Source: an uncultured Gammaproteobacteria bacterium (GTDB lineage Bacteria; Patescibacteriota; Microgenomatia; UBA10105; UBA927). Taken from it: 60,437 nucleotides of DNA. The first letter of the stretch is position 1; every line of letters starts with the position of its first letter. The translations under genes were made by a program, and so were the position numbers. The notes below the pieces were generated by a model. It saw nothing but the letters and a program-made list of their open reading frames with translations, made no database searches and was not told the origin of the DNA. The stretch covers positions 4,721-65,157 of the forward strand of contig CAYTZO010000003.1 of assembly GCA_964442525.1 (NCBI GenBank), given 5' to 3'. This document shows, in pieces, positions 1-60,437 of this stretch.

Positions 1-525
1 TCGCCGCAGTCAGGTCCGTATATCGAAAAATTATGGAGACAAGCATTTCGTACGTTCGGAATACCAAAGAAAATTAGTCCGTCTTCGATTCTTATTTTAG
101 GAATCGCCGGGGGAACGGTAATTAATCTCCTAAACTCTTGGTATCCAAAAGCAAAAATTTCTGCCGTTGATGTCGATCAAACAATGATCGGTATCGGGAA
201 AAAGTTTTTTGGACTCGGCAGGATAAAAAATCTAACAATGAAGCTCGGTGATGCGCAAGCGTTTGTTTCTGTCAAAGGCAAGAAATACGATCTTATCATT
301 GTTGATATGTCATTCGGAAGAATTATTCCGGAATTTGTAACAAGCAAAAAGTTTCTGGGTAATATCAAAGCATTAATCAGGAACAATGGGATAGTCGTTA
401 TTAACTTTTTACGTGAGAAAGAATACAAAGAAACATCGGAGCACCTTAAGCACGTTCTTATGGATTTATTCGATTATGTCGGCGAAAAAGTGATATTTCT
501 CAATCGGTTTTTTATGGTAAAATAG
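1..525 (+). CDS. spermidine-synthase-like SAM-dependent methyltransferase, C-terminal part (5' end lies outside the window)
   Basis: Frame 1 is open from nt 1 (SPQSGPYIEKLW..ILILGIAGGTVINLL..AVDVDQTMI..DLIIVDM). It has a Gly-rich SAM motif and acidic motifs of the spermidine-synthase fold. Track ORF 184..525 is the in-frame tail. Confidence 0.6.
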   Translation, partial: SPQSGPYIEKLWRQAFRTFGIPKKISPSSILILGIAGGTVINLLNSWYPKAKISAVDVDQTMIGIGKKFFGLGRIKNLTMKLGDAQAFVSVKGKKYDLIIVDMSFGRIIPEFVTSKKFLGNIKALIRNNGIVVINFLREKEYKETSEHLKHVLMDLFDYVGEKVIFLNRFFMVK

Positions 526-529
526 GGAT

Positions 530-3226
530 ATGTTCAAGTTCCTCACGAAGTTCCTCGATAGTAACGCGAAGGAAGTTACAAGGCTCCGCGGTATCGTAGA
601 AAGAATAAACGGATTTGAGTCGGATTTCCGAAAGCTCAAAGACGCGGATTTTGCCGAAAAAACAGCGGAATTCCGGTCACGGTTGAGTTCCGGCGCCAGC
701 CTCGATGATTTTACTGCTAACGCATATGCCCTTGTGCGGGAAGCAGCAAGCCGAACGATCGGCGAGCGGCACTACGACGTGCAGATGATCGCGGCGATTG
801 CACTCCACGAGGGCAAAGTTGCCGAGCAAAAAACAGGAGAAGGAAAAACGCTCTCCGCGACACCCGCCCTTTACCTTAATGCCCTCAGCGGCCGCGGCGC
901 GCATCTTGTGACCGTGAACGATTATCTTGCCCGCAGAGACGCCGGCTGGATGGGGCCGATTTATCATCTCTTAGGAATCAAGGTCGCTGCCATTATTAAC
1001 GACCAGTCATTTATCTATGATCCGGAATTTGATGACCCAACAGCTGTTGACTGGCGTCTCAAACACCTGCGTCCGATCAGTCGCAAAGAGGCATACTCTG
1101 CAGACATCACCTACGGCATAAACAGCGAATTCGGATTTGATTACCTGCGCGATAACATGGCAAGCGACATGAGTCAGCTTGTGCAGCGCGAGTATCATTA
1201 CGCCATTATTGATGAAGTAGACTCCATTCTCGTTGATGAGGCGCGCACGCCTCACATTATCTCCGCTCCTGCGGCTGAGGCGACGCATAAATATTACGAT
1301 TATGCCAAACTCGTTGAAAAGCTCACATCCGAAATTGATTACGTCATTGATGAAAAACTCCGTACTGCACACCTGACAGACCACGGCATTCTCAAAATAG
1401 AGAAGATGATGGGGCTAGGCAATATTTATGAAACCGATTTTGAAACAGTCCACCACATCGAAGCGGCACTCAAGGCCAGGACACTGTATCACAGAGAAAA
1501 AGATTACATAGTGAAAGATAATCAGGTGATCATTGTTGATGAGTTTACAGGCCGGCTTCTGGTTGGTCGCCGTTTTAGCGAAGGCATTCATCAGGCGATT
1601 GAAGCCAAAGAAGGAGTTCCCATCCAGCAGGAGAGTAAGACGTTAGCGACTGTTTCCTTACAGAATTACTTCCGTATGTACGAAAAACTTGCCGGCATGA
1701 CAGGTACCGCCGCAACGGAAGCAGAAGAGTTTAAGAAGATTTATAACCTTGATGTTGTCATGATCCCGACCCATAAGACGATGGTCAGGACGGATTTTGC
1801 CGATAGCGTCTATAAAACAACACGGGCAAAGTACGCGGCGGTGGTAGCTGACATCATTGAACACCATAAAAAGGGGCAGCCGGTGCTCGTGGGCACGACG
1901 TCGATTGAAAAAAACGAGATTATCAGCCAGTTTCTCAAGCGCAAAGGTGTGCCGCATAACGTACTTAACGCGAAAAATCATCTCCGAGAAGCCATGATTA
2001 TTGCGGACGCAGGAAAGGCTGGTCAGGTGACGGTGGCAACGAACATGGCAGGACGGGGAGTTGATATCATCCTTGGCGGAAGTAAAAAAGAAAAGTGGGA
2101 GTTTGAAGCGGAAAAAGACTGGGCTCGGGACATGAAGGAGTGGGAGAAGCGGCATGAAGAAGTCATCAAAGCCGGAGGCCTCCATGTTATTGGTACGGAG
2201 CGGCATGAATCACGAAGAATTGATAACCAGCTTCGGGGTCGGAGCGGCCGGCAGGGAGACCCGGGATCAAGCAGGTTTTACGTTTCCCTTGAAGACGACA
2301 TTATGAAACTGTTCGGCGGCGATCAGGTCGCCCGGCTTATGACGGTGTTTAAGATGCCCGAAGACGTGCCGCTCGAGCACCCGATGGTATCGCGGGCCAT
2401 CGAGCAGGCGCAGGTGAAAGTTGAAGGATTTCATTTTGATTCCCGTAAACACCTGGTGGAATACGACGACGTCCTCAATAAACACAGGGAAATTATTTAC
2501 AAACTTCGCCGCAAGATTCTGGAAGGAGAAAATCAAAAAGATACAATTCTCCAGAAAATTGCCTCGGAAGTCACAAATCTCGTCGGTATTTACTCAACAG
2601 AAAAAAACGAGAGTCCGGACCGAGTAAAAATTGTTACGGAATTTATCTCAATCATTCCCTTTGACGAGGCTTCCCAAAAACAATTGACTACCCAGCTTGA
2701 ACAATTACATGGGACAGCCGAAATGACCGATTTTCTCGTAAAACTCGCCTCGGATATGTATAACGTCCGGGAGGGTCAGGTGACTGGGGAAGTTATGCGG
2801 CAAATCGAACGATGGGTGAGCCTCCAGGTCATTGACAATCTTTGGATGGAACACCTGGATGCCATTGACGACCTGCGGGAAGGGATTGGGCTACGCGGTT
2901 ACGGACAGCGCGACCCCTTGGTCGAATACAAAAATGAGGCATTTTCCATGTTCGAACGGCTCATGGCATCCATTGACCGTGAAATCGTCCACAGGATCTT
3001 TAAAATTCAGGTACAAATGGCTCCGCCGGTCATGCCGCAAGGGCCTGTCTCTGTTGTCGGCCCATCGGTTGCTCCACCCATTCCTCAATCACGACCCATG
3101 CAAACCAATGCACCTGCTTCTGCCGTTGCACAACCTTCAGTCAAACACAAGCTCGGCCGTAATGACCCCTGTTGGTGCGGAAGCGGCAAAAAATGGAAGC
3201 GCTGTCATTATCCCCAGTTGGGATGA
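530..3226 (+). CDS. secA: preprotein translocase ATPase SecA
   Basis: 898 aa with a DEAD-like motor (MIAAIALHEGKVAEQKTGEGKT, IIDEVDSILVDEARTP, TNMAGRGVDI). C-terminal Zn-finger CWCGSGKKWKRCH. AGGGA Shine-Dalgarno site upstream. Confidence 0.97.
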   Translation: MFKFLTKFLDSNAKEVTRLRGIVERINGFESDFRKLKDADFAEKTAEFRSRLSSGASLDDFTANAYALVREAASRTIGERHYDVQMIAAIALHEGKVAEQKTGEGKTLSATPALYLNALSGRGAHLVTVNDYLARRDAGWMGPIYHLLGIKVAAIINDQSFIYDPEFDDPTAVDWRLKHLRPISRKEAYSADITYGINSEFGFDYLRDNMASDMSQLVQREYHYAIIDEVDSILVDEARTPHIISAPAAEATHKYYDYAKLVEKLTSEIDYVIDEKLRTAHLTDHGILKIEKMMGLGNIYETDFETVHHIEAALKARTLYHREKDYIVKDNQVIIVDEFTGRLLVGRRFSEGIHQAIEAKEGVPIQQESKTLATVSLQNYFRMYEKLAGMTGTAATEAEEFKKIYNLDVVMIPTHKTMVRTDFADSVYKTTRAKYAAVVADIIEHHKKGQPVLVGTTSIEKNEIISQFLKRKGVPHNVLNAKNHLREAMIIADAGKAGQVTVATNMAGRGVDIILGGSKKEKWEFEAEKDWARDMKEWEKRHEEVIKAGGLHVIGTERHESRRIDNQLRGRSGRQGDPGSSRFYVSLEDDIMKLFGGDQVARLMTVFKMPEDVPLEHPMVSRAIEQAQVKVEGFHFDSRKHLVEYDDVLNKHREIIYKLRRKILEGENQKDTILQKIASEVTNLVGIYSTEKNESPDRVKIVTEFISIIPFDEASQKQLTTQLEQLHGTAEMTDFLVKLASDMYNVREGQVTGEVMRQIERWVSLQVIDNLWMEHLDAIDDLREGIGLRGYGQRDPLVEYKNEAFSMFERLMASIDREIVHRIFKIQVQMAPPVMPQGPVSVVGPSVAPPIPQSRPMQTNAPASAVAQPSVKHKLGRNDPCWCGSGKKWKRCHYPQLG

Positions 3227-3299
3227 AAAGTGTTGCCATCCTGAGTAAGGCCGAAGTATGGGAGAAGTGCCATTACCGCAACCCGAGTAGTTGACAAAC

Positions 3300-3318
3300 G
3301 TAATACATTTGTAATACA
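3300..3318 (+). promoter_or_regulatory. direct repeat GTAATACA x2 with 11-bp phasing, next to a TTGACA box (3291-3296); candidate operator/promoter of the brnTA module
   Basis: GTAATACA occurs at 3300-3307 and 3311-3318, immediately upstream of the brnT ATG (3321). A TTGACA hexamer lies just upstream. Confidence 0.3.
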
Positions 3319-3320
3319 AT

Positions 3321-3616
3321 ATGACAAGAATCAAAGTTAAGAAGTTTGTATGGGATGAATGGAACATTGAACACATTAGGAAGCATAACGTCACTCAGTT
3401 TAGAAATTATTGTTAGTATTCGGAATATCGCCTATCAGACGAACACATAGCGAACGATATTTGACTGTTGGGAGATCAGGAAAAAGAATTATTACTGTGA
3501 TAGTAAGGAGAGAAAGTCCGACGACATATTATATCGTGACTGCACGAGATGCGAATAAGAAAGAAAGGAGAGATGTGTATGAAAAAGAACGGAAAATCAA
3601 GAATACCAAAATTTAA
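3321..3616 (+). pseudogene. brnT: BrnT-like (DUF497) ribonuclease toxin, disrupted by a frameshift near 3401-3404
   Basis: The N-terminal part MTRIKVKKFVWDEWNIEHIRKHNVTQF (3321-3401) runs into a stop at 3414-3416. The remainder (K)LLLVFGISPIRRTHSERYLTVGRSGKRIITVIVRRESPTTYYIVTARDANKKERRDVY continues in another frame to 3616. Joined, the two parts give a colinear DUF497 pattern (F.WD..N..KH.V ... VF ... HS..E.R ... G.. ..I.V.. .. ..I.TAR.A...ER..Y). Confidence 0.6.
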
Positions 3617-3851
3617 ATCACTCGAAGAGGAAGCAAAATTTTGGGACATGCATAGCGTAACGGATTTTGAGGATGAGACAGAGGATGTTGAAATTGTTCT
3701 CGACTTGGCAAAGCCGAGGACAGATACGCTTGTTTTGCGTATTCAAAAAAAGTTGAAAGACCAGCTGAGTAAAGTCGCAAAAAAGAAAGGATTGAACGCC
3801 TCAACGCTTGCCCGTATCTGGATTGCCGAAAAACTCCAGCATTCTCTCTAG
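3579..3851 (+). CDS. brnA: BrnA-like antitoxin (N-terminal BrnA region plus C-terminal RHH/CopG-like region)
   Basis: MKKNGKSRIPKFKSLEEEAKFWDMHSVTDF..LRIQKKLKDQLSKVAKKKGLNASTLARIWIAEKL. AAGGAG SD at 3565-3570, 8 nt before ATG 3579. The gene follows the toxin, as in brnTA operons. Alternative starts at 3549 and 3573. Confidence 0.65.
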   Translation: MKKNGKSRIPKFKSLEEEAKFWDMHSVTDFEDETEDVEIVLDLAKPRTDTLVLRIQKKLKDQLSKVAKKKGLNASTLARIWIAEKLQHSL

Positions 3852-3899
3852 GCTTTTTCTCAGGTTTTTCTCAGATTTGGACTATAATATAGACCTGTC

Positions 3900-4577
3900 A
3901 TGAGGATTCTTATCGTTGAGGATGAGCATAAGATCGCGGGTTCCATAAAACGCGGGCTCGAGCAGGAGTCATTTGCGGTGGACGTGGCATATGAAGGGAC
4001 GACCGGTTATGATCTTGCTTCAACAGAGGAATATGATCTTATCATTCTCGATATTCTTCTTCCCGGCATTGACGGCGTTGAAATTTGTTCAAAACTCAGA
4101 AAGCAGCAGATTCATACGCCAATTCTCATCCTAACCGCCAAGGGACAGGTACAGGATAAGGTGGCCGGTCTCAATGCCGGTGCGGATGATTACATGACCA
4201 AGCCGTTTGCATTTGAGGAACTCGTGGCAAGAGTGCGGGCGCTTGCCAGACGGCCAAAAGGGTCAGTCGGGTCGGTCTTCAAGGTTGGTGATCTGACCTT
4301 AAACACGTTAACGTACGAAGTAAAACGTGGAAAAACTACTATTGCTCTTTCCAGCAAAGAATTTGCACTCCTTGAGTACCTCATGCGGCACCAGAATCAG
4401 GTACTTACCAAAGAGCAGATCATCGGTCATGTTTGGGATTATGATGCGGACATTCTTCCCAATACCGTGGAAGTCTATATTGGTTATCTCCGGACAAAAA
4501 TAGACAAACCATTTCCCAAAAGCCATACGCTTCTCAGAACGGTTCGGGGATTCGGATACACGATCGGAGGAAGCTAG
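3900..4577 (+). CDS. OmpR-family response regulator
   Basis: Receiver domain (ILIVEDE..DLIILDILLPGIDG..LTAKG) followed by a winged-helix trans_reg_C domain (LTLNTLTYEV..LSSKEFALLEYLM..VRGFGY). Confidence 0.95.
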   Translation: MRILIVEDEHKIAGSIKRGLEQESFAVDVAYEGTTGYDLASTEEYDLIILDILLPGIDGVEICSKLRKQQIHTPILILTAKGQVQDKVAGLNAGADDYMTKPFAFEELVARVRALARRPKGSVGSVFKVGDLTLNTLTYEVKRGKTTIALSSKEFALLEYLMRHQNQVLTKEQIIGHVWDYDADILPNTVEVYIGYLRTKIDKPFPKSHTLLRTVRGFGYTIGGS

Positions 4578-4579
4578 AT

Positions 4580-5584
4580 ATGTTTCAAAGTGCACGCCTC
4601 AAACTTACTGCCTGGTATCTTCTCATCATCATGTTCATTAGTATTTCATTTAGCGTAGTTATTTACCGGGGGCTAACGGAAGAACTCCACAGAGTGGAGA
4701 GAGTTCAGCGGCTGCGGCAAATGTTTTATGCACAGGGACTCGGAGTTCAAAATCCAAATTTTCGTTTAGATCCGGGGGTTTTGCGGGAATCGGAACGACG
4801 GATCCGATTGGCGCTTATTTCCATTAACCTCATCATTCTTGGGGTATCTGGCGCGGCAGGATATTTTTTAGCAGGAAGAACGCTCAGACCGATTAAAGTA
4901 ATGGTTGAAGAACAAAACAGGTTTATCACCGATGCATCTCACGAACTCCGTACGCCACTTACGTCGCTTAAGTCCGAAATTGAAGTCGGTCTTCGAAATA
5001 AAAATTTTACGATATCTGAGGCAAAAAAACTCCTGGAAAGCAATTTGGAAGAAGTCAATAGTCTTCAGGCATTATCCGATGACCTCATTCGACTCGCGCA
5101 GTATAAAGGCTATAACGGCGTCGTCATGATACGCATGCCACTCTCTCTCATTCTTGAAAAAGCAATTGCAAAAGTAATTCCCCTGGCGCGGCGGAAGCAT
5201 ATTGCAATCCGCAACAATACTCGTCCGTACACAATACGCGCAAACAAACAGGCGCTCATTGAGCTTTTTGTAATTCTTCTGGATAATGCGATTAAATACA
5301 GTCCGTCCAAGTCGACGATCACAATTGCCGGTGATAAAAAAGACGGAACTATCCGCATTCATGTAACCGATCAGGGCATGGGGATCGATCAGAAGGACCT
5401 GCCGCACATTTTTGATCGATTCTATCGCGCAGATAAATCCCGCACAAAAACAGGCATTGCCGGGTATGGCTTGGGACTGTCGATCGCAAGGCAGATAGCA
5501 GAGAGACACAACGGAGCAATAAAAGTCACAAGTACGCTTCAAAAAGGGAGCACATTTACCGTCGAACTACGGGCCAGCACGTAA
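4580..5584 (+). CDS. sensor histidine kinase with two TM helices and a short extracytoplasmic loop
   Basis: H-box FITDASHELRTPLT, N-box LLDNAIKYS, G-boxes DQGMGI and GYGLGLSIA. The start lies 2 nt after the regulator stop. Confidence 0.9.
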   Translation: MFQSARLKLTAWYLLIIMFISISFSVVIYRGLTEELHRVERVQRLRQMFYAQGLGVQNPNFRLDPGVLRESERRIRLALISINLIILGVSGAAGYFLAGRTLRPIKVMVEEQNRFITDASHELRTPLTSLKSEIEVGLRNKNFTISEAKKLLESNLEEVNSLQALSDDLIRLAQYKGYNGVVMIRMPLSLILEKAIAKVIPLARRKHIAIRNNTRPYTIRANKQALIELFVILLDNAIKYSPSKSTITIAGDKKDGTIRIHVTDQGMGIDQKDLPHIFDRFYRADKSRTKTGIAGYGLGLSIARQIAERHNGAIKVTSTLQKGSTFTVELRAST

Positions 5585-5636
5585 CCGGCGGGTGGCACGG
5601 TTGACTTTTTTGGCCGTGAGTGCAAAAAAATATACT

Positions 5637-6440
5637 ATGAATTACAAAAAAAATATTATCAGCGTAAAAAATCTCATCAAGAAATTTAGGGATTTTACGG
5701 CGGTAAACAATATAACATTTGACGTCGGCCGCGGCGAAATATTTGCTTTTCTTGGGCCGAATGGTGCAGGAAAAACGACAACAATAAAAATGCTTACAAC
5801 GCTTCTTGCTCCGACGTCCGGAGAAATACTGCTCAATGGCTTTGATCCCGCTCGTAATAAAGACGGAGTACGAAAGTCATTTGGCATCGTTTTTCAGGAT
5901 CCGAGTCTGGATGATGATTTAACGGCATGGGAAAACATGCAATTTCATGCTCTCCTCTACAGCGTTTCCCCGGAAATGCGAAATGCGCGCATACAACAGC
6001 TTATGGAATTTGTTGAGCTTTGGGATCGGAAAAACAGTTTAGTAAAAACGTTTTCCGGCGGAATGAAAAGAAGGCTTGAGGTTGCACGCGGGCTTTTGCA
6101 TCACCCAACGATTCTTTTTCTCGATGAGCCAACGCTTGGTCTTGACCCGCAGACGCGAAATCATATGTGGAATTATCTTCGGGGAATTAACGAAAAAGAA
6201 CACATGACGATATTTTTTACTACGCACTACATGGAAGAAGCGCAGAAAGTGGCAAACCGTATTGCGATCATTGATCGCGGAAGAATCGTAGCGATCGGAT
6301 CGCTCGACGCATTAAAAAATCAAACGAAAACAGCCACCCTCGAGGGAGCATACCTTGCGCTTACCGGTCATGCCATACGAGATGAAGAAGCCAGTAGTCT
6401 CGACCATATGCGCATGACAAGAAAAATGTGGAGGCACTGA
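5637..6440 (+). CDS. ABC transporter ATP-binding protein (ABC-2/DrrA-like)
   Basis: Walker A GPNGAGKTT, signature FSGGMKRRL, Walker B ILFLDEPT. The track ORF starts at GTG 5592; ATG 5637 (MNYKKNIISVKNL) fits family N-termini better. Confidence 0.9.
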   Translation: MNYKKNIISVKNLIKKFRDFTAVNNITFDVGRGEIFAFLGPNGAGKTTTIKMLTTLLAPTSGEILLNGFDPARNKDGVRKSFGIVFQDPSLDDDLTAWENMQFHALLYSVSPEMRNARIQQLMEFVELWDRKNSLVKTFSGGMKRRLEVARGLLHHPTILFLDEPTLGLDPQTRNHMWNYLRGINEKEHMTIFFTTHYMEEAQKVANRIAIIDRGRIVAIGSLDALKNQTKTATLEGAYLALTGHAIRDEEASSLDHMRMTRKMWRH

Positions 6441-6442
6441 TT

Positions 6443-7189
6443 ATGAATACTGTCTATATTTTGTGGTTGCGGCAAGTGAAAAAATATTTCCGTTCCCGCT
6501 CAAGGATTATCGGATCTCTCGGTCAACCGCTCCTTTTTCTTTTATCGTTTGGTTTTGGCTTTGGTTCCGTCTATTATCGCGCGGAAGGAGGCAGTTACAT
6601 GCAGTTTTTGGCGCCGGGAATTATCGCGATGGCCGTACTTTTTACTGCAATATTTTCCGGCATTGACCTTATTTGGGACCGGCAGTTTGGATTTCTCAAA
6701 GAAACCATGGTCGCGCCGGTCTCTCGGCTCTCTATTATGTCCGGGAAAACTTTGGGGGGAGCGACGGTTGCCAGTGTCCAGGGAATTATCGTATTTGTTC
6801 TCACGCTTTTTGTGGGATTCCGCCCTATTACTCCGTGGCTTTTACCTGCCGCTTTTCTGTTTGTGTTTATTATTGCGCTTCTTTTTACGGCCCTCGGCAT
6901 TGCCATTGCAAGCATCCTTGAGGACATGCAGGGATTTCAACTTATTATGAATTTTCTCGTCATGCCGATATTCTTCCTCTCCGGAGCGCTTTTCCCTTTG
7001 AAAGGGTTGCCAGGCATCATGGAGACGATTACGAAAGTAGACCCGTTGGCATACGGCGTTGACGGCATCCGGGCTGCACTTATCGGACAGTCAAGTTTTG
7101 GCATACCTGTGGATTTGCTTATACTTTCTCTTATAACGCTTGTCCTTCTTGGCATTGGAAGTTATCTTTTTGAGCGAATAGAAGCGTAA
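6443..7189 (+). CDS. ABC-2 type transporter permease
   Basis: Six predicted TM helices with an ABC-2 pattern (LWLRQVKKYFRSRSRIIGSL..FLAPGI..FGFLKETMVAP). ATG 6443 lies just after the ATPase stop. Confidence 0.85.
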   Translation: MNTVYILWLRQVKKYFRSRSRIIGSLGQPLLFLLSFGFGFGSVYYRAEGGSYMQFLAPGIIAMAVLFTAIFSGIDLIWDRQFGFLKETMVAPVSRLSIMSGKTLGGATVASVQGIIVFVLTLFVGFRPITPWLLPAAFLFVFIIALLFTALGIAIASILEDMQGFQLIMNFLVMPIFFLSGALFPLKGLPGIMETITKVDPLAYGVDGIRAALIGQSSFGIPVDLLILSLITLVLLGIGSYLFERIEA

Positions 7190-7301
7190 TGAATACCTGC
7201 GATAAACAGAAAATATTTTTTACTCTTTACCCAGCCGCAGCTATCCGATTCAAAAATATGCACCTGTTATTAAAGAAGATTTCCAGAAGCTTCGACAGTT
7301 G

Positions 7302-7330
7302 TTGAATTGACGAATGTAGCCTGTCATAAT
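7302..7330 (+). promoter_or_regulatory. candidate sigma70-type promoter: TTGAAT, 17-nt spacer, TGT-CATAAT (extended -10)
   Basis: -35 at 7302-7307. Extended -10 at 7322-7330. Nine nt separate the -10 from ATG 7340, with no SD between. Confidence 0.4.
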
Positions 7331-7339
7331 ACATTCGCA

Positions 7340-7795
7340 ATGGAAAGAGTACTAACGTTTCTTAAGTCACAGAAGCTCATGGCTATTGCTTGCCATGACA
7401 GCGAGGTAATATGGATAGCGAATGTATATTTTGGCGTGGATGAAAAAGGCCTGATCTATTTTGTTAGTCCTGCAAATAATAAACACAGTGGAATGATTCT
7501 TAAAAATCCGAACATTGCTTTTTCTGTTGCCTGGTTTGATCCCACAAATCACGCAAATAGAAAAGCTGTGCAAGGCCTCGGTATATGTCGACCCGCACAA
7601 AATGAAGATGAAATTAAGATTGGAGTTTCACTTCATAATTTGAATTTTCCTGAGTTTAAGAAAAGGATTACTATCGATTGGATCCACACAAATGAATGGG
7701 GTTCAAAAATTTGGGTACTAAGACCCACATATATAAAATATTGGGATGATGAACTTTATGGAGATAAGGAAACTGAAGAGTTTACGATAGAATAA
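7340..7795 (+). CDS. pyridoxamine 5'-phosphate oxidase-like FMN-binding protein
   Basis: MERVLTFLKSQKLMAIACHD..IWIANVYFGVDEKGLIYFVSPANNKHSGMILKNPNIAFSV resembles the PNPOx/general-stress-26 split-barrel fold. Assignment is by pattern only. Confidence 0.5.
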   Translation: MERVLTFLKSQKLMAIACHDSEVIWIANVYFGVDEKGLIYFVSPANNKHSGMILKNPNIAFSVAWFDPTNHANRKAVQGLGICRPAQNEDEIKIGVSLHNLNFPEFKKRITIDWIHTNEWGSKIWVLRPTYIKYWDDELYGDKETEEFTIE

Positions 7796-7800
7796 CCTTT

Positions 7801-9006
7801 TTATTCGTATCGAATTGCCTCGATGGGGGAGAGGTCTGCGGCTTTTTTGGCAGGGAAAACACCGAAGAGTATGCCAATCGCCGAGGAAACACCGAGGGAA
7901 AGGGCTACCGATGCCAAGTCTATATACGCAGGAAATACGCGCTGTATAAATAGTGTTGCTATCCACGCAAGGAAAAGCCCCATGAGACCACCGAAGAGAG
8001 ACAGAATCACGGCCTCGATGAGAAATTGAGAAAGAATATCGATTTTTCGGGCTCCTATTGCCCGCCGTATGCCGATTTCCTTCGTGCGCTCAGCCGCAGT
8101 GACAAACATGATATTCATAATGCCTATGCCGCCGACCAGAAGCGAAATAGCTGCAATGGCAACAAGAACAAGATTGAGGATACTAAAAATCGACGAAATG
8201 GCACTGATCAGCTCAGCCTGCTGTATGACGGAAAAGTCGTCCGGTTTATATCGCTTGGCGAGTTCTTGCTCCACCTTTTTTTGGACAGAGGAAAGATCAC
8301 TACCGTTATCGACTTTTACGATAAGGGCAACAAATTTTTTGTCCGGATTAAATACCTGAGCGCTGGTATAGGGTGCGTAGACGAAAGAGTCGAGATCGGG
8401 CCCTCCAAACCCTCCTCCTTTTGGCGCCAGAACGCCGATGACGCGGAAGTTTTGCCCTTCAATTTTGATGTTTTCATCAAGGGCCTTTAAACCTGTCCCG
8501 AAGAGTTTTGTCGCGATCTTTGGGCCAAGGACGGCGACTTTGGCCCGTTTTTCTCCATCGGTTTTCGTAAAAACCCTCCCTATATTTGCCTTAAAGTTTA
8601 AGCCCTCAAAAAATTCTCCTGACGTGGCATAAATATCGACGAGTTCGGTTTTTTTGCCTGCCGTGGCACTTATTGATTTGCTAAATACCGGGATGACGTA
8701 CTTGGCCTGACGGATTTTTTCAAGCGAGCGTACATCTTTTTCGTCAAACTTTATTCCTCCCAGAGCTGCGGGTCCGGTGCGAAAACTTCCGCCCTGGAGT
8801 ATTTTCCCCGGTACGACGCGCAGGAGATTTGTTCCCAAGCTTTCAAACTGGTTTTCGATATACTTTTTAAATCCCAGACCGAGCGCCATAAGAAGTACGA
8901 CGGAGAATACCCCGATGAGAATCCCGAGAGAGGTCAACAGCGTCCGCAATTTATTGCGGGAGAAATCAAAGACTGCGGATTTAATGATAAATTGCAGGTA
9001 GTTCAT
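7801..9006 (-). CDS. ABC transporter permease, MacB/FtsX-like
   Basis: 401 aa. N-terminal TM helix, large extracytoplasmic domain, then a C-terminal FtsX-type 3-TM bundle (GGIGIMNIMFVTAAERTKEIGIRRAIGA). Confidence 0.9.
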   Translation of the reverse strand: MNYLQFIIKSAVFDFSRNKLRTLLTSLGILIGVFSVVLLMALGLGFKKYIENQFESLGTNLLRVVPGKILQGGSFRTGPAALGGIKFDEKDVRSLEKIRQAKYVIPVFSKSISATAGKKTELVDIYATSGEFFEGLNFKANIGRVFTKTDGEKRAKVAVLGPKIATKLFGTGLKALDENIKIEGQNFRVIGVLAPKGGGFGGPDLDSFVYAPYTSAQVFNPDKKFVALIVKVDNGSDLSSVQKKVEQELAKRYKPDDFSVIQQAELISAISSIFSILNLVLVAIAAISLLVGGIGIMNIMFVTAAERTKEIGIRRAIGARKIDILSQFLIEAVILSLFGGLMGLFLAWIATLFIQRVFPAYIDLASVALSLGVSSAIGILFGVFPAKKAADLSPIEAIRYE

Positions 9007-9671
9007 ACGAGTTTGCCGTCACGCAACCGAATAATTCGTTTTGCCCGGGCGGCAACCGTTGGGTCATGAGTAACAAGTACGACCGTGAGCCTTTCTTTTT
9101 TATTAAGTCCCGCAAGAATATCAAGAATTTCACGGCCACTTTTGCTATCCAAATTGCCGGTAGGCTCATCTGCAAGGATAAGTTGGGGAGCCATCATCAT
9201 TGCCCGGACGATTGCCGTCCGCTGCTGTTGTCCGCCGGAAATTTTATTCGGATAGGAGTGTGTTTTATCCGAGAGACCAACATCGCGGAGGAACCGCGCT
9301 GCCCGCTCACCCGGATCAAAGGGGAGGGATCGGCGCGCATACACGGTTGGCAGCAGCACGTTTTCCCCAACGGTCATTTTGGGAATGAGATTAAATTGCT
9401 GGAAAACAAAACCTACGAATTCGCTTCGCAATTGGGAAAGCTGATCATCAGAGAAGTTCTCGACGTTTCTCCCGTTGATGAGAATTTCTCCGTCTGTTGG
9501 TTTATCCAAGAGCCCCACCAGATGCATAAGCGTTGACTTACCCGATCCTGAAGGGCCAGTGATTGCTACAAATTCGCCGCGTTTGATGGTAAAAGAAATG
9601 TCGTTGAGTGCGGTAAATGTTGAATCCTCAGAAACCTGATAGGTTTTTGAGACATGAGCGAGTTCAATCAT
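9003..9671 (-). CDS. ABC transporter ATP-binding protein, MacB/LolD-like
   Basis: Walker [11 protein letters not shown]-loop, signature [11 protein letters not shown], Walker [16 protein letters not shown] 9671 ([11 protein letters not shown]) lies 2 nt after the adaptor gene stop. 4-nt overlap with the permease gene. Confidence 0.9.
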
Positions 9672-10677
9672 AAATCGTCTCGCCTGCACTAACTCCCTTG
9701 GTAATTTCGACAAGGGTATCCGATTCGAGTCCGGTTTCCACAGCGGACCTCTGAAGCGTTCCTTTGATTTTTTTGTACACGAACTTCCCCGAAGCGTCTT
9801 CTTTGAGGAATTCTTTGGGAATTGCTAAAACCGCCGGTTTTTCGTTTATCACAAACGTGGCGTCTGCCGTCATGCCGATTCTGTAGGAGTAATCGGTATT
9901 ATCGGTCGGAAGCTTCACTTTTACTTCGTACACCGTGCTGGTTTCCCCGGCTTTTGGCGTAAATCCGATTGTCTCTATTGATCCTTCGACGTGTTGATCT
10001 GGGTATGCGTCAAATACCACGTCGGCTTTCATGTTCCCCGTGAGTCTTGTTACTTCTGTCTGGTCTGCAAGAACGGAAAGATAGACGGAGGCGGGATTAA
10101 CGACATCAATTTCACTTGTTGCCGGAGTGACGTTTACGCCGGGAACGAGCGGATTTACCGCCGTGACAACGCCGGCAATAGGAGTGACAAGGCGGGAAAA
10201 TTCGACGGCAAGATTTTGGACTTCAACGTTTAACACCGCATTATTCAGATCAAACTGGGATTTTTCCAGGATGCGCTTCAGGTTGTCGGTCAGGATTTTC
10301 CCCTCATTGTCCTGGCGAAGCTGTTCGAAATCCCATCGGGTTTTCATATAACTATTGAGCTGTTCTTCGAGAGTTTTTTGGACCTGACGCTGGTCCAGTG
10401 TTGCGAGTACCTGGTACGAACTAACCGTATCTCCTGGTTTTACACCGACCCATGCAAGGCGGCCGGAGGCCTGAAACTGAAGCGTGGCCTTCTCCTTTGC
10501 ATCAATAGTGCCCGAGAGCGTTAACGTCTGACGGAGATCCCTTGAGGACACCGTATACCGGGCGGTTTTTTTGGCCGGCTTGAGGGAGGACGGAAGTCTC
10601 GCGGCAAGAATCAGGACCACGATGATGGTTCCGGTTATAATCCAGCGATTCTTGAGCCATGAGGAAAGTCTTTTCAT
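9664..10677 (-). CDS. HlyD/MacA-type membrane-fusion (periplasmic adaptor) protein
   Basis: N-terminal TM anchor, lipoyl-like and coiled-coil hairpin segments, beta-barrel C-terminus. It is the first gene of the adaptor-ATPase-permease operon. ATG 10677 preferred over TTG 10695. Confidence 0.8.
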   Translation of the reverse strand: MKRLSSWLKNRWIITGTIIVVLILAARLPSSLKPAKKTARYTVSSRDLRQTLTLSGTIDAKEKATLQFQASGRLAWVGVKPGDTVSSYQVLATLDQRQVQKTLEEQLNSYMKTRWDFEQLRQDNEGKILTDNLKRILEKSQFDLNNAVLNVEVQNLAVEFSRLVTPIAGVVTAVNPLVPGVNVTPATSEIDVVNPASVYLSVLADQTEVTRLTGNMKADVVFDAYPDQHVEGSIETIGFTPKAGETSTVYEVKVKLPTDNTDYSYRIGMTADATFVINEKPAVLAIPKEFLKEDASGKFVYKKIKGTLQRSAVETGLESDTLVEITKGVSAGETIYD

Positions 10678-10747
10678 ATCATATCTCGATACCAAGCTCT
10701 CTACGGCTTTGTGAAGACCCTATTATACTTCAAATGGGGGAAAAATA

Positions 10748-11374
10748 CTATAGGGCAGAGTTGTTTTTCAATGCAGTTGTGACAAAGACAGTGCGGTGAA
10801 AATAGGTAGATCCGTGGGTTCTGATGGCGACAAGGTGTCCCGCGGTGCCATACCCTGCGTTTGATCGCCATCGGTAATGGGGAAATTGTTTATGGAGTGC
10901 ATCCATGATTTTGTCGCGTTCGACTTTGGCAACAATTCCCGCGAGGATGACTTCTGGAACGGTCGCATCGGCGTCGACGACAGAGTAAATTCTTGACGTT
11001 TTGCCGGTAATTCTTCCGAGTTTAAGTCTGCCGTCAACAATGAACCGATCGGCAAGGGTGAGTCTGATGAGTGTCCGAATTGCTTCTCGGTTCGCCCTCC
11101 CAATGCCACGGTTATTGATTTTTCTGGTGGAAATAACTTCGAGGGCAATATGCGCTTTTGCCCGCTTGAGTGCTTTGTAAATTTTTTTTCGTTGCTTTGG
11201 GCTAAGGAGCTTCCCATCCCGTACTTTTACTTTTGCCCTTCTTGATATTTTTTTCACCGTGCAGAATGGCAAGGTCACGGCTGCAGCTACGAGCGGTCCG
11301 GCAAGCGCGCCTCGGCCTGCTTCGTCGATGCCGCAGATAATATCTTTTCTGCCCTTGCTTTCCATTTGATGCAT
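10748..11374 (-). CDS. rnhB: ribonuclease HII
   Basis: GIDEAGRGALAGPLVAAAV catalytic motif plus C-terminal HYRWRSNAGYGTAGH. Confidence 0.9.
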   Translation of the reverse strand: MHQMESKGRKDIICGIDEAGRGALAGPLVAAAVTLPFCTVKKISRRAKVKVRDGKLLSPKQRKKIYKALKRAKAHIALEVISTRKINNRGIGRANREAIRTLIRLTLADRFIVDGRLKLGRITGKTSRIYSVVDADATVPEVILAGIVAKVERDKIMDALHKQFPHYRWRSNAGYGTAGHLVAIRTHGSTYFHRTVFVTTALKNNSAL

Positions 11375-11385
11375 TATACTCCTAA

Positions 11386-11414
11386 TTGCAATTTGCCTTT
11401 TTTCACCCTACGAT
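11386..11414 (+). promoter_or_regulatory. candidate promoter: TTGCAA, 17-nt spacer, TACGAT
   Basis: Lies in the 49-nt divergent intergenic region between rnhB and the DsbA-like gene. Nine nt separate the -10 from ATG 11424. Confidence 0.3.
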
Positions 11415-11423
11415 AGGAATGCT

Positions 11424-12224
11424 ATGGCCGAAAAAGTGAAAAGTCCTGTACCACAAATAATTTTATGGGTTCTTCTCACTATCTCCGCGTTTCTTCTGGG
11501 TTCGCTTTACACGAAGGTGCAATACCTAAAAAACAAGAACGCTAAAACTCCCGAGGAAACTCAGGTTACACAACAGGTGCGACCGGCGCAGTCCGCAGTT
11601 TCCCTTGACCAAGTAAAAGACGCCTTCAATAAAAGTTTTGTAAAGTTTGGTGATACGCAACGGAAAATGGTGCTTATCGAGATAGGCGATCCCAGTTGTC
11701 CCTATTGTCATGTCGCCGCGGGACTTGACGGGGAACTGAATAAACAGATGGGCACGCAGTTTATGTTGGTAGCGGACGGGGGAACGTACGTGGCTCCGGT
11801 CCCCGCGATGCGCAAATTTGTTGAGTCCGGCAAGGCCGCGTTTGCATACCTTTATACCCCCGGACACGGGAATGGAGAAATGGGCATGAAAGCGCTTTAC
11901 TGCGCATTTGATAAAGGAAAGTTTTGGGAAGTTCACGACGTTCTTATGACCAAAAGCGGCTACAGCCTCCTCAACGACACCGTACGAAACGACAAAACCA
12001 AGTCCGGTGAACTTGCAGATTTCCTCAAAAGCGTCTTCGATCCGGCTCAGATGAAAGCCTGTTTAGAAAGCGATAAGTATGATGCGAGACTTAGAGAAGA
12101 CATAAGGCTCTCGAGTGTTTTGGGAGTCACCGGTACCCCCGGCTTTTTTATTAACGAGACGCTTTTTGCCGGCGCATATAGTTATAAAGATATGGAGCCG
12201 GCCTTTACTGCCGCTTTGAAGTAG
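11424..12224 (+). CDS. membrane-anchored DsbA-family thiol:disulfide oxidoreductase
   Basis: N-terminal TM helix, thioredoxin-fold active site CPYC, C-terminal GVTGTPGFFIN cis-Pro loop region. Confidence 0.8.
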   Translation: MAEKVKSPVPQIILWVLLTISAFLLGSLYTKVQYLKNKNAKTPEETQVTQQVRPAQSAVSLDQVKDAFNKSFVKFGDTQRKMVLIEIGDPSCPYCHVAAGLDGELNKQMGTQFMLVADGGTYVAPVPAMRKFVESGKAAFAYLYTPGHGNGEMGMKALYCAFDKGKFWEVHDVLMTKSGYSLLNDTVRNDKTKSGELADFLKSVFDPAQMKACLESDKYDARLREDIRLSSVLGVTGTPGFFINETLFAGAYSYKDMEPAFTAALK

Positions 12225-12726
12225 GTTTTTTGCCGGTCTTTTTGGGCACGCGGTTTCCGTTCAGGCGATAGGCATGGGTAAGGGCAATAGCGAGTGCATC
12301 GGCGGTATCGTCGGGTTTCGGAACAGTCTTGAGCTTGAGAAGTTTCGTCACTTGTTTTTGTACGTCTTTTTTATCTGCCCTGCCGTTTCCGCAGATTGTG
12401 AGCTTCACCGAAGGGGGCGAATAGGAAGAAACCGGGATATTGTGGTACGCTGCAGCCAGAAGTACCACGCCCCGGGCTTGCCCGACCGCCATAACGGTTT
12501 TGGCATTGGTCGCAAAAAACAGCTCTTCAAGGGAAAGGAAGTGAGGTTTGTGCCGTCCGAGGAGACTGACTAATTGTTTGTAAATGAGAAGAAGTCTAGC
12601 CTGAGGGCTTTCAGTTTTCTCCGTTTCGATACAGCCATATGTTTTTGCAACCGTTTTTTTTCCTGCTGTCTCGATTACTGCCCAGCCAACCCGTGCGGTT
12701 CCCGGATCGACACCAAAGATAATCAT
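12205..12726 (-). CDS. ruvC: crossover junction endodeoxyribonuclease RuvC
   Basis: MIIFGVDPGTARVGWAV.., ..SLEELFF.., ..DDTADALAIALTH catalytic acidic residues. The 3' end overlaps the convergent DsbA-like gene by 20 nt. Confidence 0.9.
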   Translation of the reverse strand: MIIFGVDPGTARVGWAVIETAGKKTVAKTYGCIETEKTESPQARLLLIYKQLVSLLGRHKPHFLSLEELFFATNAKTVMAVGQARGVVLLAAAYHNIPVSSYSPPSVKLTICGNGRADKKDVQKQVTKLLKLKTVPKPDDTADALAIALTHAYRLNGNRVPKKTGKKPTSKRQ

Positions 12727-12789
12727 ACGTATCGTAGTCTACCATTCAAACGTGAAGTTTTCCATTGGGCAGAGTATACTGAAAGGTAT

Positions 12790-13161
12790 ATGGACGTACG
12801 ATTTATTCTTGTTGCAGCGGTCAGCGCCGCTATCGTGTCAATGACCAGCCTCGCGTGGCCGAAGTTTACGTCCAAACCCCGGCCGCAAGCCATCCAGGCG
12901 GTCCGTGATTTTGTTATCAGGACTCCTGCCGGCCAACAGCTTTCCAGTGTCCTGGGCGTTACCGATGAGTCCAACGTGCAGCCCGTGAGCATTTCCGTAG
13001 TGGCAGGCAACTTAGCAGGGACAGCAGTATCTGCCCTAACTCAGAAAGCACAAAATGTTGTCATAACGCAGGCAACCAATGAAATTGCCAAACAGTACGA
13101 TGCTCTTTCCCCGGATCAAAAGCGGGTTTTAGAAACGATTATCTGTAAATCGACTCCGTAG
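12790..13161 (+). CDS. hypothetical membrane-anchored protein
   Basis: ATG 12790 ([21 protein letters not shown]...) follows the ruvC start. The longer track ORF (12574) would be antisense to ruvC. No recognisable domain. Confidence 0.4.
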
Positions 13162-13214
13162 GACACCAAACCCGCACCCGCTTCCTTTTTTCAATCAAAC
13201 AAAGCCATTTTTCA

Positions 13215-13223
13215 TGGTACAAT
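13215..13223 (+). promoter_or_regulatory. extended -10 box TGG-TACAAT, 6 nt upstream of the prfB ATG
   Basis: TGnTAnAAT pattern at 13215-13223. ATG at 13230. No purine-rich SD in the 6-nt gap (GGCTTC). Confidence 0.4.
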
Positions 13224-13229
13224 GGCTTC

Positions 13230-14240
13230 ATGAATGAAGCGGTACAACTTCGTGCCCGAGAGATTCTTTTGAAACTTGATCTTGACGGGAAGCGAAAGAC
13301 CATCCGGGAGCTTGAGGCGTTATCAGCCCACCCTGACTTCTGGAAAGATTCGCGCGCTGCAGCCGAAAAAATGAAGGAGCTTGCGGCAATGCAGAAAGAG
13401 CTTAGTGAGGGGGAACAGTTAGAAAAGCTTATTGGGGCCGGAGATGAAGCCGCTTTAAACAGAGAAGTGGACAGACTTGAGTTTGCCGTGTACCTCTCTG
13501 GCCCGCACGATAAGAGTGGTGCAATTTTGGCTGTTCATGCCGGACAGGGGGGTACAGAGGCTATGGATTGGGCGGCAATGCTTCTGCGTATGTATAGCCG
13601 CTACGTGGAACGCAAAGGATGGGAGCAAGAAGAGATAGATAAAACCGTAGGCGATGAAGCCGGTATCAAAAGTGTCACGCTCGAGATTATGGGCAGGTAT
13701 GCCTATGGTTTCCTCAAAGCAGAAGCAGGCGTACATCGCCTGGTGCGGCAATCACCCTTTAATGCCGATAAGCTGCGTCAGACCTCGTTTGCCATGGTCG
13801 AGGTGTTGCCCATTGTCGAAGAGGATGGCGAGATGCCCGTAAAAGAAGACGATCTCGAGTGGGATTTTTTTCGGAGCGGCGGGAAGGGAGGACAAAACGT
13901 CAATAAAGTTTCAACAGCCGTGCGCCTTCGCCACAAGCCTACGGGCATAATTGTGACGAGTCAGACGCAGCGATACCAGGGGCAAAATCGCGAGTATGCA
14001 CTCAAAATTTTACGAGCAAAGCTTTGGGAGATAGAAGAGCAAAAACGTTTAGCCCACGAGCGAGAACTCAAGGGGGGGTACAAAACCCCCGGATGGGGGA
14101 ATCAAATTCGTTCCTATGTACTTCATCCGTATCATATGGTGAAAGATCTGCGCACAAACCACGAAACGAACAACACAGAAAGAGTGCTCGACGGCGATAT
14201 TAACGATTTTATCATGAGCTACTTGAAAAAAGTTGCATAA
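13230..14240 (+). CDS. prfB: peptide chain release factor 2, encoded in a single frame
   Basis: RF2-specific SPF tripeptide (RQSPFNA), GGQ motif ([12 protein letters not shown]) and the RF-1/RF-2 signature region. The N-terminus [11 protein letters not shown] aligns with the segment that spans the frameshift site in frameshift-containing prfB genes. Confidence 0.95.
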
Positions 14241-14312
14241 CCGCTGATATAAATCTTCCTCAGACTTGCAACCTTCGCGCGAGATTATATACGCAAAAAT
14301 CCTCGTTTACTG

Positions 14313-14340
14313 TTGCAAACCCGAGTTGGTTGAGTATAAT
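14313..14340 (+). promoter_or_regulatory. candidate promoter: TTGCAA, 16-nt spacer, TATAAT
   Basis: -35 at 14313-14318 and -10 at 14335-14340. The 10-mer TGAGTATAAT recurs at 30597-30606. Confidence 0.35.
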
Positions 14341-14830
14341 GGAAATGATCCCTATGGAAAATAAACGCGTCGTACCGCCGGCAGTCAAACAGTCCCAAGA
14401 GGAATTAGTCCGGCCTCTGGATGAGTCGCGCCGTAACCCGTCACAAAACACGCGAGTCGTGATTGGCGGAGTCTATCTCCTGCTGGTCCTGTTGGGCGTT
14501 GGTACGGGTTATCTATTGTCTCAAAAAGCAACGCTTCCCGGCAGTACTTCACAAAAACCGGGATTTATAAAAACCGACACGGTCGTTGGTTCGACCGATA
14601 CCAAAACATTCCGTGATTCTGCAGTTGGCGTGGTCCAGAAGGGCGGCGTAAACGGAGAAGGTACGCACCAGCTTATCCGGGAGGGCGGGCCGTCACAGAC
14701 CGTCTACCTTATTTCATCCGTCGTCGATCTGGATCAGTACGTCGGGAAAAAAGTCAAAGTATTTGGTGAAACGGTAGCCGCCCAAAAAGCGGCATGGCTC
14801 ATGGATGTTGGAAAAGTTGAACTTCAGTGA
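14339..14830 (+). CDS. hypothetical single-pass membrane protein
   Basis: Charged N-terminus, one TM helix (VVIGGVYLLLVLLGVGTGYLL), about 100-aa extracytoplasmic domain. The start is uncertain (ATG 14339, 14345 or 14354) because the -10 box overlaps 14339. Confidence 0.45.
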   Translation: MEMIPMENKRVVPPAVKQSQEELVRPLDESRRNPSQNTRVVIGGVYLLLVLLGVGTGYLLSQKATLPGSTSQKPGFIKTDTVVGSTDTKTFRDSAVGVVQKGGVNGEGTHQLIREGGPSQTVYLISSVVDLDQYVGKKVKVFGETVAAQKAAWLMDVGKVELQ

Positions 14831-14839
14831 AAATCATCA

Positions 14840-15556
14840 ATGATTCGATTTGATCATGTCTCCAAACGATTCGGGCAATCGCTTGCCCTGTCCGATGTAA
14901 CCGTAGAGATCAAAGACGGAGAGTTTGTTTTTCTTATCGGTCCTTCAGGCGCGGGAAAAACGACGTTTTTGAGGCTTCTCATCCGCGACATGCTGCCTTC
15001 CCGGGGCAAGGTATTTGTCGATGATTGGGAAGTGGCAACCATGCCGAAGTCAAAAATATATGTTTTGAGAAGAAAGATAGGCATGATATTTCAGGATTTT
15101 AAGCTCCTTGAGGATCGCACTATTTTTGAAAACGTTGCCCTGGGGCTGGATATTTTAGGAAAAAAATCCTCCGAGATTGCCAAAGGGGTAAAAGATATCC
15201 TTTCCCTTGTTGGGCTTTCGAATAAATATGACATGTTTCCTGCCCAGCTTTCTGCGGGAGAATTACAACGAGTCAGTATCGCCAGAGCCGTTGTCGGCGG
15301 GCCAAGCGTGCTTTTGGCCGATGAACCGACCGGCAATTTAGATCCGGAGACGGCGTGGGGGATACTTGATATTTTGCAAGAGGTGAACAAATTTGGTACC
15401 ACGGTAATTATAGCAACGCATAACGCCAATATCGTTAATCAACTGAAAAAACGGATCCTTGCACTTTCTCACGGGATGCTGGTGCGCGATGAAGTGAAGG
15501 GATCATATCGGCCCGAGAAATCAGCCAGGGGGAAGAAGGATCATGAGAACGCTTGA
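14840..15556 (+). CDS. ftsE: cell-division ABC ATPase FtsE
   Basis: Walker A GPSGAGKTT, signature LSAGELQRVSIARA, Walker [12 protein letters not shown]. Immediately upstream of ftsX. Confidence 0.92.
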   Translation: MIRFDHVSKRFGQSLALSDVTVEIKDGEFVFLIGPSGAGKTTFLRLLIRDMLPSRGKVFVDDWEVATMPKSKIYVLRRKIGMIFQDFKLLEDRTIFENVALGLDILGKKSSEIAKGVKDILSLVGLSNKYDMFPAQLSAGELQRVSIARAVVGGPSVLLADEPTGNLDPETAWGILDILQEVNKFGTTVIIATHNANIVNQLKKRILALSHGMLVRDEVKGSYRPEKSARGKKDHENA

Positions 15557-16439
15557 AACTACATGGACGCACATTCGCCGTTCGCCGTACCAGGCGATTG
15601 CGGCGATCATCACGATGTTTCTGACATTTCTTCTGACCGGTATTTTCTTGCTTGCGGGTGTGGCTTCGACGCTTATCCTCCAGTATTTTGAAAGTAAACC
15701 GCAGATTACGGTATTTTTTGCAGATAAAGCAGGGAAGACCGAAGCGGATGCATTAACACAAAAACTCCAATCTACGGGAAAGGTTGCCTCAGTCAAATAT
15801 GTCTCAAAAGAGGACGCATTGACTATCTACCGGGAACAAAATAAAAACGATCCGCTCCTTCTTGAGATGGTTACGGCGGACATTTTGCCCGCTTCACTTG
15901 AGATTTCCGCGACTGACCCCAAGTTTCTCTCTGACCTCGCTCCCGCCATCAAAGGAGCGGAAGGGGTACAGGAGGTCGTTTATCAAAAGGATGTTGTGGA
16001 TGCGCTCGTTTCCTGGACGAACGCCATCCGCATTATCGGCATCGTTCTTGGCGGGCTTTTGGCGATCGACGCCATCCTCATTACTACCACCGTTATTGCG
16101 ATGAAGATAGCGCTCAAAAAAAGTGAAGTAGAAATTCTTAAGCTCGTTGGTGCAACGCAGGGATATATCCGATCGCCGTTTGTTTTGGAGGGAGGATTTT
16201 ACGGACTGTTTGGCGCGTTCGTTGCCTGGATTGTCATTGTGATACTTGTTATCCTTGCGCGGCCATTTCTTTTGACGTTTTTAGGAACAATACCGCCGCT
16301 CCAGATAGTGTTAGGTTCTCTCACGTCGTCATTTTTTCTCCTGACCATGGGGTCCTTTTTGGGCATTCTGCTCCTGTCGGGATTCCTTTTGGGAAGCATC
16401 GGCAGTCTCATCGCGCTTAGTCGCTACATCAAATTTTGA
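15543..16439 (+). CDS. ftsX: cell-division permease-like protein FtsX
   Basis: TM1, an extracytoplasmic domain (KPQITVFF..VASVKYVSKEDAL..), then a 3-TM FtsX bundle. Overlaps ftsE by 14 nt. Confidence 0.88.
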   Translation: MRTLETTWTHIRRSPYQAIAAIITMFLTFLLTGIFLLAGVASTLILQYFESKPQITVFFADKAGKTEADALTQKLQSTGKVASVKYVSKEDALTIYREQNKNDPLLLEMVTADILPASLEISATDPKFLSDLAPAIKGAEGVQEVVYQKDVVDALVSWTNAIRIIGIVLGGLLAIDAILITTTVIAMKIALKKSEVEILKLVGATQGYIRSPFVLEGGFYGLFGAFVAWIVIVILVILARPFLLTFLGTIPPLQIVLGSLTSSFFLLTMGSFLGILLLSGFLLGSIGSLIALSRYIKF

Positions 16440-16447
16440 GTTCATGC

Positions 16448-17614
16448 ATGGACAAAATCAAATGGTTATTGGTATTGGTTCTCCTTACTTTCCTTTTTCC
16501 CCTGAAGGTTAGTGCCCAACAGGCATGCCAGCAACAGGATCCCTGCATAAGTAAATCCGATTTCAACGAGAAAACCTCCTGCTATGCAAGCGTCGTTGAT
16601 GCCTGCAAGAGTCAGGGTCAGACGCTGTCTGGGCAGATTGACTACTTAAACAATAAGATCAGACTTATCGGTTTACAGATAGCAAATACAAAAGCAGTAA
16701 TCACCAAGCTCTCAGGGGAGATTGGTGATTTAAATGATGAAATTACCCGACTTGAGACAGTTTTGACAAAGCGATCAGAGCTTATTTTGCGTCGTATACC
16801 TGAATCATACAAGCGCGCATCCGTGCCACAGTTCGGACTCCTTTTTTTTAGCAGAGATTTTTCAGATTTTGTTGCAAGACTCAAGTATCTTGTTTCCGTA
16901 GAACAAGAAGACGCAGCGCTCATTTTTCAAGTGAAAGCAACACAAAATAACTACAGTGAACGAAAGCAGATACGGGAGGAGAAAAAGAAGGAGCAGGAAC
17001 AGGCGAAGAATCAACTCGAAGAGCAGAACAATGATCTTACGCAACAGAAACGGACAAAAGATTCGCTCCTGGTCCAGACAAAAGGTCAAGAGGCAATCTA
17101 CCAACAGCTTCTCGTGCAGGCGCTTGCCGAGAAGCAGGCCCTCGAGGGGGCCCTGTTGAGCTCTGTTAGCGTCGGACCAGTAAAAAAGGGAGACCCCATA
17201 GCATTGGTCGGTAACAGCGGTTATCCCGGCTGTTCAACGGGCCCCCATCTTCATTTTGAAGTCCGGAAAAACAACACTTGGACTGACCCCGCAGGCTATT
17301 TATCTTCCAAAACCGTGATTGACGACCAGGAGGGCGGAACATGGACAACCGGTAACGGTTCATGGGATTGGCCGCTTTCGGATCCCATCAGGATTACGCA
17401 GCGTTTTGGTCGAACCCCCTATTCTTGGGTGTATAAATACTCCGGTGGTATCCATACGGGGTATGATATGGTTTCCTCCGCCAGTCAAGTCATCCGGGCA
17501 CCCGCCGACGGGACACTCTATTCGTCCAGCCAGGCCTGCGGCACGAGTGTCATAAAGATTAAATATATCGACCACGGCGGCGGTATTGTCAGTTTCTATT
17601 TGCATGTACAATAG
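16448..17614 (+). CDS. secreted coiled-coil protein with an M23 (LytM-type) metallopeptidase domain whose two halves are in swapped order
   Basis: Signal peptide (WLLVLVLLTFLFPLKVSA) and a roughly 180-aa coiled coil. GNSGYPGCSTGPHLHFEV at nt 17162-17302 precedes FGRTP..GGIHTGYDM..IDHGGGIVSFYLHVQ at nt 17366-17611. Abuts the ftsX stop. Confidence 0.85.
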   Translation: MDKIKWLLVLVLLTFLFPLKVSAQQACQQQDPCISKSDFNEKTSCYASVVDACKSQGQTLSGQIDYLNNKIRLIGLQIANTKAVITKLSGEIGDLNDEITRLETVLTKRSELILRRIPESYKRASVPQFGLLFFSRDFSDFVARLKYLVSVEQEDAALIFQVKATQNNYSERKQIREEKKKEQEQAKNQLEEQNNDLTQQKRTKDSLLVQTKGQEAIYQQLLVQALAEKQALEGALLSSVSVGPVKKGDPIALVGNSGYPGCSTGPHLHFEVRKNNTWTDPAGYLSSKTVIDDQEGGTWTTGNGSWDWPLSDPIRITQRFGRTPYSWVYKYSGGIHTGYDMVSSASQVIRAPADGTLYSSSQACGTSVIKIKYIDHGGGIVSFYLHVQ

Positions 17615-17619
17615 AGGAA

Positions 17620-18435
17620 GTGTTTTACCATCTTGCCCTTGTTGGACTCATCAGTATCGGTTTTTTGCTGCTGCCCATGAAGGTATGGGGCGCGGCGCTT
17701 ATCAATGAATTTAGTCCCCAAACAAATCCGGAGTGGGTAGAATTATACAATCCCGACCAACAAGAGTTTTCCTTAAAGGATGTTATCTTGTATTTCGACG
17801 GAAGTAATCTGTCGCAGAAGGTGTCTTTTTGTGATAACGACCGGATCGCAGCCAATTCATACAAACGCATCACCCGGCCGGTGAATTCCTATTGGCTGTC
17901 CAATAGCGGTGACACGCTAAAACTTCAAAAAGAAGATGATGTTCTCGATACAGTCTCCTATGGGAATGAGCTATTAAAAGCACCCACAGGATCCCAGTCG
18001 GCGACCAGAAGTCCCGACGGCAGTACCAATTGGACTTTTAGTGATCCCCCAACGCCACAAGGAGATGAGGCAAACTTTGTTTGTCCAACACCCACGCCAA
18101 CCGCCTTACCGACTCCCTCTCCGACAGATACGCCCGCCCCTACGCCGACGTTTACTCCGGCTCCTACGCCCACCCCGACTCCAAGTCAGATAAAACTTTC
18201 CAATACGCCGACGCCCACGCGGCTCCCACCAACGTTGGCCTTAGCAACCATTGCCGGAGAAGTTTTAAGTACCGAAGCAGCCGTAATGCCTTCTCCGATT
18301 GTTCTATCTGAGGGTGCAGGAAACCCGCGTCCGCTTATCATAGGACTGTTGATAAGTGGATTGGGACTGGCGCTTCTCTCAGTTGCATTTGTATTAAAGA
18401 AAGTACGCGAGACAAAGAAAAACTCTGGTCTCTAG
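17620..18435 (+). CDS. lamin-tail-domain (LTD) surface protein with a Pro/Thr-rich stalk and a C-terminal TM anchor
   Basis: LINEFSPQTNPEWVELYNP ... LSNSGDTLKL ... DTVSYG matches the LTD pattern. Followed by a PT-rich linker, then LIIGLLISGLGLALLSVAFVL plus KKVRETKK. GTG start; the exact start is uncertain. Confidence 0.7.
   Translation: MFYHLALVGLISIGFLLLPMKVWGAALINEFSPQTNPEWVELYNPDQQEFSLKDVILYFDGSNLSQKVSFCDNDRIAANSYKRITRPVNSYWLSNSGDTLKLQKEDDVLDTVSYGNELLKAPTGSQSATRSPDGSTNWTFSDPPTPQGDEANFVCPTPTPTALPTPSPTDTPAPTPTFTPAPTPTPTPSQIKLSNTPTPTRLPPTLALATIAGEVLSTEAAVMPSPIVLSEGAGNPRPLIIGLLISGLGLALLSVAFVLKKVRETKKNSGL
18082..18234 (+). repeat. low-complexity coding repeat (Pro-Thr-rich, PTPTP-type) inside the LTD protein
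   Basis: CPTPTPTALPTPSPTDTPAPTPTFTPAPTPTPTPSQIKLSNTPTPTRLPPT, encoded by reiterated ACNCCN codon pairs. Confidence 0.7.
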
Positions 18436-18460
18436 GCTTTACTTTGCATATAATGGCGCC

Positions 18461-18889
18461 ATGGATACGAAAATTATTACCCGGAGCGCTGAAGAGACAG
18501 TTGAATGGGGGAAAAAGTTCGCCAAGGAACTCAAACCGACAGTGGTGTGTCTTTACGGAGAATTGGGGAGCGGAAAAACAACATTTACCCAAGGGTTTGC
18601 CAAGGGGCTCGGGATATCCTCTCGCCTGCTCTCTCCGACGTTTATTATTGTGCGACGTTATGGGATAAAGCCCCTTCCTGGTTTTTTGTACCACGTCGAC
18701 CTTTATCGGTTGCAGAAAAAAGAGGATTTGGAGGGATTGGGTTTGCCCGAGATGTTTGCTGACAGGTCTTCCTATGCAGTTATCGAATGGGCTGAAAAAC
18801 TTGGCGATTTTTTGCCAAAATCCAGGGTTGATATCCATTTCGCTCTCGAAAAAAACGGTTCTCATTCCCTAAAGGTAAGGCATGTCTGA
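18461..18889 (+). CDS. tsaE: tRNA t6A37 biosynthesis ATPase TsaE
   Basis: LYGELGSGKTTFTQG Walker A, SPTF, HVDLYRL, IEWAEKL. Confidence 0.85.
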   Translation: MDTKIITRSAEETVEWGKKFAKELKPTVVCLYGELGSGKTTFTQGFAKGLGISSRLLSPTFIIVRRYGIKPLPGFLYHVDLYRLQKKEDLEGLGLPEMFADRSSYAVIEWAEKLGDFLPKSRVDIHFALEKNGSHSLKVRHV

Positions 18890-19463
18890 TACAAATGTTA
18901 ACAAAGCGATCCGGGTGCTAAGGGACGGGGGGATTGTTATTTTCCCAACAGATACGGCCTTTGGCATAGGGTGCCGTATTGATCGTCATGATGCCGTTGA
19001 TCGGTTATTTTCCATCCGGCGAAGATCCATCAGTCAGGCAATGCCTGTTTTGGTGTCTTCCATGGCCATGGCACTCGCCTACCTCAATACCCCGTCAGAT
19101 ATTGTGCGACGTTTAATGAAAGAATATTGGCCCGGTGCCTTGACGATCGTGGCTCCCTGCAGAGAGAATTTGGTGTACTCCCCCATCCGGGGTGTTACCA
19201 AAAATGTTGGAGTGAGGATGCCTGACCACGAAACGACATTATCGCTTATTCGGGGAGTCGGCGTTCCAATTTTAGGACCATCTGCCAATTTCCACGGACT
19301 GCCTACCCCCTTTCGGTATGAGGATCTTGATAAAAATCTTATTGCGCGTGTGGATTATGTTGTTACGGGGATCTCTAAAGCGGGAAATGTGTCTACCGTT
19401 GTTGATGCCTCCGTGACGCCCATAAGAATTATTCGGCAGGGAGCAGTATGGTTATCTTTATGA
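18882..19463 (+). CDS. tsaC: L-threonylcarbamoyladenylate synthase, YrdC-only form (TsaC)
   Basis: GGIVIFPTDTAFGIGC, ..SIRRRS..AMPVLV.., ..GPSANFHG. 193 aa with no Sua5 C-terminal domain. 8-nt overlap with tsaE. Confidence 0.85.
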   Translation: MSDTNVNKAIRVLRDGGIVIFPTDTAFGIGCRIDRHDAVDRLFSIRRRSISQAMPVLVSSMAMALAYLNTPSDIVRRLMKEYWPGALTIVAPCRENLVYSPIRGVTKNVGVRMPDHETTLSLIRGVGVPILGPSANFHGLPTPFRYEDLDKNLIARVDYVVTGISKAGNVSTVVDASVTPIRIIRQGAVWLSL

Positions 19464-19792
19464 AAAAAGGCAGCATCATCCTTTCTATTGATACAACGCG
19501 GCAAAATGAGATTTTTGTAGCGATAGTGAAAAACGGCCGCCGCCTAGAGCGGCGATCGTCCTCCGCAACTGCTCAAGCGCAAAACGTCCTGCCTCTTATT
19601 GAGAAACTCCTCGCGGAATCTGATGCAGGTCCTGCCGACATTGGGGAAATTCATGTCAATCCCGGACCGGGGTCCTTCACGGGAGTTCGCGTCGGAGTGG
19701 CGGTGGCAAACACACTGGGGAGTCTTCTGTCTGTTCCGATCAATGGCGAAGAGTTCGTTTTACCCATATATTCTCCATCCAAACTTGACTGA
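19460..19792 (+). CDS. tsaB: TsaB-like protein, N-terminal half only (about 110 aa)
   Basis: ILSIDTTRQNEIFVAIV ... IHVNPGPGSFTGVRVGVAVANTLG matches the first ASKHA subdomain of TsaB/YeaZ. The protein stops after about 110 aa. ATGA overlap with tsaC. Confidence 0.6.
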   Translation: MKKGSIILSIDTTRQNEIFVAIVKNGRRLERRSSSATAQAQNVLPLIEKLLAESDAGPADIGEIHVNPGPGSFTGVRVGVAVANTLGSLLSVPINGEEFVLPIYSPSKLD

Positions 19793-19840
19793 AGCGCTCT
19801 CGCTCTAGCATTTTTTCTTACTCCTCTTTATGATGGGTAT

Positions 19841-20740
19841 ATGCCGTCCTTTCTTGTTCATTTCTTTTTGCCGCACGCCAGTAACAACCATAGGCCGAAA
19901 GCGCTGCACATCGATACGCTATTCGTGTACCTTCTTCTTTTCATCGTATTTCAGCTTGCTCTTCCGGTAACAAGTCGTTCGTTTCCCGATGTTTTGGGAT
20001 ATGCAACGGATATAAATGTTGTCCAGCTTTTCGAATATACCAATCAGGGCCGTCAGGCTGCCGGACTCCCGCCTCTTACGCTGAGTGAGGACCTCTCGCG
20101 AGCCGCAACAGAGAAAGCCAAAGACATGTTTGCCAAAAATTACTGGGCGCACGTTGGACCTGACGGAGAAACGCCGTGGGACTTTATCCTGGGCGCCGGT
20201 TATCGCTATACCGTAGCGGGAGAAAATCTGGCAAAAAATTTTTCAACAAGCAGGGGCGTCGTTGATGCCTGGATGGCGTCTGCCTCCCATCGGGAAAATA
20301 TTCTGAAGACGTCGTACCGAGATATAGGATTTGGAGTCGTCAACGGGAGGCTCAACGGTGAGGAAACAACGCTCGTAGTACAGTTTTTTGGCGCCAAGGC
20401 AACGCCGGTTGCAGTTGCACCATCCCCAAAACCGGTACAGGTATCTGAGCGTGCTGCACAGACGCAAGGAATACAGGCGCCTATTCCCATATCAGTACCC
20501 CAACCTGCACCGGCTGCTTACGCTGCAATTTCTCAAAAGCCGTTCATAAACATTCCGTCAGTAGCCCGGGAGACGGTGTATGTCTTTATTGGCGTGATTA
20601 TGGGCATTCTGGCTGTCGATGCCTGGCTCGTTTCGCGGCGGCACATTATTCGGTTGAGTGGACATAATATTGCTCACCTTTTCTTCCTTGCCGCACTTTT
20701 GTTTGCGACGACACTCGTTGGACGAGGGAGATTACTATGA
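19841..20740 (+). CDS. membrane-anchored CAP/SCP (PR-1-like, YkwD-type) domain protein
   Basis: N-terminal TM helix. CAP motifs: L..DLSRAATEKAKDM, YWAHVGPDG, GENLAKN, W..S..HRENIL...Y..IGFGV. Pro/Ala-rich linker and two C-terminal TM helices. Confidence 0.75.
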   Translation: MPSFLVHFFLPHASNNHRPKALHIDTLFVYLLLFIVFQLALPVTSRSFPDVLGYATDINVVQLFEYTNQGRQAAGLPPLTLSEDLSRAATEKAKDMFAKNYWAHVGPDGETPWDFILGAGYRYTVAGENLAKNFSTSRGVVDAWMASASHRENILKTSYRDIGFGVVNGRLNGEETTLVVQFFGAKATPVAVAPSPKPVQVSERAAQTQGIQAPIPISVPQPAPAAYAAISQKPFINIPSVARETVYVFIGVIMGILAVDAWLVSRRHIIRLSGHNIAHLFFLAALLFATTLVGRGRLL

Positions 20741-20982
20741 GAATTCAGACTTTCCATTTTCTCGTTCTTATCATAATTTTGAGTACGGGGCTGACACTGC
20801 TTTATCTCACGCGTGGTAATCCAACGCTCCAATTTACCATCGGAGTGACAACATCTGTTGCCTATGTTTTTTGGGGTATCATCCATCATGCACTCAATGG
20901 CGACCTGCATGCAAAGATTGTGATAGAATATATCCTCATTGGAGGCATTGCTATAGCGCTCTTGCGCATCATGGTACTGTAA
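20737..20982 (+). CDS. small hydrophobic protein (81 aa, about 3 TM helices)
   Basis: ATGA overlap with the CAP gene stop. No recognisable domain. Confidence 0.4.
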   Translation: MRIQTFHFLVLIIILSTGLTLLYLTRGNPTLQFTIGVTTSVAYVFWGIIHHALNGDLHAKIVIEYILIGGIAIALLRIMVL

Positions 20983-20987
20983 CATAT

Positions 20988-21737
20988 ATGAAAGGCGTTA
21001 TTTTAGCTGGAGGACTTGCAACGCGGCTCCGCCCCCTTACCCTGGTAACAAATAAACACCTTCTCCCTATTTATAATAAGCCGATGATTTTTTATCCGTT
21101 AGAGGCCATGAAAAAGGCGGGCATTAAAGAAGTGCTTTTGACAACTACGGGAGAACATGCGGGTGATTTTGCTAATTTGCTTCTCTCGGGCGAAGCCTTT
21201 GACTTGCGGCTCTATTACGCTGTTCAGAAGAATCCTACGGGAGGCATAGCGGAGGCGCTTTCGCTGGCGGAAGAGTTTGCCAGAAACGAGCCCATTCTCG
21301 TCATTTTAGGCGATAACATATTTAATTTTGACCTTAAAAGGTCGCTGTCGAAATTTGAGGAAAAAAGAAGCACCACAGGGAAAGCGGCGATGGTATTTGG
21401 AGTACACCTTGAAACGCTTGCCAGGCAATATGGTGTTATTGAAGTCGGCAAGAGCGGGACAGTCCTCTCTATTGAAGAGAAACCTGAGCATCCAAAAAGC
21501 GACGTAGCACAGACGGGAGTATATCTTTACGACCAACGGGCATTTGATTTTATCCGTACGCTTGCCCCGTCTGCCCGAGGTCAGCTGGAAATTACGGATT
21601 TAAACAATAAGTATCTTAAAGAAGGTTCGCTCATGTGCGAGATCATCGACTGGTGGGTTGACGCGGGCACCTCGCATGACGAACTTCTGCGTGCCAATAC
21701 ACAAGTAGCCAATCTCGTGAGCGAAGGAAAGCTCTAA
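20988..21737 (+). CDS. rmlA: glucose-1-phosphate thymidylyltransferase-like sugar nucleotidyltransferase (short form)
   Basis: MKGVILAGGLATRLRPLT..NKHLLPIYNKPMI..; ..ILGDNIF.. Track ORF 20871 is an upstream extension that overlaps the previous gene. Confidence 0.8.
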   Translation: MKGVILAGGLATRLRPLTLVTNKHLLPIYNKPMIFYPLEAMKKAGIKEVLLTTTGEHAGDFANLLLSGEAFDLRLYYAVQKNPTGGIAEALSLAEEFARNEPILVILGDNIFNFDLKRSLSKFEEKRSTTGKAAMVFGVHLETLARQYGVIEVGKSGTVLSIEEKPEHPKSDVAQTGVYLYDQRAFDFIRTLAPSARGQLEITDLNNKYLKEGSLMCEIIDWWVDAGTSHDELLRANTQVANLVSEGKL

Positions 21738-21749
21738 ACATCCATATAT

Positions 21750-22766
21750 ATGAGACTCCTCGTCACCGGCGGAGCTGGGTTTATCGGCTCTAATTTTATT
21801 TTGTATTGGATGAAGCATCATCCACTGGACGAGATCGTCAATCTCGACAGTCTGACGTACGCGGGGAATCTGGAAAACCTCGTTTCCGCAGAAGAAAATC
21901 CTCACTACCGCTTTATCAAAGGAGATATTACCAATGCCGAGTCCGTTGAGAAGGCCATGGAAGACATTGATATCGTGGTTCATTTTGCCGCAGAAAGCCA
22001 CGTAGACCGATCAATTCTTTCACCCTCTCCTTTTATAACAACAAACGTTGTGGGAACACACGTCCTTCTTGAGCATGCTCTTAAACACAAGGTAAAGCGA
22101 TTCCATCATGTTTCCACCGATGAGGTATATGGAGAGCTTAAACTATCGGATTCGAGTAAATTTAGTGAACGAACACCATATAATCCCAGAAGTCCATATT
22201 CAGCCAGTAAAGCAGCCTCAGACCATTTAGTGCAAGCGTACTCCGCGACATATGGATTGCCCGTAACAATTACCAATTGTTCGAATAATTACGGACCATA
22301 TCAATTTCCGGAAAAATTTATTCCGCTTGCCATCACTAACATCATCGAACATAAAAAAATCCCGATATACGGCGACGGACTCTACGTGCGCGATTGGCTG
22401 TATGTGGAAGATCACTGCCGGGGCATAGAGGCAGCACTCACCAGGGGGAAAGTCGGAGAAACCTACTGTTTTGGCGGACTCACGAAAGACATGAATAATC
22501 TTGCTGTAGTGAAAAAAATTATTACTCTCATGGGTGCGGATGAATCGGCGGTGGAATTTGTGAAAGATCGTCCCGGACATGATCGAAGATATGCGCTGGA
22601 CTGGAGCAAGGCAAAAAACAAGCTTGGGTGGTCGCCGCTTCATGATTTTGACACGTGGCTTGCCCGTACCATTTTGTGGTACAAAGCAAACCAGAAGTGG
22701 TGGCGGGATATAAAGTCAGGAGAATACCAACGCTACTACAAAAAGCAATATGGGGGGAAGGTATGA
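21750..22766 (+). CDS. rmlB: dTDP-glucose 4,6-dehydratase
   Basis: LVTGGAGFIGSNF, HFAAESHVDRS, YSASKAASDHLV, NCSNNYGPYQFPEKFIP. Confidence 0.95.
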   Translation: MRLLVTGGAGFIGSNFILYWMKHHPLDEIVNLDSLTYAGNLENLVSAEENPHYRFIKGDITNAESVEKAMEDIDIVVHFAAESHVDRSILSPSPFITTNVVGTHVLLEHALKHKVKRFHHVSTDEVYGELKLSDSSKFSERTPYNPRSPYSASKAASDHLVQAYSATYGLPVTITNCSNNYGPYQFPEKFIPLAITNIIEHKKIPIYGDGLYVRDWLYVEDHCRGIEAALTRGKVGETYCFGGLTKDMNNLAVVKKIITLMGADESAVEFVKDRPGHDRRYALDWSKAKNKLGWSPLHDFDTWLARTILWYKANQKWWRDIKSGEYQRYYKKQYGGKV

Positions 22767-23644
22767 ATATTTTAGGAACAGGGCTCTCCGGACTTGTCGG
22801 CTCAAGAATAGTAGAACTGTTGGCTGCGCAACATACATTTGAAGACTTAAGCCTTGAAACAGGCGTCGACATTACCGATTACCGGTCCGTCAATAGTCGC
22901 ATTGAATCCTCCAAAGCAGGGTGGGTATTTCATTTTGCGGCATACACCGACGTTCAAGGCGCCGAAAAAGAAAAGTCCTTGGGAAAAGAAAGCCCCGCAT
23001 GGAAAATTAACGTGCTGGCAACGGAAAATATTGCTCAAGCATGCAAAAAGACGGGAAAAAAACTCGTCTACGTTGATACCGATTATGCGTTTGACGGAAA
23101 GAAAAAGGGACAATACACAGAGGAAGATGAACCGCATCCGCTTGGGTGGTATGGGATGACGAAGTTTGAAGGCGCGAAGCGGGTACGTGCGCTGGACAAC
23201 CAATCCGTCATTATAAGGATTGCCAACCCATACCGTGCCCGGCCGGTAGGAAAAAAGGATTTCGTCCACAAAATGCTTGAGCGATTGGAATCGGGTCAAC
23301 CGGTCGTTGGCGCTGTCGACCAGCTCTTTGTGCCTACGTATATTGATGATATTGCCGGAGCTCTCGACGCCCTTATTCGTGTGAATGCCAGCGGACTCTT
23401 TCATGTCGTGGGAAGCAGTAGCCTTTCTCCCTATGAGGCGGCGCGCACGATCGCAAAAGTTTGGGAACTCCCGGACCATCTCATTCGCAAGATAACATTC
23501 AGAGAATTTTTTAAGGATCGTGCGCCGGTTCCACAGTATGCGGCTCTCAGCAATAACAAAATCCGCATGCTCGGCGTACGAATGCGCACGTTTGAAGAGG
23601 GATTGCGCGAGATAAAACGGATAGAATATAATAGACAGGTTTAG
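22763..23644 (+). CDS. rmlD: dTDP-4-dehydrorhamnose reductase-like SDR (RmlD family)
   Basis: ILGTGLSGLVGSRI Rossmann motif, catalytic YGMTK, DQLFVPTYIDD. ATGA overlap with rmlB. Confidence 0.7.
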   Translation: MNILGTGLSGLVGSRIVELLAAQHTFEDLSLETGVDITDYRSVNSRIESSKAGWVFHFAAYTDVQGAEKEKSLGKESPAWKINVLATENIAQACKKTGKKLVYVDTDYAFDGKKKGQYTEEDEPHPLGWYGMTKFEGAKRVRALDNQSVIIRIANPYRARPVGKKDFVHKMLERLESGQPVVGAVDQLFVPTYIDDIAGALDALIRVNASGLFHVVGSSSLSPYEAARTIAKVWELPDHLIRKITFREFFKDRAPVPQYAALSNNKIRMLGVRMRTFEEGLREIKRIEYNRQV

Positions 23645-23674
23645 GACGCGGAGAAGCGCGTCCGTGATTTTTTT
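23645..23674 (+). terminator. rho-independent terminator candidate
   Basis: GACGCG-gagaag-CGCGTC hairpin, followed 5 nt later by a T7 run, directly after the rmlD-like stop. Confidence 0.5.
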
Positions 23675-23683
23675 GGGAGTCAT

Positions 23684-24982
23684 ATGACGATTGCCTGCAT
23701 CGGCCATGGATATGTCGGTTTAGTGACCGCAACGGTAATGGCGGACCTGGGAAACGCGGTTTGGGTTGTGGGAAGAACAAAGGAGAAAATTGAGAAACTA
23801 AAAAGGGGGATTACGCCATTTTATGAGCCGGGACTCTCTGAGCTCGTTGGACGGAATCTCCGCGCGGGCAGACTGCATTTTACTCTCGACTATCAGGAGG
23901 CGGTATCAAAAGCGGATGTTGTCATTATCTGCGTTGGTACACCCGCGAAGTTGACCGGTGAGGCGGACTTATCGAGTATTTTTCAGGCTGCGGAGTCTAT
24001 CGGCAGGGCTCTCGTCGGGTATAAAGTTATCGTGACAAAGAGCACGGTTCCTCCAGGCACAAACCGCAAAGTGAGCGACATGATAGAAAAAGTGAAACCG
24101 GCAGGCGCATCGTTTGCCATTGCCTCCGTTCCTGAGTTTTTGCGTGAAGGGTCTGCAATAGACGACACGCTTCACCCCGATCGCGTTGTGATAGGAACTT
24201 CTTCTGACCGGGCCCGGTCAATCCTTTTGGAGCTCCACAAGCCCATTGACGGCAAGACGGTCCTTTGTAATGTCGAAACGGCAGAACTTATCAAATATGC
24301 CTCAAATGCCATGCTCTCGACAAAAATTTCATTTGCCAATGCGATCGCCTTTTTATCGGAGAAAGTCGGGGCAGACGTAGAAAAAGTTCTTGAAGGCGTT
24401 GGTTTGGACAAACGAATCGGCAGGAGCTTTCTTTATCCGGGAGTTGGCTACGGAGGAAGCTGTTTTCCCAAGGATGTCAAGGCGCTTATGGCGCTTGCGA
24501 AAGAGCACGGATACGAGTTTGGACTTCTCAAGGCAGTTGATGAGGTAAACCGGCAGGCACAGGAACACTTTGTAGACAAAATAATCCGCCATTTCCACGG
24601 AAATCTCAAAGGCAAGGCGATTGCCATATTGGGTCTTTCATTTAAACCCAACACCGATGACATGCGGGACGCGCCCTCGATTTCCATCATAACCCAGCTT
24701 ATAAAACACGGTGCAAAAATTACCGTATATGATCCGGTCGCCATGCCTAACGCGAAAGCCTTACTGCCGCCATCCGTTCGGTATGCGAAGGACGCGTACC
24801 AGGCAGTGAAGAATGCGGACGCCATTGCGGTCGTGACCGAATGGAATGAGTTCCGTCAGCTCGATCTTTTGCGTCTGGCAAAAGGAGCAAAGGGTTCGGT
24901 GCTCTTTGACGGGAGAAATATTTACGAACCTGCCCGTGTTAAAGAGCTCGGTTTAATGTATTATGGTGTAGGGAGAATGTAA
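23684..24982 (+). CDS. ugd: UDP-glucose 6-dehydrogenase
   Basis: IACIGHGYVGLVTA, catalytic GYGGSCFPKD, C-terminal UDP-binding domain. GGGAG SD upstream. Confidence 0.92.
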   Translation: MTIACIGHGYVGLVTATVMADLGNAVWVVGRTKEKIEKLKRGITPFYEPGLSELVGRNLRAGRLHFTLDYQEAVSKADVVIICVGTPAKLTGEADLSSIFQAAESIGRALVGYKVIVTKSTVPPGTNRKVSDMIEKVKPAGASFAIASVPEFLREGSAIDDTLHPDRVVIGTSSDRARSILLELHKPIDGKTVLCNVETAELIKYASNAMLSTKISFANAIAFLSEKVGADVEKVLEGVGLDKRIGRSFLYPGVGYGGSCFPKDVKALMALAKEHGYEFGLLKAVDEVNRQAQEHFVDKIIRHFHGNLKGKAIAILGLSFKPNTDDMRDAPSISIITQLIKHGAKITVYDPVAMPNAKALLPPSVRYAKDAYQAVKNADAIAVVTEWNEFRQLDLLRLAKGAKGSVLFDGRNIYEPARVKELGLMYYGVGRM

Positions 24983-24992
24983 AAGGAGGAAT

Positions 24993-25949
24993 ATGGCAAA
25001 GAGAGTGCTTATAACAGGCATTGCAGGTTTTGCGGGAAGTCATCTTGCAGAACTCCTTTTGAAAAAGGGATATGAGGTGTATGGTTTGAGTCGGCCTCGG
25101 ACAAAAAAGGATCATATCGAACGGATCATTACTAAACTTCACTTAGAAGATGCTGATCTTCTTGATTCTCATAGTCTCTATTCGACCATTTCGCGTATTA
25201 AACCGGACTATATTTTTCATCTGGCCGCACAATCATTTGTGCCCACCTCATGGGGTTCGCCTTCTGTCACTCTTGAGGTCAACGTCGTCGGAAGCGCAAA
25301 CCTGTTTGAAGCGGTCCGTCAGGTGGGGATCGATCCGGTAATCCAGATTGCCTGTTCTTCCGAGGAATATGGGTTAGTGAAGCCCGATGAGATACCGATT
25401 AAAGAAACGAATCCTCTGCGACCTCTCTCTCCGTATGCGGTGTCGAAAGTCGCCATGGACTATTTGGGATATCAGTATTTTCAGTCCTACAAAATGAGAA
25501 TCGTGAGAACGCGCGGATTTAATCATACGGGCCCGCGGCGGGGAGAAACGTTTGCCGAGTCCAACTTTGCCAAGCAGATCGCGCTCATTGAGAAAGGGAG
25601 GCAGGAGCCGGTTGTTTTTGTCGGTAACCTGGATTCAAGCCGCGATTATACCGATGTTCGGGACATGGTGAATGCATACCTTCTCGCCGTGCAGAAGTGC
25701 GATCCCGGTGACGTCTATAACATCTGTACGGGCACGTCGGTCAAGATTGGCGACATGCTGAGTCTTCTCCTTTCTTTTAGTAAAGTGAAGCCAAAGATTA
25801 AAAAGGATCCGCTTCGTATGCGGCCGTCGGACGTCCCGGTACTTACCGGCGACAGCAGCAAGTTCAGAGCAAAAACGGGATGGAAGCCGCAGATTCCTTT
25901 CGAGAAGACAATGGAGGAACTTCTGAACTACTGGCGGGAAAGGGTATAA
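24993..25949 (+). CDS. GDP-mannose 4,6-dehydratase-family SDR (GMD/Rmd-like)
   Basis: VLITGIAGFAGSHLAELLL, YAVSKVAMDYL, FNHTGPRRGETF and GNLDSSRDYTDVRD resemble GMD signatures. Strong AAGGAGG SD at 24983-24989. Confidence 0.7.
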   Translation: MAKRVLITGIAGFAGSHLAELLLKKGYEVYGLSRPRTKKDHIERIITKLHLEDADLLDSHSLYSTISRIKPDYIFHLAAQSFVPTSWGSPSVTLEVNVVGSANLFEAVRQVGIDPVIQIACSSEEYGLVKPDEIPIKETNPLRPLSPYAVSKVAMDYLGYQYFQSYKMRIVRTRGFNHTGPRRGETFAESNFAKQIALIEKGRQEPVVFVGNLDSSRDYTDVRDMVNAYLLAVQKCDPGDVYNICTGTSVKIGDMLSLLLSFSKVKPKIKKDPLRMRPSDVPVLTGDSSKFRAKTGWKPQIPFEKTMEELLNYWRERV

Positions 25950-25957
25950 ATCCCTCT

Positions 25958-27085
25958 ATGAAGGTTGTTGTAATAATCCCCACGTATAATGAGCGGGAGA
26001 ATATTGTTGAACTTCTGGAAAAACTCGATTCTGTTCGCGCACAACTAAAACACTATACAATTGTGCTTCTTGTTGTCGATGACAACTCACCTGATGGGAC
26101 CCAAGAGCGTGTTCGTCAATTTGCGCAGTCTCATAAAGACGTGTTTTTATTGACAGGACGGAAAGAAGGACTCGGAAGAGCGCTTCTGCGGGGCATGAAA
26201 TATGCCGTGGAGACCTTTGGAGCAGACACCCTTGTACAGATAGATGCGGATCTTTCTCACGACCCGAACAAGCTGCCTGAATTTTTGAAAAAGATTAGCG
26301 AGGGGGCTGATTTTGCTGTCGGAAGCCGGTACATTCCCGGGGGATCAATTCCTGCTAATTGGGGAATACACAGAAAAATCTACAGCGTAGTGGGTAACGC
26401 TATTGTAAGGTTTGGATTGGGGCATCCCGAAATTCACGATTGGACGGGCGGGTACCGTGCGTTCCGTAAAATCTATTACGAGCGTGCAAAAGAGCGCGTA
26501 GCGCGGTACAGCGGATATGTTTTCCAAATCGCATTCCTGCATAATGCGGTGGTCTCAGGTGCAAAAGTTAGAGAAGTGCCAATCCATTTTACAGACAGGA
26601 GATTTGGGAGATCGAAGATTGCCCCTCTTCATTATATTCTCAATATTTATCTCTATATTATTTCAACCCGACTCAAAGAGATTGTCCGGATGCAATTTTT
26701 TAAGTTTGCGGCGGTCGGAACAATCGGGTTTGTCATCAACACGATCGTCCTAGAGTTATTCGTACGGGTTGGTTGGCATCCCGCAGCGGCAAGTGCCTTA
26801 GGTGCGGAGGTTGCGATCGTTTCAAATTTTTTTCTCAATAACAGCTGGACGTTCCGTCATAGTAAAATTCGCGGAATAAAGATGGTGCCGAAATTTATCC
26901 AATTTAATCTCACGTCCGTGGGAGCCATTGTCATCCAAGCGGGTACGGTGGCAATGGGATCTTGGGTATTCGGCGTGCAGCGCTATCGCATATTTTATAT
27001 TATCGGGGTAGGTCTTGGTTTGATATGGAACTACATCATGTACTCTCTCGTAATTTGGAAGAAACACCATGCGCATACCAAATAA
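25958..27085 (+). CDS. polyprenyl-phosphate-sugar synthase-like GT2 (DPM1/GtrB-like) fused to a C-terminal GtrA-like 4-TM domain
   Basis: VVIIPTYNERENI, VVDDNSPDGT, IDADLSHDP, then FFKFAAVGTIGFVINT..FFLNNSWTF.. (GtrA pattern). Confidence 0.8.
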   Translation: MKVVVIIPTYNERENIVELLEKLDSVRAQLKHYTIVLLVVDDNSPDGTQERVRQFAQSHKDVFLLTGRKEGLGRALLRGMKYAVETFGADTLVQIDADLSHDPNKLPEFLKKISEGADFAVGSRYIPGGSIPANWGIHRKIYSVVGNAIVRFGLGHPEIHDWTGGYRAFRKIYYERAKERVARYSGYVFQIAFLHNAVVSGAKVREVPIHFTDRRFGRSKIAPLHYILNIYLYIISTRLKEIVRMQFFKFAAVGTIGFVINTIVLELFVRVGWHPAAASALGAEVAIVSNFFLNNSWTFRHSKIRGIKMVPKFIQFNLTSVGAIVIQAGTVAMGSWVFGVQRYRIFYIIGVGLGLIWNYIMYSLVIWKKHHAHTK

Positions 27086-28631
27086 ATTCCGCAGCCAACT
27101 CCTTGCAATAGGCATTCTCTTTGTCATACTTCTGGTCGGAGCGTATTTGCGTGTCTATAAGATTTCGGAATATATGACGTTTTTGGGGGACGAGGGAAGG
27201 GATGTGCTGGTTGTTAAACGGATGATTGTCGATGGTAAATTTACGCTTTTAGGGCCGACCGCCTCTGTGGGAGGGTTCTTCTTGGGCCCCATCTATTATT
27301 ATTTTATGCTCCCGTTTCTTTGGCTTTGGCGGCTCGATCCCAGCGGGCCGGCGGTAATGGTAGCTATCTTTGGGATTGCAACGATTTATATCGTTTATCT
27401 CGCCGGCAAGAATTTTTTTAATGACTGGGTTGGACTCATAGCCGCAGGCTTATATGCGGTATCGCCCCTTGTCATTGCATATTCAAGGTCTTCATGGAAC
27501 CCAAACCCCGTCCCATTTTTTTCAATTCTCCTTATGTATCTTCTCTGGCGTGCAACGTTCTCGAAGCGGCTGGTGGTGTATGGCGGGATTGGCATTGTGT
27601 TGGGTATAGGGTTGCAACTTCATTACCTTTTCAGTTTTCTTTTTCTTGTTGTCGCAGCCTACACTCTGTTGTTTGCAAAACCCGAGTCGCTTCTGCGAAC
27701 GTTCGTTGCCGTCGGAGCGGGCTTTATACTTGGGTATTTTCCATTTTTGCTGTTTGAAGTGCGGCACGGTTTTCCGAATACGCAGACCGTTATCCGGTTT
27801 CTCCTCACGGGTAAAGATACGGGATTTCAGTTTATGACGTTTGTTCAGAATATTAACGACGTTACTTTCCGCCTTTTCGGCCGTCTGCTTCTTCGTTTTC
27901 CACAGCCCGAATGGTGGTATCGATACACGGTTTGGCAGAAATGGGCGTGGCTTACGGGGACGAGGCTGTCTATTTTCATGAGCGTAGTAACGGTTGTCTT
28001 TTTATTATTTCAACGGCGTCTGGATGTGCGTCAACGGCGTGCATTACAGCTTCTTTCCGTGTGGTTTGTCACGACCATTGTTCTGTTTGGATTTTATAAG
28101 AGGGCCATATACGATTATTATTTTGGTATCGTTTTTCCGCTTCCTTTTCTTCTTATTGGCCTCATTTTTTGGCTTATCGCGCGAAGAAATGTTTTTGGAA
28201 AAGCTTTGACATTTTTTGCGGTTGGCGGGCTCGTATTTTTTAACTGGCAAGGAAGGCCGTTTCTTTTTCCGCCAAATAATCAGCTTAGTCAAGCAAAAAA
28301 TATTGCCGCGATCGCCCTGTCGAAAACGGAAGGAAAGCCTTTTAATTTTGCCCTCATCACTGGCCAGAATTCTGACTATGCGTACCGATATTTTTTTGAG
28401 GTATGGGGGCGTGCGCCGGTAACTATTGAAAATGAGATCAATGATCCCCGGCGCCGGACCGTCACCGATCAACTCATCGTCATTTGCGAGCTTCCGAAAT
28501 CCATGTGTCAGCCGCTTGGGAATTCTCTTTGGGAAATCGCCGGCTTTGGACGTGCGGAGATTGCCGGCGTTTGGGACGCGTCGTTTATTACTATTTATCG
28601 CTTGATTCACTATACCGGGGGTACACAGTGA
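27069..28631 (+). CDS. GT-C membrane glycosyltransferase, ArnT/PMT_2 (GT39/83)-like
   Basis: 520 aa, at least 10 TM helices. First-loop acidic motif FLGDEGRDVLVVKRM. Paralogue of the gene at 59560. Confidence 0.65.
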   Translation: MRIPNKFRSQLLAIGILFVILLVGAYLRVYKISEYMTFLGDEGRDVLVVKRMIVDGKFTLLGPTASVGGFFLGPIYYYFMLPFLWLWRLDPSGPAVMVAIFGIATIYIVYLAGKNFFNDWVGLIAAGLYAVSPLVIAYSRSSWNPNPVPFFSILLMYLLWRATFSKRLVVYGGIGIVLGIGLQLHYLFSFLFLVVAAYTLLFAKPESLLRTFVAVGAGFILGYFPFLLFEVRHGFPNTQTVIRFLLTGKDTGFQFMTFVQNINDVTFRLFGRLLLRFPQPEWWYRYTVWQKWAWLTGTRLSIFMSVVTVVFLLFQRRLDVRQRRALQLLSVWFVTTIVLFGFYKRAIYDYYFGIVFPLPFLLIGLIFWLIARRNVFGKALTFFAVGGLVFFNWQGRPFLFPPNNQLSQAKNIAAIALSKTEGKPFNFALITGQNSDYAYRYFFEVWGRAPVTIENEINDPRRRTVTDQLIVICELPKSMCQPLGNSLWEIAGFGRAEIAGVWDASFITIYRLIHYTGGTQ

Positions 28632-29380
28632 TACGCACATTCGTAACGGTTGTCGTCCCTGCATACAACGAAGCAACAAATATCCGCCTCGGTGCCCTCG
28701 AGAAAGTGTTGCATTACCTTGAGAAGCAGACATATCAGTGGGAAGTAGTTATTGTAAACGATGGCTCAACAGACGAAACAAAAGAACTGTTAGAAAACTT
28801 CTGTTCGTCAAATAGAGGATTCCGACTCGTCAATAACTCCCATCAGGGCAAAGCAATAACCGTGATGACCGGTATGAGTCACGCCCGGGGGGACATTGTT
28901 CTTTTTAGTGATCTGGATCAAGCAACGCCCATTACCGAGCTTACCGTGGTGCTTCCGTGGTTTGACAGGGGATATGACGTAGTCATCGGTTCCCGGCGGG
29001 GTCGTCGCGAGGGCGCACCCCTCATGCGGCTTGTCATGGCACGGGGATTTATGATTCTCCGCAGTATTATTCTTGGTCTTCATGGCATAACCGACACGCA
29101 ATGCGGGTTTAAGGCATTCCGCAAAGAAGTTGTACACGACATTTTCTCGCGTCTTAGGCTTTACAAAGATCACCAACGCGCCAGCGGCGCGATGGTGACA
29201 GCAGGTTTTGACATAGAGCTACTTTTTATAGCGAAAAAATTAGGATACAAAATCAAGGAAGTTCCCGTCGAATGGCATTATGTAGAAACCAGAAGGGTAA
29301 ATCCTCTCAGAGACTCCTGGCAAGGATTTATTGATATTGTGCGGATTAGACTCAACGCGCTCCGAGGTCAATACGGGTAA
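28628..29380 (+). CDS. GT2 glycosyltransferase, dolichyl/polyprenyl-phosphate beta-glucosyltransferase-like
   Basis: VVVPAYNEATNI, VIVNDGSTDET, FSDLDQATP, DTQCGFKAFRKEV. GTG 28628 gives a GTGA overlap with the upstream stop. Confidence 0.8.
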   Translation: MIRTFVTVVVPAYNEATNIRLGALEKVLHYLEKQTYQWEVVIVNDGSTDETKELLENFCSSNRGFRLVNNSHQGKAITVMTGMSHARGDIVLFSDLDQATPITELTVVLPWFDRGYDVVIGSRRGRREGAPLMRLVMARGFMILRSIILGLHGITDTQCGFKAFRKEVVHDIFSRLRLYKDHQRASGAMVTAGFDIELLFIAKKLGYKIKEVPVEWHYVETRRVNPLRDSWQGFIDIVRIRLNALRGQYG

Positions 29381-29388
29381 GTGGTTCT

Positions 29389-30525
29389 ATGAAATATCAA
29401 AAAATTCTCCTCTTTTGCTATGCCGCGTTCTCTGTTTTTCTTTTTTTGTACTCCTATACACAGGTAGATTTAAACCTCACGTTGTCCCGGACAAGCATAT
29501 GGCAGATTATACAAAAATATTTTCAATACATAGGGTATTTTCAGCGCCCGTTGTCAACGGGTCTCTACCTATTGATTCTTACCGCTTTTTTTGTCCTCTA
29601 TGGAACCGTCTTGAGACTTGCGGCCCGAGGGAGATTGGATGAACGGTTCCTCTGGCGTATTGTTTTCTTGGTAACCATTGTCGTCGTTTTTTCCTACCCC
29701 GCCTTTTCTGCTGACATATTTAATTACATGTTTACTGCCAAAACGGTTCTTGTCTATCGTCAAAATCCTTACGTACTCATCCCAGGACAACTTATCGGTA
29801 TTGAACCCTGGATTATGTTTATGCGCTGGATCCATTTGCCTACCGCCTATACACCCGTCTGGATTGGTCTTACATTGCCGGCGTATCTTTTGGGGTTTGG
29901 ATATTTTCTTCTCATTATGTGGAACATAAAAATTCTCGCGGCATTCTTTTACCTTGCGACGATATGGCTCATCGGTAACGTTATCGCGATGATCGAACCG
30001 AAACATAAAGTACTCAGCATGGCAATTTTTGCTTTTAATCCGCTTATCATGATTGAAACTCTGGTAAGCGGTCACAACGATATTGCGATGATGGCGGCGG
30101 CGGTATTTGCCTATTACCTCTATCGTACCAACAATAAATGGGGTTCATGGTTTGCCCTTTCGATATCGGTAGCTCTTAAATTCATGACCCTTTTCCTCAT
30201 CCCCGCGTATGTCCTAAAATGGAATCGTCTTGTTGCGCTCGCGTTCATGTTTTTTGGACTTATCCTCGTTATCTCAAAACGAGAATTTTTACCGTGGTAT
30301 TGGGTCTGGATTATGCCTTTTGTCGCACTTTTACCGGGGAGTCGGGACATCACGATTCTCTCTTTTGGCATTTCCGCAGGTCTTCTGCTTCGCTATGTCC
30401 CATATTTGTATCTCGGTAACTACAATCCGCCGGTTCCTGCTGCCCGCGTGATCCTTATGTGGATTCCGATTGTTCTCTCTGTTCTCATGCTCATTGTTAA
30501 GAGACGTTTTTCGTTGAAGACCTAA
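29389..30525 (+). CDS. polytopic membrane protein, putative GT-C (DUF2029/GT87-like)
   Basis: 378 aa, about 10 TM helices. Loop motifs SADIFNY and NPLIMIETLVSGHNDIAMM. Family assignment is tentative. Confidence 0.45.
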   Translation: MKYQKILLFCYAAFSVFLFLYSYTQVDLNLTLSRTSIWQIIQKYFQYIGYFQRPLSTGLYLLILTAFFVLYGTVLRLAARGRLDERFLWRIVFLVTIVVVFSYPAFSADIFNYMFTAKTVLVYRQNPYVLIPGQLIGIEPWIMFMRWIHLPTAYTPVWIGLTLPAYLLGFGYFLLIMWNIKILAAFFYLATIWLIGNVIAMIEPKHKVLSMAIFAFNPLIMIETLVSGHNDIAMMAAAVFAYYLYRTNNKWGSWFALSISVALKFMTLFLIPAYVLKWNRLVALAFMFFGLILVISKREFLPWYWVWIMPFVALLPGSRDITILSFGISAGLLLRYVPYLYLGNYNPPVPAARVILMWIPIVLSVLMLIVKRRFSLKT

Positions 30526-30613
30526 AGCCAGATTCTTGGAACTTTCTCGATTAGATTCTTCTAACGAATTTTACGTTTGCTCCCCTTTTGTTGCTTTGAG
30601 TATAATCGAATAT

Positions 30614-32140
30614 ATGACAATAAAATCACCCGGATGGGGGAAGGTGATTCTCGTACTCTTGCTTCTTCTGGGTCTCTACCTCGCTATGAGGCTTCCAAAC
30701 CTTACAAAACTTCCCATATTTACGGATGAAGCAATCTATATCCGTTGGTCTCAGATTGGAGCGAGAGACGCCAACTGGCGGTTTATCTCGCTTACGGACG
30801 GGAAACAGCCTATGTTTACCTGGATCGTCATGGTACTTCTGCGAGTGGTCCGCGGCGACCCGCTGTTTGTCGGGAGGCTTGCGTCGGTCATCGCCGGCGG
30901 TGCGAGTATCATTGGTTTAGCGTTCCTTTCATTTGAACTTTTCCGAAGCTCGCGGATTGCCATTCTTGCCCCGCTTCTGTATCTCGTCTCTCCATTTGCC
31001 CTTATGTATGACCGTATGGCACTCTATGACAGCTTAGTTGCCGCCTTTTATATTTGGAATTTGTATTTTGCGGTCCGCTTGGTTCGGGAGGGTCGAGCTG
31101 ACATTGCGCTCATTTTGGGGATGACATTGGGTGCCGGCATGCTCAATAAAACGTCGGGTTTTTTTAGTTTGTATCTTCTCCCGGGGACCCTCGTTCTTTT
31201 TGACGTGAAAAAAAAGGGGCTGGCGGGCAGACTTTTTCGATGGGCCGGACTCGCAGCTCTGGCTGCAGTACTCTCACAGGTGTTTTATAGTATTCTTCGG
31301 CTTTCTCCGTTTTTTTCTATGGTTGCAGAGAAAGACAATGTGTTTATCTATACGTTTTCCGAGTGGTTTACCCATCCGTTTACGTTCCTTCAGGGAAACC
31401 TGAGCGGCTTGTTTGACTGGCTGCGAGGCTATTTGACCCTTCCTCTGTTTATTGCGACACTCGCGGGGATTATTGTCCCATGGAAAAATCTGCGGGAGAA
31501 GCTCGTGCTTTTCATTTTTTGGTTTGCACCGTTTGTTGCCCTCGCCCTTTTTGGGAAGGTGCTTTATCCCAGGTTCATTTTATTTATGACGATGCCGCTT
31601 TTGGTTTTGGTGGCTGTTGTGACAGATTGGCTCATTAGCCGCCTCAGGACGAACGTGTGGAAGCTTGCGGCAATTATTGTTTTATTTAGCCAGAGTCTTT
31701 TTATCGATTACTTTATAATCACCAATCCTCTCTATGCACGGATTCCCGACGCCGACAGAGGCCAGTACATTGACAATTGGCCGGCCGGTTGGGGGGTAGC
31801 AGAAGTAAATAGGTATCTCAAAGACGCCTCTAGCAAGAGCAAAATCGCGGTGTTTACCGAGGGAACGTTTGGGCTTTTGCCTGCGGCGATTGAAATGTAT
31901 GCTATCGACAATCCCAATATAGAGGCGAAGGGTTTCTGGCCCATTCCCAAAACGATACCTTCTGAAATGGCCGATTCAGCCCGTGCGAGACCGACGTTTT
32001 TTGTCATGAATCAAACTCAAATTATACCGGCAGGATGGCCTCTCCGCGAAATCTTTGAATATCAAAAGGGCAACCGTGAAGATAGAAAGCTTCGGTTTTT
32101 TCAGGTGATACCAGAAGGAACGACGAAGCCCTCGATATGA
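30614..32140 (+). CDS. GT-C membrane glycosyltransferase, ArnT/PMT_2-like
   Basis: MTIKSPGWGKVILVLLLLLGLYLAMRL..PIFTDEAIYIRW (DE motif in loop 1). A TATAAT box (30601-30606) lies 7 nt upstream of the ATG. Confidence 0.7.
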   Translation: MTIKSPGWGKVILVLLLLLGLYLAMRLPNLTKLPIFTDEAIYIRWSQIGARDANWRFISLTDGKQPMFTWIVMVLLRVVRGDPLFVGRLASVIAGGASIIGLAFLSFELFRSSRIAILAPLLYLVSPFALMYDRMALYDSLVAAFYIWNLYFAVRLVREGRADIALILGMTLGAGMLNKTSGFFSLYLLPGTLVLFDVKKKGLAGRLFRWAGLAALAAVLSQVFYSILRLSPFFSMVAEKDNVFIYTFSEWFTHPFTFLQGNLSGLFDWLRGYLTLPLFIATLAGIIVPWKNLREKLVLFIFWFAPFVALALFGKVLYPRFILFMTMPLLVLVAVVTDWLISRLRTNVWKLAAIIVLFSQSLFIDYFIITNPLYARIPDADRGQYIDNWPAGWGVAEVNRYLKDASSKSKIAVFTEGTFGLLPAAIEMYAIDNPNIEAKGFWPIPKTIPSEMADSARARPTFFVMNQTQIIPAGWPLREIFEYQKGNREDRKLRFFQVIPEGTTKPSI

Positions 32141-33663
32141 AAAAGTTTTTGTCTGAGTGGTGGGTGTACCTCCTGATCATCGCAGCGCTTGCTTTTCTCC
32201 TGTGGCCGCTCTTGCGGCCCGGATTTTTTGTGTCCGACGACGGCGAATGGATGATTATTCGGCTATCCGCTTTTTTTCAGAGCCTAAGACAAGGTCAGTT
32301 CCCCGTGCGCTTTTTAGGGAGACTGAATCAAAGTTACGGGTATCCGGTGGCAAATTTTCTCTATCCAGGTTTTATGTATCTCGGTTCTCTCATTCGCGCT
32401 GCGGGCTTTTCTTTTGTGGATACGGTGAAGATAGTTATTGCATTGTCGGTTGTCGGGTCAGCGCTCACGGTTTTTTTATGGCTCAGAACGAGATTTGATA
32501 GGCTTCCTGCCGCGGTCGGCGCCGTGGCGTTTATATTGGCTCCCTATATCATCTTTGATATATATCGCCGAGGATCGGTCGGTGAGGTGCTGGCATTATT
32601 TCCGGCAGTCGTGGGTTTTTATAGTCTTTCGACCGGGAGGCGATGGCTTTTTAGCCTGGCGGTAGGATTTCTCATTCTAAGCCACAATACACTCGCGATG
32701 CTTTTTGTGGGAGTGTACATACTTTATATGAGTATTCACCGTAAGAATGAATTTTTGTTGCCTTTGACGATTGGCATAGGCATTGCCGGTTTTTTCTGGC
32801 TTCCGGCATTTTTTGAACGCCGCTTCGTTATCTTTGACAACACTGTGATATCTGACCCAGGGCGTTTTTTTGTGACAGCCGAAAACATCGGACTTCTCGG
32901 AGTCGCAAATCTTCTCATTGCTTTGTCACTCCTTATGCGGCCGAGAAAAAAGTGGGACCGCACAAATATTTTTTTCCTTACGATATTTATCGTCGCTATA
33001 ATACTCGCGACGCCATTCTCTTCAGTCATCTGGTCTTGGAGAGTTCTTGCGAGGCTTATACAGTTTCCTTATAGATGGTTAGCAGTTTCGACGGTTGCGG
33101 CGCCATGGATGTTTGCATCTGTCCTGACAGAGGTACCGAAAGGAATACGTTTTGCCATGACAGCCTTGAGTCTGGTGATTTTGCTCATTTTTGCCATACC
33201 GATGCTCCAAAAAATACAATACATTGCTTACCCTGAAGGATATTATACGACAAACGAGGCGACGACGACCGTGGCGGACGAGTACATGCCGCGTTGGGTT
33301 ATCAAGAAGCCGGAGCGCAGACCAGCGGCGAAGATTGAATTCGTATTAGGAAAGGGGAAAATTTATATGAACGGTACTGGTACGCAGCGAATAAATGCGA
33401 CCGTTGAAGCCGCTGAAAATAGCATAGTGCAAATAAACACCATTTATTATCCTGGCTGGGGTGCTGCGCTTGATGGTGTGCCGGCGACCATAAATTATCG
33501 TAATCCATATGGCGTGATGAGGATTGCCGTGCCGTCAGGCAGACACAAAATTCTTGCAGAATTTCGCGAGACGCCGGCTCGACTTTTAGCCGACGTTGTA
33601 TCGATCGTGTCGCTTGCCGCGTTAGGGATACTGACTCCGCGCTGGAAGACAAAAAAAGCGTAA
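32137..33663 (+). CDS. large membrane protein of the PTPS-related (PF10131-like) putative GT-C family, paralogue 1
   Basis: N-terminal motif FFVSDDGEWMIIRLSAFFQSLRQGQFPVRFLGRLNQSYGYPVANFLYP. C-terminal YYPGW..LDG module plus a final TM helix. Confidence 0.55.
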   Translation: MKKFLSEWWVYLLIIAALAFLLWPLLRPGFFVSDDGEWMIIRLSAFFQSLRQGQFPVRFLGRLNQSYGYPVANFLYPGFMYLGSLIRAAGFSFVDTVKIVIALSVVGSALTVFLWLRTRFDRLPAAVGAVAFILAPYIIFDIYRRGSVGEVLALFPAVVGFYSLSTGRRWLFSLAVGFLILSHNTLAMLFVGVYILYMSIHRKNEFLLPLTIGIGIAGFFWLPAFFERRFVIFDNTVISDPGRFFVTAENIGLLGVANLLIALSLLMRPRKKWDRTNIFFLTIFIVAIILATPFSSVIWSWRVLARLIQFPYRWLAVSTVAAPWMFASVLTEVPKGIRFAMTALSLVILLIFAIPMLQKIQYIAYPEGYYTTNEATTTVADEYMPRWVIKKPERRPAAKIEFVLGKGKIYMNGTGTQRINATVEAAENSIVQINTIYYPGWGAALDGVPATINYRNPYGVMRIAVPSGRHKILAEFRETPARLLADVVSIVSLAALGILTPRWKTKKA

Positions 33664-33665
33664 TT

Positions 33666-35327
33666 ATGTGGCGATTTATCGTGGGAATAAGCATAATAAT
33701 CCTTGCCTCATATTGGGCGGTTCGGCCTCTGTTTTCGCCGGGATTTTTTCCGATGCACGACGATACTCAGGTTGGGCGGGTGGTCGCGATGGGAGCGGCC
33801 ATACGCAACGGGCAATTTCCCGTTCGATGGGTTTCGGATCTGGGATACGGATATGGATATCCGATCTTTAATTTTTACGGCCCGTTGCCCTACTACGCAG
33901 GAGGGGCGCTGTACGCATTGGGAATGTCCGGACTCTCCGCGACAAAGGCGATGTTTGTTTTGGGTATGGTGCTTGCAGCCATTAGTATGTACTTTTCTGT
34001 TGTCCCTTTTCTTGGACAGGAAGGGGCAATAGCGGCCGGCATCCTTTATCTCTATGCGCCTTATCATGCGGTACAAGTGTATGTGCGAGGCGCGGTAGGG
34101 GAATTTTGGGCGCTTATTTTTTTACCGCTCATTTTTTGGAGCATTTTGTCAAGTTTTTCGGGCGTAGAGAAACAAAAGAAAGCAATTCTCGTAGGAAGTC
34201 TCGGACTTGCGGGGGTCATCGTATCTCATACTATTTTAGGTTACATTGTAATCGTTTTGTCGATGCTATCTCTCGTGGCGTTTTGGGCCGTAAGGATTTT
34301 TCAAAAAAGAGTAGAACGAAGTCTTCTGCGCACTCACGTACTTACGCTTCTTGCCGGTCTGGGAATAACGGCATTTTTTTGGCTTCCGGCAATTGCCGAA
34401 ATGCGCTACACTACCGTTGCCGCGCAAATCGGTTCCTCTGCCCGTTACACTGATCACTTTGTTTGCTTATCTCAACTTTGGAATTCGCCCTGGGGGTTTG
34501 GCGGATCTGTCCCCGGATGTTCAGACGGCTTGTCATTTCGGTTGGGTAAGCTTCAGATTTTAGGTGCAGGTGTTGCGCTTCTTCTTTGGTTCATAAGAAA
34601 AAAATTACGGGTGCCTCAGTTTATCTGGCTTGCATTTGGTATGACGATGCTTGCGCTATTTTTTATGCTTCCGGTTTCTTCATTCGCATGGACGGTCCTG
34701 CCGGGCTTTGCCTTCATTCAGTATCCCTGGCGTTTTTTGGTCTTTGCAATATTTGGGCTTTCTTTGCTTTCTGCAAGTCTCGTGGTCATCCCGAAAAACT
34801 CGCTTTTTCGTATACTAATCATGTGCATTTTAGCCGTTGGAACGATCATCTACAGCGCCAAACTATTCAGGCCTCAATATCTCTATGCGAGAGATCCAAA
34901 GGCATTTGAAAGCAGGGAAGAGTTGCGTTTTCGAGTCTCAAAAATCTCCGATGAATATCTGCCGGCGGCCATTGAGAGACCAAAAAGCGTTTCGGATGTT
35001 CCGAGCGAGGCCATTGTTCCTACCCAGTCTTTCCGTGTCGAGACGGAAATAGATCGCGAGACATATGCAAAGTTTATCCTTATGAGCACGTCGGATCAGA
35101 TTATCACCATCAACCGAGCATATTTTCCTGGGTGGAAATATTGGGTAAACGGCAAAGAGACAGAGGCGAAGCTGGTCCGGGGACTTCCTACCGTGCCGGT
35201 GCCACAAGGGTATTCGGTCGTCGAGATGAGACTTGTCAACACGCCGGTTCGTTCGCTTGCCAATGCCGTAAGTATCGTAACAATACTTTTTCTTATTTAT
35301 GCCTATGGGAAAAAAACCAACGCTTAA
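33666..35327 (+). CDS. large membrane protein of the PTPS-related-like family, paralogue 2
   Basis: FFPMHDDTQVGRVVAMGAAIRNGQFPVRWVSDLGYGYGYPIFNFYGPLPYY. C-terminal YFPGWKYWVNG module plus a final TM helix. Confidence 0.55.
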   Translation: MWRFIVGISIIILASYWAVRPLFSPGFFPMHDDTQVGRVVAMGAAIRNGQFPVRWVSDLGYGYGYPIFNFYGPLPYYAGGALYALGMSGLSATKAMFVLGMVLAAISMYFSVVPFLGQEGAIAAGILYLYAPYHAVQVYVRGAVGEFWALIFLPLIFWSILSSFSGVEKQKKAILVGSLGLAGVIVSHTILGYIVIVLSMLSLVAFWAVRIFQKRVERSLLRTHVLTLLAGLGITAFFWLPAIAEMRYTTVAAQIGSSARYTDHFVCLSQLWNSPWGFGGSVPGCSDGLSFRLGKLQILGAGVALLLWFIRKKLRVPQFIWLAFGMTMLALFFMLPVSSFAWTVLPGFAFIQYPWRFLVFAIFGLSLLSASLVVIPKNSLFRILIMCILAVGTIIYSAKLFRPQYLYARDPKAFESREELRFRVSKISDEYLPAAIERPKSVSDVPSEAIVPTQSFRVETEIDRETYAKFILMSTSDQIITINRAYFPGWKYWVNGKETEAKLVRGLPTVPVPQGYSVVEMRLVNTPVRSLANAVSIVTILFLIYAYGKKTNA

Positions 35328-36051
35328 TATTGTTATCCCGGTACACAACGAGTCCGGTGAGCTAGAAACCAGTGTGCGGACGCTCGTTCGTTACCTTTCG
35401 GAGAATTTAAAAGATTTTGTCTGGAGCGTGACTATTGCGGATAATGCCTCAACGGACAAAACGTACGACATTGCCCGGGCATTGATGAGGAAGGATGCAC
35501 GGATTCATGTAATTCATCTCAATCAAAAGGGCAGGGGAAGAGCCGTAAAATACGCATGGCAGCATTGTGCGGATGACGTTGTTGCATACATGGACGTGGA
35601 CCTTTCTACCGATCTTAAGCATTTTTCCCCTTTGGTCCGGTCGCTTACCAGGGGTTACGATCTTGCTATCGGGACACGTAACGCCAGAGGAAGCAGGGTA
35701 TACGGGCGCAACAGACTGCGTACGATAACGTCGAAAGGGTACATCATGCTTATTAAAACATTTTTTTGGGTACACTTTAGCGATGCGCAGTGCGGGTTCA
35801 AGGCCGCGACGCGCCACGCGGTTCGTTCGCTTATTCCCCACATTCAAGACAATGAATGGTTTTTCGATTCAGAGTTGTTACTTCTCGCGGAAAAGCTCGG
35901 TTATCATATTTATGAAGAGCCGGTTACGTGGGTAGATAATCCCGGCTCCACCGTACGGGTTCTCAAAACGGCGACCGGAGATCTCAGGGGTCTGGGGAGG
36001 ATGTTCGTCACAAGGCCATGGGTAAAGCTTCGCACATATGCCAGACGTTGA
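35299..36051 (+). CDS. GT2 glycosyltransferase, polyprenyl-phosphate-sugar synthase-like
   Basis: IVIPVHNESGEL, IADNASTDKT, MDVDLSTD, DAQCGFKAATRHAV. 29-nt overlap with the upstream gene. Confidence 0.8.
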   Translation: MPMGKKPTLNIVIPVHNESGELETSVRTLVRYLSENLKDFVWSVTIADNASTDKTYDIARALMRKDARIHVIHLNQKGRGRAVKYAWQHCADDVVAYMDVDLSTDLKHFSPLVRSLTRGYDLAIGTRNARGSRVYGRNRLRTITSKGYIMLIKTFFWVHFSDAQCGFKAATRHAVRSLIPHIQDNEWFFDSELLLLAEKLGYHIYEEPVTWVDNPGSTVRVLKTATGDLRGLGRMFVTRPWVKLRTYARR

Positions 36052-37483
36052 TATAGATATCGCGCTCATCAAAAAGAAGTCACTTCACGGGGTTGTCGCG
36101 CTAACCTCACGCACCTTTCTCCTCCAGGTGGTTGCATTCGCCGCAACGTTTCTCCTGACAATTTTTCTTTCTCCCGCAATTTTTGGCGTCTTTTATGTAG
36201 TGTCCGCGATTATCTCGTTTTTAGGATATTTTTCCGACGTTGGTCTTGCTGCAGCGCTTATCCAAAAGAAGGAAACACTGATGAGAGAGGATCTTGTTAC
36301 CACATTTACCATTCAACAAATGCTTGTGGCGCTCCTGACGGCGGCCGCCCTTCTTCTTTCAAATAAGATTGCACGCTTTTACGCGCTGGATACTTCAGGT
36401 CTCTGGCTTTTCCGTGCCTTGGTAGTTTCTTTTTTCCTCTCATCACTCAAAACAATTCCCTCCGTACTTTTAGAGCGGGACCTTGAGTTTCAAAAATTAG
36501 TCATCCCAAGTATTGTAGAGACAATTGCTTTTTATGGCATTGCAGTGTTTTTGGCCTGGCGGGGGTTCGGCATAGCAAGTTTTACGTGGGCGGTGTTAGT
36601 GCGCGGCATAGCAGGACTTGTTGTTATGTATGTGATTTCTCCCTGGCGGATAGGCTTTGGAATCAGGAGAGAATCTGCGCGCACACTGCTGCGCTTCGGC
36701 ATTCCGTTTCAGCTTAATTCCTTTCTCGGACTGGTTAAAGATGATTTATTTACGGTTTTTTTGGGCAAAATACTTACATTTTCAGAAGTGGGCTACATTG
36801 GGTGGGCGAAAAAGTGGGCAGATGTTCCTCTCCGACTCTTCATGGATGCCGTGATCAGAGTAACCTTCCCGGCATATTCGCGTCTCCAACACGATGCAAA
36901 GGTTCTCGGCACGGCGATAGAAAAGACGCTTTTTGGTTTAGCGGCCACCATATTGCCGAGCACCGTCGGGCTCATATTTTTTATGGCTCCCCTTATTTCG
37001 CTCGTTCCCAAATACGCAAAGTGGGAACCGGCACTCTTTTCTTTCTATCTCTTCGCAGTTGCGGCAGTTCTCGCGGGCTTTTCAACTCCGCTTACCAACG
37101 CATTCAATGCAGTGGGGAGAATCAAAATAACCTTATGGCTTATGGTTATGTGGACAGCGCTTACGTGGATTTTAGGCGTATGGTTTATATCGATATTTAG
37201 CTTTTCCGGATTCTCGATAGCTCTCGTTATTATCTCGCTGACGCTTGTCGTGGTGGTGTATATCGTAAAGACAATAGCGCCAATTCGGTTTTGGAAATCG
37301 ATTCGTATACCCCTGGTTGCGGCAGGCGTTCAGGCGGGATGGTATGCGTTTTTTGTCCGGTCTGCGCCGTACGTTTTCTGGAGGTTGGCGCTTGTGGGAT
37401 TATCTGGTGTTATACTGTATGCGGGCCTCCTGTGGATTTTTGACAGAGAAAAAATAATGAGTTTGATGCCCAAGAAGATATGA
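36038..37483 (+). CDS. Wzx-like oligo/polysaccharide flippase (MOP superfamily)
   Basis: 481 aa, about 12-14 TM helices. N-terminal KKKSLHGVVALTSRTFLLQVVAFAATFLLT pattern typical of polysaccharide biosynthesis protein/flippase families. Confidence 0.75.
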   Translation: MPDVDIDIALIKKKSLHGVVALTSRTFLLQVVAFAATFLLTIFLSPAIFGVFYVVSAIISFLGYFSDVGLAAALIQKKETLMREDLVTTFTIQQMLVALLTAAALLLSNKIARFYALDTSGLWLFRALVVSFFLSSLKTIPSVLLERDLEFQKLVIPSIVETIAFYGIAVFLAWRGFGIASFTWAVLVRGIAGLVVMYVISPWRIGFGIRRESARTLLRFGIPFQLNSFLGLVKDDLFTVFLGKILTFSEVGYIGWAKKWADVPLRLFMDAVIRVTFPAYSRLQHDAKVLGTAIEKTLFGLAATILPSTVGLIFFMAPLISLVPKYAKWEPALFSFYLFAVAAVLAGFSTPLTNAFNAVGRIKITLWLMVMWTALTWILGVWFISIFSFSGFSIALVIISLTLVVVVYIVKTIAPIRFWKSIRIPLVAAGVQAGWYAFFVRSAPYVFWRLALVGLSGVILYAGLLWIFDREKIMSLMPKKI

Positions 37484-38385
37484 AAAAAATTACCATTAGC
37501 GTAGTTGTAACCGCATATAACGAAGAAAAACATTTAGCACGGTGTTTGTCTTCGGTGCGTTGGGCAGATGAGATTGTTGTCGTTGACAGTTCCTCGACAG
37601 ATAATACGGCCGCTATCGCCAAACGTTTTACCGCGAAGGTTTTTCAACAACCAAACTACCCGATGCTCAACAGAAACAAAAATTACGGATTTACGAAGGC
37701 CGCGGGCGATTGGATTCTTTGCCTGGATTCGGATGAAGTCATCCCCGAGGAATTAGCAAAAGAGATACGAAAAAACGTCTCAACGTCCCGCTTCAACGGG
37801 TACTGGATACCCCGGAAAAATATTATTTTTGGCAAGTGGATACAACATGGACTGTGGTGGCCGGACAGGCAGCTTCGGCTTTTTCGGCGCGGCAAGGGAA
37901 CGTATCCGTGTAAGCATGTCCACGAATATATTGCCATCGACGGCCCAACGGAAATACTCGATATTCCCTATCTCCATTATAACTATGAGAGCATCAGAGA
38001 GTACCTATGGAAAATGGAGAATATTTATACCGAGAACGAAGTAGAAAATCTTCTTGCCGTGGGAAGTCTGGTGCGCTGGTATGATGCGATACGATTCCCG
38101 GTTTCGGATTTTGTCAAAATTTATTTCGCTCAGGAGGGATATAAGGATGGACTCCACGGATTAGTTTTAAGCCTATTGCAGGCGTTTTATTCATTTTTGG
38201 TCTTTGCAAAACTTTGGGAAAAACAGGAATTTTCTCAAATGGAAATTCCGCTCTCCCGGGGGGTCCGGGAAATGCGCGATTCCGGGAAAATCGTTACCTA
38301 CTGGATGTTGACGGAGCAGATGAAAGACGCGCCTCCGCTTAAGAAGCTTTGGTATAAACTTCTCCGTGCGTTCGTCACAAGATAA
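37480..38385 (+). CDS. GT2 glycosyltransferase (KdtX/WaaE-like subfamily)
   Basis: ISVVVTAYNEEKHL..EIVVVDSSSTDNT..LCLDSDEVIPEEL. Paralogue of the gene at 39290. Confidence 0.8.
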   Translation: MKKITISVVVTAYNEEKHLARCLSSVRWADEIVVVDSSSTDNTAAIAKRFTAKVFQQPNYPMLNRNKNYGFTKAAGDWILCLDSDEVIPEELAKEIRKNVSTSRFNGYWIPRKNIIFGKWIQHGLWWPDRQLRLFRRGKGTYPCKHVHEYIAIDGPTEILDIPYLHYNYESIREYLWKMENIYTENEVENLLAVGSLVRWYDAIRFPVSDFVKIYFAQEGYKDGLHGLVLSLLQAFYSFLVFAKLWEKQEFSQMEIPLSRGVREMRDSGKIVTYWMLTEQMKDAPPLKKLWYKLLRAFVTR

Positions 38386-38394
38386 TTACTATTC

Positions 38395-39309
38395 ATGAAG
38401 AAGATAGCAATAGTCATCGTTAACTGGAATGGCAAGAACGACACCTTGGCCGTGCTTGATTCTCTTAAAAAGATGAACGCGCGGGGGAATGATATAGATG
38501 TCATTGTTGTTGATAACGGGTCAACCAATGATTCTGTCTCCGTGATACAAAGAGCTCATCCGTGGGTGCGGATTATAGAAACGGGCAAAAATCTTGGTTT
38601 TACCGGAGGAAACAACGTGGGCATTCGCGCGGCCCTGGAGAAAAGGACCCAGTTTATATGGCTTCTCAATAACGACACCATCGTAGAGAAGAATGCGCTT
38701 TGTCTCGTTGATGCGTTTGAGGATAGAGGGGTAGGCATTGTGGGATCAAAAATTTACTTTGCGCCCGGCCATGAATTTCATAAGGACCGATACAAGGCAA
38801 GGGATCAGGGACGCGTCATTTGGTACGCCGGAGGGCTGGTCGATTGGGAGAACATGTATGCAAGTCACAGAGGTGTTGACGAGGTAGATAAAGGCCAGTA
38901 TGACAAGGAGAGCGAGACGGCATTTATAACAGGTTGTTCCATGATGATACGAAGAGAGGTTTTTGAAAAGGTTGGTTTCCTCGACGATGCCTATTACCTT
39001 TACTTTGAGGATCTCGATTTTTGTCTTCGTGCGAAACGGGCAGGATATGGCCTTCATTACTATCCAAAATCAGTTATTTGGCACGTCAATGCGGGTTCCT
39101 CCGGCGGGGCTGGAAATCCTTTGCATGAATACTATCTGACGCGCAACAGGCTCCTAGTCGGCATGCGCTACGCACCGATGCGGACAAAAGCCGCGCTTCT
39201 GCGTGAGGCAGTCGGATTGGTTCTGTGGGGTTCGACAGTCAGGCGCAAGGCAGTGTTTGATGCTTTTTTCGGGAAATTTGGCAAGCAATATGAACCGCGC
39301 AAATTCTAA
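38395..39309 (+). CDS. GT2 glycosyltransferase (rhamnosyltransferase/WbbL-like subfamily)
   Basis: IAIVIVNWNGKNDT, VVDNGSTNDS, NLGFTGGNNVG, LLNNDT, EDLDFCLRAKRAGY. Confidence 0.8.
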   Translation: MKKIAIVIVNWNGKNDTLAVLDSLKKMNARGNDIDVIVVDNGSTNDSVSVIQRAHPWVRIIETGKNLGFTGGNNVGIRAALEKRTQFIWLLNNDTIVEKNALCLVDAFEDRGVGIVGSKIYFAPGHEFHKDRYKARDQGRVIWYAGGLVDWENMYASHRGVDEVDKGQYDKESETAFITGCSMMIRREVFEKVGFLDDAYYLYFEDLDFCLRAKRAGYGLHYYPKSVIWHVNAGSSGGAGNPLHEYYLTRNRLLVGMRYAPMRTKAALLREAVGLVLWGSTVRRKAVFDAFFGKFGKQYEPRKF

Positions 39310-40066
39310 AATTTCAACAATCATTCTTACTAAAAACGATGCGACGAGGATCGCATCATGTATGCAGAGCGTATCGTGGACGGATGAAATTATCATCGTT
39401 GACAACGGCTCCACCGACGACACAAAAAAAATTGCACGGAAAATGGGAGCTTTTGTGGTTGAAGATAAAGTGAGAACAGATTTTGCCCACCTGAGAAATA
39501 CGGGGAGAGAAAGTGCAAAAGGAAATTTTCTGCTCTATGTCGATAGCGACGAGCTCGTATCGCCTGAGCTTGCCTCAGAAATACAGGCAACTGTTCGTAA
39601 TTACAAACCTGGCACTTCTCCTGCTGCGTATTTTCTCCGTCGCAAAAATTTTTATCTCGGACATCCATGGCCGTATCAAGATAAAATGGAGCGTTTCTTT
39701 TGGTCAAAAGGGCTCAATGGATGGGCAGGACAAATCCATGAATCTCCAAAAATATACGGATCAGTTGGAGAATTTATCCATCCCCTTGTTCATACGACTC
39801 ATAGGACGCTGGAAGAGATGGTGGTAAAGACAAATCAGTGGTCTGAAATCGAAGCGGTGCTGCGGTTTCAGGCGGGTCATCCGACTATTGTTTGGTGGAG
39901 ATTTATCCGAGTAATGATCGCTTCATTTAACGAATCTTTTTTTCACCAGAGAGGATTTCAGGCTGGGGCGGTCGGTTGGATTGAAAGCATGTTCCAGGCA
40001 TTTAGCACATTTATTACCTACGCGAAATTATGGGAAATACAGAACAAAATATCAAGCGTTTCTTGA
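39290..40066 (+). CDS. GT2 glycosyltransferase (KdtX/WaaE-like subfamily)
   Basis: ISTIILTKNDATRI..EIIIVDNGSTDDT..LYVDSDELVSPEL. 20-nt overlap with the upstream gene. Confidence 0.8.
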   Translation: MNRANSKISTIILTKNDATRIASCMQSVSWTDEIIIVDNGSTDDTKKIARKMGAFVVEDKVRTDFAHLRNTGRESAKGNFLLYVDSDELVSPELASEIQATVRNYKPGTSPAAYFLRRKNFYLGHPWPYQDKMERFFWSKGLNGWAGQIHESPKIYGSVGEFIHPLVHTTHRTLEEMVVKTNQWSEIEAVLRFQAGHPTIVWWRFIRVMIASFNESFFHQRGFQAGAVGWIESMFQAFSTFITYAKLWEIQNKISSVS

Positions 40067-42366
40067 CGAACTGGTGGCCAATCGGAATTATTTTTACCAT
40101 TTGGCTCCTGTTTGCCCAGCCGTATATCCTCAAGGGGTTTGTGCCATTCCCTTCAAAATATCTCGTGACGTTTTTTCCTCCTTGGAGTGCGGCCTACGGT
40201 ATGCCCGTGAAAAATAACGCGATGCCGGACGTTATCACACAAATTTATCCTTGGAAAAAATTAACTATAGACACTTGGAAACTCGGTGAAGTTCCCCTGT
40301 GGAATCCATATAGTTTTAGCGGTACGCCGCTTCTTGCAAATTATCAGTCTGCGGTTTTTTCACCCATGAACCTTCTGTTTTTTTTCATGAACCAAATAGA
40401 TGCATGGAGCTGGCTTGTCCTTCTGCAGCCGCTTCTTGCGGGATTATTTCTCTATATGTATCTGCGGACGCTTGGCCGATCGCAGTCGGGAAGCACGATA
40501 GGAAGTCTTGCCTTTATGTTTTCCGGATTTATCGTCGTATGGATGGCGTATGGTACGCTTGGATACGCCGTCCTGTGGTTACCGCTTACTCTTCTGGCAA
40601 TCCACAAGTATTTTAAGACAAAAGTGTGGTGGTATGGACTACTCATTTCAGCGTCTTTGGCTCTTTCGTTTTTGTCGGGTCATTTCCAAATCAGTCTTTA
40701 TGTTAGCCTCTTTTCTTTTGCCTATATTTTTTATCAGGGGCGGATAAGTGGAAAGTGGAGGCCGACCGTCCGTGCCTTTTTGTTTTTCCTGGCGGGAATT
40801 GCATTAAGTAGTCCTCAGATTTTTCCGTCGCTTGCAGCGTACGAACGGGCAGTGAGGAGTGTGAGCTTTACCAAGGGAGAGATTATTCCGTGGAATTACC
40901 TCATTACATTTTTTGCACCCGATTTTTATGGCAATCCGGTTACGCGGAATGATTGGTTTGGCCATTATGCCGAATGGGCGGGTTTTATAGGAGTTGCCCC
41001 CCTCCTGCTTGCCCTGTTGACGCTTACCCGCAAGAAGACAAAGGAAGAGATGTTCTTCTTTATTGTTGGCGCTGCTGCCCTGTTATTTGCCCTTCCGACG
41101 CCCCTTACGGATGCGTTATTCGTCCTGCGCATTCCGGTTCTTTCTACAAGTGCCGCATCGCGGATTATCGTTGTTGCCAGCTTTTCGCTCGCCGTGCTTT
41201 CGGCATATGGGTTTGACGGCTTGGGTTCATTTTGGAAAACAAAGGATTATGACAGAGTAAAAAAACTTTCTATTGTTGTCATTATTTTTTTAGTTTTTCT
41301 TTGGGGAGCGCTTGAGTTAGGAAAGCCTTTATCCGCCGAAAAACTCATCGTTGCGAGGAGAAACAGTATATTTCCGACGCTTATGGTGTTGGCAGCAGTG
41401 TCTTCTCTTTGGATTGGTTTTCGCGGCGGGCTTACAAAAAAAGTCGGCACCGCACTCCTTATCGGGATTACGGCCATAGACATGCTGCGGTTTGCAGCAA
41501 AGTGGATGCCGTTTGACCCCAGAGAGTACATGTATCCGGACATGCCGGTAGTGGCTTTTTTGCAGCAGAGCGTCGGTATATCCAGAGTCTTTGGAAATTT
41601 CGGTAATGAACTTGCCACGACATTTCGTATTCCTTCAGTAGAAGGATACGATGCGCTTTACCCGCGCAGATACGGAGAATTTGTTTCTGCTCTTGCGGAT
41701 GGGAAGATCCGTGATATTGCCCGTTCCGTTGTGGTTATTGATAAGGCGGGAAAATATACGGAAGATGCGCTGAGGTTACTTGGCGTGCGCTATCTTGTCC
41801 ACAGGACTAGTGACGGAAGGAACATCTGGGCATATCCCTTTTGGAAATATCCGGATTACCAATCAGTATATAAAGATGCTTATTTTGAAATATTTGAGAA
41901 TACGAAGGCATACCCCAGGGCATTTCTGGCATCGTCATATGTGTTAGGGCAAAACAGTCAGGATATCCTTTCTAAACTTTTTGATTCAACGATAGACAGG
42001 CGGCAGACGGTGGTATTGGAAGATAGACCTTCAATTGAACCGCAAGCGGGAGATGGGGATGTTGCGATTGAACTCTATAAACCCACATACGTTCGGTTAC
42101 GCACCTCGTCGTTGGTGCCGAAACTACTTTTCCTTTCCGATGCATATGATGAAGGATGGAAAACGACAATTGACGGACGGCCCGCTGGGCTTCTGCGCGC
42201 AGATTACGTTTTTCGCTCGGTAGCACTTCCTGCAGGAAATCATACCGTGGAATTTCGTTACCAGCCGCAGACGTTTACGTTGGGGCTGGTTGTTGCCGGC
42301 GTAACAGTAGTGTTGCTGCTGGTCGGGAGTATAAAAATCGGGCGGGCTTACGCTCGCTCTTTTTGA
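40030..42366 (+). CDS. YfhO-like GT-C membrane protein, paralogue 1
   Basis: QIYPWKKLTIDTWKLGEVPLWNPYSFSGTPLLANYQSAVFSPMN, many TM helices, C-terminal YDEGW..IDG..LPAGNHTVEFRY module plus a final TM helix. An alternative TTG start at 40063 would give a 4-nt overlap. Confidence 0.72.
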   Translation: MGNTEQNIKRFLTNWWPIGIIFTIWLLFAQPYILKGFVPFPSKYLVTFFPPWSAAYGMPVKNNAMPDVITQIYPWKKLTIDTWKLGEVPLWNPYSFSGTPLLANYQSAVFSPMNLLFFFMNQIDAWSWLVLLQPLLAGLFLYMYLRTLGRSQSGSTIGSLAFMFSGFIVVWMAYGTLGYAVLWLPLTLLAIHKYFKTKVWWYGLLISASLALSFLSGHFQISLYVSLFSFAYIFYQGRISGKWRPTVRAFLFFLAGIALSSPQIFPSLAAYERAVRSVSFTKGEIIPWNYLITFFAPDFYGNPVTRNDWFGHYAEWAGFIGVAPLLLALLTLTRKKTKEEMFFFIVGAAALLFALPTPLTDALFVLRIPVLSTSAASRIIVVASFSLAVLSAYGFDGLGSFWKTKDYDRVKKLSIVVIIFLVFLWGALELGKPLSAEKLIVARRNSIFPTLMVLAAVSSLWIGFRGGLTKKVGTALLIGITAIDMLRFAAKWMPFDPREYMYPDMPVVAFLQQSVGISRVFGNFGNELATTFRIPSVEGYDALYPRRYGEFVSALADGKIRDIARSVVVIDKAGKYTEDALRLLGVRYLVHRTSDGRNIWAYPFWKYPDYQSVYKDAYFEIFENTKAYPRAFLASSYVLGQNSQDILSKLFDSTIDRRQTVVLEDRPSIEPQAGDGDVAIELYKPTYVRLRTSSLVPKLLFLSDAYDEGWKTTIDGRPAGLLRADYVFRSVALPAGNHTVEFRYQPQTFTLGLVVAGVTVVLLLVGSIKIGRAYARSF

Positions 42367-42403
42367 AACGCCTTGTTCGCGCTTCGCGCGGATTGGATGC
42401 GAT

Positions 42404-42424
42404 CCACGGCCGGTCGTGGTTTTC
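42404..42424 (+). terminator. rho-independent terminator candidate
   Basis: CCACG-gccggt-CGTGG hairpin followed by TTTT, 38 nt after the stop of YfhO paralogue 1. Confidence 0.4.
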
Positions 42425-42431
42425 GCTCTCT

Positions 42432-42440
42432 TGTTATAAA
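42432..42440 (+). promoter_or_regulatory. extended -10 box TGT-TATAAA, 8 nt upstream of the GT4 ATG
   Basis: Follows the terminator candidate. No SD between the box and ATG 42449. Confidence 0.35.
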
Positions 42441-42448
42441 ATATTATT

Positions 42449-43495
42449 ATGCTTATCGGATTTTATAATCCATATTTCGATGGTTTCGGCGGAGGGGAGC
42501 GCTATAGCTTAACCCTTGCATCGCACTGGTCAAGGCACAATAGGGTAGAATTATTTTGGGATGATGATTCTATTTTATCTGAATACAAAAAGCGTTTTGA
42601 CATTGATCTTTCGAGGATAAAAATTACTCAGAATATCTTTCGAGGAAAAAATTTACTCAGAAAGCTTTATCTATCAAGGGCGTATGATCTAATATTTTTT
42701 CTAAGCGATGGGAGCATACCAACGAGCTTTGCAAGGCGCAATATTTTGCATTTCCAGGTACCATTTCCCAAACTAGAGACGAATCCGCTCAAGTTGGGGA
42801 GATTCCAGGCAATTGTCTGCAACTCGGAGTTTACGAGAGAGAATCTTGACCCCAGATTTATCCGGAAATCGCGGGTTATTTATCCCCCGGTAGATCGCAT
42901 CGCGTCCATTCCGAAGGAAAAAAAAGAAAACCTGATTTTATCGGTGGGGAGGTTTACTGCTTTCCATCAGGCGAAAAAGCAGCATGAAATGATAGAAACG
43001 TTTATGAAGCTCGAGCGGTCAATTCCCGGGTGGCAATTGGTGCTAGCGGGGGGCCGCATGCCCAGCGATGAAAAATATTTTGCTTTTCTTAAGGAGCAGT
43101 CGCGAGGTCACAGAGTAAAACTACTTCCCAACATTACTTATAGAGAATTAGCCGTGCTTTATAATAAGGCAGCAATTTACTGGCACGCGACCGGATACGG
43201 AGAGACAGATCCAAAACTCATGGAGCATTTCGGCATTTCAACGGTAGAAGCCATGTCTGCAGGCTGCATCCCCGTGGTCTATGCCGGAGGAGGACAGCGG
43301 GAAATAATCGATCACAAGAAAAATGGATACCTGTGGAGTACCATTGATGAGCTTTTAGACTATACGTTTCTTCTTGCCACGGACGAAAATGCATTAAGCC
43401 GGCTCAAGCCCCCGGCGCAGAGGCGGGCGAGTGAGTTTACCGAGGAAAGATTTTTTGATTCCTTTGATCATCTTTTAGGACAAATAACGAGATGA
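42449..43495 (+). CDS. GT4 (GT-B fold) glycosyltransferase
   Basis: C-terminal GT1/GT4 signature: LSVGRFT..K......LVLAGG....Y..L......EHFGISTVEAMSAGCIPVV..GG..EII. Confidence 0.85.
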   Translation: MLIGFYNPYFDGFGGGERYSLTLASHWSRHNRVELFWDDDSILSEYKKRFDIDLSRIKITQNIFRGKNLLRKLYLSRAYDLIFFLSDGSIPTSFARRNILHFQVPFPKLETNPLKLGRFQAIVCNSEFTRENLDPRFIRKSRVIYPPVDRIASIPKEKKENLILSVGRFTAFHQAKKQHEMIETFMKLERSIPGWQLVLAGGRMPSDEKYFAFLKEQSRGHRVKLLPNITYRELAVLYNKAAIYWHATGYGETDPKLMEHFGISTVEAMSAGCIPVVYAGGGQREIIDHKKNGYLWSTIDELLDYTFLLATDENALSRLKPPAQRRASEFTEERFFDSFDHLLGQITR

Positions 43496-45753
43496 AACTA
43501 TTTAAGAAAGAATGGTGGTGGATCGGTCTTTTTTTCGCCGTCGTCGCGATCTTTTTTTCTCCCATTATTTTACAGAGGAAAATTCCGGTCCCCAGTGATG
43601 CGCTCGTCGGGCTTTATTACCCCTGGCGCGATCTGTTTAGGGAGCAATATCCCCGCGGAATACCGTTCAAAAACTTTCTCATCACTGATCCGGTTCGCCA
43701 ACAAATACCATGGAGAAAAATAGCCATTGACCAATGGTTACAGTGGCGACTTCCGCGGTGGAACCCATTTAACTTTTCCGGTACGCCAATCAATGCAAAC
43801 ATTCAAGCCGCCGCTTTTTACCCGATCAACATAGTTTTTTTCATATTTAATTTTCCGGTTGCCTGGACAATTATTATTGTGATCCAGCCGCTCCTTGCCG
43901 GTTTGTTTCTTTACGTGTATTTACGACATCTCAAGCTTTCGCCATGGTCGAGCACCATGGCAGCGGTCGTGTGGAGTTTCGGTGGTTTTAGTACGGCATG
44001 GCTTACGTGGGGGACCATGGTACAGGTAGCCCTTTGGCTTCCTCTTATTCTCCTATCCCTTGACGAGATTATTGCATCCCCCCGGTTTGGTTTTCGATGG
44101 GGGATACTTCTTTTGTTCTCGCTCACCATGAGTTTTTTTGCCGGCCACCTGCAAATTTTTTTCTATACCTTTTTGCTTTCCATCGGTTATGGGCTATGGA
44201 AAATTGCAGCGATTCCCCGGCCGCAGCAAAAAGAAGTCATGGTTCACTTTTTTTGGATAGTGGGCCTTTTTGTTGTGCTTACAGCCATCCAATGGATACC
44301 ACTGATTCGCTCTCTTCTGGAAAGCAGCAGATTTTCCGGCCCGACCAACTGGAGGGAAGCGGGTTGGTTTCTTCCTTGGCAGAACCTCGTGCAGTTTATT
44401 GCTCCCGATTTCTTCGGTAATCCCACAACTCTGAATTACTGGGGGGTATGGAATTATGGAGAGTTTGTCGGTTACATAGGAATCATCGGCTTAGTCTTTG
44501 CGCTTCTTGCAATAGCAAGAAGCGACTCCCGTGTCAGATTTTGGACGGCGGTCCTTTTCCTATCATTTGTATTTTTGTTGCCAAATCCCATTTCGAAGAT
44601 TATCTACGAGTTCCGTCTCCCTGTTGTTTCCGCGATGCAGCCTACCAGACTTACGATGATCGTCGATTTTGCTCTTTCTGTGCTTGTGGGTTTTGGTGCG
44701 GATTATTTCACAAAACAAGCAAAAGCACTTGTCAGAATTTTGGGAGCGATTGCCATAGTAATCGCGTCGCTATGGTTTACCGCGTTTATCCTGAGTCGCG
44801 GGTCAAATCAAGAACTCGTTTCTCAGCTTTTAGTGGCGAAAAACAACCTGCTTCTTCCGACGGCGCTCTTTGCCGCGAGTGTCTTGCTTTTTATCCTCTG
44901 GAAGAAGGTGGCGGCATTCAAAAAATATACTATCATTCTGCAGATCGCGGGCCTCATTCTTCTCTCATTTGACTTATTGCGATTTTCGTGGAAATTTACT
45001 CCGTTTTCCCCCCGAGAATATTTTTTCCCACAAACGAAGGCATTGAAGTTTCTTGAGAGCCAGCCCAAGCCTTTTCGCATTGCCGTTCTTGATAGTCGTA
45101 TCGTACCGCCGAACGTATCCGCCTACTATGGATTGGAATCTATTGAAGGATACGACCCGATATACGCAGGCAGTTACGAACAATTTATCGCAGCGTCCGA
45201 GCGGGGAAAAGCTGACGTTACACCCCCTTATGGATTTAACAGAATTATAACCCCACATAACATTGATTCTCCGCTCTTGCCACTTCTCAACGTGCGGTTC
45301 GTCTTAAGCCTAGAGGACTTGAAAAAGCCGTACTTAATCAAGGTGTTTCAGGAAGGGGAAACCCGGGTGTATGAGGACGCCCGAAGCACTCCGAGGGCAT
45401 ATTTTGTTGAACGGGTTTCCTTTGAAAGGGATAAACGCACGATTCTCAATAATCTCTTCGATACATCGTTTCAACCTCAGACACGAGCCTTTGTGGAAAG
45501 ACCGGTGACGCTGCTTCCCATACCGGTCCAGTCGAGTGAATTCGCCGAGATTCGATCGTACAATAATTCTGAAATACTGCTTGATGAGAATGCGATGAGT
45601 CCCCGTTTTTTGTTTATCGCAAACATGTTTGATGACGGCTGGAGAGCAGAAATAGACGGACGACAAACGACAATCTATCGCACAAACTATCTTTTTCAGG
45701 GCATCGTTGTGCCGGCGGGTAGGCACTCGATCATCTTGCGCTACCGAGGGTAG
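43492..45753 (+). CDS. YfhO-like GT-C membrane protein, paralogue 2
   Basis: QQIPWRKIAIDQWLQWRLPRWNPFNFSGTPINANIQAAAFYPIN. C-terminal FDDGWRAEIDG..VPAGRHSIILRY. ATGA overlap with the GT4 gene. Confidence 0.72.
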   Translation: MKLFKKEWWWIGLFFAVVAIFFSPIILQRKIPVPSDALVGLYYPWRDLFREQYPRGIPFKNFLITDPVRQQIPWRKIAIDQWLQWRLPRWNPFNFSGTPINANIQAAAFYPINIVFFIFNFPVAWTIIIVIQPLLAGLFLYVYLRHLKLSPWSSTMAAVVWSFGGFSTAWLTWGTMVQVALWLPLILLSLDEIIASPRFGFRWGILLLFSLTMSFFAGHLQIFFYTFLLSIGYGLWKIAAIPRPQQKEVMVHFFWIVGLFVVLTAIQWIPLIRSLLESSRFSGPTNWREAGWFLPWQNLVQFIAPDFFGNPTTLNYWGVWNYGEFVGYIGIIGLVFALLAIARSDSRVRFWTAVLFLSFVFLLPNPISKIIYEFRLPVVSAMQPTRLTMIVDFALSVLVGFGADYFTKQAKALVRILGAIAIVIASLWFTAFILSRGSNQELVSQLLVAKNNLLLPTALFAASVLLFILWKKVAAFKKYTIILQIAGLILLSFDLLRFSWKFTPFSPREYFFPQTKALKFLESQPKPFRIAVLDSRIVPPNVSAYYGLESIEGYDPIYAGSYEQFIAASERGKADVTPPYGFNRIITPHNIDSPLLPLLNVRFVLSLEDLKKPYLIKVFQEGETRVYEDARSTPRAYFVERVSFERDKRTILNNLFDTSFQPQTRAFVERPVTLLPIPVQSSEFAEIRSYNNSEILLDENAMSPRFLFIANMFDDGWRAEIDGRQTTIYRTNYLFQGIVVPAGRHSIILRYRG

Positions 45754-45780
45754 CATGGTATCTTCAAGTAGTTTTTTCTT

Positions 45781-46695
45781 ATGAAGCAGCATTTGCGAGT
45801 AAGCATCGTCATCCCCAATTGGAATGGTGTATTCCTTATGGAAAAGCATCTTCCGAAAGTCATTGCAGCGGCGGGCAATGCCGAAGTGATTGTGAGCGAT
45901 GATGCGTCCGTTGATGGATCGGTTGAGTGGCTGCATAAACATTTTCCAAGAGTGAAGGTCGTAGTCAACCGGAAGCGGCAGGGATTTGCGGGTAACGTAA
46001 ATTGCGGCGTTGCTGCAGCAACGGGTGATATCGTAGTACTTCTTAATACCGACGTCGAGCCGGAAAAAGAATTCCTTGCTCCACTCCTTGTCCATTTTGC
46101 AGAGGCGAAAGTTTTTGCAGTCGGGTGCCTTGAAAAAAGTTTTGATTCAGGAGGAGTAGTCCTGCGAGGGAGGGGTATTGCCCGGTGGACGAAGGGGTTT
46201 TTCATTCATTCACGCGGAGAAGTAAACAAAACCGATACCGCATGGGTTTCCGGCGGGAGCGGAGCATTCAGGAAAAAAATATGGGACGAGCTAGGAGGGA
46301 TGGACACGCTCTACAATCCCTTTTATTGGGAAGATATAGATCTTTCCTACCGGGCGCTCAAAGCAGGTTACAAACTCGTCTTTGAGCCGAAAAGCATCAT
46401 CAGGCATTACCATGAACAGGGTAAAATAAAAAGCGAATTCAGCCCCGATGAGGTAAAGCGCATTGCCTATCGTAATCAATTTACGTTTGTCTGGAAAAAC
46501 CTTTCGGATCGATCTTTGATGCTTATGCATAGTCTATTTATCCCGATCCGGCTCGTCAAGGCGGTTCTTCGAGGAGATTTTGCTATGGTGAAAGGCTACG
46601 CGTTAGCTCTCATGCGACTTGGGCACATTCTTGCCTCTCGGCACAAAAGTTCTCTTCGCTGGCGGAAGCGAGACGGTGAAATCTTTCGATCATGA
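45781..46695 (+). CDS. GT2 glycosyltransferase (WbbL-like subfamily)
   Basis: VSIVIPNWNG, VSDDASVDGS, GFAGNVNCG, LLNTDV, EDIDLSYRALKAGY. Confidence 0.8.
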   Translation: MKQHLRVSIVIPNWNGVFLMEKHLPKVIAAAGNAEVIVSDDASVDGSVEWLHKHFPRVKVVVNRKRQGFAGNVNCGVAAATGDIVVLLNTDVEPEKEFLAPLLVHFAEAKVFAVGCLEKSFDSGGVVLRGRGIARWTKGFFIHSRGEVNKTDTAWVSGGSGAFRKKIWDELGGMDTLYNPFYWEDIDLSYRALKAGYKLVFEPKSIIRHYHEQGKIKSEFSPDEVKRIAYRNQFTFVWKNLSDRSLMLMHSLFIPIRLVKAVLRGDFAMVKGYALALMRLGHILASRHKSSLRWRKRDGEIFRS

Positions 46696-47558
46696 AATGC
46701 TATCTTTGCAAAGCGCCGGTCTCGCATTTTTTGAGGAAGAACAACCATGACATAGTCCGTTGCCCCGCCTGTGGTCTTGCGACGACAATCCTCCATAAGG
46801 ACTACTACGCGTTTATAGAGGAACATTACAGCAAAGGGTATTTTACCGGTGATCCCCATAGGAGTGCATACGTAAATTATCGGGATGATAAGCCCTTGAT
46901 TGTGAGAAACATGCGTAAGCTTCTCCAGAAAATTCAGGTGCAAAAGCCCAGAGGCAGAGTCCTCGACGTGGGGTGCGCGCTGGGGTTTTTTGTAGAATTA
47001 TGCAGAAGGCACGGATACGATGCATACGGGTTTGACCCATCTAACTATGCGGTCCGGGAAGCAAAAAAATTAGTAGGGGGTCAAAAGATACAATTGGGTA
47101 CCGCTCAAACCGTGCAATACCCCAAAAAGTTTTTCGATGTGATAACGCTTTTTGACGTATTTGAACATCTAAAAGATCCCCGGGCGGATATCCAGAAACT
47201 GAAAACCTTTCTCAAAGATGACGGCATCTTGGTGATTGCGACAGGCGATACATCAAGTTTCCTGCCGCGCATCCTGAAACGAAGATGGACATTCTACATA
47301 CCGCCCCAGCATCTTTTCTTCTTTAATCGCAATAATCTGACGAGATTTTTAAAGCAGATAGGGTTTGTTCCTACGCTCTGGTTCAGAGTGTCGAAGTGGT
47401 TAAGCTTACGGTATGTCCTCCATTTGGGCCGTACGACGGGAGAAAGTAAAACTGCCGACGTACTCTATCGTTTGTTTGGCCATTCGCGAGCAGCAAAACT
47501 GCCGGTCTACATGCCGGTTCAGGATAATATGGTAGTGATCGCAAAGAAGGCGACATGA
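46692..47558 (+). CDS. class I SAM-dependent methyltransferase with an N-terminal Cys4 zinc ribbon
   Basis: CYLC..(13)..CPAC, then VLDVGCALGFF (motif I) and DVITLFDVFEHL. ATGA overlaps on both sides. Confidence 0.85.
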   Translation: MKCYLCKAPVSHFLRKNNHDIVRCPACGLATTILHKDYYAFIEEHYSKGYFTGDPHRSAYVNYRDDKPLIVRNMRKLLQKIQVQKPRGRVLDVGCALGFFVELCRRHGYDAYGFDPSNYAVREAKKLVGGQKIQLGTAQTVQYPKKFFDVITLFDVFEHLKDPRADIQKLKTFLKDDGILVIATGDTSSFLPRILKRRWTFYIPPQHLFFFNRNNLTRFLKQIGFVPTLWFRVSKWLSLRYVLHLGRTTGESKTADVLYRLFGHSRAAKLPVYMPVQDNMVVIAKKAT

Positions 47559-49993
47559 AATCCAAGTGGAATCATTGGTATGTGTTATTTATTTTCGTTC
47601 TTTTAAGCGGCCTCTTTTTTTATCCCTATTTTACTCAGAGAAAGGTGCCGTTACCATTTAATCTGCTCGTTTCATTTTACTCCCCTTGGAAATATGAGCC
47701 CGGATTTGGGATTGGAGTTCCGAATAAACCACTGGGAGACGACAACCTTAAATTATTTTACCCATATCGAACATTCACCATTGATCAGTTGAAGGCAGGT
47801 CGCATTCCTTTGTGGAACCCCTATGCGTTTTCCGGTTCCGTAAATCATGCGATGTATCAGTCGGCAGTGTTTTATCCGCTCAATTTTTTCTATTTTATTT
47901 TTCCGCAGGCAGACGCATGGAGTTTGATTGTCATGAGTACGCCGGTTCTCTCGGGTTGGTTCATGTATCTTTTCCTTCGATCGTTAAAACTTTCGAGCCC
48001 GTCGAGTATTTTTGGAAGCGTAGTTTTTGCTTTTTCCGGATGGATGATGGCATTTTGGGAAGAAGTTATCGTTAAGGGACACACCATTCTCTGGCTTCCG
48101 CTTGCTCTTTACGCATCAAATCTCGTATGGGAGAAAAAAACCGTAAAAGGAACATTTCTTTTTATCCTTGCAGTAAGCTTATCCGCTCTTGGCGGATTTC
48201 CTCAAATGTTCATCTATTTCGTTATAACACTCTTGGCCTGGAATCTTTATAAATTTTTTTCTTCTGATTCAAACGAGCGCGGCAACATTGCACTTCGCCT
48301 GAGCGGCGCTCTCGTTCTTGCAATTCTTCTTGTCGCGTTCCAATGGGTGCCGGCAATCGAGGCGTTTCTCAATGCACCGCGCGGCAACGTTGACACGTTT
48401 TCCCTTTTTGAAGCGTATCTTACCCCTCTTCCTCATCTGGTTACATTTCTCGCTCCGGACTTTTGGGGGAATCCCGGCGTGTATAACAATTTTTCACCCT
48501 TCAGATATCTGCAGGAACATACTATATTTATCGGAATTCCCGGAATTTTGTTGACATTCTTCGCGCTGCTAAACAAAAAAGTGCCCAGCTTTTGGAAGGT
48601 TTTTTCTCTCGTCACGCTTTCGATGGGCTTTGCGTTACCAACAAGCTGGCTTCTGTACACGTTAAAAGTTCCACTGCTCAACGTGGCGCTGCCGGTTAGA
48701 ATCTTTATTTTGGCGACATTCGGTTTCTCGGTATTGGCTGCCTACGGACTTGAACACAGGGAAGCGTACAAAAAAAATTTCCTCACTTCTCTGCCCGTTA
48801 TTGTTTTTTTTCTTACTCTCCTTATGCTCTGGGGTTTTTCCGCAGGCATGAGTTTTATTTCGAAAAGTCAGCTCTATAGTCTCTTTGATGAGAGCACCCG
48901 AAAGACAGTTTACGGATATGCGACTGTTTCCGTACGGAATCTCGTCTTTCCGTCAATAATTTTTGCCGCGACTGTTCTTTCGCTGGGGTTTTTCAAAAAC
49001 AGGAAATTGTATCTGACTGCCTCAATGACGATTCTTACAATAGCCGGGGCGTTTCTTTTTGCACAAAAAATTCTTTATTTTTCCGACAGAAGATATGAGT
49101 ATCCGCCGGTAGAGCCGTTAAAGAAGCTCCAGGAGCTTTCCGGATTGGATAGAGTATGGAGTTACGGTGACGGCTACGTGCTCCGTAATATTCCCAGTTT
49201 CTTCCGTCTGTTTTCTCCTGAGGGATATGAAGCTCTCTATTCATATCGCTATGGCATGTTTCTTAATACCATCCAGACGAGGGGAATTTTGACCAACCAA
49301 ATCCAGCGGACGGACGCGACTCTTTCCGAGACAGGACAATTCGAAAAGATGACCGATAATCCCGTGCGGCTTCGCCTCATGGCGATTCTTGGGGTAAAGT
49401 ACGTTCTTGAACGCAAAGACGCAAGCGCAGATCAGATCCTCAGGCCGGCGGACCGGTTTCCGCCCGAATTATTTGCCCTTGCCTGGCAAAACGACCGGTG
49501 GCGTATTTGGGAATATAAAAAATCAGTGCCAAGAACATTTGTGGCGTACAGCGCCGCATATGAGAAGCGGGATCAGAAGATTATTGACACCTTGCTTAAT
49601 TCCTCATTTGATATCAACAACGCCCTGGTGGTTGAGGAGCGGAAAGCGGCGCTGACCGGAGAAGGGTCTGGAGAATCCTCAATTATTTCATATCAGCCAT
49701 CCAACGTTACTATTCGTACTCAAACCAAAAAAGAGGGCCTTTTATTTCTCTCTGATACCTATTATCCGGGTTGGCGTGCATACGTTGACGGTTACGAACA
49801 GCCAATTTATCGAGCGGATTTCGTGTTTCGGGCAGTCCCGGTACCAGCTGGCTCACATACCGTTCGTTTTGTGTATGATCCCTTATCTTGGAAACTCGGT
49901 TTGTATATAAGTGGATTTGGACTGGGAGTATTGGCGCTTGTGCTTTTTAGTAGAAACCTCATCCGTCTCATCATGAGAAAATTTGGTTTTTGA
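47555..49993 (+). CDS. YfhO-like GT-C membrane protein, paralogue 3
   Basis: LFYPYRTFTIDQLKAGRIPLWNPYAFSGSVNHAMYQSAVFYPLN. C-terminal LSDTYYPGWRAYVDG..VPAGSHTVRFVY plus a final TM helix. Confidence 0.72.
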   Translation: MKSKWNHWYVLFIFVLLSGLFFYPYFTQRKVPLPFNLLVSFYSPWKYEPGFGIGVPNKPLGDDNLKLFYPYRTFTIDQLKAGRIPLWNPYAFSGSVNHAMYQSAVFYPLNFFYFIFPQADAWSLIVMSTPVLSGWFMYLFLRSLKLSSPSSIFGSVVFAFSGWMMAFWEEVIVKGHTILWLPLALYASNLVWEKKTVKGTFLFILAVSLSALGGFPQMFIYFVITLLAWNLYKFFSSDSNERGNIALRLSGALVLAILLVAFQWVPAIEAFLNAPRGNVDTFSLFEAYLTPLPHLVTFLAPDFWGNPGVYNNFSPFRYLQEHTIFIGIPGILLTFFALLNKKVPSFWKVFSLVTLSMGFALPTSWLLYTLKVPLLNVALPVRIFILATFGFSVLAAYGLEHREAYKKNFLTSLPVIVFFLTLLMLWGFSAGMSFISKSQLYSLFDESTRKTVYGYATVSVRNLVFPSIIFAATVLSLGFFKNRKLYLTASMTILTIAGAFLFAQKILYFSDRRYEYPPVEPLKKLQELSGLDRVWSYGDGYVLRNIPSFFRLFSPEGYEALYSYRYGMFLNTIQTRGILTNQIQRTDATLSETGQFEKMTDNPVRLRLMAILGVKYVLERKDASADQILRPADRFPPELFALAWQNDRWRIWEYKKSVPRTFVAYSAAYEKRDQKIIDTLLNSSFDINNALVVEERKAALTGEGSGESSIISYQPSNVTIRTQTKKEGLLFLSDTYYPGWRAYVDGYEQPIYRADFVFRAVPVPAGSHTVRFVYDPLSWKLGLYISGFGLGVLALVLFSRNLIRLIMRKFGF

Positions 49994-50036
49994 AAATTGA
50001 CAGATAAATAGCGTTGTTCTTAAAGAAATCAAATGG

Positions 50037-50066
50037 CCGGATGACACGCTCGCGTTCCGGATTTTA
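50037..50066. terminator. weak hairpin in the convergent intergenic region (possible bidirectional terminator)
   Basis: CCGGA...TCCGG stem (50037-50041 / 50056-50060) followed by ATTTTA. Lies between convergent genes that end at 49993 and 50079. Confidence 0.25.
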
Positions 50067-50078
50067 CGCCTCAAATAA

Positions 50079-51701
50079 TTATTGGAGAGATACTATTTGG
50101 AAAACAAGCGATTGGTCACCGCGTCGGATTTTCTTTAACAGCGTTGCGCCTTCGGGAATCTTACACGTGCCGTAGTCAACGTACAAGATCCCCTGGTTGC
50201 CCGTGAGAGTTTTTGTTTTTTCATTGAGTCGAAGCGGGCATTCTTCCTGGGAGAATTCATAGGGGCCGAAGTTCACGCGGTCGAGGTCGGTCGTTTGCCC
50301 CTGCTTTGCCTCTGCCTGGAATTTTGCGGGATCATATTGGCTATAGAAGAGGAAGAAAATCGCGGGCGCTGATTCTCTATTGGTTATTACCGCCTTAGTA
50401 TAGGTTGGAAGGAGTTTGTTGATGCTCGGCACAAGCTCCTCGTACCCTTCGTTTCGATACCACGGCTTGTGTACCGGCAGGTGAATAAAATATTGATGTA
50501 TGAAGAAAGCTACGTTATAGAAAGCCAGCGTCCCAAGAACTATTGCGCCGGCCAAAAAGACGCGCTTCGGAAATCTATTTTTGAGATACGTTACTGCTGA
50601 CAGGATCCCAACTGCGCTTAGGACAGCAAAAGCCGGCCCGGCGAAGAGCGTCCGCTGAAGATTGGGGATATCATCAAAGGTTAACGCGCTGCCCACAGGT
50701 GCCAAAAGAGTCCAACCGATAATAAGCACATTTTCCTTATTGGGCCTTTTTATAAGCCTTATAAGTCCGATGAGGAGAAAGGGAAGCTCAACCAGATAGA
50801 GAAGACCCATTCCCGGAATGCGATACCTATCAGGCAGCCCCTTGTCGGTAAAGAGGAAGTTATAAGAGAAATGTGCTGCATAGTTTTCTAAAAATTGCGG
50901 GAGGTAGCCCGCGATTTTATTGTGAAAGAGTCGTGAGACAATAGCCCCCGTGCCTTGCACGCCGTCTTCACGGATATACTCGTTGAGAGATAACTGGGTA
51001 TTTTGCGAAGCAAAAAGGCTGACCGTGCGGATTCTTAATGAGAGGTTTGGGTTAGTGACGATGAATAATGTCGGTATTACAATCAAAGCAACGTAGAAAA
51101 GCATAGATATCGGCCTCTTTTTTGTGGAAAAAAGAAAGAGCATGAGGGGGATAAAAACGGGGAGGAAAGCCCGGGGCGCCTGATACACCAGGAGAGTGAG
51201 AAAGAAAGAGAGAAAAGATAATAAAATCCGTTTTTTTACATAAAGCAACACGCCAAGGATGATGAAAAATGTTACAACAATATTTTCCGTAGCCAGACGG
51301 GAAAGGTTGACGTGCCAAGGTGAAATTGCCATGATGAGTGAGCTAAGGAGAGCGAGTTTTTTGTTTTTGAAGAGTTCGTCAATAAAAAAGTAAACGACTA
51401 TGATTGTTAAACTGCCAAAAAGCGCACTTGCAAAACGAATGGAAAAGGCATTTAGGCCAAAAACCGCGATAAAGGGGATAGAAACGTAGGAATATCCCGC
51501 AGGGCTGTAGAGGAACGACTGAAGATGGAGGGGAAGAAAATTTCCGCTCATGTCACGGCCGGTTTTCAATATTGAAAAGGCGTTGTACCCAAGGAACGCC
51601 TCATCGCGATAAAGTCCAGCCGGAGTTTCTCCGAGTTTATAAAATCTTAGCAGGATGCCTATACCAATAATTAAGAAAAAAAAGAAATAACTTTTTTTCA
51701 C
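50079..51701 (-). CDS. GT-C membrane glycosyltransferase, GT39/PMT_2-like
   Basis: ILLRFYKLGETPAGLYRDEAFLGYNAFSI (DE motif in loop 1). 540 aa, polytopic. GTG start forms a GTGA overlap with the HAD gene. Confidence 0.75.
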   Translation of the reverse strand: MKKSYFFFFLIIGIGILLRFYKLGETPAGLYRDEAFLGYNAFSILKTGRDMSGNFLPLHLQSFLYSPAGYSYVSIPFIAVFGLNAFSIRFASALFGSLTIIVVYFFIDELFKNKKLALLSSLIMAISPWHVNLSRLATENIVVTFFIILGVLLYVKKRILLSFLSFFLTLLVYQAPRAFLPVFIPLMLFLFSTKKRPISMLFYVALIVIPTLFIVTNPNLSLRIRTVSLFASQNTQLSLNEYIREDGVQGTGAIVSRLFHNKIAGYLPQFLENYAAHFSYNFLFTDKGLPDRYRIPGMGLLYLVELPFLLIGLIRLIKRPNKENVLIIGWTLLAPVGSALTFDDIPNLQRTLFAGPAFAVLSAVGILSAVTYLKNRFPKRVFLAGAIVLGTLAFYNVAFFIHQYFIHLPVHKPWYRNEGYEELVPSINKLLPTYTKAVITNRESAPAIFFLFYSQYDPAKFQAEAKQGQTTDLDRVNFGPYEFSQEECPLRLNEKTKTLTGNQGILYVDYGTCKIPEGATLLKKIRRGDQSLVFQIVSLQ

Positions 51702-52297
51702 GGGAGTACTCCAAGTTTAACTAATTCATTCCGGAGCTGCTGCGGAGATTCAAATAACACCGTGTTTATGCCAATCTTTTTCGCTGGAATTAAAGAAGAT
51801 TCCTTGTCGTCGATGAATACTATTTTTTCCGGCAGGACTTTAATTTTTCGTAATGCGAACTCGTAGATTTTTGGATTCGGTTTGCGGACGCCTACGTCAT
51901 GGGAGAAAATACCTCCCTCAAACCATTTTAAAAATCCAAAGCGCTCGTCTAGTTTATCTGTTCGTTCCTTAACGTTATCAGATAAATAAAAGATTCGATA
52001 TTTTTTTGACAGTTCTAAGATAATATCCCGCGTTTCTTCGAGAAGATCGTAATAACTGATCCATTCTTTTTCAAGAACGTCTGGGTTTTCACGGATGTTG
52101 AGTTTTTGCAAAAAGTATTTCCAAAATTCATCGCGGGTGATTTTTGATTCCCTATACTGGGTACCAATTTCGCCGTCTGAAATGCTTACGACAAAATTTT
52201 CATCGAGGTTATACCGACGAGCTATGGCTTTATTAAATTTCTTCGTGCCATTCGTGAACAAGACGCCCCCGAGATCAAAGAGTATGACTTTAATCAT
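51698..52297 (-). CDS. HAD-superfamily hydrolase (subfamily IA-like)
   Basis: Motif I ILFDLGGVL, motif II S at LSDN, motif IV FIDDKE. Confidence 0.8.
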   Translation of the reverse strand: MIKVILFDLGGVLFTNGTKKFNKAIARRYNLDENFVVSISDGEIGTQYRESKITRDEFWKYFLQKLNIRENPDVLEKEWISYYDLLEETRDIILELSKKYRIFYLSDNVKERTDKLDERFGFLKWFEGGIFSHDVGVRKPNPKIYEFALRKIKVLPEKIVFIDDKESSLIPAKKIGINTVLFESPQQLRNELVKLGVLP

Positions 52298-53907
52298 AGT
52301 TTGATTATATACGCCGTTGCCCCAAAAGCCAGAATCAAAGTTACTATCACAGAGGCAACACTTATGATATTTGAGACCGCTCTTATCGGCGAGTCTCCGA
52401 AGCGAACCTCTATGTTGTGGTTTCCTTTTGAAACAGGAAATGTAATGAGTCCTCTGTAATTGGCGTCTTGGAACTCTATGGGTACTTTTTTTGAATCAAC
52501 GGTTGCGCTCCATCCTGGAAAATACAGCGTGTTATCGAGTATCGTCGTATTTGTCAGCGCATTGACGGTAAACGTATGGGCAGTCAAGCCCTTATAAAGA
52601 TTTGAAATTTTTCCGTCGCCGACGATGACGGAAACCGGCTCTTTTGGGTATGCGCTGGGGTCACCGGCCGACCAGATGGTACTTGCCGCGCCAAACTCCG
52701 TAGATGAGGGAAACGAACGGTAAAAATCGTCAGATTTTGTATCGTCGCCGGTGGTTTGAACGAACGGGAGACTCGCGAGAATGATAATCGGAATAGAAAG
52801 TATGGCGACGCCGCGCAGTTTTTGGGCTGACAGCACAAGAGCGGCGAGAATGCCGGTAGCAAAGACAGAAATTGCGGTAAAACGCCAGGGAAACTCAAGT
52901 TTTTGAAGGAACGAAACGGTGTCCCATGCCACGGATGACGTTTTGAGACTGAAAAAAATTCCCAATGCCAATACTATGAAACCGAAAAGAAAAAGCTTTT
53001 GTTTTCTTTGAGAGAAAACGATTGCCAGAAGGGTGAAAAAGAGAGCGGGCAATCCGATTTGCGGGGAGAGCCCTCCGGGCGCATTGACTTTCGTACCGAA
53101 TCCCCATGGCGACCAAATAAGCTGTGTGAGGGAGGGGAAGTTCCCTTTGTAGGTAGATCCCACGAAAAGGTTAATATTAGTATATTTTTGTTCGACGAGC
53201 GCCGGGAGCCAGAAGAATGCGGAAATGCCAAGGCCTAAAATGAGCATAAGAGCAAAACGTTTCCAAAAAGTTTTTTGATAGCCAAATCTTACGAAAGCGT
53301 AGAAAATAAATATTGGGCTAAAAAGAAGCGCGAACGCATTGTGCGAGAGAATAAGAAGGGCATAGAGTAGTGCTCCGGCAAGAACGGAAGAGGCTTCAAT
53401 TGACCAGAAAATGACGGGAATAATCATGAAGGCGAAGAGTTCTCCGATGTCTCCCCGGACGTAAAGGTCGAGAAAATGATACGGCGCAAGTCCGTAAAGC
53501 AGACTTGCAGCAAATGCGGCCAGGGGGGTGGCAAGTCTCCGAATCCAAATATAAAAAGATACCGGTGCAAAGACAAATGATAGTGCGAGGAGCAGTTTAA
53601 ACGACCCGGTAAAACTTGTTCCGAGGAAACGGAAGAGGCTGCCCACGATGTACGGGAGCGGATAATAAAAAATGAATAACGGGCTTCCGTATCCATAATT
53701 GAGATTTCCCGACCATCGGACGGGGAATTGGCCGTCGGCAAGAGCTTGGGAGTATGCCGCGATGCGTGCCATATGGAGTATACCGTCGTGGGTATGAAAT
53801 ATTCCCGGTTTTAGGAGCGGCAAAAGAAAAAAGAGCTGTATAACGGCAAGAAGCACTATGCTACGTACGATTGCTGTCTTTTTAGTATTGTGCGGTAACC
53901 ACAACAT
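52294..53907 (-). CDS. large membrane protein of the PTPS-related-like family, paralogue 3
   Basis: GIFHTHDGILHMARIAAYSQALADGQFPVRWSGNLNYGYGSPLFIFYYPLPY. C-terminal LYFPGWSATVDS..VSKGNHNIEVRF plus a final TM helix. ATG 53907 preferred over the TTG 53955 in the track. Confidence 0.55.
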   Translation of the reverse strand: MLWLPHNTKKTAIVRSIVLLAVIQLFFLLPLLKPGIFHTHDGILHMARIAAYSQALADGQFPVRWSGNLNYGYGSPLFIFYYPLPYIVGSLFRFLGTSFTGSFKLLLALSFVFAPVSFYIWIRRLATPLAAFAASLLYGLAPYHFLDLYVRGDIGELFAFMIIPVIFWSIEASSVLAGALLYALLILSHNAFALLFSPIFIFYAFVRFGYQKTFWKRFALMLILGLGISAFFWLPALVEQKYTNINLFVGSTYKGNFPSLTQLIWSPWGFGTKVNAPGGLSPQIGLPALFFTLLAIVFSQRKQKLFLFGFIVLALGIFFSLKTSSVAWDTVSFLQKLEFPWRFTAISVFATGILAALVLSAQKLRGVAILSIPIIILASLPFVQTTGDDTKSDDFYRSFPSSTEFGAASTIWSAGDPSAYPKEPVSVIVGDGKISNLYKGLTAHTFTVNALTNTTILDNTLYFPGWSATVDSKKVPIEFQDANYRGLITFPVSKGNHNIEVRFGDSPIRAVSNIISVASVIVTLILAFGATAYIIKL

Positions 53908-55576
53908 AAGCGACGTCCGTCGTCGGATATTGGGCAATCTGCTGTTTGTTTGCAATAACGACCGGCCGTGTCGGGTATGGAAATTGTTTGAGCGGCGTTG
54001 CCCCGCTTGGCAACGATTGCGGCGAAGTCACGAAGAGTGTTTTGGGGGTACGGACATCGGTTATCCAATCAATAGATTTAAATTCGTATATACCAAATGA
54101 TTTTACGTTGCTGAAGCCTTCTGAATCGTCGGGATATCTCGTGACGGTGCGCCCGAAATCCACAGGCGAATATTTTTGATAGAAGAGAAGCGAGGTATAG
54201 ATAAAGCCGGAATTACTATCGACAATGATGCGGTTATAGCGAGGAGCGACCGTTGCCAGGTACAGCGAGAGATCCCGATCAGCCGACCGCCACGCAGATG
54301 CATACAGAATTGGGAAGCGGACATAGTATGAGGAAAAATAATAAGTAAGATTGTAGACGACAAACGAAAGAGCCAAGACCGCTGTTAATATTTTTCGCGC
54401 GCTACCGTGAATTGTCCTCATCCAAGATGTTATCGTGAGGACGCCCTGCGCTGACAGCAGTACTCCCGGCACAATGAGGAAAAAACTCCGCGTTGCGTGA
54501 GGAGACTCTCTCGTAAGCGCCGCAACGGCGATCGTGAGCGCTACCCATCCAGTAAGGATCGTGCGCAAACGAGATTTTTCCCGCGAGAACCTATAGGCGC
54601 CAATAAGAATAAGCGGAAGATCAAATACATAAAATTCTCCTACGTTCCCGATTCCGTGATTCCCGTGCGCCGAGCCGGTGAGAAAAAAGAAATTGACCGA
54701 GAAGTAATTAAAAATATTTTGTATGTATTGCCATAACGTAAGGATGAATTGATTAAAAAATAGTTTTGTAAAAACCGGGGGGAGAGAGACGAGGTAACTG
54801 CGAAATTCAATAAGCGGTGCCTGTACGGCGCTACTGGTAAAAATAAACGTGCCCTTCGCCGAGAGAGCTCCTCCGGAACCGGTCAGCGTCAAGAAGAAGG
54901 GAATAAGGAGGAAAAAAGAGGCAGTTATCGTCGCGAATAATTCCCACCGCCGCACTACCGAGAGTTTCGGCAAATAGTTCCAGAGAAAAAGTGCATAGAG
55001 AAGCGGCGCAAGAAGTCTTGTGAGGTTATACGAATAGAATGCGACTATGAAACACAGTGTGCCTCCCAAAAAGGCCCCCGTTGTTTTTCGTACAAAAGAA
55101 CGGATGAGAAGATATCCGCCGAAAACGAAGAAAAATAAAGAAATCGTTACTTCGAATGTTGCGCGGCTATAGTGTATGTGCCAGGGGTTCAATGCGAGTG
55201 CGGCGCTAGCGACAAAGGCAAGCGGTCGTTTCCCGGTTACCTCGAGCGTAAACCAATAGACCAGGAGAACGGTAAGCGTGCCAAAGACTGCCGAGGGCAG
55301 CCGCACCGCCCACTCAGTGAGGCCGAAAATCTTTTCGGAGATGGCCGTAAGATAAATGTAAACGGGGAGCTTATAATCACCAAACGACTTAAAGTACAAC
55401 GGATATCGGAGTCCGTATTCATCTTTTCCCGTCGTGAGAATGGAGTAGGCGTTATATCCGATCGCCGACTCGTCCTGGTAAAACCCAAATGGTATCTGGC
55501 CCAATTTATTGAAACGAAGAAAGGCCGCGACCACAACAATAACCGCGAGAATCAGCCAGTTTTTTGTTTTTTCCAT
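53882..55576 (-). CDS. GT-C membrane glycosyltransferase, GT39/PMT_2-like
   Basis: AAFLRFNKLGQIPFGFYQDESAIGYNAYSI. 564 aa, polytopic. Paralogue of the gene at 50079. Confidence 0.75.
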   Translation of the reverse strand: MEKTKNWLILAVIVVVAAFLRFNKLGQIPFGFYQDESAIGYNAYSILTTGKDEYGLRYPLYFKSFGDYKLPVYIYLTAISEKIFGLTEWAVRLPSAVFGTLTVLLVYWFTLEVTGKRPLAFVASAALALNPWHIHYSRATFEVTISLFFFVFGGYLLIRSFVRKTTGAFLGGTLCFIVAFYSYNLTRLLAPLLYALFLWNYLPKLSVVRRWELFATITASFFLLIPFFLTLTGSGGALSAKGTFIFTSSAVQAPLIEFRSYLVSLPPVFTKLFFNQFILTLWQYIQNIFNYFSVNFFFLTGSAHGNHGIGNVGEFYVFDLPLILIGAYRFSREKSRLRTILTGWVALTIAVAALTRESPHATRSFFLIVPGVLLSAQGVLTITSWMRTIHGSARKILTAVLALSFVVYNLTYYFSSYYVRFPILYASAWRSADRDLSLYLATVAPRYNRIIVDSNSGFIYTSLLFYQKYSPVDFGRTVTRYPDDSEGFSNVKSFGIYEFKSIDWITDVRTPKTLFVTSPQSLPSGATPLKQFPYPTRPVVIANKQQIAQYPTTDVAYVVVTAQY

Positions 55577-57954
55577 ACGGCGACTAAAATTATTCCCGTT
55601 AGGCCTAGACTTATGATAGACACTTTTATGCCCAGTGCAAGTGAATCGGGAGTATAGACGAGATTAACCGTGTGATTTCCTTTGGGCACCCTCACGGCGC
55701 GGAAGGCATAGTCTGCCTTGTATATAGGGACAGGAGCGTTATCTACAAAAGCGCGCCAGCCGGGATAATACGTATCAGACAAGAACAGAAGCGCCTCCGT
55801 CACGGAGCTCGTTTTTATCTGTATGGCATTGGGTTGATACGAAAGCACCTGTACGCTTCCACCTGCAGAGACGGGGGGGTTAGGAAAATCCGTTTTCGAT
55901 ACTAAGACTTCTTTGGATGGATCAAAAGAGTCGTCAAAGAAGATCTTTGTAAAATCATTAGAATTTGCATACGTTTTTATCGTTGACGCCAGGAAAGCCC
56001 GCGGGGCCGCTTTGAGATTTTCATATACAACCCATCCATCCTGATTATAAATCGGTTTAAAACGGTCTGAAGGAAAGGTTATTGCCGTGCCTGCATTTTC
56101 TAGTCGGTCCAAAATGTACCGAACGCCCACGGCGTCGAGAACTTTGAGCCTATACGTGTTTTTTGGAAGGTCGTCGACGCCGAATCCCGGGGCAATAACG
56201 GCGTCTGAACGGGTGTTTGTAGTAAATTGCGTCAGAATGCTTCCCTGCCTGCTTGCAGACAAAAACTCGCCGTACCATCGGGGGTAGAGCGGATCGTAAC
56301 CGTCGGGAGAATACAGTTGAACTTGTGTCGCGAGGTTTGCCTCAACAGCAGCATTGCCATATCCCCAAAAACGATCAATACCCACTTTGGACTTTAAAAA
56401 GTTGATGATAGGCGCGGGCGGATAGACAAATGATGCTGGTACAAAAGGGTTAAATTTTTGGAAACCCATCCAAAGATCTCCTAGGTGGACGAAAAAGAGA
56501 ACAACGAGTGCAAAGGCCATACGTTTGGGACGGAGGATTGCTGCTGCAAAAGCTACTATGACCAACGACGAGATGGCAAATCCGTAAAGGCCTGCCCTAA
56601 GGGCAATATGAAATCTGTTTGGCCAAGGCGGAGGCACGAATTTTGTTCCTATGTAAAGGAGGAAGAAAAAGATAACAAAAAATCCGATAACAGTGATCGT
56701 GCGCCTCAGGAGTTTTGGGATGGAGTGATGCTCCGAAATCCATTCATCCACTCCGAAACCCGTGCCGATTGCGAGTAAAAAGCTCAACAAAAACATCATG
56801 AGTGTGGGATTGCTCGTTGACCAAAATGGGATTCTCGCTTGTGAAAGTACAAAACTTAGAGGGTTATTGGTAACAAGAAGGAAAAGCACTGCGATCGAAA
56901 TAAGAATGAATTTTATCAATGATTTGGATCGTAGCCTCCAAAGAGCGGGCAAAAAGAAAAGAGGGACAAGGCCAACGGAAGTAACCTTCGCAGCAAATGT
57001 ATCACTGGGCCAGTAGGAGCGTGTTGCTGGATTACCAAAGATATTAGGGAAGGCAAGCATCGCGAGTTGCCAAGGCTGGATCAGGAGTTTGGTCAACAAT
57101 TCCTGCGATGTATATGCACTTCTGGCAGAAAAACGTATCAGCTCGAAGCCGGGAATATATTGTATCGCCGCGATACCGATTGATAAGAGCGAGAAAAGAT
57201 TTATTGATAACGCCTCTTTCCAGGATCGGAATCGGACAAAACCATAAATCCAGGTGAATATCATCAGATAGCCAAAAAGCTGAGGATGTCCCGCCAGAGC
57301 TGAAGAGGTTAACGCAAAAAGATACAGAAGCAGCCATGGAGCGGATATCCGGTCTTTTAAAGTCTCGATAGCAAGGGCGACAAACGGAAGCCATGCCATA
57401 ACATGGCCGATGGAGTTGTATTCAACAATAACAGTCATTGCCGCACTGAAACCATAGGAAACTGCGGCAAACCAGGAAGCGATAGGACGAATACGAATTT
57501 TTCTTGCATAAAGATATGTAAACCAGATAGCTAGCATCGGCTGTAAGAACACGAGCACAGTCCACGCGGTGGTATCGGGTAAAAGAAGAAAGACAACGTT
57601 AGGCGGATAAAAGGGAGCAGACTGAAAGTTAGCAAGGAGCGGCGACCCAGAAAAATTATATGGGTTCCACAAGGGTAGCTGTTTTGTCTTAAGCTGGTTA
57701 ATAGAGAGCGTTTTCCACGGATACAACTGTCGGATGACATCGGGGTATTGTGCTTTATTTGGAATGGAGCCAGGGTTATATCCCCCATAGGAATAGGTGC
57801 GCCACGGTTTGTACTCGGCCAGAAGCAGGTCACCCGGGAATGGTATCAGCCCCAGGAGCGACTTATAAAAGAAAACGGCGGTTATCGCGATGCTTATAAA
57901 AAGCGACGATACTACCTCTTTTGCGGTTAAGCTAGGCGTTTGTTTCCGTACCAT
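55552..57954 (-). CDS. YfhO-like GT-C membrane protein, paralogue 4
   Basis: QLYPWKTLSINQLKTKQLPLWNPYNFSGSPLLANFQSAPFYPPN. C-terminal LSDTYYPGWRAFVDN..VPKGNHTVNLVY. ATG 57954 (MVRKQTPSL) preferred; the track ORF extends to 58143 inside the upstream gene. Confidence 0.72.
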   Translation of the reverse strand: MVRKQTPSLTAKEVVSSLFISIAITAVFFYKSLLGLIPFPGDLLLAEYKPWRTYSYGGYNPGSIPNKAQYPDVIRQLYPWKTLSINQLKTKQLPLWNPYNFSGSPLLANFQSAPFYPPNVVFLLLPDTTAWTVLVFLQPMLAIWFTYLYARKIRIRPIASWFAAVSYGFSAAMTVIVEYNSIGHVMAWLPFVALAIETLKDRISAPWLLLYLFALTSSALAGHPQLFGYLMIFTWIYGFVRFRSWKEALSINLFSLLSIGIAAIQYIPGFELIRFSARSAYTSQELLTKLLIQPWQLAMLAFPNIFGNPATRSYWPSDTFAAKVTSVGLVPLFFLPALWRLRSKSLIKFILISIAVLFLLVTNNPLSFVLSQARIPFWSTSNPTLMMFLLSFLLAIGTGFGVDEWISEHHSIPKLLRRTITVIGFFVIFFFLLYIGTKFVPPPWPNRFHIALRAGLYGFAISSLVIVAFAAAILRPKRMAFALVVLFFVHLGDLWMGFQKFNPFVPASFVYPPAPIINFLKSKVGIDRFWGYGNAAVEANLATQVQLYSPDGYDPLYPRWYGEFLSASRQGSILTQFTTNTRSDAVIAPGFGVDDLPKNTYRLKVLDAVGVRYILDRLENAGTAITFPSDRFKPIYNQDGWVVYENLKAAPRAFLASTIKTYANSNDFTKIFFDDSFDPSKEVLVSKTDFPNPPVSAGGSVQVLSYQPNAIQIKTSSVTEALLFLSDTYYPGWRAFVDNAPVPIYKADYAFRAVRVPKGNHTVNLVYTPDSLALGIKVSIISLGLTGIILVAVWKKQKTG

Positions 57955-59561
57955 AGACGTGATCCTACCAATACCAAAGCCGATATCACAGTGACAAGAT
58001 CGGATGCAAGCCGTATCGGACTTTCCGAAAAAACGGTTTTGACCATATGCGTTCCGGCAGGAATGGCAAAGGTAATGAGTCCACGATTGTTTGGATCCTG
58101 AAACTGGATGGGAACTTTTATGCCGTCCACGTAAACCCGCCATCCAGGATAGTACTGCGTATTGTCGACAAGCTTCGCCGGGGCGCTTGCAGTGACCATG
58201 AAAGAGTGCAGTTGCGTCTTTTTTACGAGATTGGAAATGGTAGCAGTCCCCTCAATGACGTCTATCCTATTTTTGGGAAAGCCCTTCGCGGGCCCGGCGG
58301 ACCAGATAAGATCAGTTTCACCAAAATAGGTAGTATTGAGAGGATAATTCCAAAAGTCTGATTCTTTTACTTGATCAAATCCCTGCGGCGGATACCAGTA
58401 GTAGGCAGTCGATGCGATAGTCAATATGATGAGTGTAAGATAAAGAAATTTATTCTTTAGAATGCCGACACCAACGAATGAGAGTGCCATGAACGAAGTT
58501 GTAAGGGTAGTAATCCCCAAAAGTCTCCAGGGAAACTGAAATTGCCGCAGGAGCGCAGTCCTTTCCCACAAAAATGTCGAGACCGGCTGCATCATAAAAA
58601 GTACGAGGATAGTTAAGACCAGAGAAAGGATGAGAAGAAGTCTCATAACGCGATTTTTTATCGATTTACGCAAAAGCACCACGCAGGTAAGCACCAGAGC
58701 AATGACGTGGAAAAGACCAAACTGAACGGAGACTTCACCAACCCGCAGACTCGCCCGGTCCGTAAGGTTCGGAATGAAAAAGTTAACGAGCGGCGGGAAG
58801 TATGCTTTATATAAATTGCGCATGAATAAATCGCCATACGTATACGAACGTTCGGCAAGAGCCGGAACCCAATAGAAAGCAGAGAGCGTCAGTCCCAGGA
58901 GAAGCGCCACGCCGATTGCCCAAAACGGTTTTTTCAACCCGGTCAAAGCGGCGGCATAGACGACTGCCAAGAGAAAAAAGACGAGACTCAGAGCATTATG
59001 AGAAATGATAAGAAGAGCAGTCGCTACAGACAAAAGCACTCCCGAAGAAATAACGGGGTTTTTGTGCATACGGGTTACTCCGTAAAGGACCAACGGCAAA
59101 AACGCGTAGGCATAGATGCTTCCGATACTTCCGCGCACAAGAATCTCTACGAGTCGGAAGGGCGCAAACTGATAAAAGACGGTGAGAAGAAAGGCTGTCT
59201 GTTTGTCACGAAATAGTTCTAGGGTAAACATATACATGAAAATTCCAGAAAGGAGAAAGCTAAGAAGAAGGAGGAGCTTGAATGAAACCACAAGACTTAT
59301 GCCGGAGAGCACAAGGAGTGACCCAATAACATATGGAGCGGGGTACATGAAGTTAAAAAGAGGCAGTCCATAGCCGTAGTTGAGGTCACCGGCCCACCGG
59401 ACCGGAATTTCTCCATCACGAAGAGCCTTAACGTAGGCAGCAATTCTGGGGAGATGCACACCTCCATCACTCGTATGCGGAAGATTAGGATTGAGGAAGA
59501 TGATCACGAAGGGAAGAACGGAAATTGCAAGGATCGCGATATAGTGCTTAAATGAGCTCAT
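57927..59561 (-). CDS. large membrane protein of the PTPS-related-like family, paralogue 4
   Basis: LPHTSDGGVHLPRIAAYVKALRDGEIPVRWAGDLNYGYGLPLFNFMYPAPY. C-terminal QYYPGWRVYVDG..IPAGTHMVKTVF plus a final TM helix. Confidence 0.55.
   Translation of the reverse strand: MSSFKHYIAILAISVLPFVIIFLNPNLPHTSDGGVHLPRIAAYVKALRDGEIPVRWAGDLNYGYGLPLFNFMYPAPYVIGSLLVLSGISLVVSFKLLLLLSFLLSGIFMYMFTLELFRDKQTAFLLTVFYQFAPFRLVEILVRGSIGSIYAYAFLPLVLYGVTRMHKNPVISSGVLLSVATALLIISHNALSLVFFLLAVVYAAALTGLKKPFWAIGVALLLGLTLSAFYWVPALAERSYTYGDLFMRNLYKAYFPPLVNFFIPNLTDRASLRVGEVSVQFGLFHVIALVLTCVVLLRKSIKNRVMRLLLILSLVLTILVLFMMQPVSTFLWERTALLRQFQFPWRLLGITTLTTSFMALSFVGVGILKNKFLYLTLIILTIASTAYYWYPPQGFDQVKESDFWNYPLNTTYFGETDLIWSAGPAKGFPKNRIDVIEGTATISNLVKKTQLHSFMVTASAPAKLVDNTQYYPGWRVYVDGIKVPIQFQDPNNRGLITFAIPAGTHMVKTVFSESPIRLASDLVTVISALVLVGSRLWYGNKRLA
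59525..59553 (+). promoter_or_regulatory. candidate promoter: TTGCAA, 17-nt spacer, TGC-TTAAAT (extended -10), embedded in the 5' coding region of the divergent gene
   Basis: -35 at 59525-59530 and extended -10 at 59545-59553. Six nt separate the -10 from ATG 59560. Confidence 0.4.
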
Positions 59562-60437
59562 GGCAAAGCGTATTAGGCCTTATTCGGAGAACAAACTTGT
59601 TTATTCCCAGATTATAGCACTCATCGGGGTACTGCTGGTGGCGGCGATTCTTCGTTTCTACAGAATCGCGGATCTCACGGAATTTCTTGGGGATCAGGGA
59701 AGGACCGGCATGGAAATACTCAGAGACTGGAGGGGAAGGACGCTCCCACTGGTTGGTCCCACCGTATTATCAGGCGAATATCTTGGTCCTGCATTTTATT
59801 ACATTATGGCTCCGGCATTTATTCTCGGCCGGTTTCATCCATTATCTGCGGCTCTCTGGACTGCAACGATCGGCGTTGCCGCCGTGGGAGTATTGTGGTG
59901 GATAGGCAAAGAACTTTGGGGGTGGCCCGCTGCTGCGATGGTTGCTTTCCTTTGGGCAGTGTCTCCTCAGATCGTTTCTTCAGACCGGGTGCTCTGGGAA
60001 CCCAATCTTATTCCGTTTTTTGCATTTTCCTTCGTATTGGGTGTACTGAAGATGCGAAAACGCGCTTCGTTTTTGTGGGGAGTCGTTACGGGGAGTGCGC
60101 TCGGCATAATAATTCAGCTCCAGTATCCTGCTTTTCTTTTTTTTGCTTTAACGTTGGTGGCGTTTATCGAAGTATGGTTGCGGGAAAAGAAGTTGTCCGG
60201 GGGTTTCGTTCGTGCGATTTTCGGATTGTTTACCGGCTTTATCATTGTTACGCTGCCGTTCGTGATTTATGAAAGCGCACGGGGATTCTCAGACATATTT
60301 TCGGTATTTGGGAACTTCCTCGCAGGCGGACAAGCGCCCCTCGCGAAGCGACAGATTCTTTCCAATATTCTTGACTACAGTAGTCGGGTGATGCGCCGAG
60401 TCGTTCCGTTCCCCGGCGGCTGGGAAACGGTATCGCT
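59560..60437 (+). CDS. GT-C membrane glycosyltransferase, ArnT/PMT_2-like, N-terminal part (3' end lies outside the window)
   Basis: This ORF is absent from the supplied track (no stop in the window). Frame 1 is open from ATG 59560 to the end: MAKRIRPYSENKLVYSQIIALIGVLLVAAILRFYRIADLTEFLGDQGRTGMEILRDW..LGPAFYYIMAP.. It is colinear with the N-terminus of the 27069 protein. Confidence 0.65.
   Translation, partial: MAKRIRPYSENKLVYSQIIALIGVLLVAAILRFYRIADLTEFLGDQGRTGMEILRDWRGRTLPLVGPTVLSGEYLGPAFYYIMAPAFILGRFHPLSAALWTATIGVAAVGVLWWIGKELWGWPAAAMVAFLWAVSPQIVSSDRVLWEPNLIPFFAFSFVLGVLKMRKRASFLWGVVTGSALGIIIQLQYPAFLFFALTLVAFIEVWLREKKLSGGFVRAIFGLFTGFIIVTLPFVIYESARGFSDIFSVFGNFLAGGQAPLAKRQILSNILDYSSRVMRRVVPFPGGWETVS

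Follow-up and report, generated by a model that had tools for sequence, protein, structure and literature searches.

A conserved Microgenomates locus with 14 GT-C-type glycosyltransferase genes: a candidate assembly line for envelope glycans

Introduction

The Corynebacterineae assemble arabinogalactan and LAM with over ten GT-C enzymes (Emb, Aft, Mpt and PimE). An earlier note on the DNA described here, which held that known bacteria typically need just one or two of these enzymes for each glycoconjugate, was too strong in that point. The same follows from B. subtilis and L. lactis, which contain three GT-A/GT-C pairs (PMC8035078). Multi-component transmembrane glycosylation systems provide the general framework for such enzymes (PMC8035078).

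Here we describe a stretch of 60,437 nucleotides (the window, to which all coordinates refer) from a 65,157-bp NCBI contig. The host, a groundwater bacterium with a tiny genome, belongs to the Microgenomates group. In a literature search no description of a locus of this kind was found.

Results

Between 27069 and the window end, 14 intact ORFs for polytopic proteins lie exactly where the earlier note had placed them (Table 1). All of them match the GT-C clan of Pfam in the four families proposed, namely five PMT/PMT_2 (A1 to A5), four YfhO (Y1 to Y4), four PTPS_related (P1 to P4) and one GT87/MptA_B protein (D1). Nine of the 14 pass the Pfam gathering scores and five are below threshold, the cut-offs being 26.4 bits for PTPS_related and 25 bits for GT87. 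The genes occupy 73.8% of 27069-60437 with maximal ORFs and, by arithmetic, about 72.7% with refined starts, where roughly 70 percent had been estimated. Three starts (30614, and 53907 and 57954 on the minus strand) are internal ATGs within slightly longer ORFs, and 8 of the 10 ORF translations looked up are exact gene calls on the contig. A simple hydropathy scan revealed 7-10 TM segments in the 13 complete proteins and five in the truncated one.

Table 1. Coordinates and assignments of the genes of the locus (bit scores from Pfam unless indicated; numbers of loci refer to the comparative scan).
Gene	Coordinates	Strand	Assignment	Matches and occurrence
rmlA-like	20871..21737 (likely start 20988)	+	RmlA-like glucose-1-phosphate nucleotidyltransferase	NTP_transferase 182.9 bits; matching position in L084, L086
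rmlB-like	21750..22766	+	RmlB-like NDP-glucose 4,6-dehydratase	GDP_Man_Dehyd/Epimerase; syntenic in L084, L086
rmlD-like	22655..23644 (likely start 22763)	+	RmlD-like 4-ketoreductase	RmlD_sub_bind 206 bits
ugdh	23684..24982	+	UDP-glucose/GDP-mannose 6-dehydrogenase, UGDH family	three UDPG_MGDP_dh domains; syntenic in relatives
gmd/rmd-like	24993..25949	+	GMD/Rmd-like SDR, GDP-6-deoxyhexose branch	nearest PDB 2pk3, 292 bits
GT2:GtrA	25880..27085 (likely start 25958)	+	GT2 fused to GtrA/DPMS TM domain	Glycos_transf_2 95, GtrA_DPMS_TM 73 bits
A1 (GT-C 1)	27069..28631	+	PMT_2/ArnT-like, 520 aa	PMT_2 38.8 bits; 8 TM by hydropathy; loop-1 GDEGRD; exact gene call in database
gt2a	28484..29380 (true start near 28630-28640)	+	soluble DPMS/PgfS-like GT2	Glycos_transf_2 104 bits; 250-aa orthologues in equivalent place in relatives
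D1 (GT-C 2)	29389..30525	+	GT87/MptA_B-family-like, 378 aa	GT87 21.5 bits, sub-threshold
A2 (GT-C 3)	30614..32140 (ORF from 30536)	+	PMT_2-like, 508 aa	PMT_2 45.9 bits; TDE motif; PMT_2 orthologue at equivalent position in relatives
P1 (GT-C 4)	32137..33663	+	PTPS_related-like, 508 aa	PTPS_related 22.4 bits, sub-threshold
P2 (GT-C 5)	33666..35327	+	PTPS_related/YfhO-like, 553 aa	PTPS_related 25.0 (sub-threshold), YfhO 24.8 bits; 45/80 loci, median identity 41%
gt2b	35299..36051	+	soluble DPMS-like GT2	closest PDB relatives DPMS 5mlz (E 1.7e-11), ArnC, GtrB; median identity 64% over 36 loci
wzx	36038..37483	+	Wzx/MOP-family flippase	Polysacc_synt_3 161.7 bits; NCBIfam MOP flippase; 58 loci
gt2c	37480..38385	+	cytoplasmic GT2	Glycos_transf_2 83 bits; 59 loci
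gt2d	38395..39309	+	cytoplasmic GT2, rhamnosyltransferase-like	Glycos_transf_2/Glyco_tranf_2_3; NCBIfam rhamnosyltransferase subfamily 70.6 bits, below cut-off; 64 loci
gt2e	39203..40066 (likely start 39293)	+	cytoplasmic GT2	Glycos_transf_2 55 bits; 66 loci
Y1 (GT-C 6)	40030..42366	+	YfhO-like, 778 aa	YfhO 77.9 bits; D67; 53 of 80 loci
gt4	42449..43495	+	cytoplasmic GT4, GT-B fold	Glycos_transf_1 82 bits; 79/80 loci
Y2 (GT-C 7)	43492..45753	+	YfhO-like, 753 aa	YfhO 93.9 bits
gt2f	45781..46695	+	cytoplasmic GT2	Glycos_transf_2 83.6 bits; 68 loci
methyltransferase	46692..47558	+	SAM-dependent methyltransferase	Methyltransf_23 104 bits; 14 loci, mainly nearest relatives
Y3 (GT-C 8)	47555..49993	+	YfhO-like, 812 aa	YfhO 83.4 bits; best-hit orthologues in only 11 of 80 loci
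A3 (GT-C 9)	50079..51701	-	PMT/PMT_2-like, 540 aa	PMT 46.1, PMT_2 31.7 bits; RDE motif; L088 63%
HAD	51698..52297	-	HAD-family hydrolase/phosphatase	Hydrolase/HAD_2; 73% orthologue at matching position in L088
P3 (GT-C 10)	52294..53907 (ORF from 53955)	-	PTPS_related, 537 aa	PTPS_related 34.8 bits, passes; L088 57%
A4 (GT-C 11)	53882..55576	-	PMT_2/PMT-like, 564 aa	PMT_2 33.8, PMT 25.7 bits; QDE motif; L088 58%
Y4 (GT-C 12)	55552..57954 (ORF from 58143)	-	YfhO-like, 800 aa	YfhO 62.2 bits; D72; L088 and L089 57-58%
P4 (GT-C 13)	57927..59561 (526-aa database gene call, start near 59507)	-	PTPS_related-like	PTPS_related 23.4 bits, sub-threshold; L088 and L089 62%
A5 (GT-C 14)	59560..60437	+	PMT_2-like, cut off by window end	PMT_2 17.6 bits on 292 aa, sub-threshold; 55% to complete 453- and 494-aa orthologues in L088 and L089

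An aspartate in the first external loop is kept by all 14 proteins. The acidic motif noticed earlier in the PMT-like proteins reads DE in four and DQ in the fifth, and the corresponding aspartate is shared by 100% of 156 aligned YfhO-like sequences and by 90% of those in the PTPS-like alignment. D109 of D1 is invariant in an alignment of 60 GT87/MptA_B-like sequences. P1 has two invariant aspartates of its own, D34 and D35. For P1, the best 21 PDB matches of the AF2 model (pLDDT 90.8) are all GT-C enzymes, among them STT3, AftD, ALG12, AglB, ArnT, PglB and AftA. Its C-terminal beta-sandwich gives partial fold matches to glycoside hydrolase domains, which may be a hint of a glycan acceptor. A database protein identical to P4 (P0252) carries a precomputed PF10131 assignment, and one identical to D1 (P0001) is assigned to PF26314, which is named MptA_B_family on the D1 orthologues; more than 900 homologues of D1 share 52-72% identity with it. 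The fold match of the D1 model (pLDDT 88.8) to PimE (9dm5) appears only moderate, with a probability of 0.99, a TM score of 0.44 and a Foldseek E value >0.1. Because of the Pfam matches, the aspartate conserved in each family, the structural matches of P1 and the family membership of D1, the proteins are assigned to the GT-C type; the objection that most of them might miss these families or the loop residue does not hold.

The genes ahead of the array are those expected for dTDP-6-deoxyhexose, UDP-glucuronate and GDP-6-deoxyhexose precursors, as had been described. A search of the window by tblastn with RmlC of a related locus (L084) gave no match. The nearest structure of the GMD/Rmd-like SDR, 2pk3, is a GDP-6-deoxy-D-lyxo-4-hexulose reductase; its score against the NCBIfam gmd model is 194 bits, below cut-off. 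Of the eight cytoplasmic glycosyltransferases said to be interleaved with the array, seven (six GT2 and one GT4) lie inside the interval, whereas the eighth, the GT2:GtrA fusion, is found just upstream and overlaps the start of A1 with its 3' end. This GT2:GtrA-PMT_2 pair is conserved in L084-L087. The best NCBIfam similarities are ArnC, AglJ, PgfS and PpgS for the fusion, PgfS, dolichyl-phosphate hexose transferase and ArnC for gt2a, and PgfS, AglJ and ArnC for gt2b; judged from these similarities, all three are candidate polyprenyl-phosphate sugar synthases. The remaining genes of the interval, encoding a Wzx flippase, a methyltransferase and a HAD hydrolase, agree with the first description. 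No gene for an initiating phosphoglycosyltransferase, a Wzy polymerase, a WaaL/PglL-type ligase, an LCP ligase or teichoic acids turned up in the window, nor did one recur in the related loci.

A comparative scan with Y2, which has 112 relatives among the GTDB species genomes (best identity 55%), revealed a syntenic locus in over 80 MAGs of Microgenomates (Gottesman-, Levy- and Roizmanbacteria), and the CPR origin suspected at first is confirmed. The core runs from the sugar-nucleotide genes over GT2:GtrA, PMT_2, GT2, MptA_B, PMT_2 and two PTPS genes to GT2, Wzx, three GT2, YfhO, GT4, YfhO and GT2. P2 is the first gene of the core conserved across 80 loci, which contain 4-9 GT-C genes per 22 kb (median 7); the halves upstream and downstream are both conserved as well. 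Downstream of the core follows a lineage-variable arm of GT-C genes, opened by Y3, and tandem runs of up to five PMT-type genes occur in relatives. In the close relatives L088 and L089 at least six more GT-C-like genes come after the A5 orthologues, so that the array indeed continues past the window end. The whole locus has at least 40 kb, probably more than 50 kb, and at least 14 GT-C genes, probably 20 or more. As a conserved feature the GT-C array belongs to the lineage rather than to one genome.

Since the source is a metagenome-assembled contig with recurring gene families, the assembly might have fused or collapsed paralogous regions of several strains, or the array might consist of decaying duplicates. 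Such an artefact is practically out of the question: paralogues within a family are only 25-38% identical, a repeat search found no direct or inverted DNA repeat >46 nt in the sequence, GC is even (0.44-0.49), all ORFs are intact and closely packed, and orthologues with 55-73% identity recur in matching order in dozens of independent MAGs from different studies. The chimeric reading was therefore rejected. The 14 GT-C-type genes diverged anciently.

Discussion

The window probably covers the middle of an envelope-glycan locus that is conserved among CPR bacteria of the Microgenomates (Gottesmanbacteria-type). With a probability of roughly 0.6 we regard the locus as a lipid-carrier-dependent, mostly extracytoplasmic line for the assembly or decoration of an envelope glycopolymer and/or glycoproteins. 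Donors would come from the sugar-nucleotide enzymes. On the cytoplasmic face gt2c-f and GT4 would assemble an oligosaccharide with polyprenyl diphosphate as its carrier, and Wzx would flip this oligosaccharide. The three DPMS-like GT2 enzymes would, alongside this, load polyprenyl phosphate with single sugars, to be flipped possibly via the fused GtrA domain. At the outer face the GT-C battery would draw on this small number of lipid-linked donors and would lengthen, branch and decorate a glycopolymer anchored in the wall or the membrane, each paralogue with its own acceptor or linkage specificity; Ser/Thr/Pro-rich surface proteins may be additional acceptors. The conserved core might account for a common scaffold and the variable PMT/PMT_2/YfhO/PTPS arm for lineage-specific surface chemistry. 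The extracytoplasmic glycosylation proposed earlier is a reasonable idea, strengthened by the three DPMS/ArnC/GtrB-like GT2 genes, the fused GtrA domain and Wzx. As modelled, neither the cytoplasmic branch nor the attachment step is complete, because the initiating, polymerase and ligase genes were not detected in the window or as recurrent genes of the related loci.

It is also conceivable, if rather unlikely, that the PMT, PMT_2, PTPS and YfhO paralogues mainly O-glycosylate Ser/Thr/Pro-rich secreted or membrane-anchored proteins such as S-layer proteins, pilins or the LTD protein, with substrates or sugars differing between paralogues. Such a system would parallel actinobacterial Pmt, streptococcal PgfS/PgfM and the seven yeast PMTs. 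A3 (46.1 bits) and A4 (25.7 bits) match PMT proper and keep the DE motif, the tandem PMT-type runs of the relatives are in line with it, and PgfS, to which gt2a and gt2b are most similar among the NCBIfam models, is reportedly the donor synthase for streptococcal protein O-glycosylation of Ser/Thr-rich disordered regions. By these families and synthases protein O-glycosylation would fit equally well, and it is not exclusive of the glycopolymer line. However, Wzx and five cytoplasmic glycosyltransferases in the core are what is typically seen where oligo- or polysaccharide units are made, and characterised MptA/B relatives use glycans as acceptors. The characterised YfhO-family relatives have glycans or teichoic acids as their targets (PMC8035078). 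The membrane-anchored LTD protein with its long PT-rich linker is encoded 9 kb upstream, but unrelated housekeeping genes set it apart, and in relatives the locus begins at the CAP and RmlA genes; its role as an acceptor is pure conjecture. Still more doubtful is that some YfhO- or PTPS-like proteins transfer the Wzx-flipped unit en bloc as oligosaccharyltransferases, or polymerise it, in place of Wzy, WaaL and LCP. The flippase without such partners in the locus, the position of P2, Y1 and Y2 around wzx in the core and the matches of P1 to STT3, AglB and PglB would speak for it. Yet these matches reflect the shared GT-C core and are no better than those to AftD and ArnT, both enzymes with monophosphate donors; the donor of characterised YfhO proteins is C55-P-GlcNAc (PMC8035078), and the missing genes may sit elsewhere in the genome.

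All parts of the envelope glycopolymer line belong to known families, and the novelty is in scale and organisation. The array suggests a cell-surface glycan that is unusually elaborate and so far uncharacterised. Combining few donors with many GT-C enzymes, the proposed line is closer to mycobacterial arabinogalactan and LAM assembly than to a simple one-sugar decoration system.

Gene content and integrity of the array

From position 27069 to the end of the window 14 large ORFs encode polytopic GT-C-like proteins. This had been claimed in the earlier note from the sequence alone, and it is borne out by the ORF listing and by Pfam scans. The division into four families also holds according to Pfam, with five PMT_2/PMT, four YfhO, four PTPS_related and one GT87 protein, which are here named A1-A5, Y1-Y4, P1-P4 and D1. 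The GT-C genes make up 73.8% of the DNA of the array (about 72.7% with refined starts), close to the 70% estimated before. Eight of the ten ORF translations that were looked up are exact matches to NCBI gene calls on the parent contig of 65,157 bp, of which at most 4.7 kb lie outside the window.

GT-C genes of the array with their family assignment
Gene	Family	Position	Strand	Evidence	Score (bits)
A1	PMT_2/PMT	27069-28631	+	Pfam	
A2	PMT_2/PMT	30536/30614-32140	+	Pfam	
A3	PMT_2/PMT	50079-51701	minus	Pfam	
A4	PMT_2/PMT	53882-55576	minus	Pfam	
A5	PMT_2	59560 to window end, incomplete at that end	+	Pfam	
Y1	YfhO	40030-42366	+	Pfam	77.9
Y2	YfhO	43492-45753	+	Pfam	93.9
Y3	YfhO	47555-49993	+	Pfam	83.4
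Y4	YfhO	55552-57954	minus	Pfam	62.2
P1	PTPS_related	32137-33663	+	Pfam	
P2	PTPS_related	33666-35327	+	Pfam	
P3	PTPS_related	52294-53907	minus	Pfam	
P4	PTPS_related	57927-59561	minus	Pfam	
D1	GT87	29389-30525	+	Pfam	

A Wzx/MOP flippase gene (wzx, 36038-37483), a methyltransferase gene and a HAD hydrolase gene are indeed found between the GT-C genes by Pfam. The count of eight interleaved cytoplasmic glycosyltransferases has to be corrected slightly. Seven are located inside the array, namely six of the GT2 family (gt2a-gt2f) and one of the GT4 family (gt4), and a GT2-GtrA fusion gene (GT2:GtrA, 25880-27085) lies directly upstream of it.

The maximal ORFs of rmlA, rmlD, GT2:GtrA, gt2a and gt2e (20871, 22655, 25880, 28484 and 39203) open at upstream TTG, GTG or ATG codons. 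These upstream extensions of 26-52 residues are without counterpart in the orthologues, and the probable true starts lie inside these ORFs, near 20988 for rmlA, 22763 for rmlD, 25958 for GT2:GtrA, about 28635 for gt2a and 39293 for gt2e. P4 and A5 point away from each other, and their maximal ORFs share 2 nt, so that no room is left for an intergenic promoter. In the database P4 is called as a protein of 526 aa, with its start 18 codons inside the maximal ORF, and this gives a gap of about 52 nt to A5 (59507-59561). A scan for sigma-70 promoters performed no better than on shuffled sequences and gave no operon definition, and terminator hairpins, which are only mildly enriched over shuffles, were of no help in that respect either. 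Two stretches, 23644-23663 behind the rmlD-like gene and 42340-42419 in the spacer of 83 nt that separates Y1 from gt4, carry GC-rich hairpins with T-runs after them, which may act as terminators or attenuators inside operons whose genes are otherwise tightly packed.

So many paralogues in one place could result from a collapsed or chimeric strain assembly or from recent duplication, and the chimeric assembly had already been named in the earlier note as an objection. Paralogues within a family are only 25-38% identical, the longest repeat between 20000 and 60437 comprises 46 nt at 72% identity, and the GC content is even (0.44-0.49). Both explanations are excluded by these values.

Assignment of the 14 proteins to the GT-C superfamily

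Membership was judged by a match to a family of clan CL0111, by 8-13 transmembrane helices together with an Asp/Glu motif in the first extracytoplasmic loop, and by a GT-C fold. The clan includes PTPS_related, PMT, PMT_2 and GT87 (PMC7801869), and YfhO is accepted as a GT-C enzyme (PMC8035078). All 14 proteins match PMT/PMT_2, YfhO, PTPS_related or GT87, nine of them above the gathering cut-offs. The YfhO (PF09586) matches of Y1-Y4 are full-length and all exceed the cut-off of 28.5 bits by far. Just below the cut-off are three PTPS-like genes (22.4-25.0 versus 26.4 bits), D1 with the local GT87 HMM (21.5 versus 25 bits) and the incomplete A5 (17.6 bits). The database entry identical to D1 carries the precomputed Pfam assignment PF26314, a family which is named MptA_B_family on D1 orthologues.

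Each complete protein has 7-10 membrane segments in a crude hydropathy scan, which counts segments. The loop-1 acidic residue could be confirmed as an Asp after TM1 in each of the 14 window proteins; A5 has DQ at this place. In family alignments of the window genes and homologues from 80 related loci, an Asp soon after the first helix is found in 100% of the 156 YfhO-like and in 90% of the PTPS-like sequences. The PMT-like alignment contains the Asp in 98% and the following Glu in 88% of the sequences, which corresponds to the classical DE motif. In D1, D109 is invariant among 60 homologues. The assignment would be doubtful if most of the proteins lacked a GT-C family match or the loop acidic residue, and all 14 possess both.

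The structural comparison with known GT-C folds covers two proteins and is clear for one of them. The AlphaFold2 model of P1 (pLDDT 90.8, pTM 0.90) was compared by Foldseek to the PDB, and the first 21 matches are all GT-C proteins, including STT3, AftD, ALG12, AglB, ArnT, PglB, AftA, ALG6 and EmbC, with probabilities of 0.77-1.00 (1.00 for the first 15). AftD is second by E-value and has the highest query TM-score (0.49) and the lowest rmsd (4.9 Å) among the listed matches. The model ends in a beta-sandwich (residues ~400-476) between the GT-C core and the final TM helix. Partial fold matches of this part, one to an alpha-L-fucosidase domain (6tvk) and one to a domain of a putative glycoside hydrolase (2rdy), hint at a carbohydrate-binding module. 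For D1 (pLDDT 88.8) the match is only moderate, with PimE at a probability of 0.99, a TM-score of 0.44 and an E-value above 0.1. The PTPS-like profile, Y2, A2 and A3 revealed no usable relative of solved structure when compared by sequence to the PDB.

Candidate donor synthases, flippase and precursor genes

The best relatives of three GT2 proteins, GT2:GtrA (25880), gt2a (~28640) and gt2b (35299), are polyprenyl-phosphate sugar synthases. Their top NCBIfam similarities are to PgfS, ArnC, AglJ and related synthases, and in the PDB gt2b is closest to DPMS (5mlz), ArnC and GtrB. As all NCBIfam scores remain below the equivalog cut-offs, no sugar can be assigned to these candidate synthases. Each of them adjoins a GT-C gene: GT2:GtrA overlaps the start of A1, gt2a precedes D1, and gt2b follows P2. 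The GT2 domain of GT2:GtrA is fused to a GtrA_DPMS_TM domain (73 bits), and the flippase matches Wzx/MOP with 161.7 bits. The proposal of a lipid-carrier-dependent extracytoplasmic glycosylation is indirectly supported by the three candidate synthases, the GtrA domain and Wzx.

The precursor genes expected upstream of the array were found as well. They encode RmlA-, RmlB- and RmlD-like proteins (20871-23644), a UDP-glucose dehydrogenase (UGDH) and a GMD/Rmd-like SDR, whose best PDB relative is a GDP-6-deoxy-D-lyxo-4-hexulose reductase (2pk3, 292 bits). RmlC was not detected by tblastn anywhere in the window. The related locus L086 has the same RmlA, RmlB and RmlD-like genes and likewise no RmlC, while in another related locus, L084, it sits between RmlA and RmlB (1903-2379). 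Because RmlC is missing from the window, the dTDP-sugar may be a 6-deoxy-D-hexose and not L-rhamnose, unless RmlC is encoded elsewhere in the genome.

A gene for a CAP-domain membrane protein (19841-20740) flanks the locus on its left side in relatives too, where a small ORF of 81-82 aa (DUF5656, weak) lies between the CAP gene and RmlA. Further upstream on the plus strand a small ORF with the P-loop-type motif LYGELGSGKTT, a Sua5/YrdC-family gene recognized by Pfam and a short ORF follow each other (18461-19792); we take the first to be TsaE-like and the last to be TsaB-like. They are preceded by the gene of an LTD (lamin-tail-domain) protein (17620-18435, plus strand) with an N-terminal hydrophobic segment, a sub-threshold lamin-tail domain (29.3 bits), a linker of ~60 residues rich in Pro and Thr (PTPTPTALPTPSPTDTPAPTPTFTPAPTPTPTPS...) and a TM helix at the C-terminus. 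At 14840-17614 (plus strand) the genes of an FtsE-like ABC ATPase, of an FtsX that has an extracellular domain, and of an M23 peptidase containing a PcsB-like coiled coil form a group, which looks like a cell-division hydrolase module of the Gram-positive type.

Conservation of the locus in related genomes

A scan with Y2 over one genome per GTDB species yielded 112 relatives, for which 80 loci were kept; the best identity to Y2 is 55%. Where the record titles are informative, they name Gottesmanbacteria, Levybacteria/Levyibacteriota, Roizmanbacteria, Microgenomates or the Patescibacteria group. Genome sizes in the lineage are ~0.76-1.2 Mb, considering long or complete records only. In JGI metagenomes P4 detected no more than three loci, all of them distant. 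The Microgenomates-type locus also occurs, at 37-55% identity, in dozens of third-party 'binchicken' MAGs (among them L001, L002 and L005) whose records are titled 'uncultured Gammaproteobacteria bacterium', and for that reason this label looks wrong.

BLASTP of all ORFs of the 80 loci against the window proteins defines a conserved core with the order P2, gt2b, wzx, gt2c, gt2d, gt2e, Y1, gt4, Y2 and gt2f. One of its five cytoplasmic glycosyltransferases is a rhamnosyltransferase-like GT2. The arm that follows is variable. In the closest relatives it consists, as in the window, of a methyltransferase, a YfhO and then PMT, PTPS, PMT_2, YfhO and PTPS genes on the minus strand; in Levybacteria-type loci a DPMS-like GT2 is followed by 3-5 tandem PMT/PMT_2 genes. 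The comparison across CPR genomes that had been proposed thus reveals a conserved gene order with a lineage-dependent variable arm. In 44 loci of at least 20 kb there are 4-9 recognizable GT-C genes per 22 kb (median 7). These counts are minimum values, since further ORFs of the 80 loci encode DUF2079, GT87-like or 8-12-TM proteins without Pfam match.

Around the GT87/MptA_B orthologues two independent assemblies share the order CAP, RmlA, (RmlC), RmlB, RmlD, UGDH, SDR, GT2:GtrA, PMT_2, GT2, MptA_B, PMT_2, PTPS-like, PTPS-like, GT2, Wzx, GT2, GT2, GT2, YfhO, with RmlC in one of them only. For the downstream half, orthologues of A3, HAD, P3, A4, Y4, P4 and A5 were identified at 55-73% identity and in the order of the window in a Gottesmanbacteria contig of 1.02 Mb (MFJV01000001.1) and in a second MAG. 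In the Gottesmanbacteria relative L088 the HAD gene is separated from the A3 orthologue by an EamA/sugar-transport-type 8-TM gene (17572-18456), which the window lacks. That the array runs off the window end agrees with these relatives, as both MFJV01000001.1 and the second MAG continue past the A5 orthologue with six GT-C-like genes (a GT87-like gene, three PMT/PMT_2, an A1-like PMT_2 and a PTPS_related gene) up to the end of the stretch examined. The complete locus in this lineage, as pieced together from partial stretches of several genomes, therefore probably comprises at least 20 GT-C genes over at least 50 kb.

Proposed mechanism and alternative roles

The model builds on what was observed, namely which genes are present, the families they belong to, the conserved residues of the catalytic loop and the synteny. 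From these we infer which donors are used, by which route flipping takes place, in what order the enzymes act and which acceptor they serve. The wzx gene and the five cytoplasmic glycosyltransferases of the core suggest that a lipid-linked oligosaccharide is assembled inside and then flipped. In this first branch the unit would be completed in the cytoplasm and exported by Wzx. In a second branch a few polyprenyl-phosphate monosaccharide donors would be used outside by many GT-C paralogues, which would differ in acceptor or linkage specificity.

Only Wzx and cytoplasmic glycosyltransferases of a Wzx/Wzy-dependent pathway are encoded in the window. An initiating phosphoglycosyltransferase, Wzy, WaaL/PglL, LCP and teichoic-acid genes (LtaS, Tag/Tar) were not found among the window ORFs scanned, and none of these functions turned up among the ORFs without assignment that recur in the 80 related loci. 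Those ORFs encode further GT-C-like proteins (DUF2079, GT87-like), one GT4, two proteins with a single TM helix that are not polytopic, and several polytopic ones that Pfam does not match. The missing genes may be located in other parts of the genome, or some of the GT-C proteins serve as polymerase or ligase, which we consider rather improbable. A modification of lipid A in the manner of ArnT (GT83) was rejected. The matches are to generic PMT_2 only, the SDR next to UGDH is GMD/Rmd-like and not ArnA-like, no ArnA, ArnB or ArnD was found at the locus, and four CPR genomes were reported to be without lipid A genes (PMC3812714).

Protein O-glycosylation, as an alternative or additional role, would explain the PMT-type matches with their DE motif and the PgfS-like synthases, and the membrane-anchored LTD protein with its long PT-rich linker is a plausible substrate, though it is not adjacent to the locus. 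However, the t6A-type (threonylcarbamoyl-adenosine tRNA modification) housekeeping genes separate the LTD gene from the locus, which in relatives starts at the CAP and RmlA genes. We regard such a role as a serious possibility, though a less likely one.

In its widest form, the reading as a lipid-carrier-dependent glycan system would mean that the main envelope glycopolymer of Microgenomates is built almost wholly outside the membrane by at least 20 GT-C enzymes of a single locus of ~50 kb (~5% of a ~1-Mb genome). It would be an independent and convergent counterpart of mycobacterial arabinogalactan/LAM synthesis, in which YfhO- or PTPS-like enzymes replace Wzy, WaaL and LCP as polymerase and ligase and the variable arm provides a lineage-specific surface chemistry for host attachment or phage recognition. 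This is a tentative proposal, to which we assign a probability of about one in four.

The surface of CPR/Patescibacteria mediates their episymbiotic lifestyle and the contact with phages, and the composition of their envelope is essentially unknown. The locus takes up an estimated several percent of a ~1-Mb genome, it is conserved in Gottesman-, Levy- and Roizmanbacteria-type genomes, and its GT-C array is denser than any other of which we found mention. These features make it a strong candidate for the principal determinant of surface glycans in the group. The locus also offers a testable gene set (synthase/GT-C pairs, conserved Asp residues, core versus variable arm) and hundreds of sequences for two poorly characterized GT-C families, PTPS_related and YfhO-like.

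Comparison with known systems

All components come from known families, so the system as such is not of a new kind. New are the scale, with 14 GT-C genes in 33 kb and likely at least 20 in the full locus, the mixture of families, which is dominated by uncharacterized PTPS_related and YfhO-like enzymes, and the conservation across a whole lineage within the CPR. No account of the locus was found in the full-text literature on CPR/Microgenomates glycosyltransferases, the coverage of which is incomplete, so that an earlier mention is possible. The nearest match only notes in general terms that glycosyltransferases are numerous in CPR genomes (PMC3812714).

The three-component transmembrane glycosylation systems GtrA/GtrB/GtrC, CsbB-GtcA-YfhO, GtlA/GtlB, CsdAB/CD/EF, GacI-K-L and ArnC-ArnE/F-ArnT likewise combine a GT-A polyprenyl-phosphate sugar synthase, a GtrA/Wzx-type flippase and a polytopic GT-C protein that carries an acidic motif in one of its external loops (PMC8035078). 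Characterized YfhO proteins use C55-P-GlcNAc as donor for teichoic acid glycosylation (PMC8035078). YfhO and PMT_2 families occur in both, and GT2 and GT-C genes adjoin each other here too, for instance GT2:GtrA and A1. However, the known systems consist of 1-3 dispersed GT-A/GT-C pairs for one sugar each, whereas here at least 14 GT-C genes and three candidate synthases are found in one locus. In contrast to them the locus includes PTPS_related and MptA_B-type members, and the window has no teichoic-acid or lipid A genes.

The loci for rhamnose-rich cell-wall polysaccharides of streptococci and lactococci (gac, rgp, cwps) resemble the locus in combining dTDP-6-deoxyhexose genes, cytoplasmic GT2/GT4 transferases, one of them a rhamnosyltransferase-like GT2, a flippase of the Wzx type, and a GtrB-like synthase together with GT-C side-chain transferases of the PMT_2 type (PMC8035078). 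They export the backbone by an ABC transporter and contain one or two GT-C genes. Here no RmlC is found in the window and no ABC exporter, LCP or GacH-like gene inside the locus. With the GT39 protein O-mannosyltransferases (yeast PMT1-7, actinobacterial Pmt) and streptococcal Pgf the locus shares PMT/PMT_2 matches, the loop-1 DE motif, the presence of paralogues and a DPMS/PgfS-like synthase. In contrast to these, Pfam detects no MIR domain, and the GT-C genes are part of a polysaccharide-type locus with Wzx and many cytoplasmic glycosyltransferases.

Arabinogalactan and LM/LAM of mycobacteria and corynebacteria are assembled by EmbA/B/C, AftA-D, MptA/B/C, PimE and Rv3779. In mycobacterial arabinogalactan/LAM synthesis many GT-C enzymes of distinct linkage and acceptor specificity use very few polyprenyl-phosphate donors to build a polymer outside the membrane, and about six of the GT-C genes lie in the ~35-kb Rv3779-Rv3809c region. 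The pattern proposed here, with few donors, many GT-C enzymes and partly clustered genes, would be similar, and the probable membership of D1 in the MptA_B/GT87 family and the fold match of P1 to AftD fit this analogy. However, Emb/Aft (Arabinose_trans) Pfam matches and genes of the decaprenyl-phosphate-arabinose pathway are absent here; instead YfhO, PTPS_related and PMT_2 dominate, in an unrelated phylum with a genome of only ~1 Mb. The density of 14 GT-C genes in 33 kb is much above that of the mycobacterial cluster.
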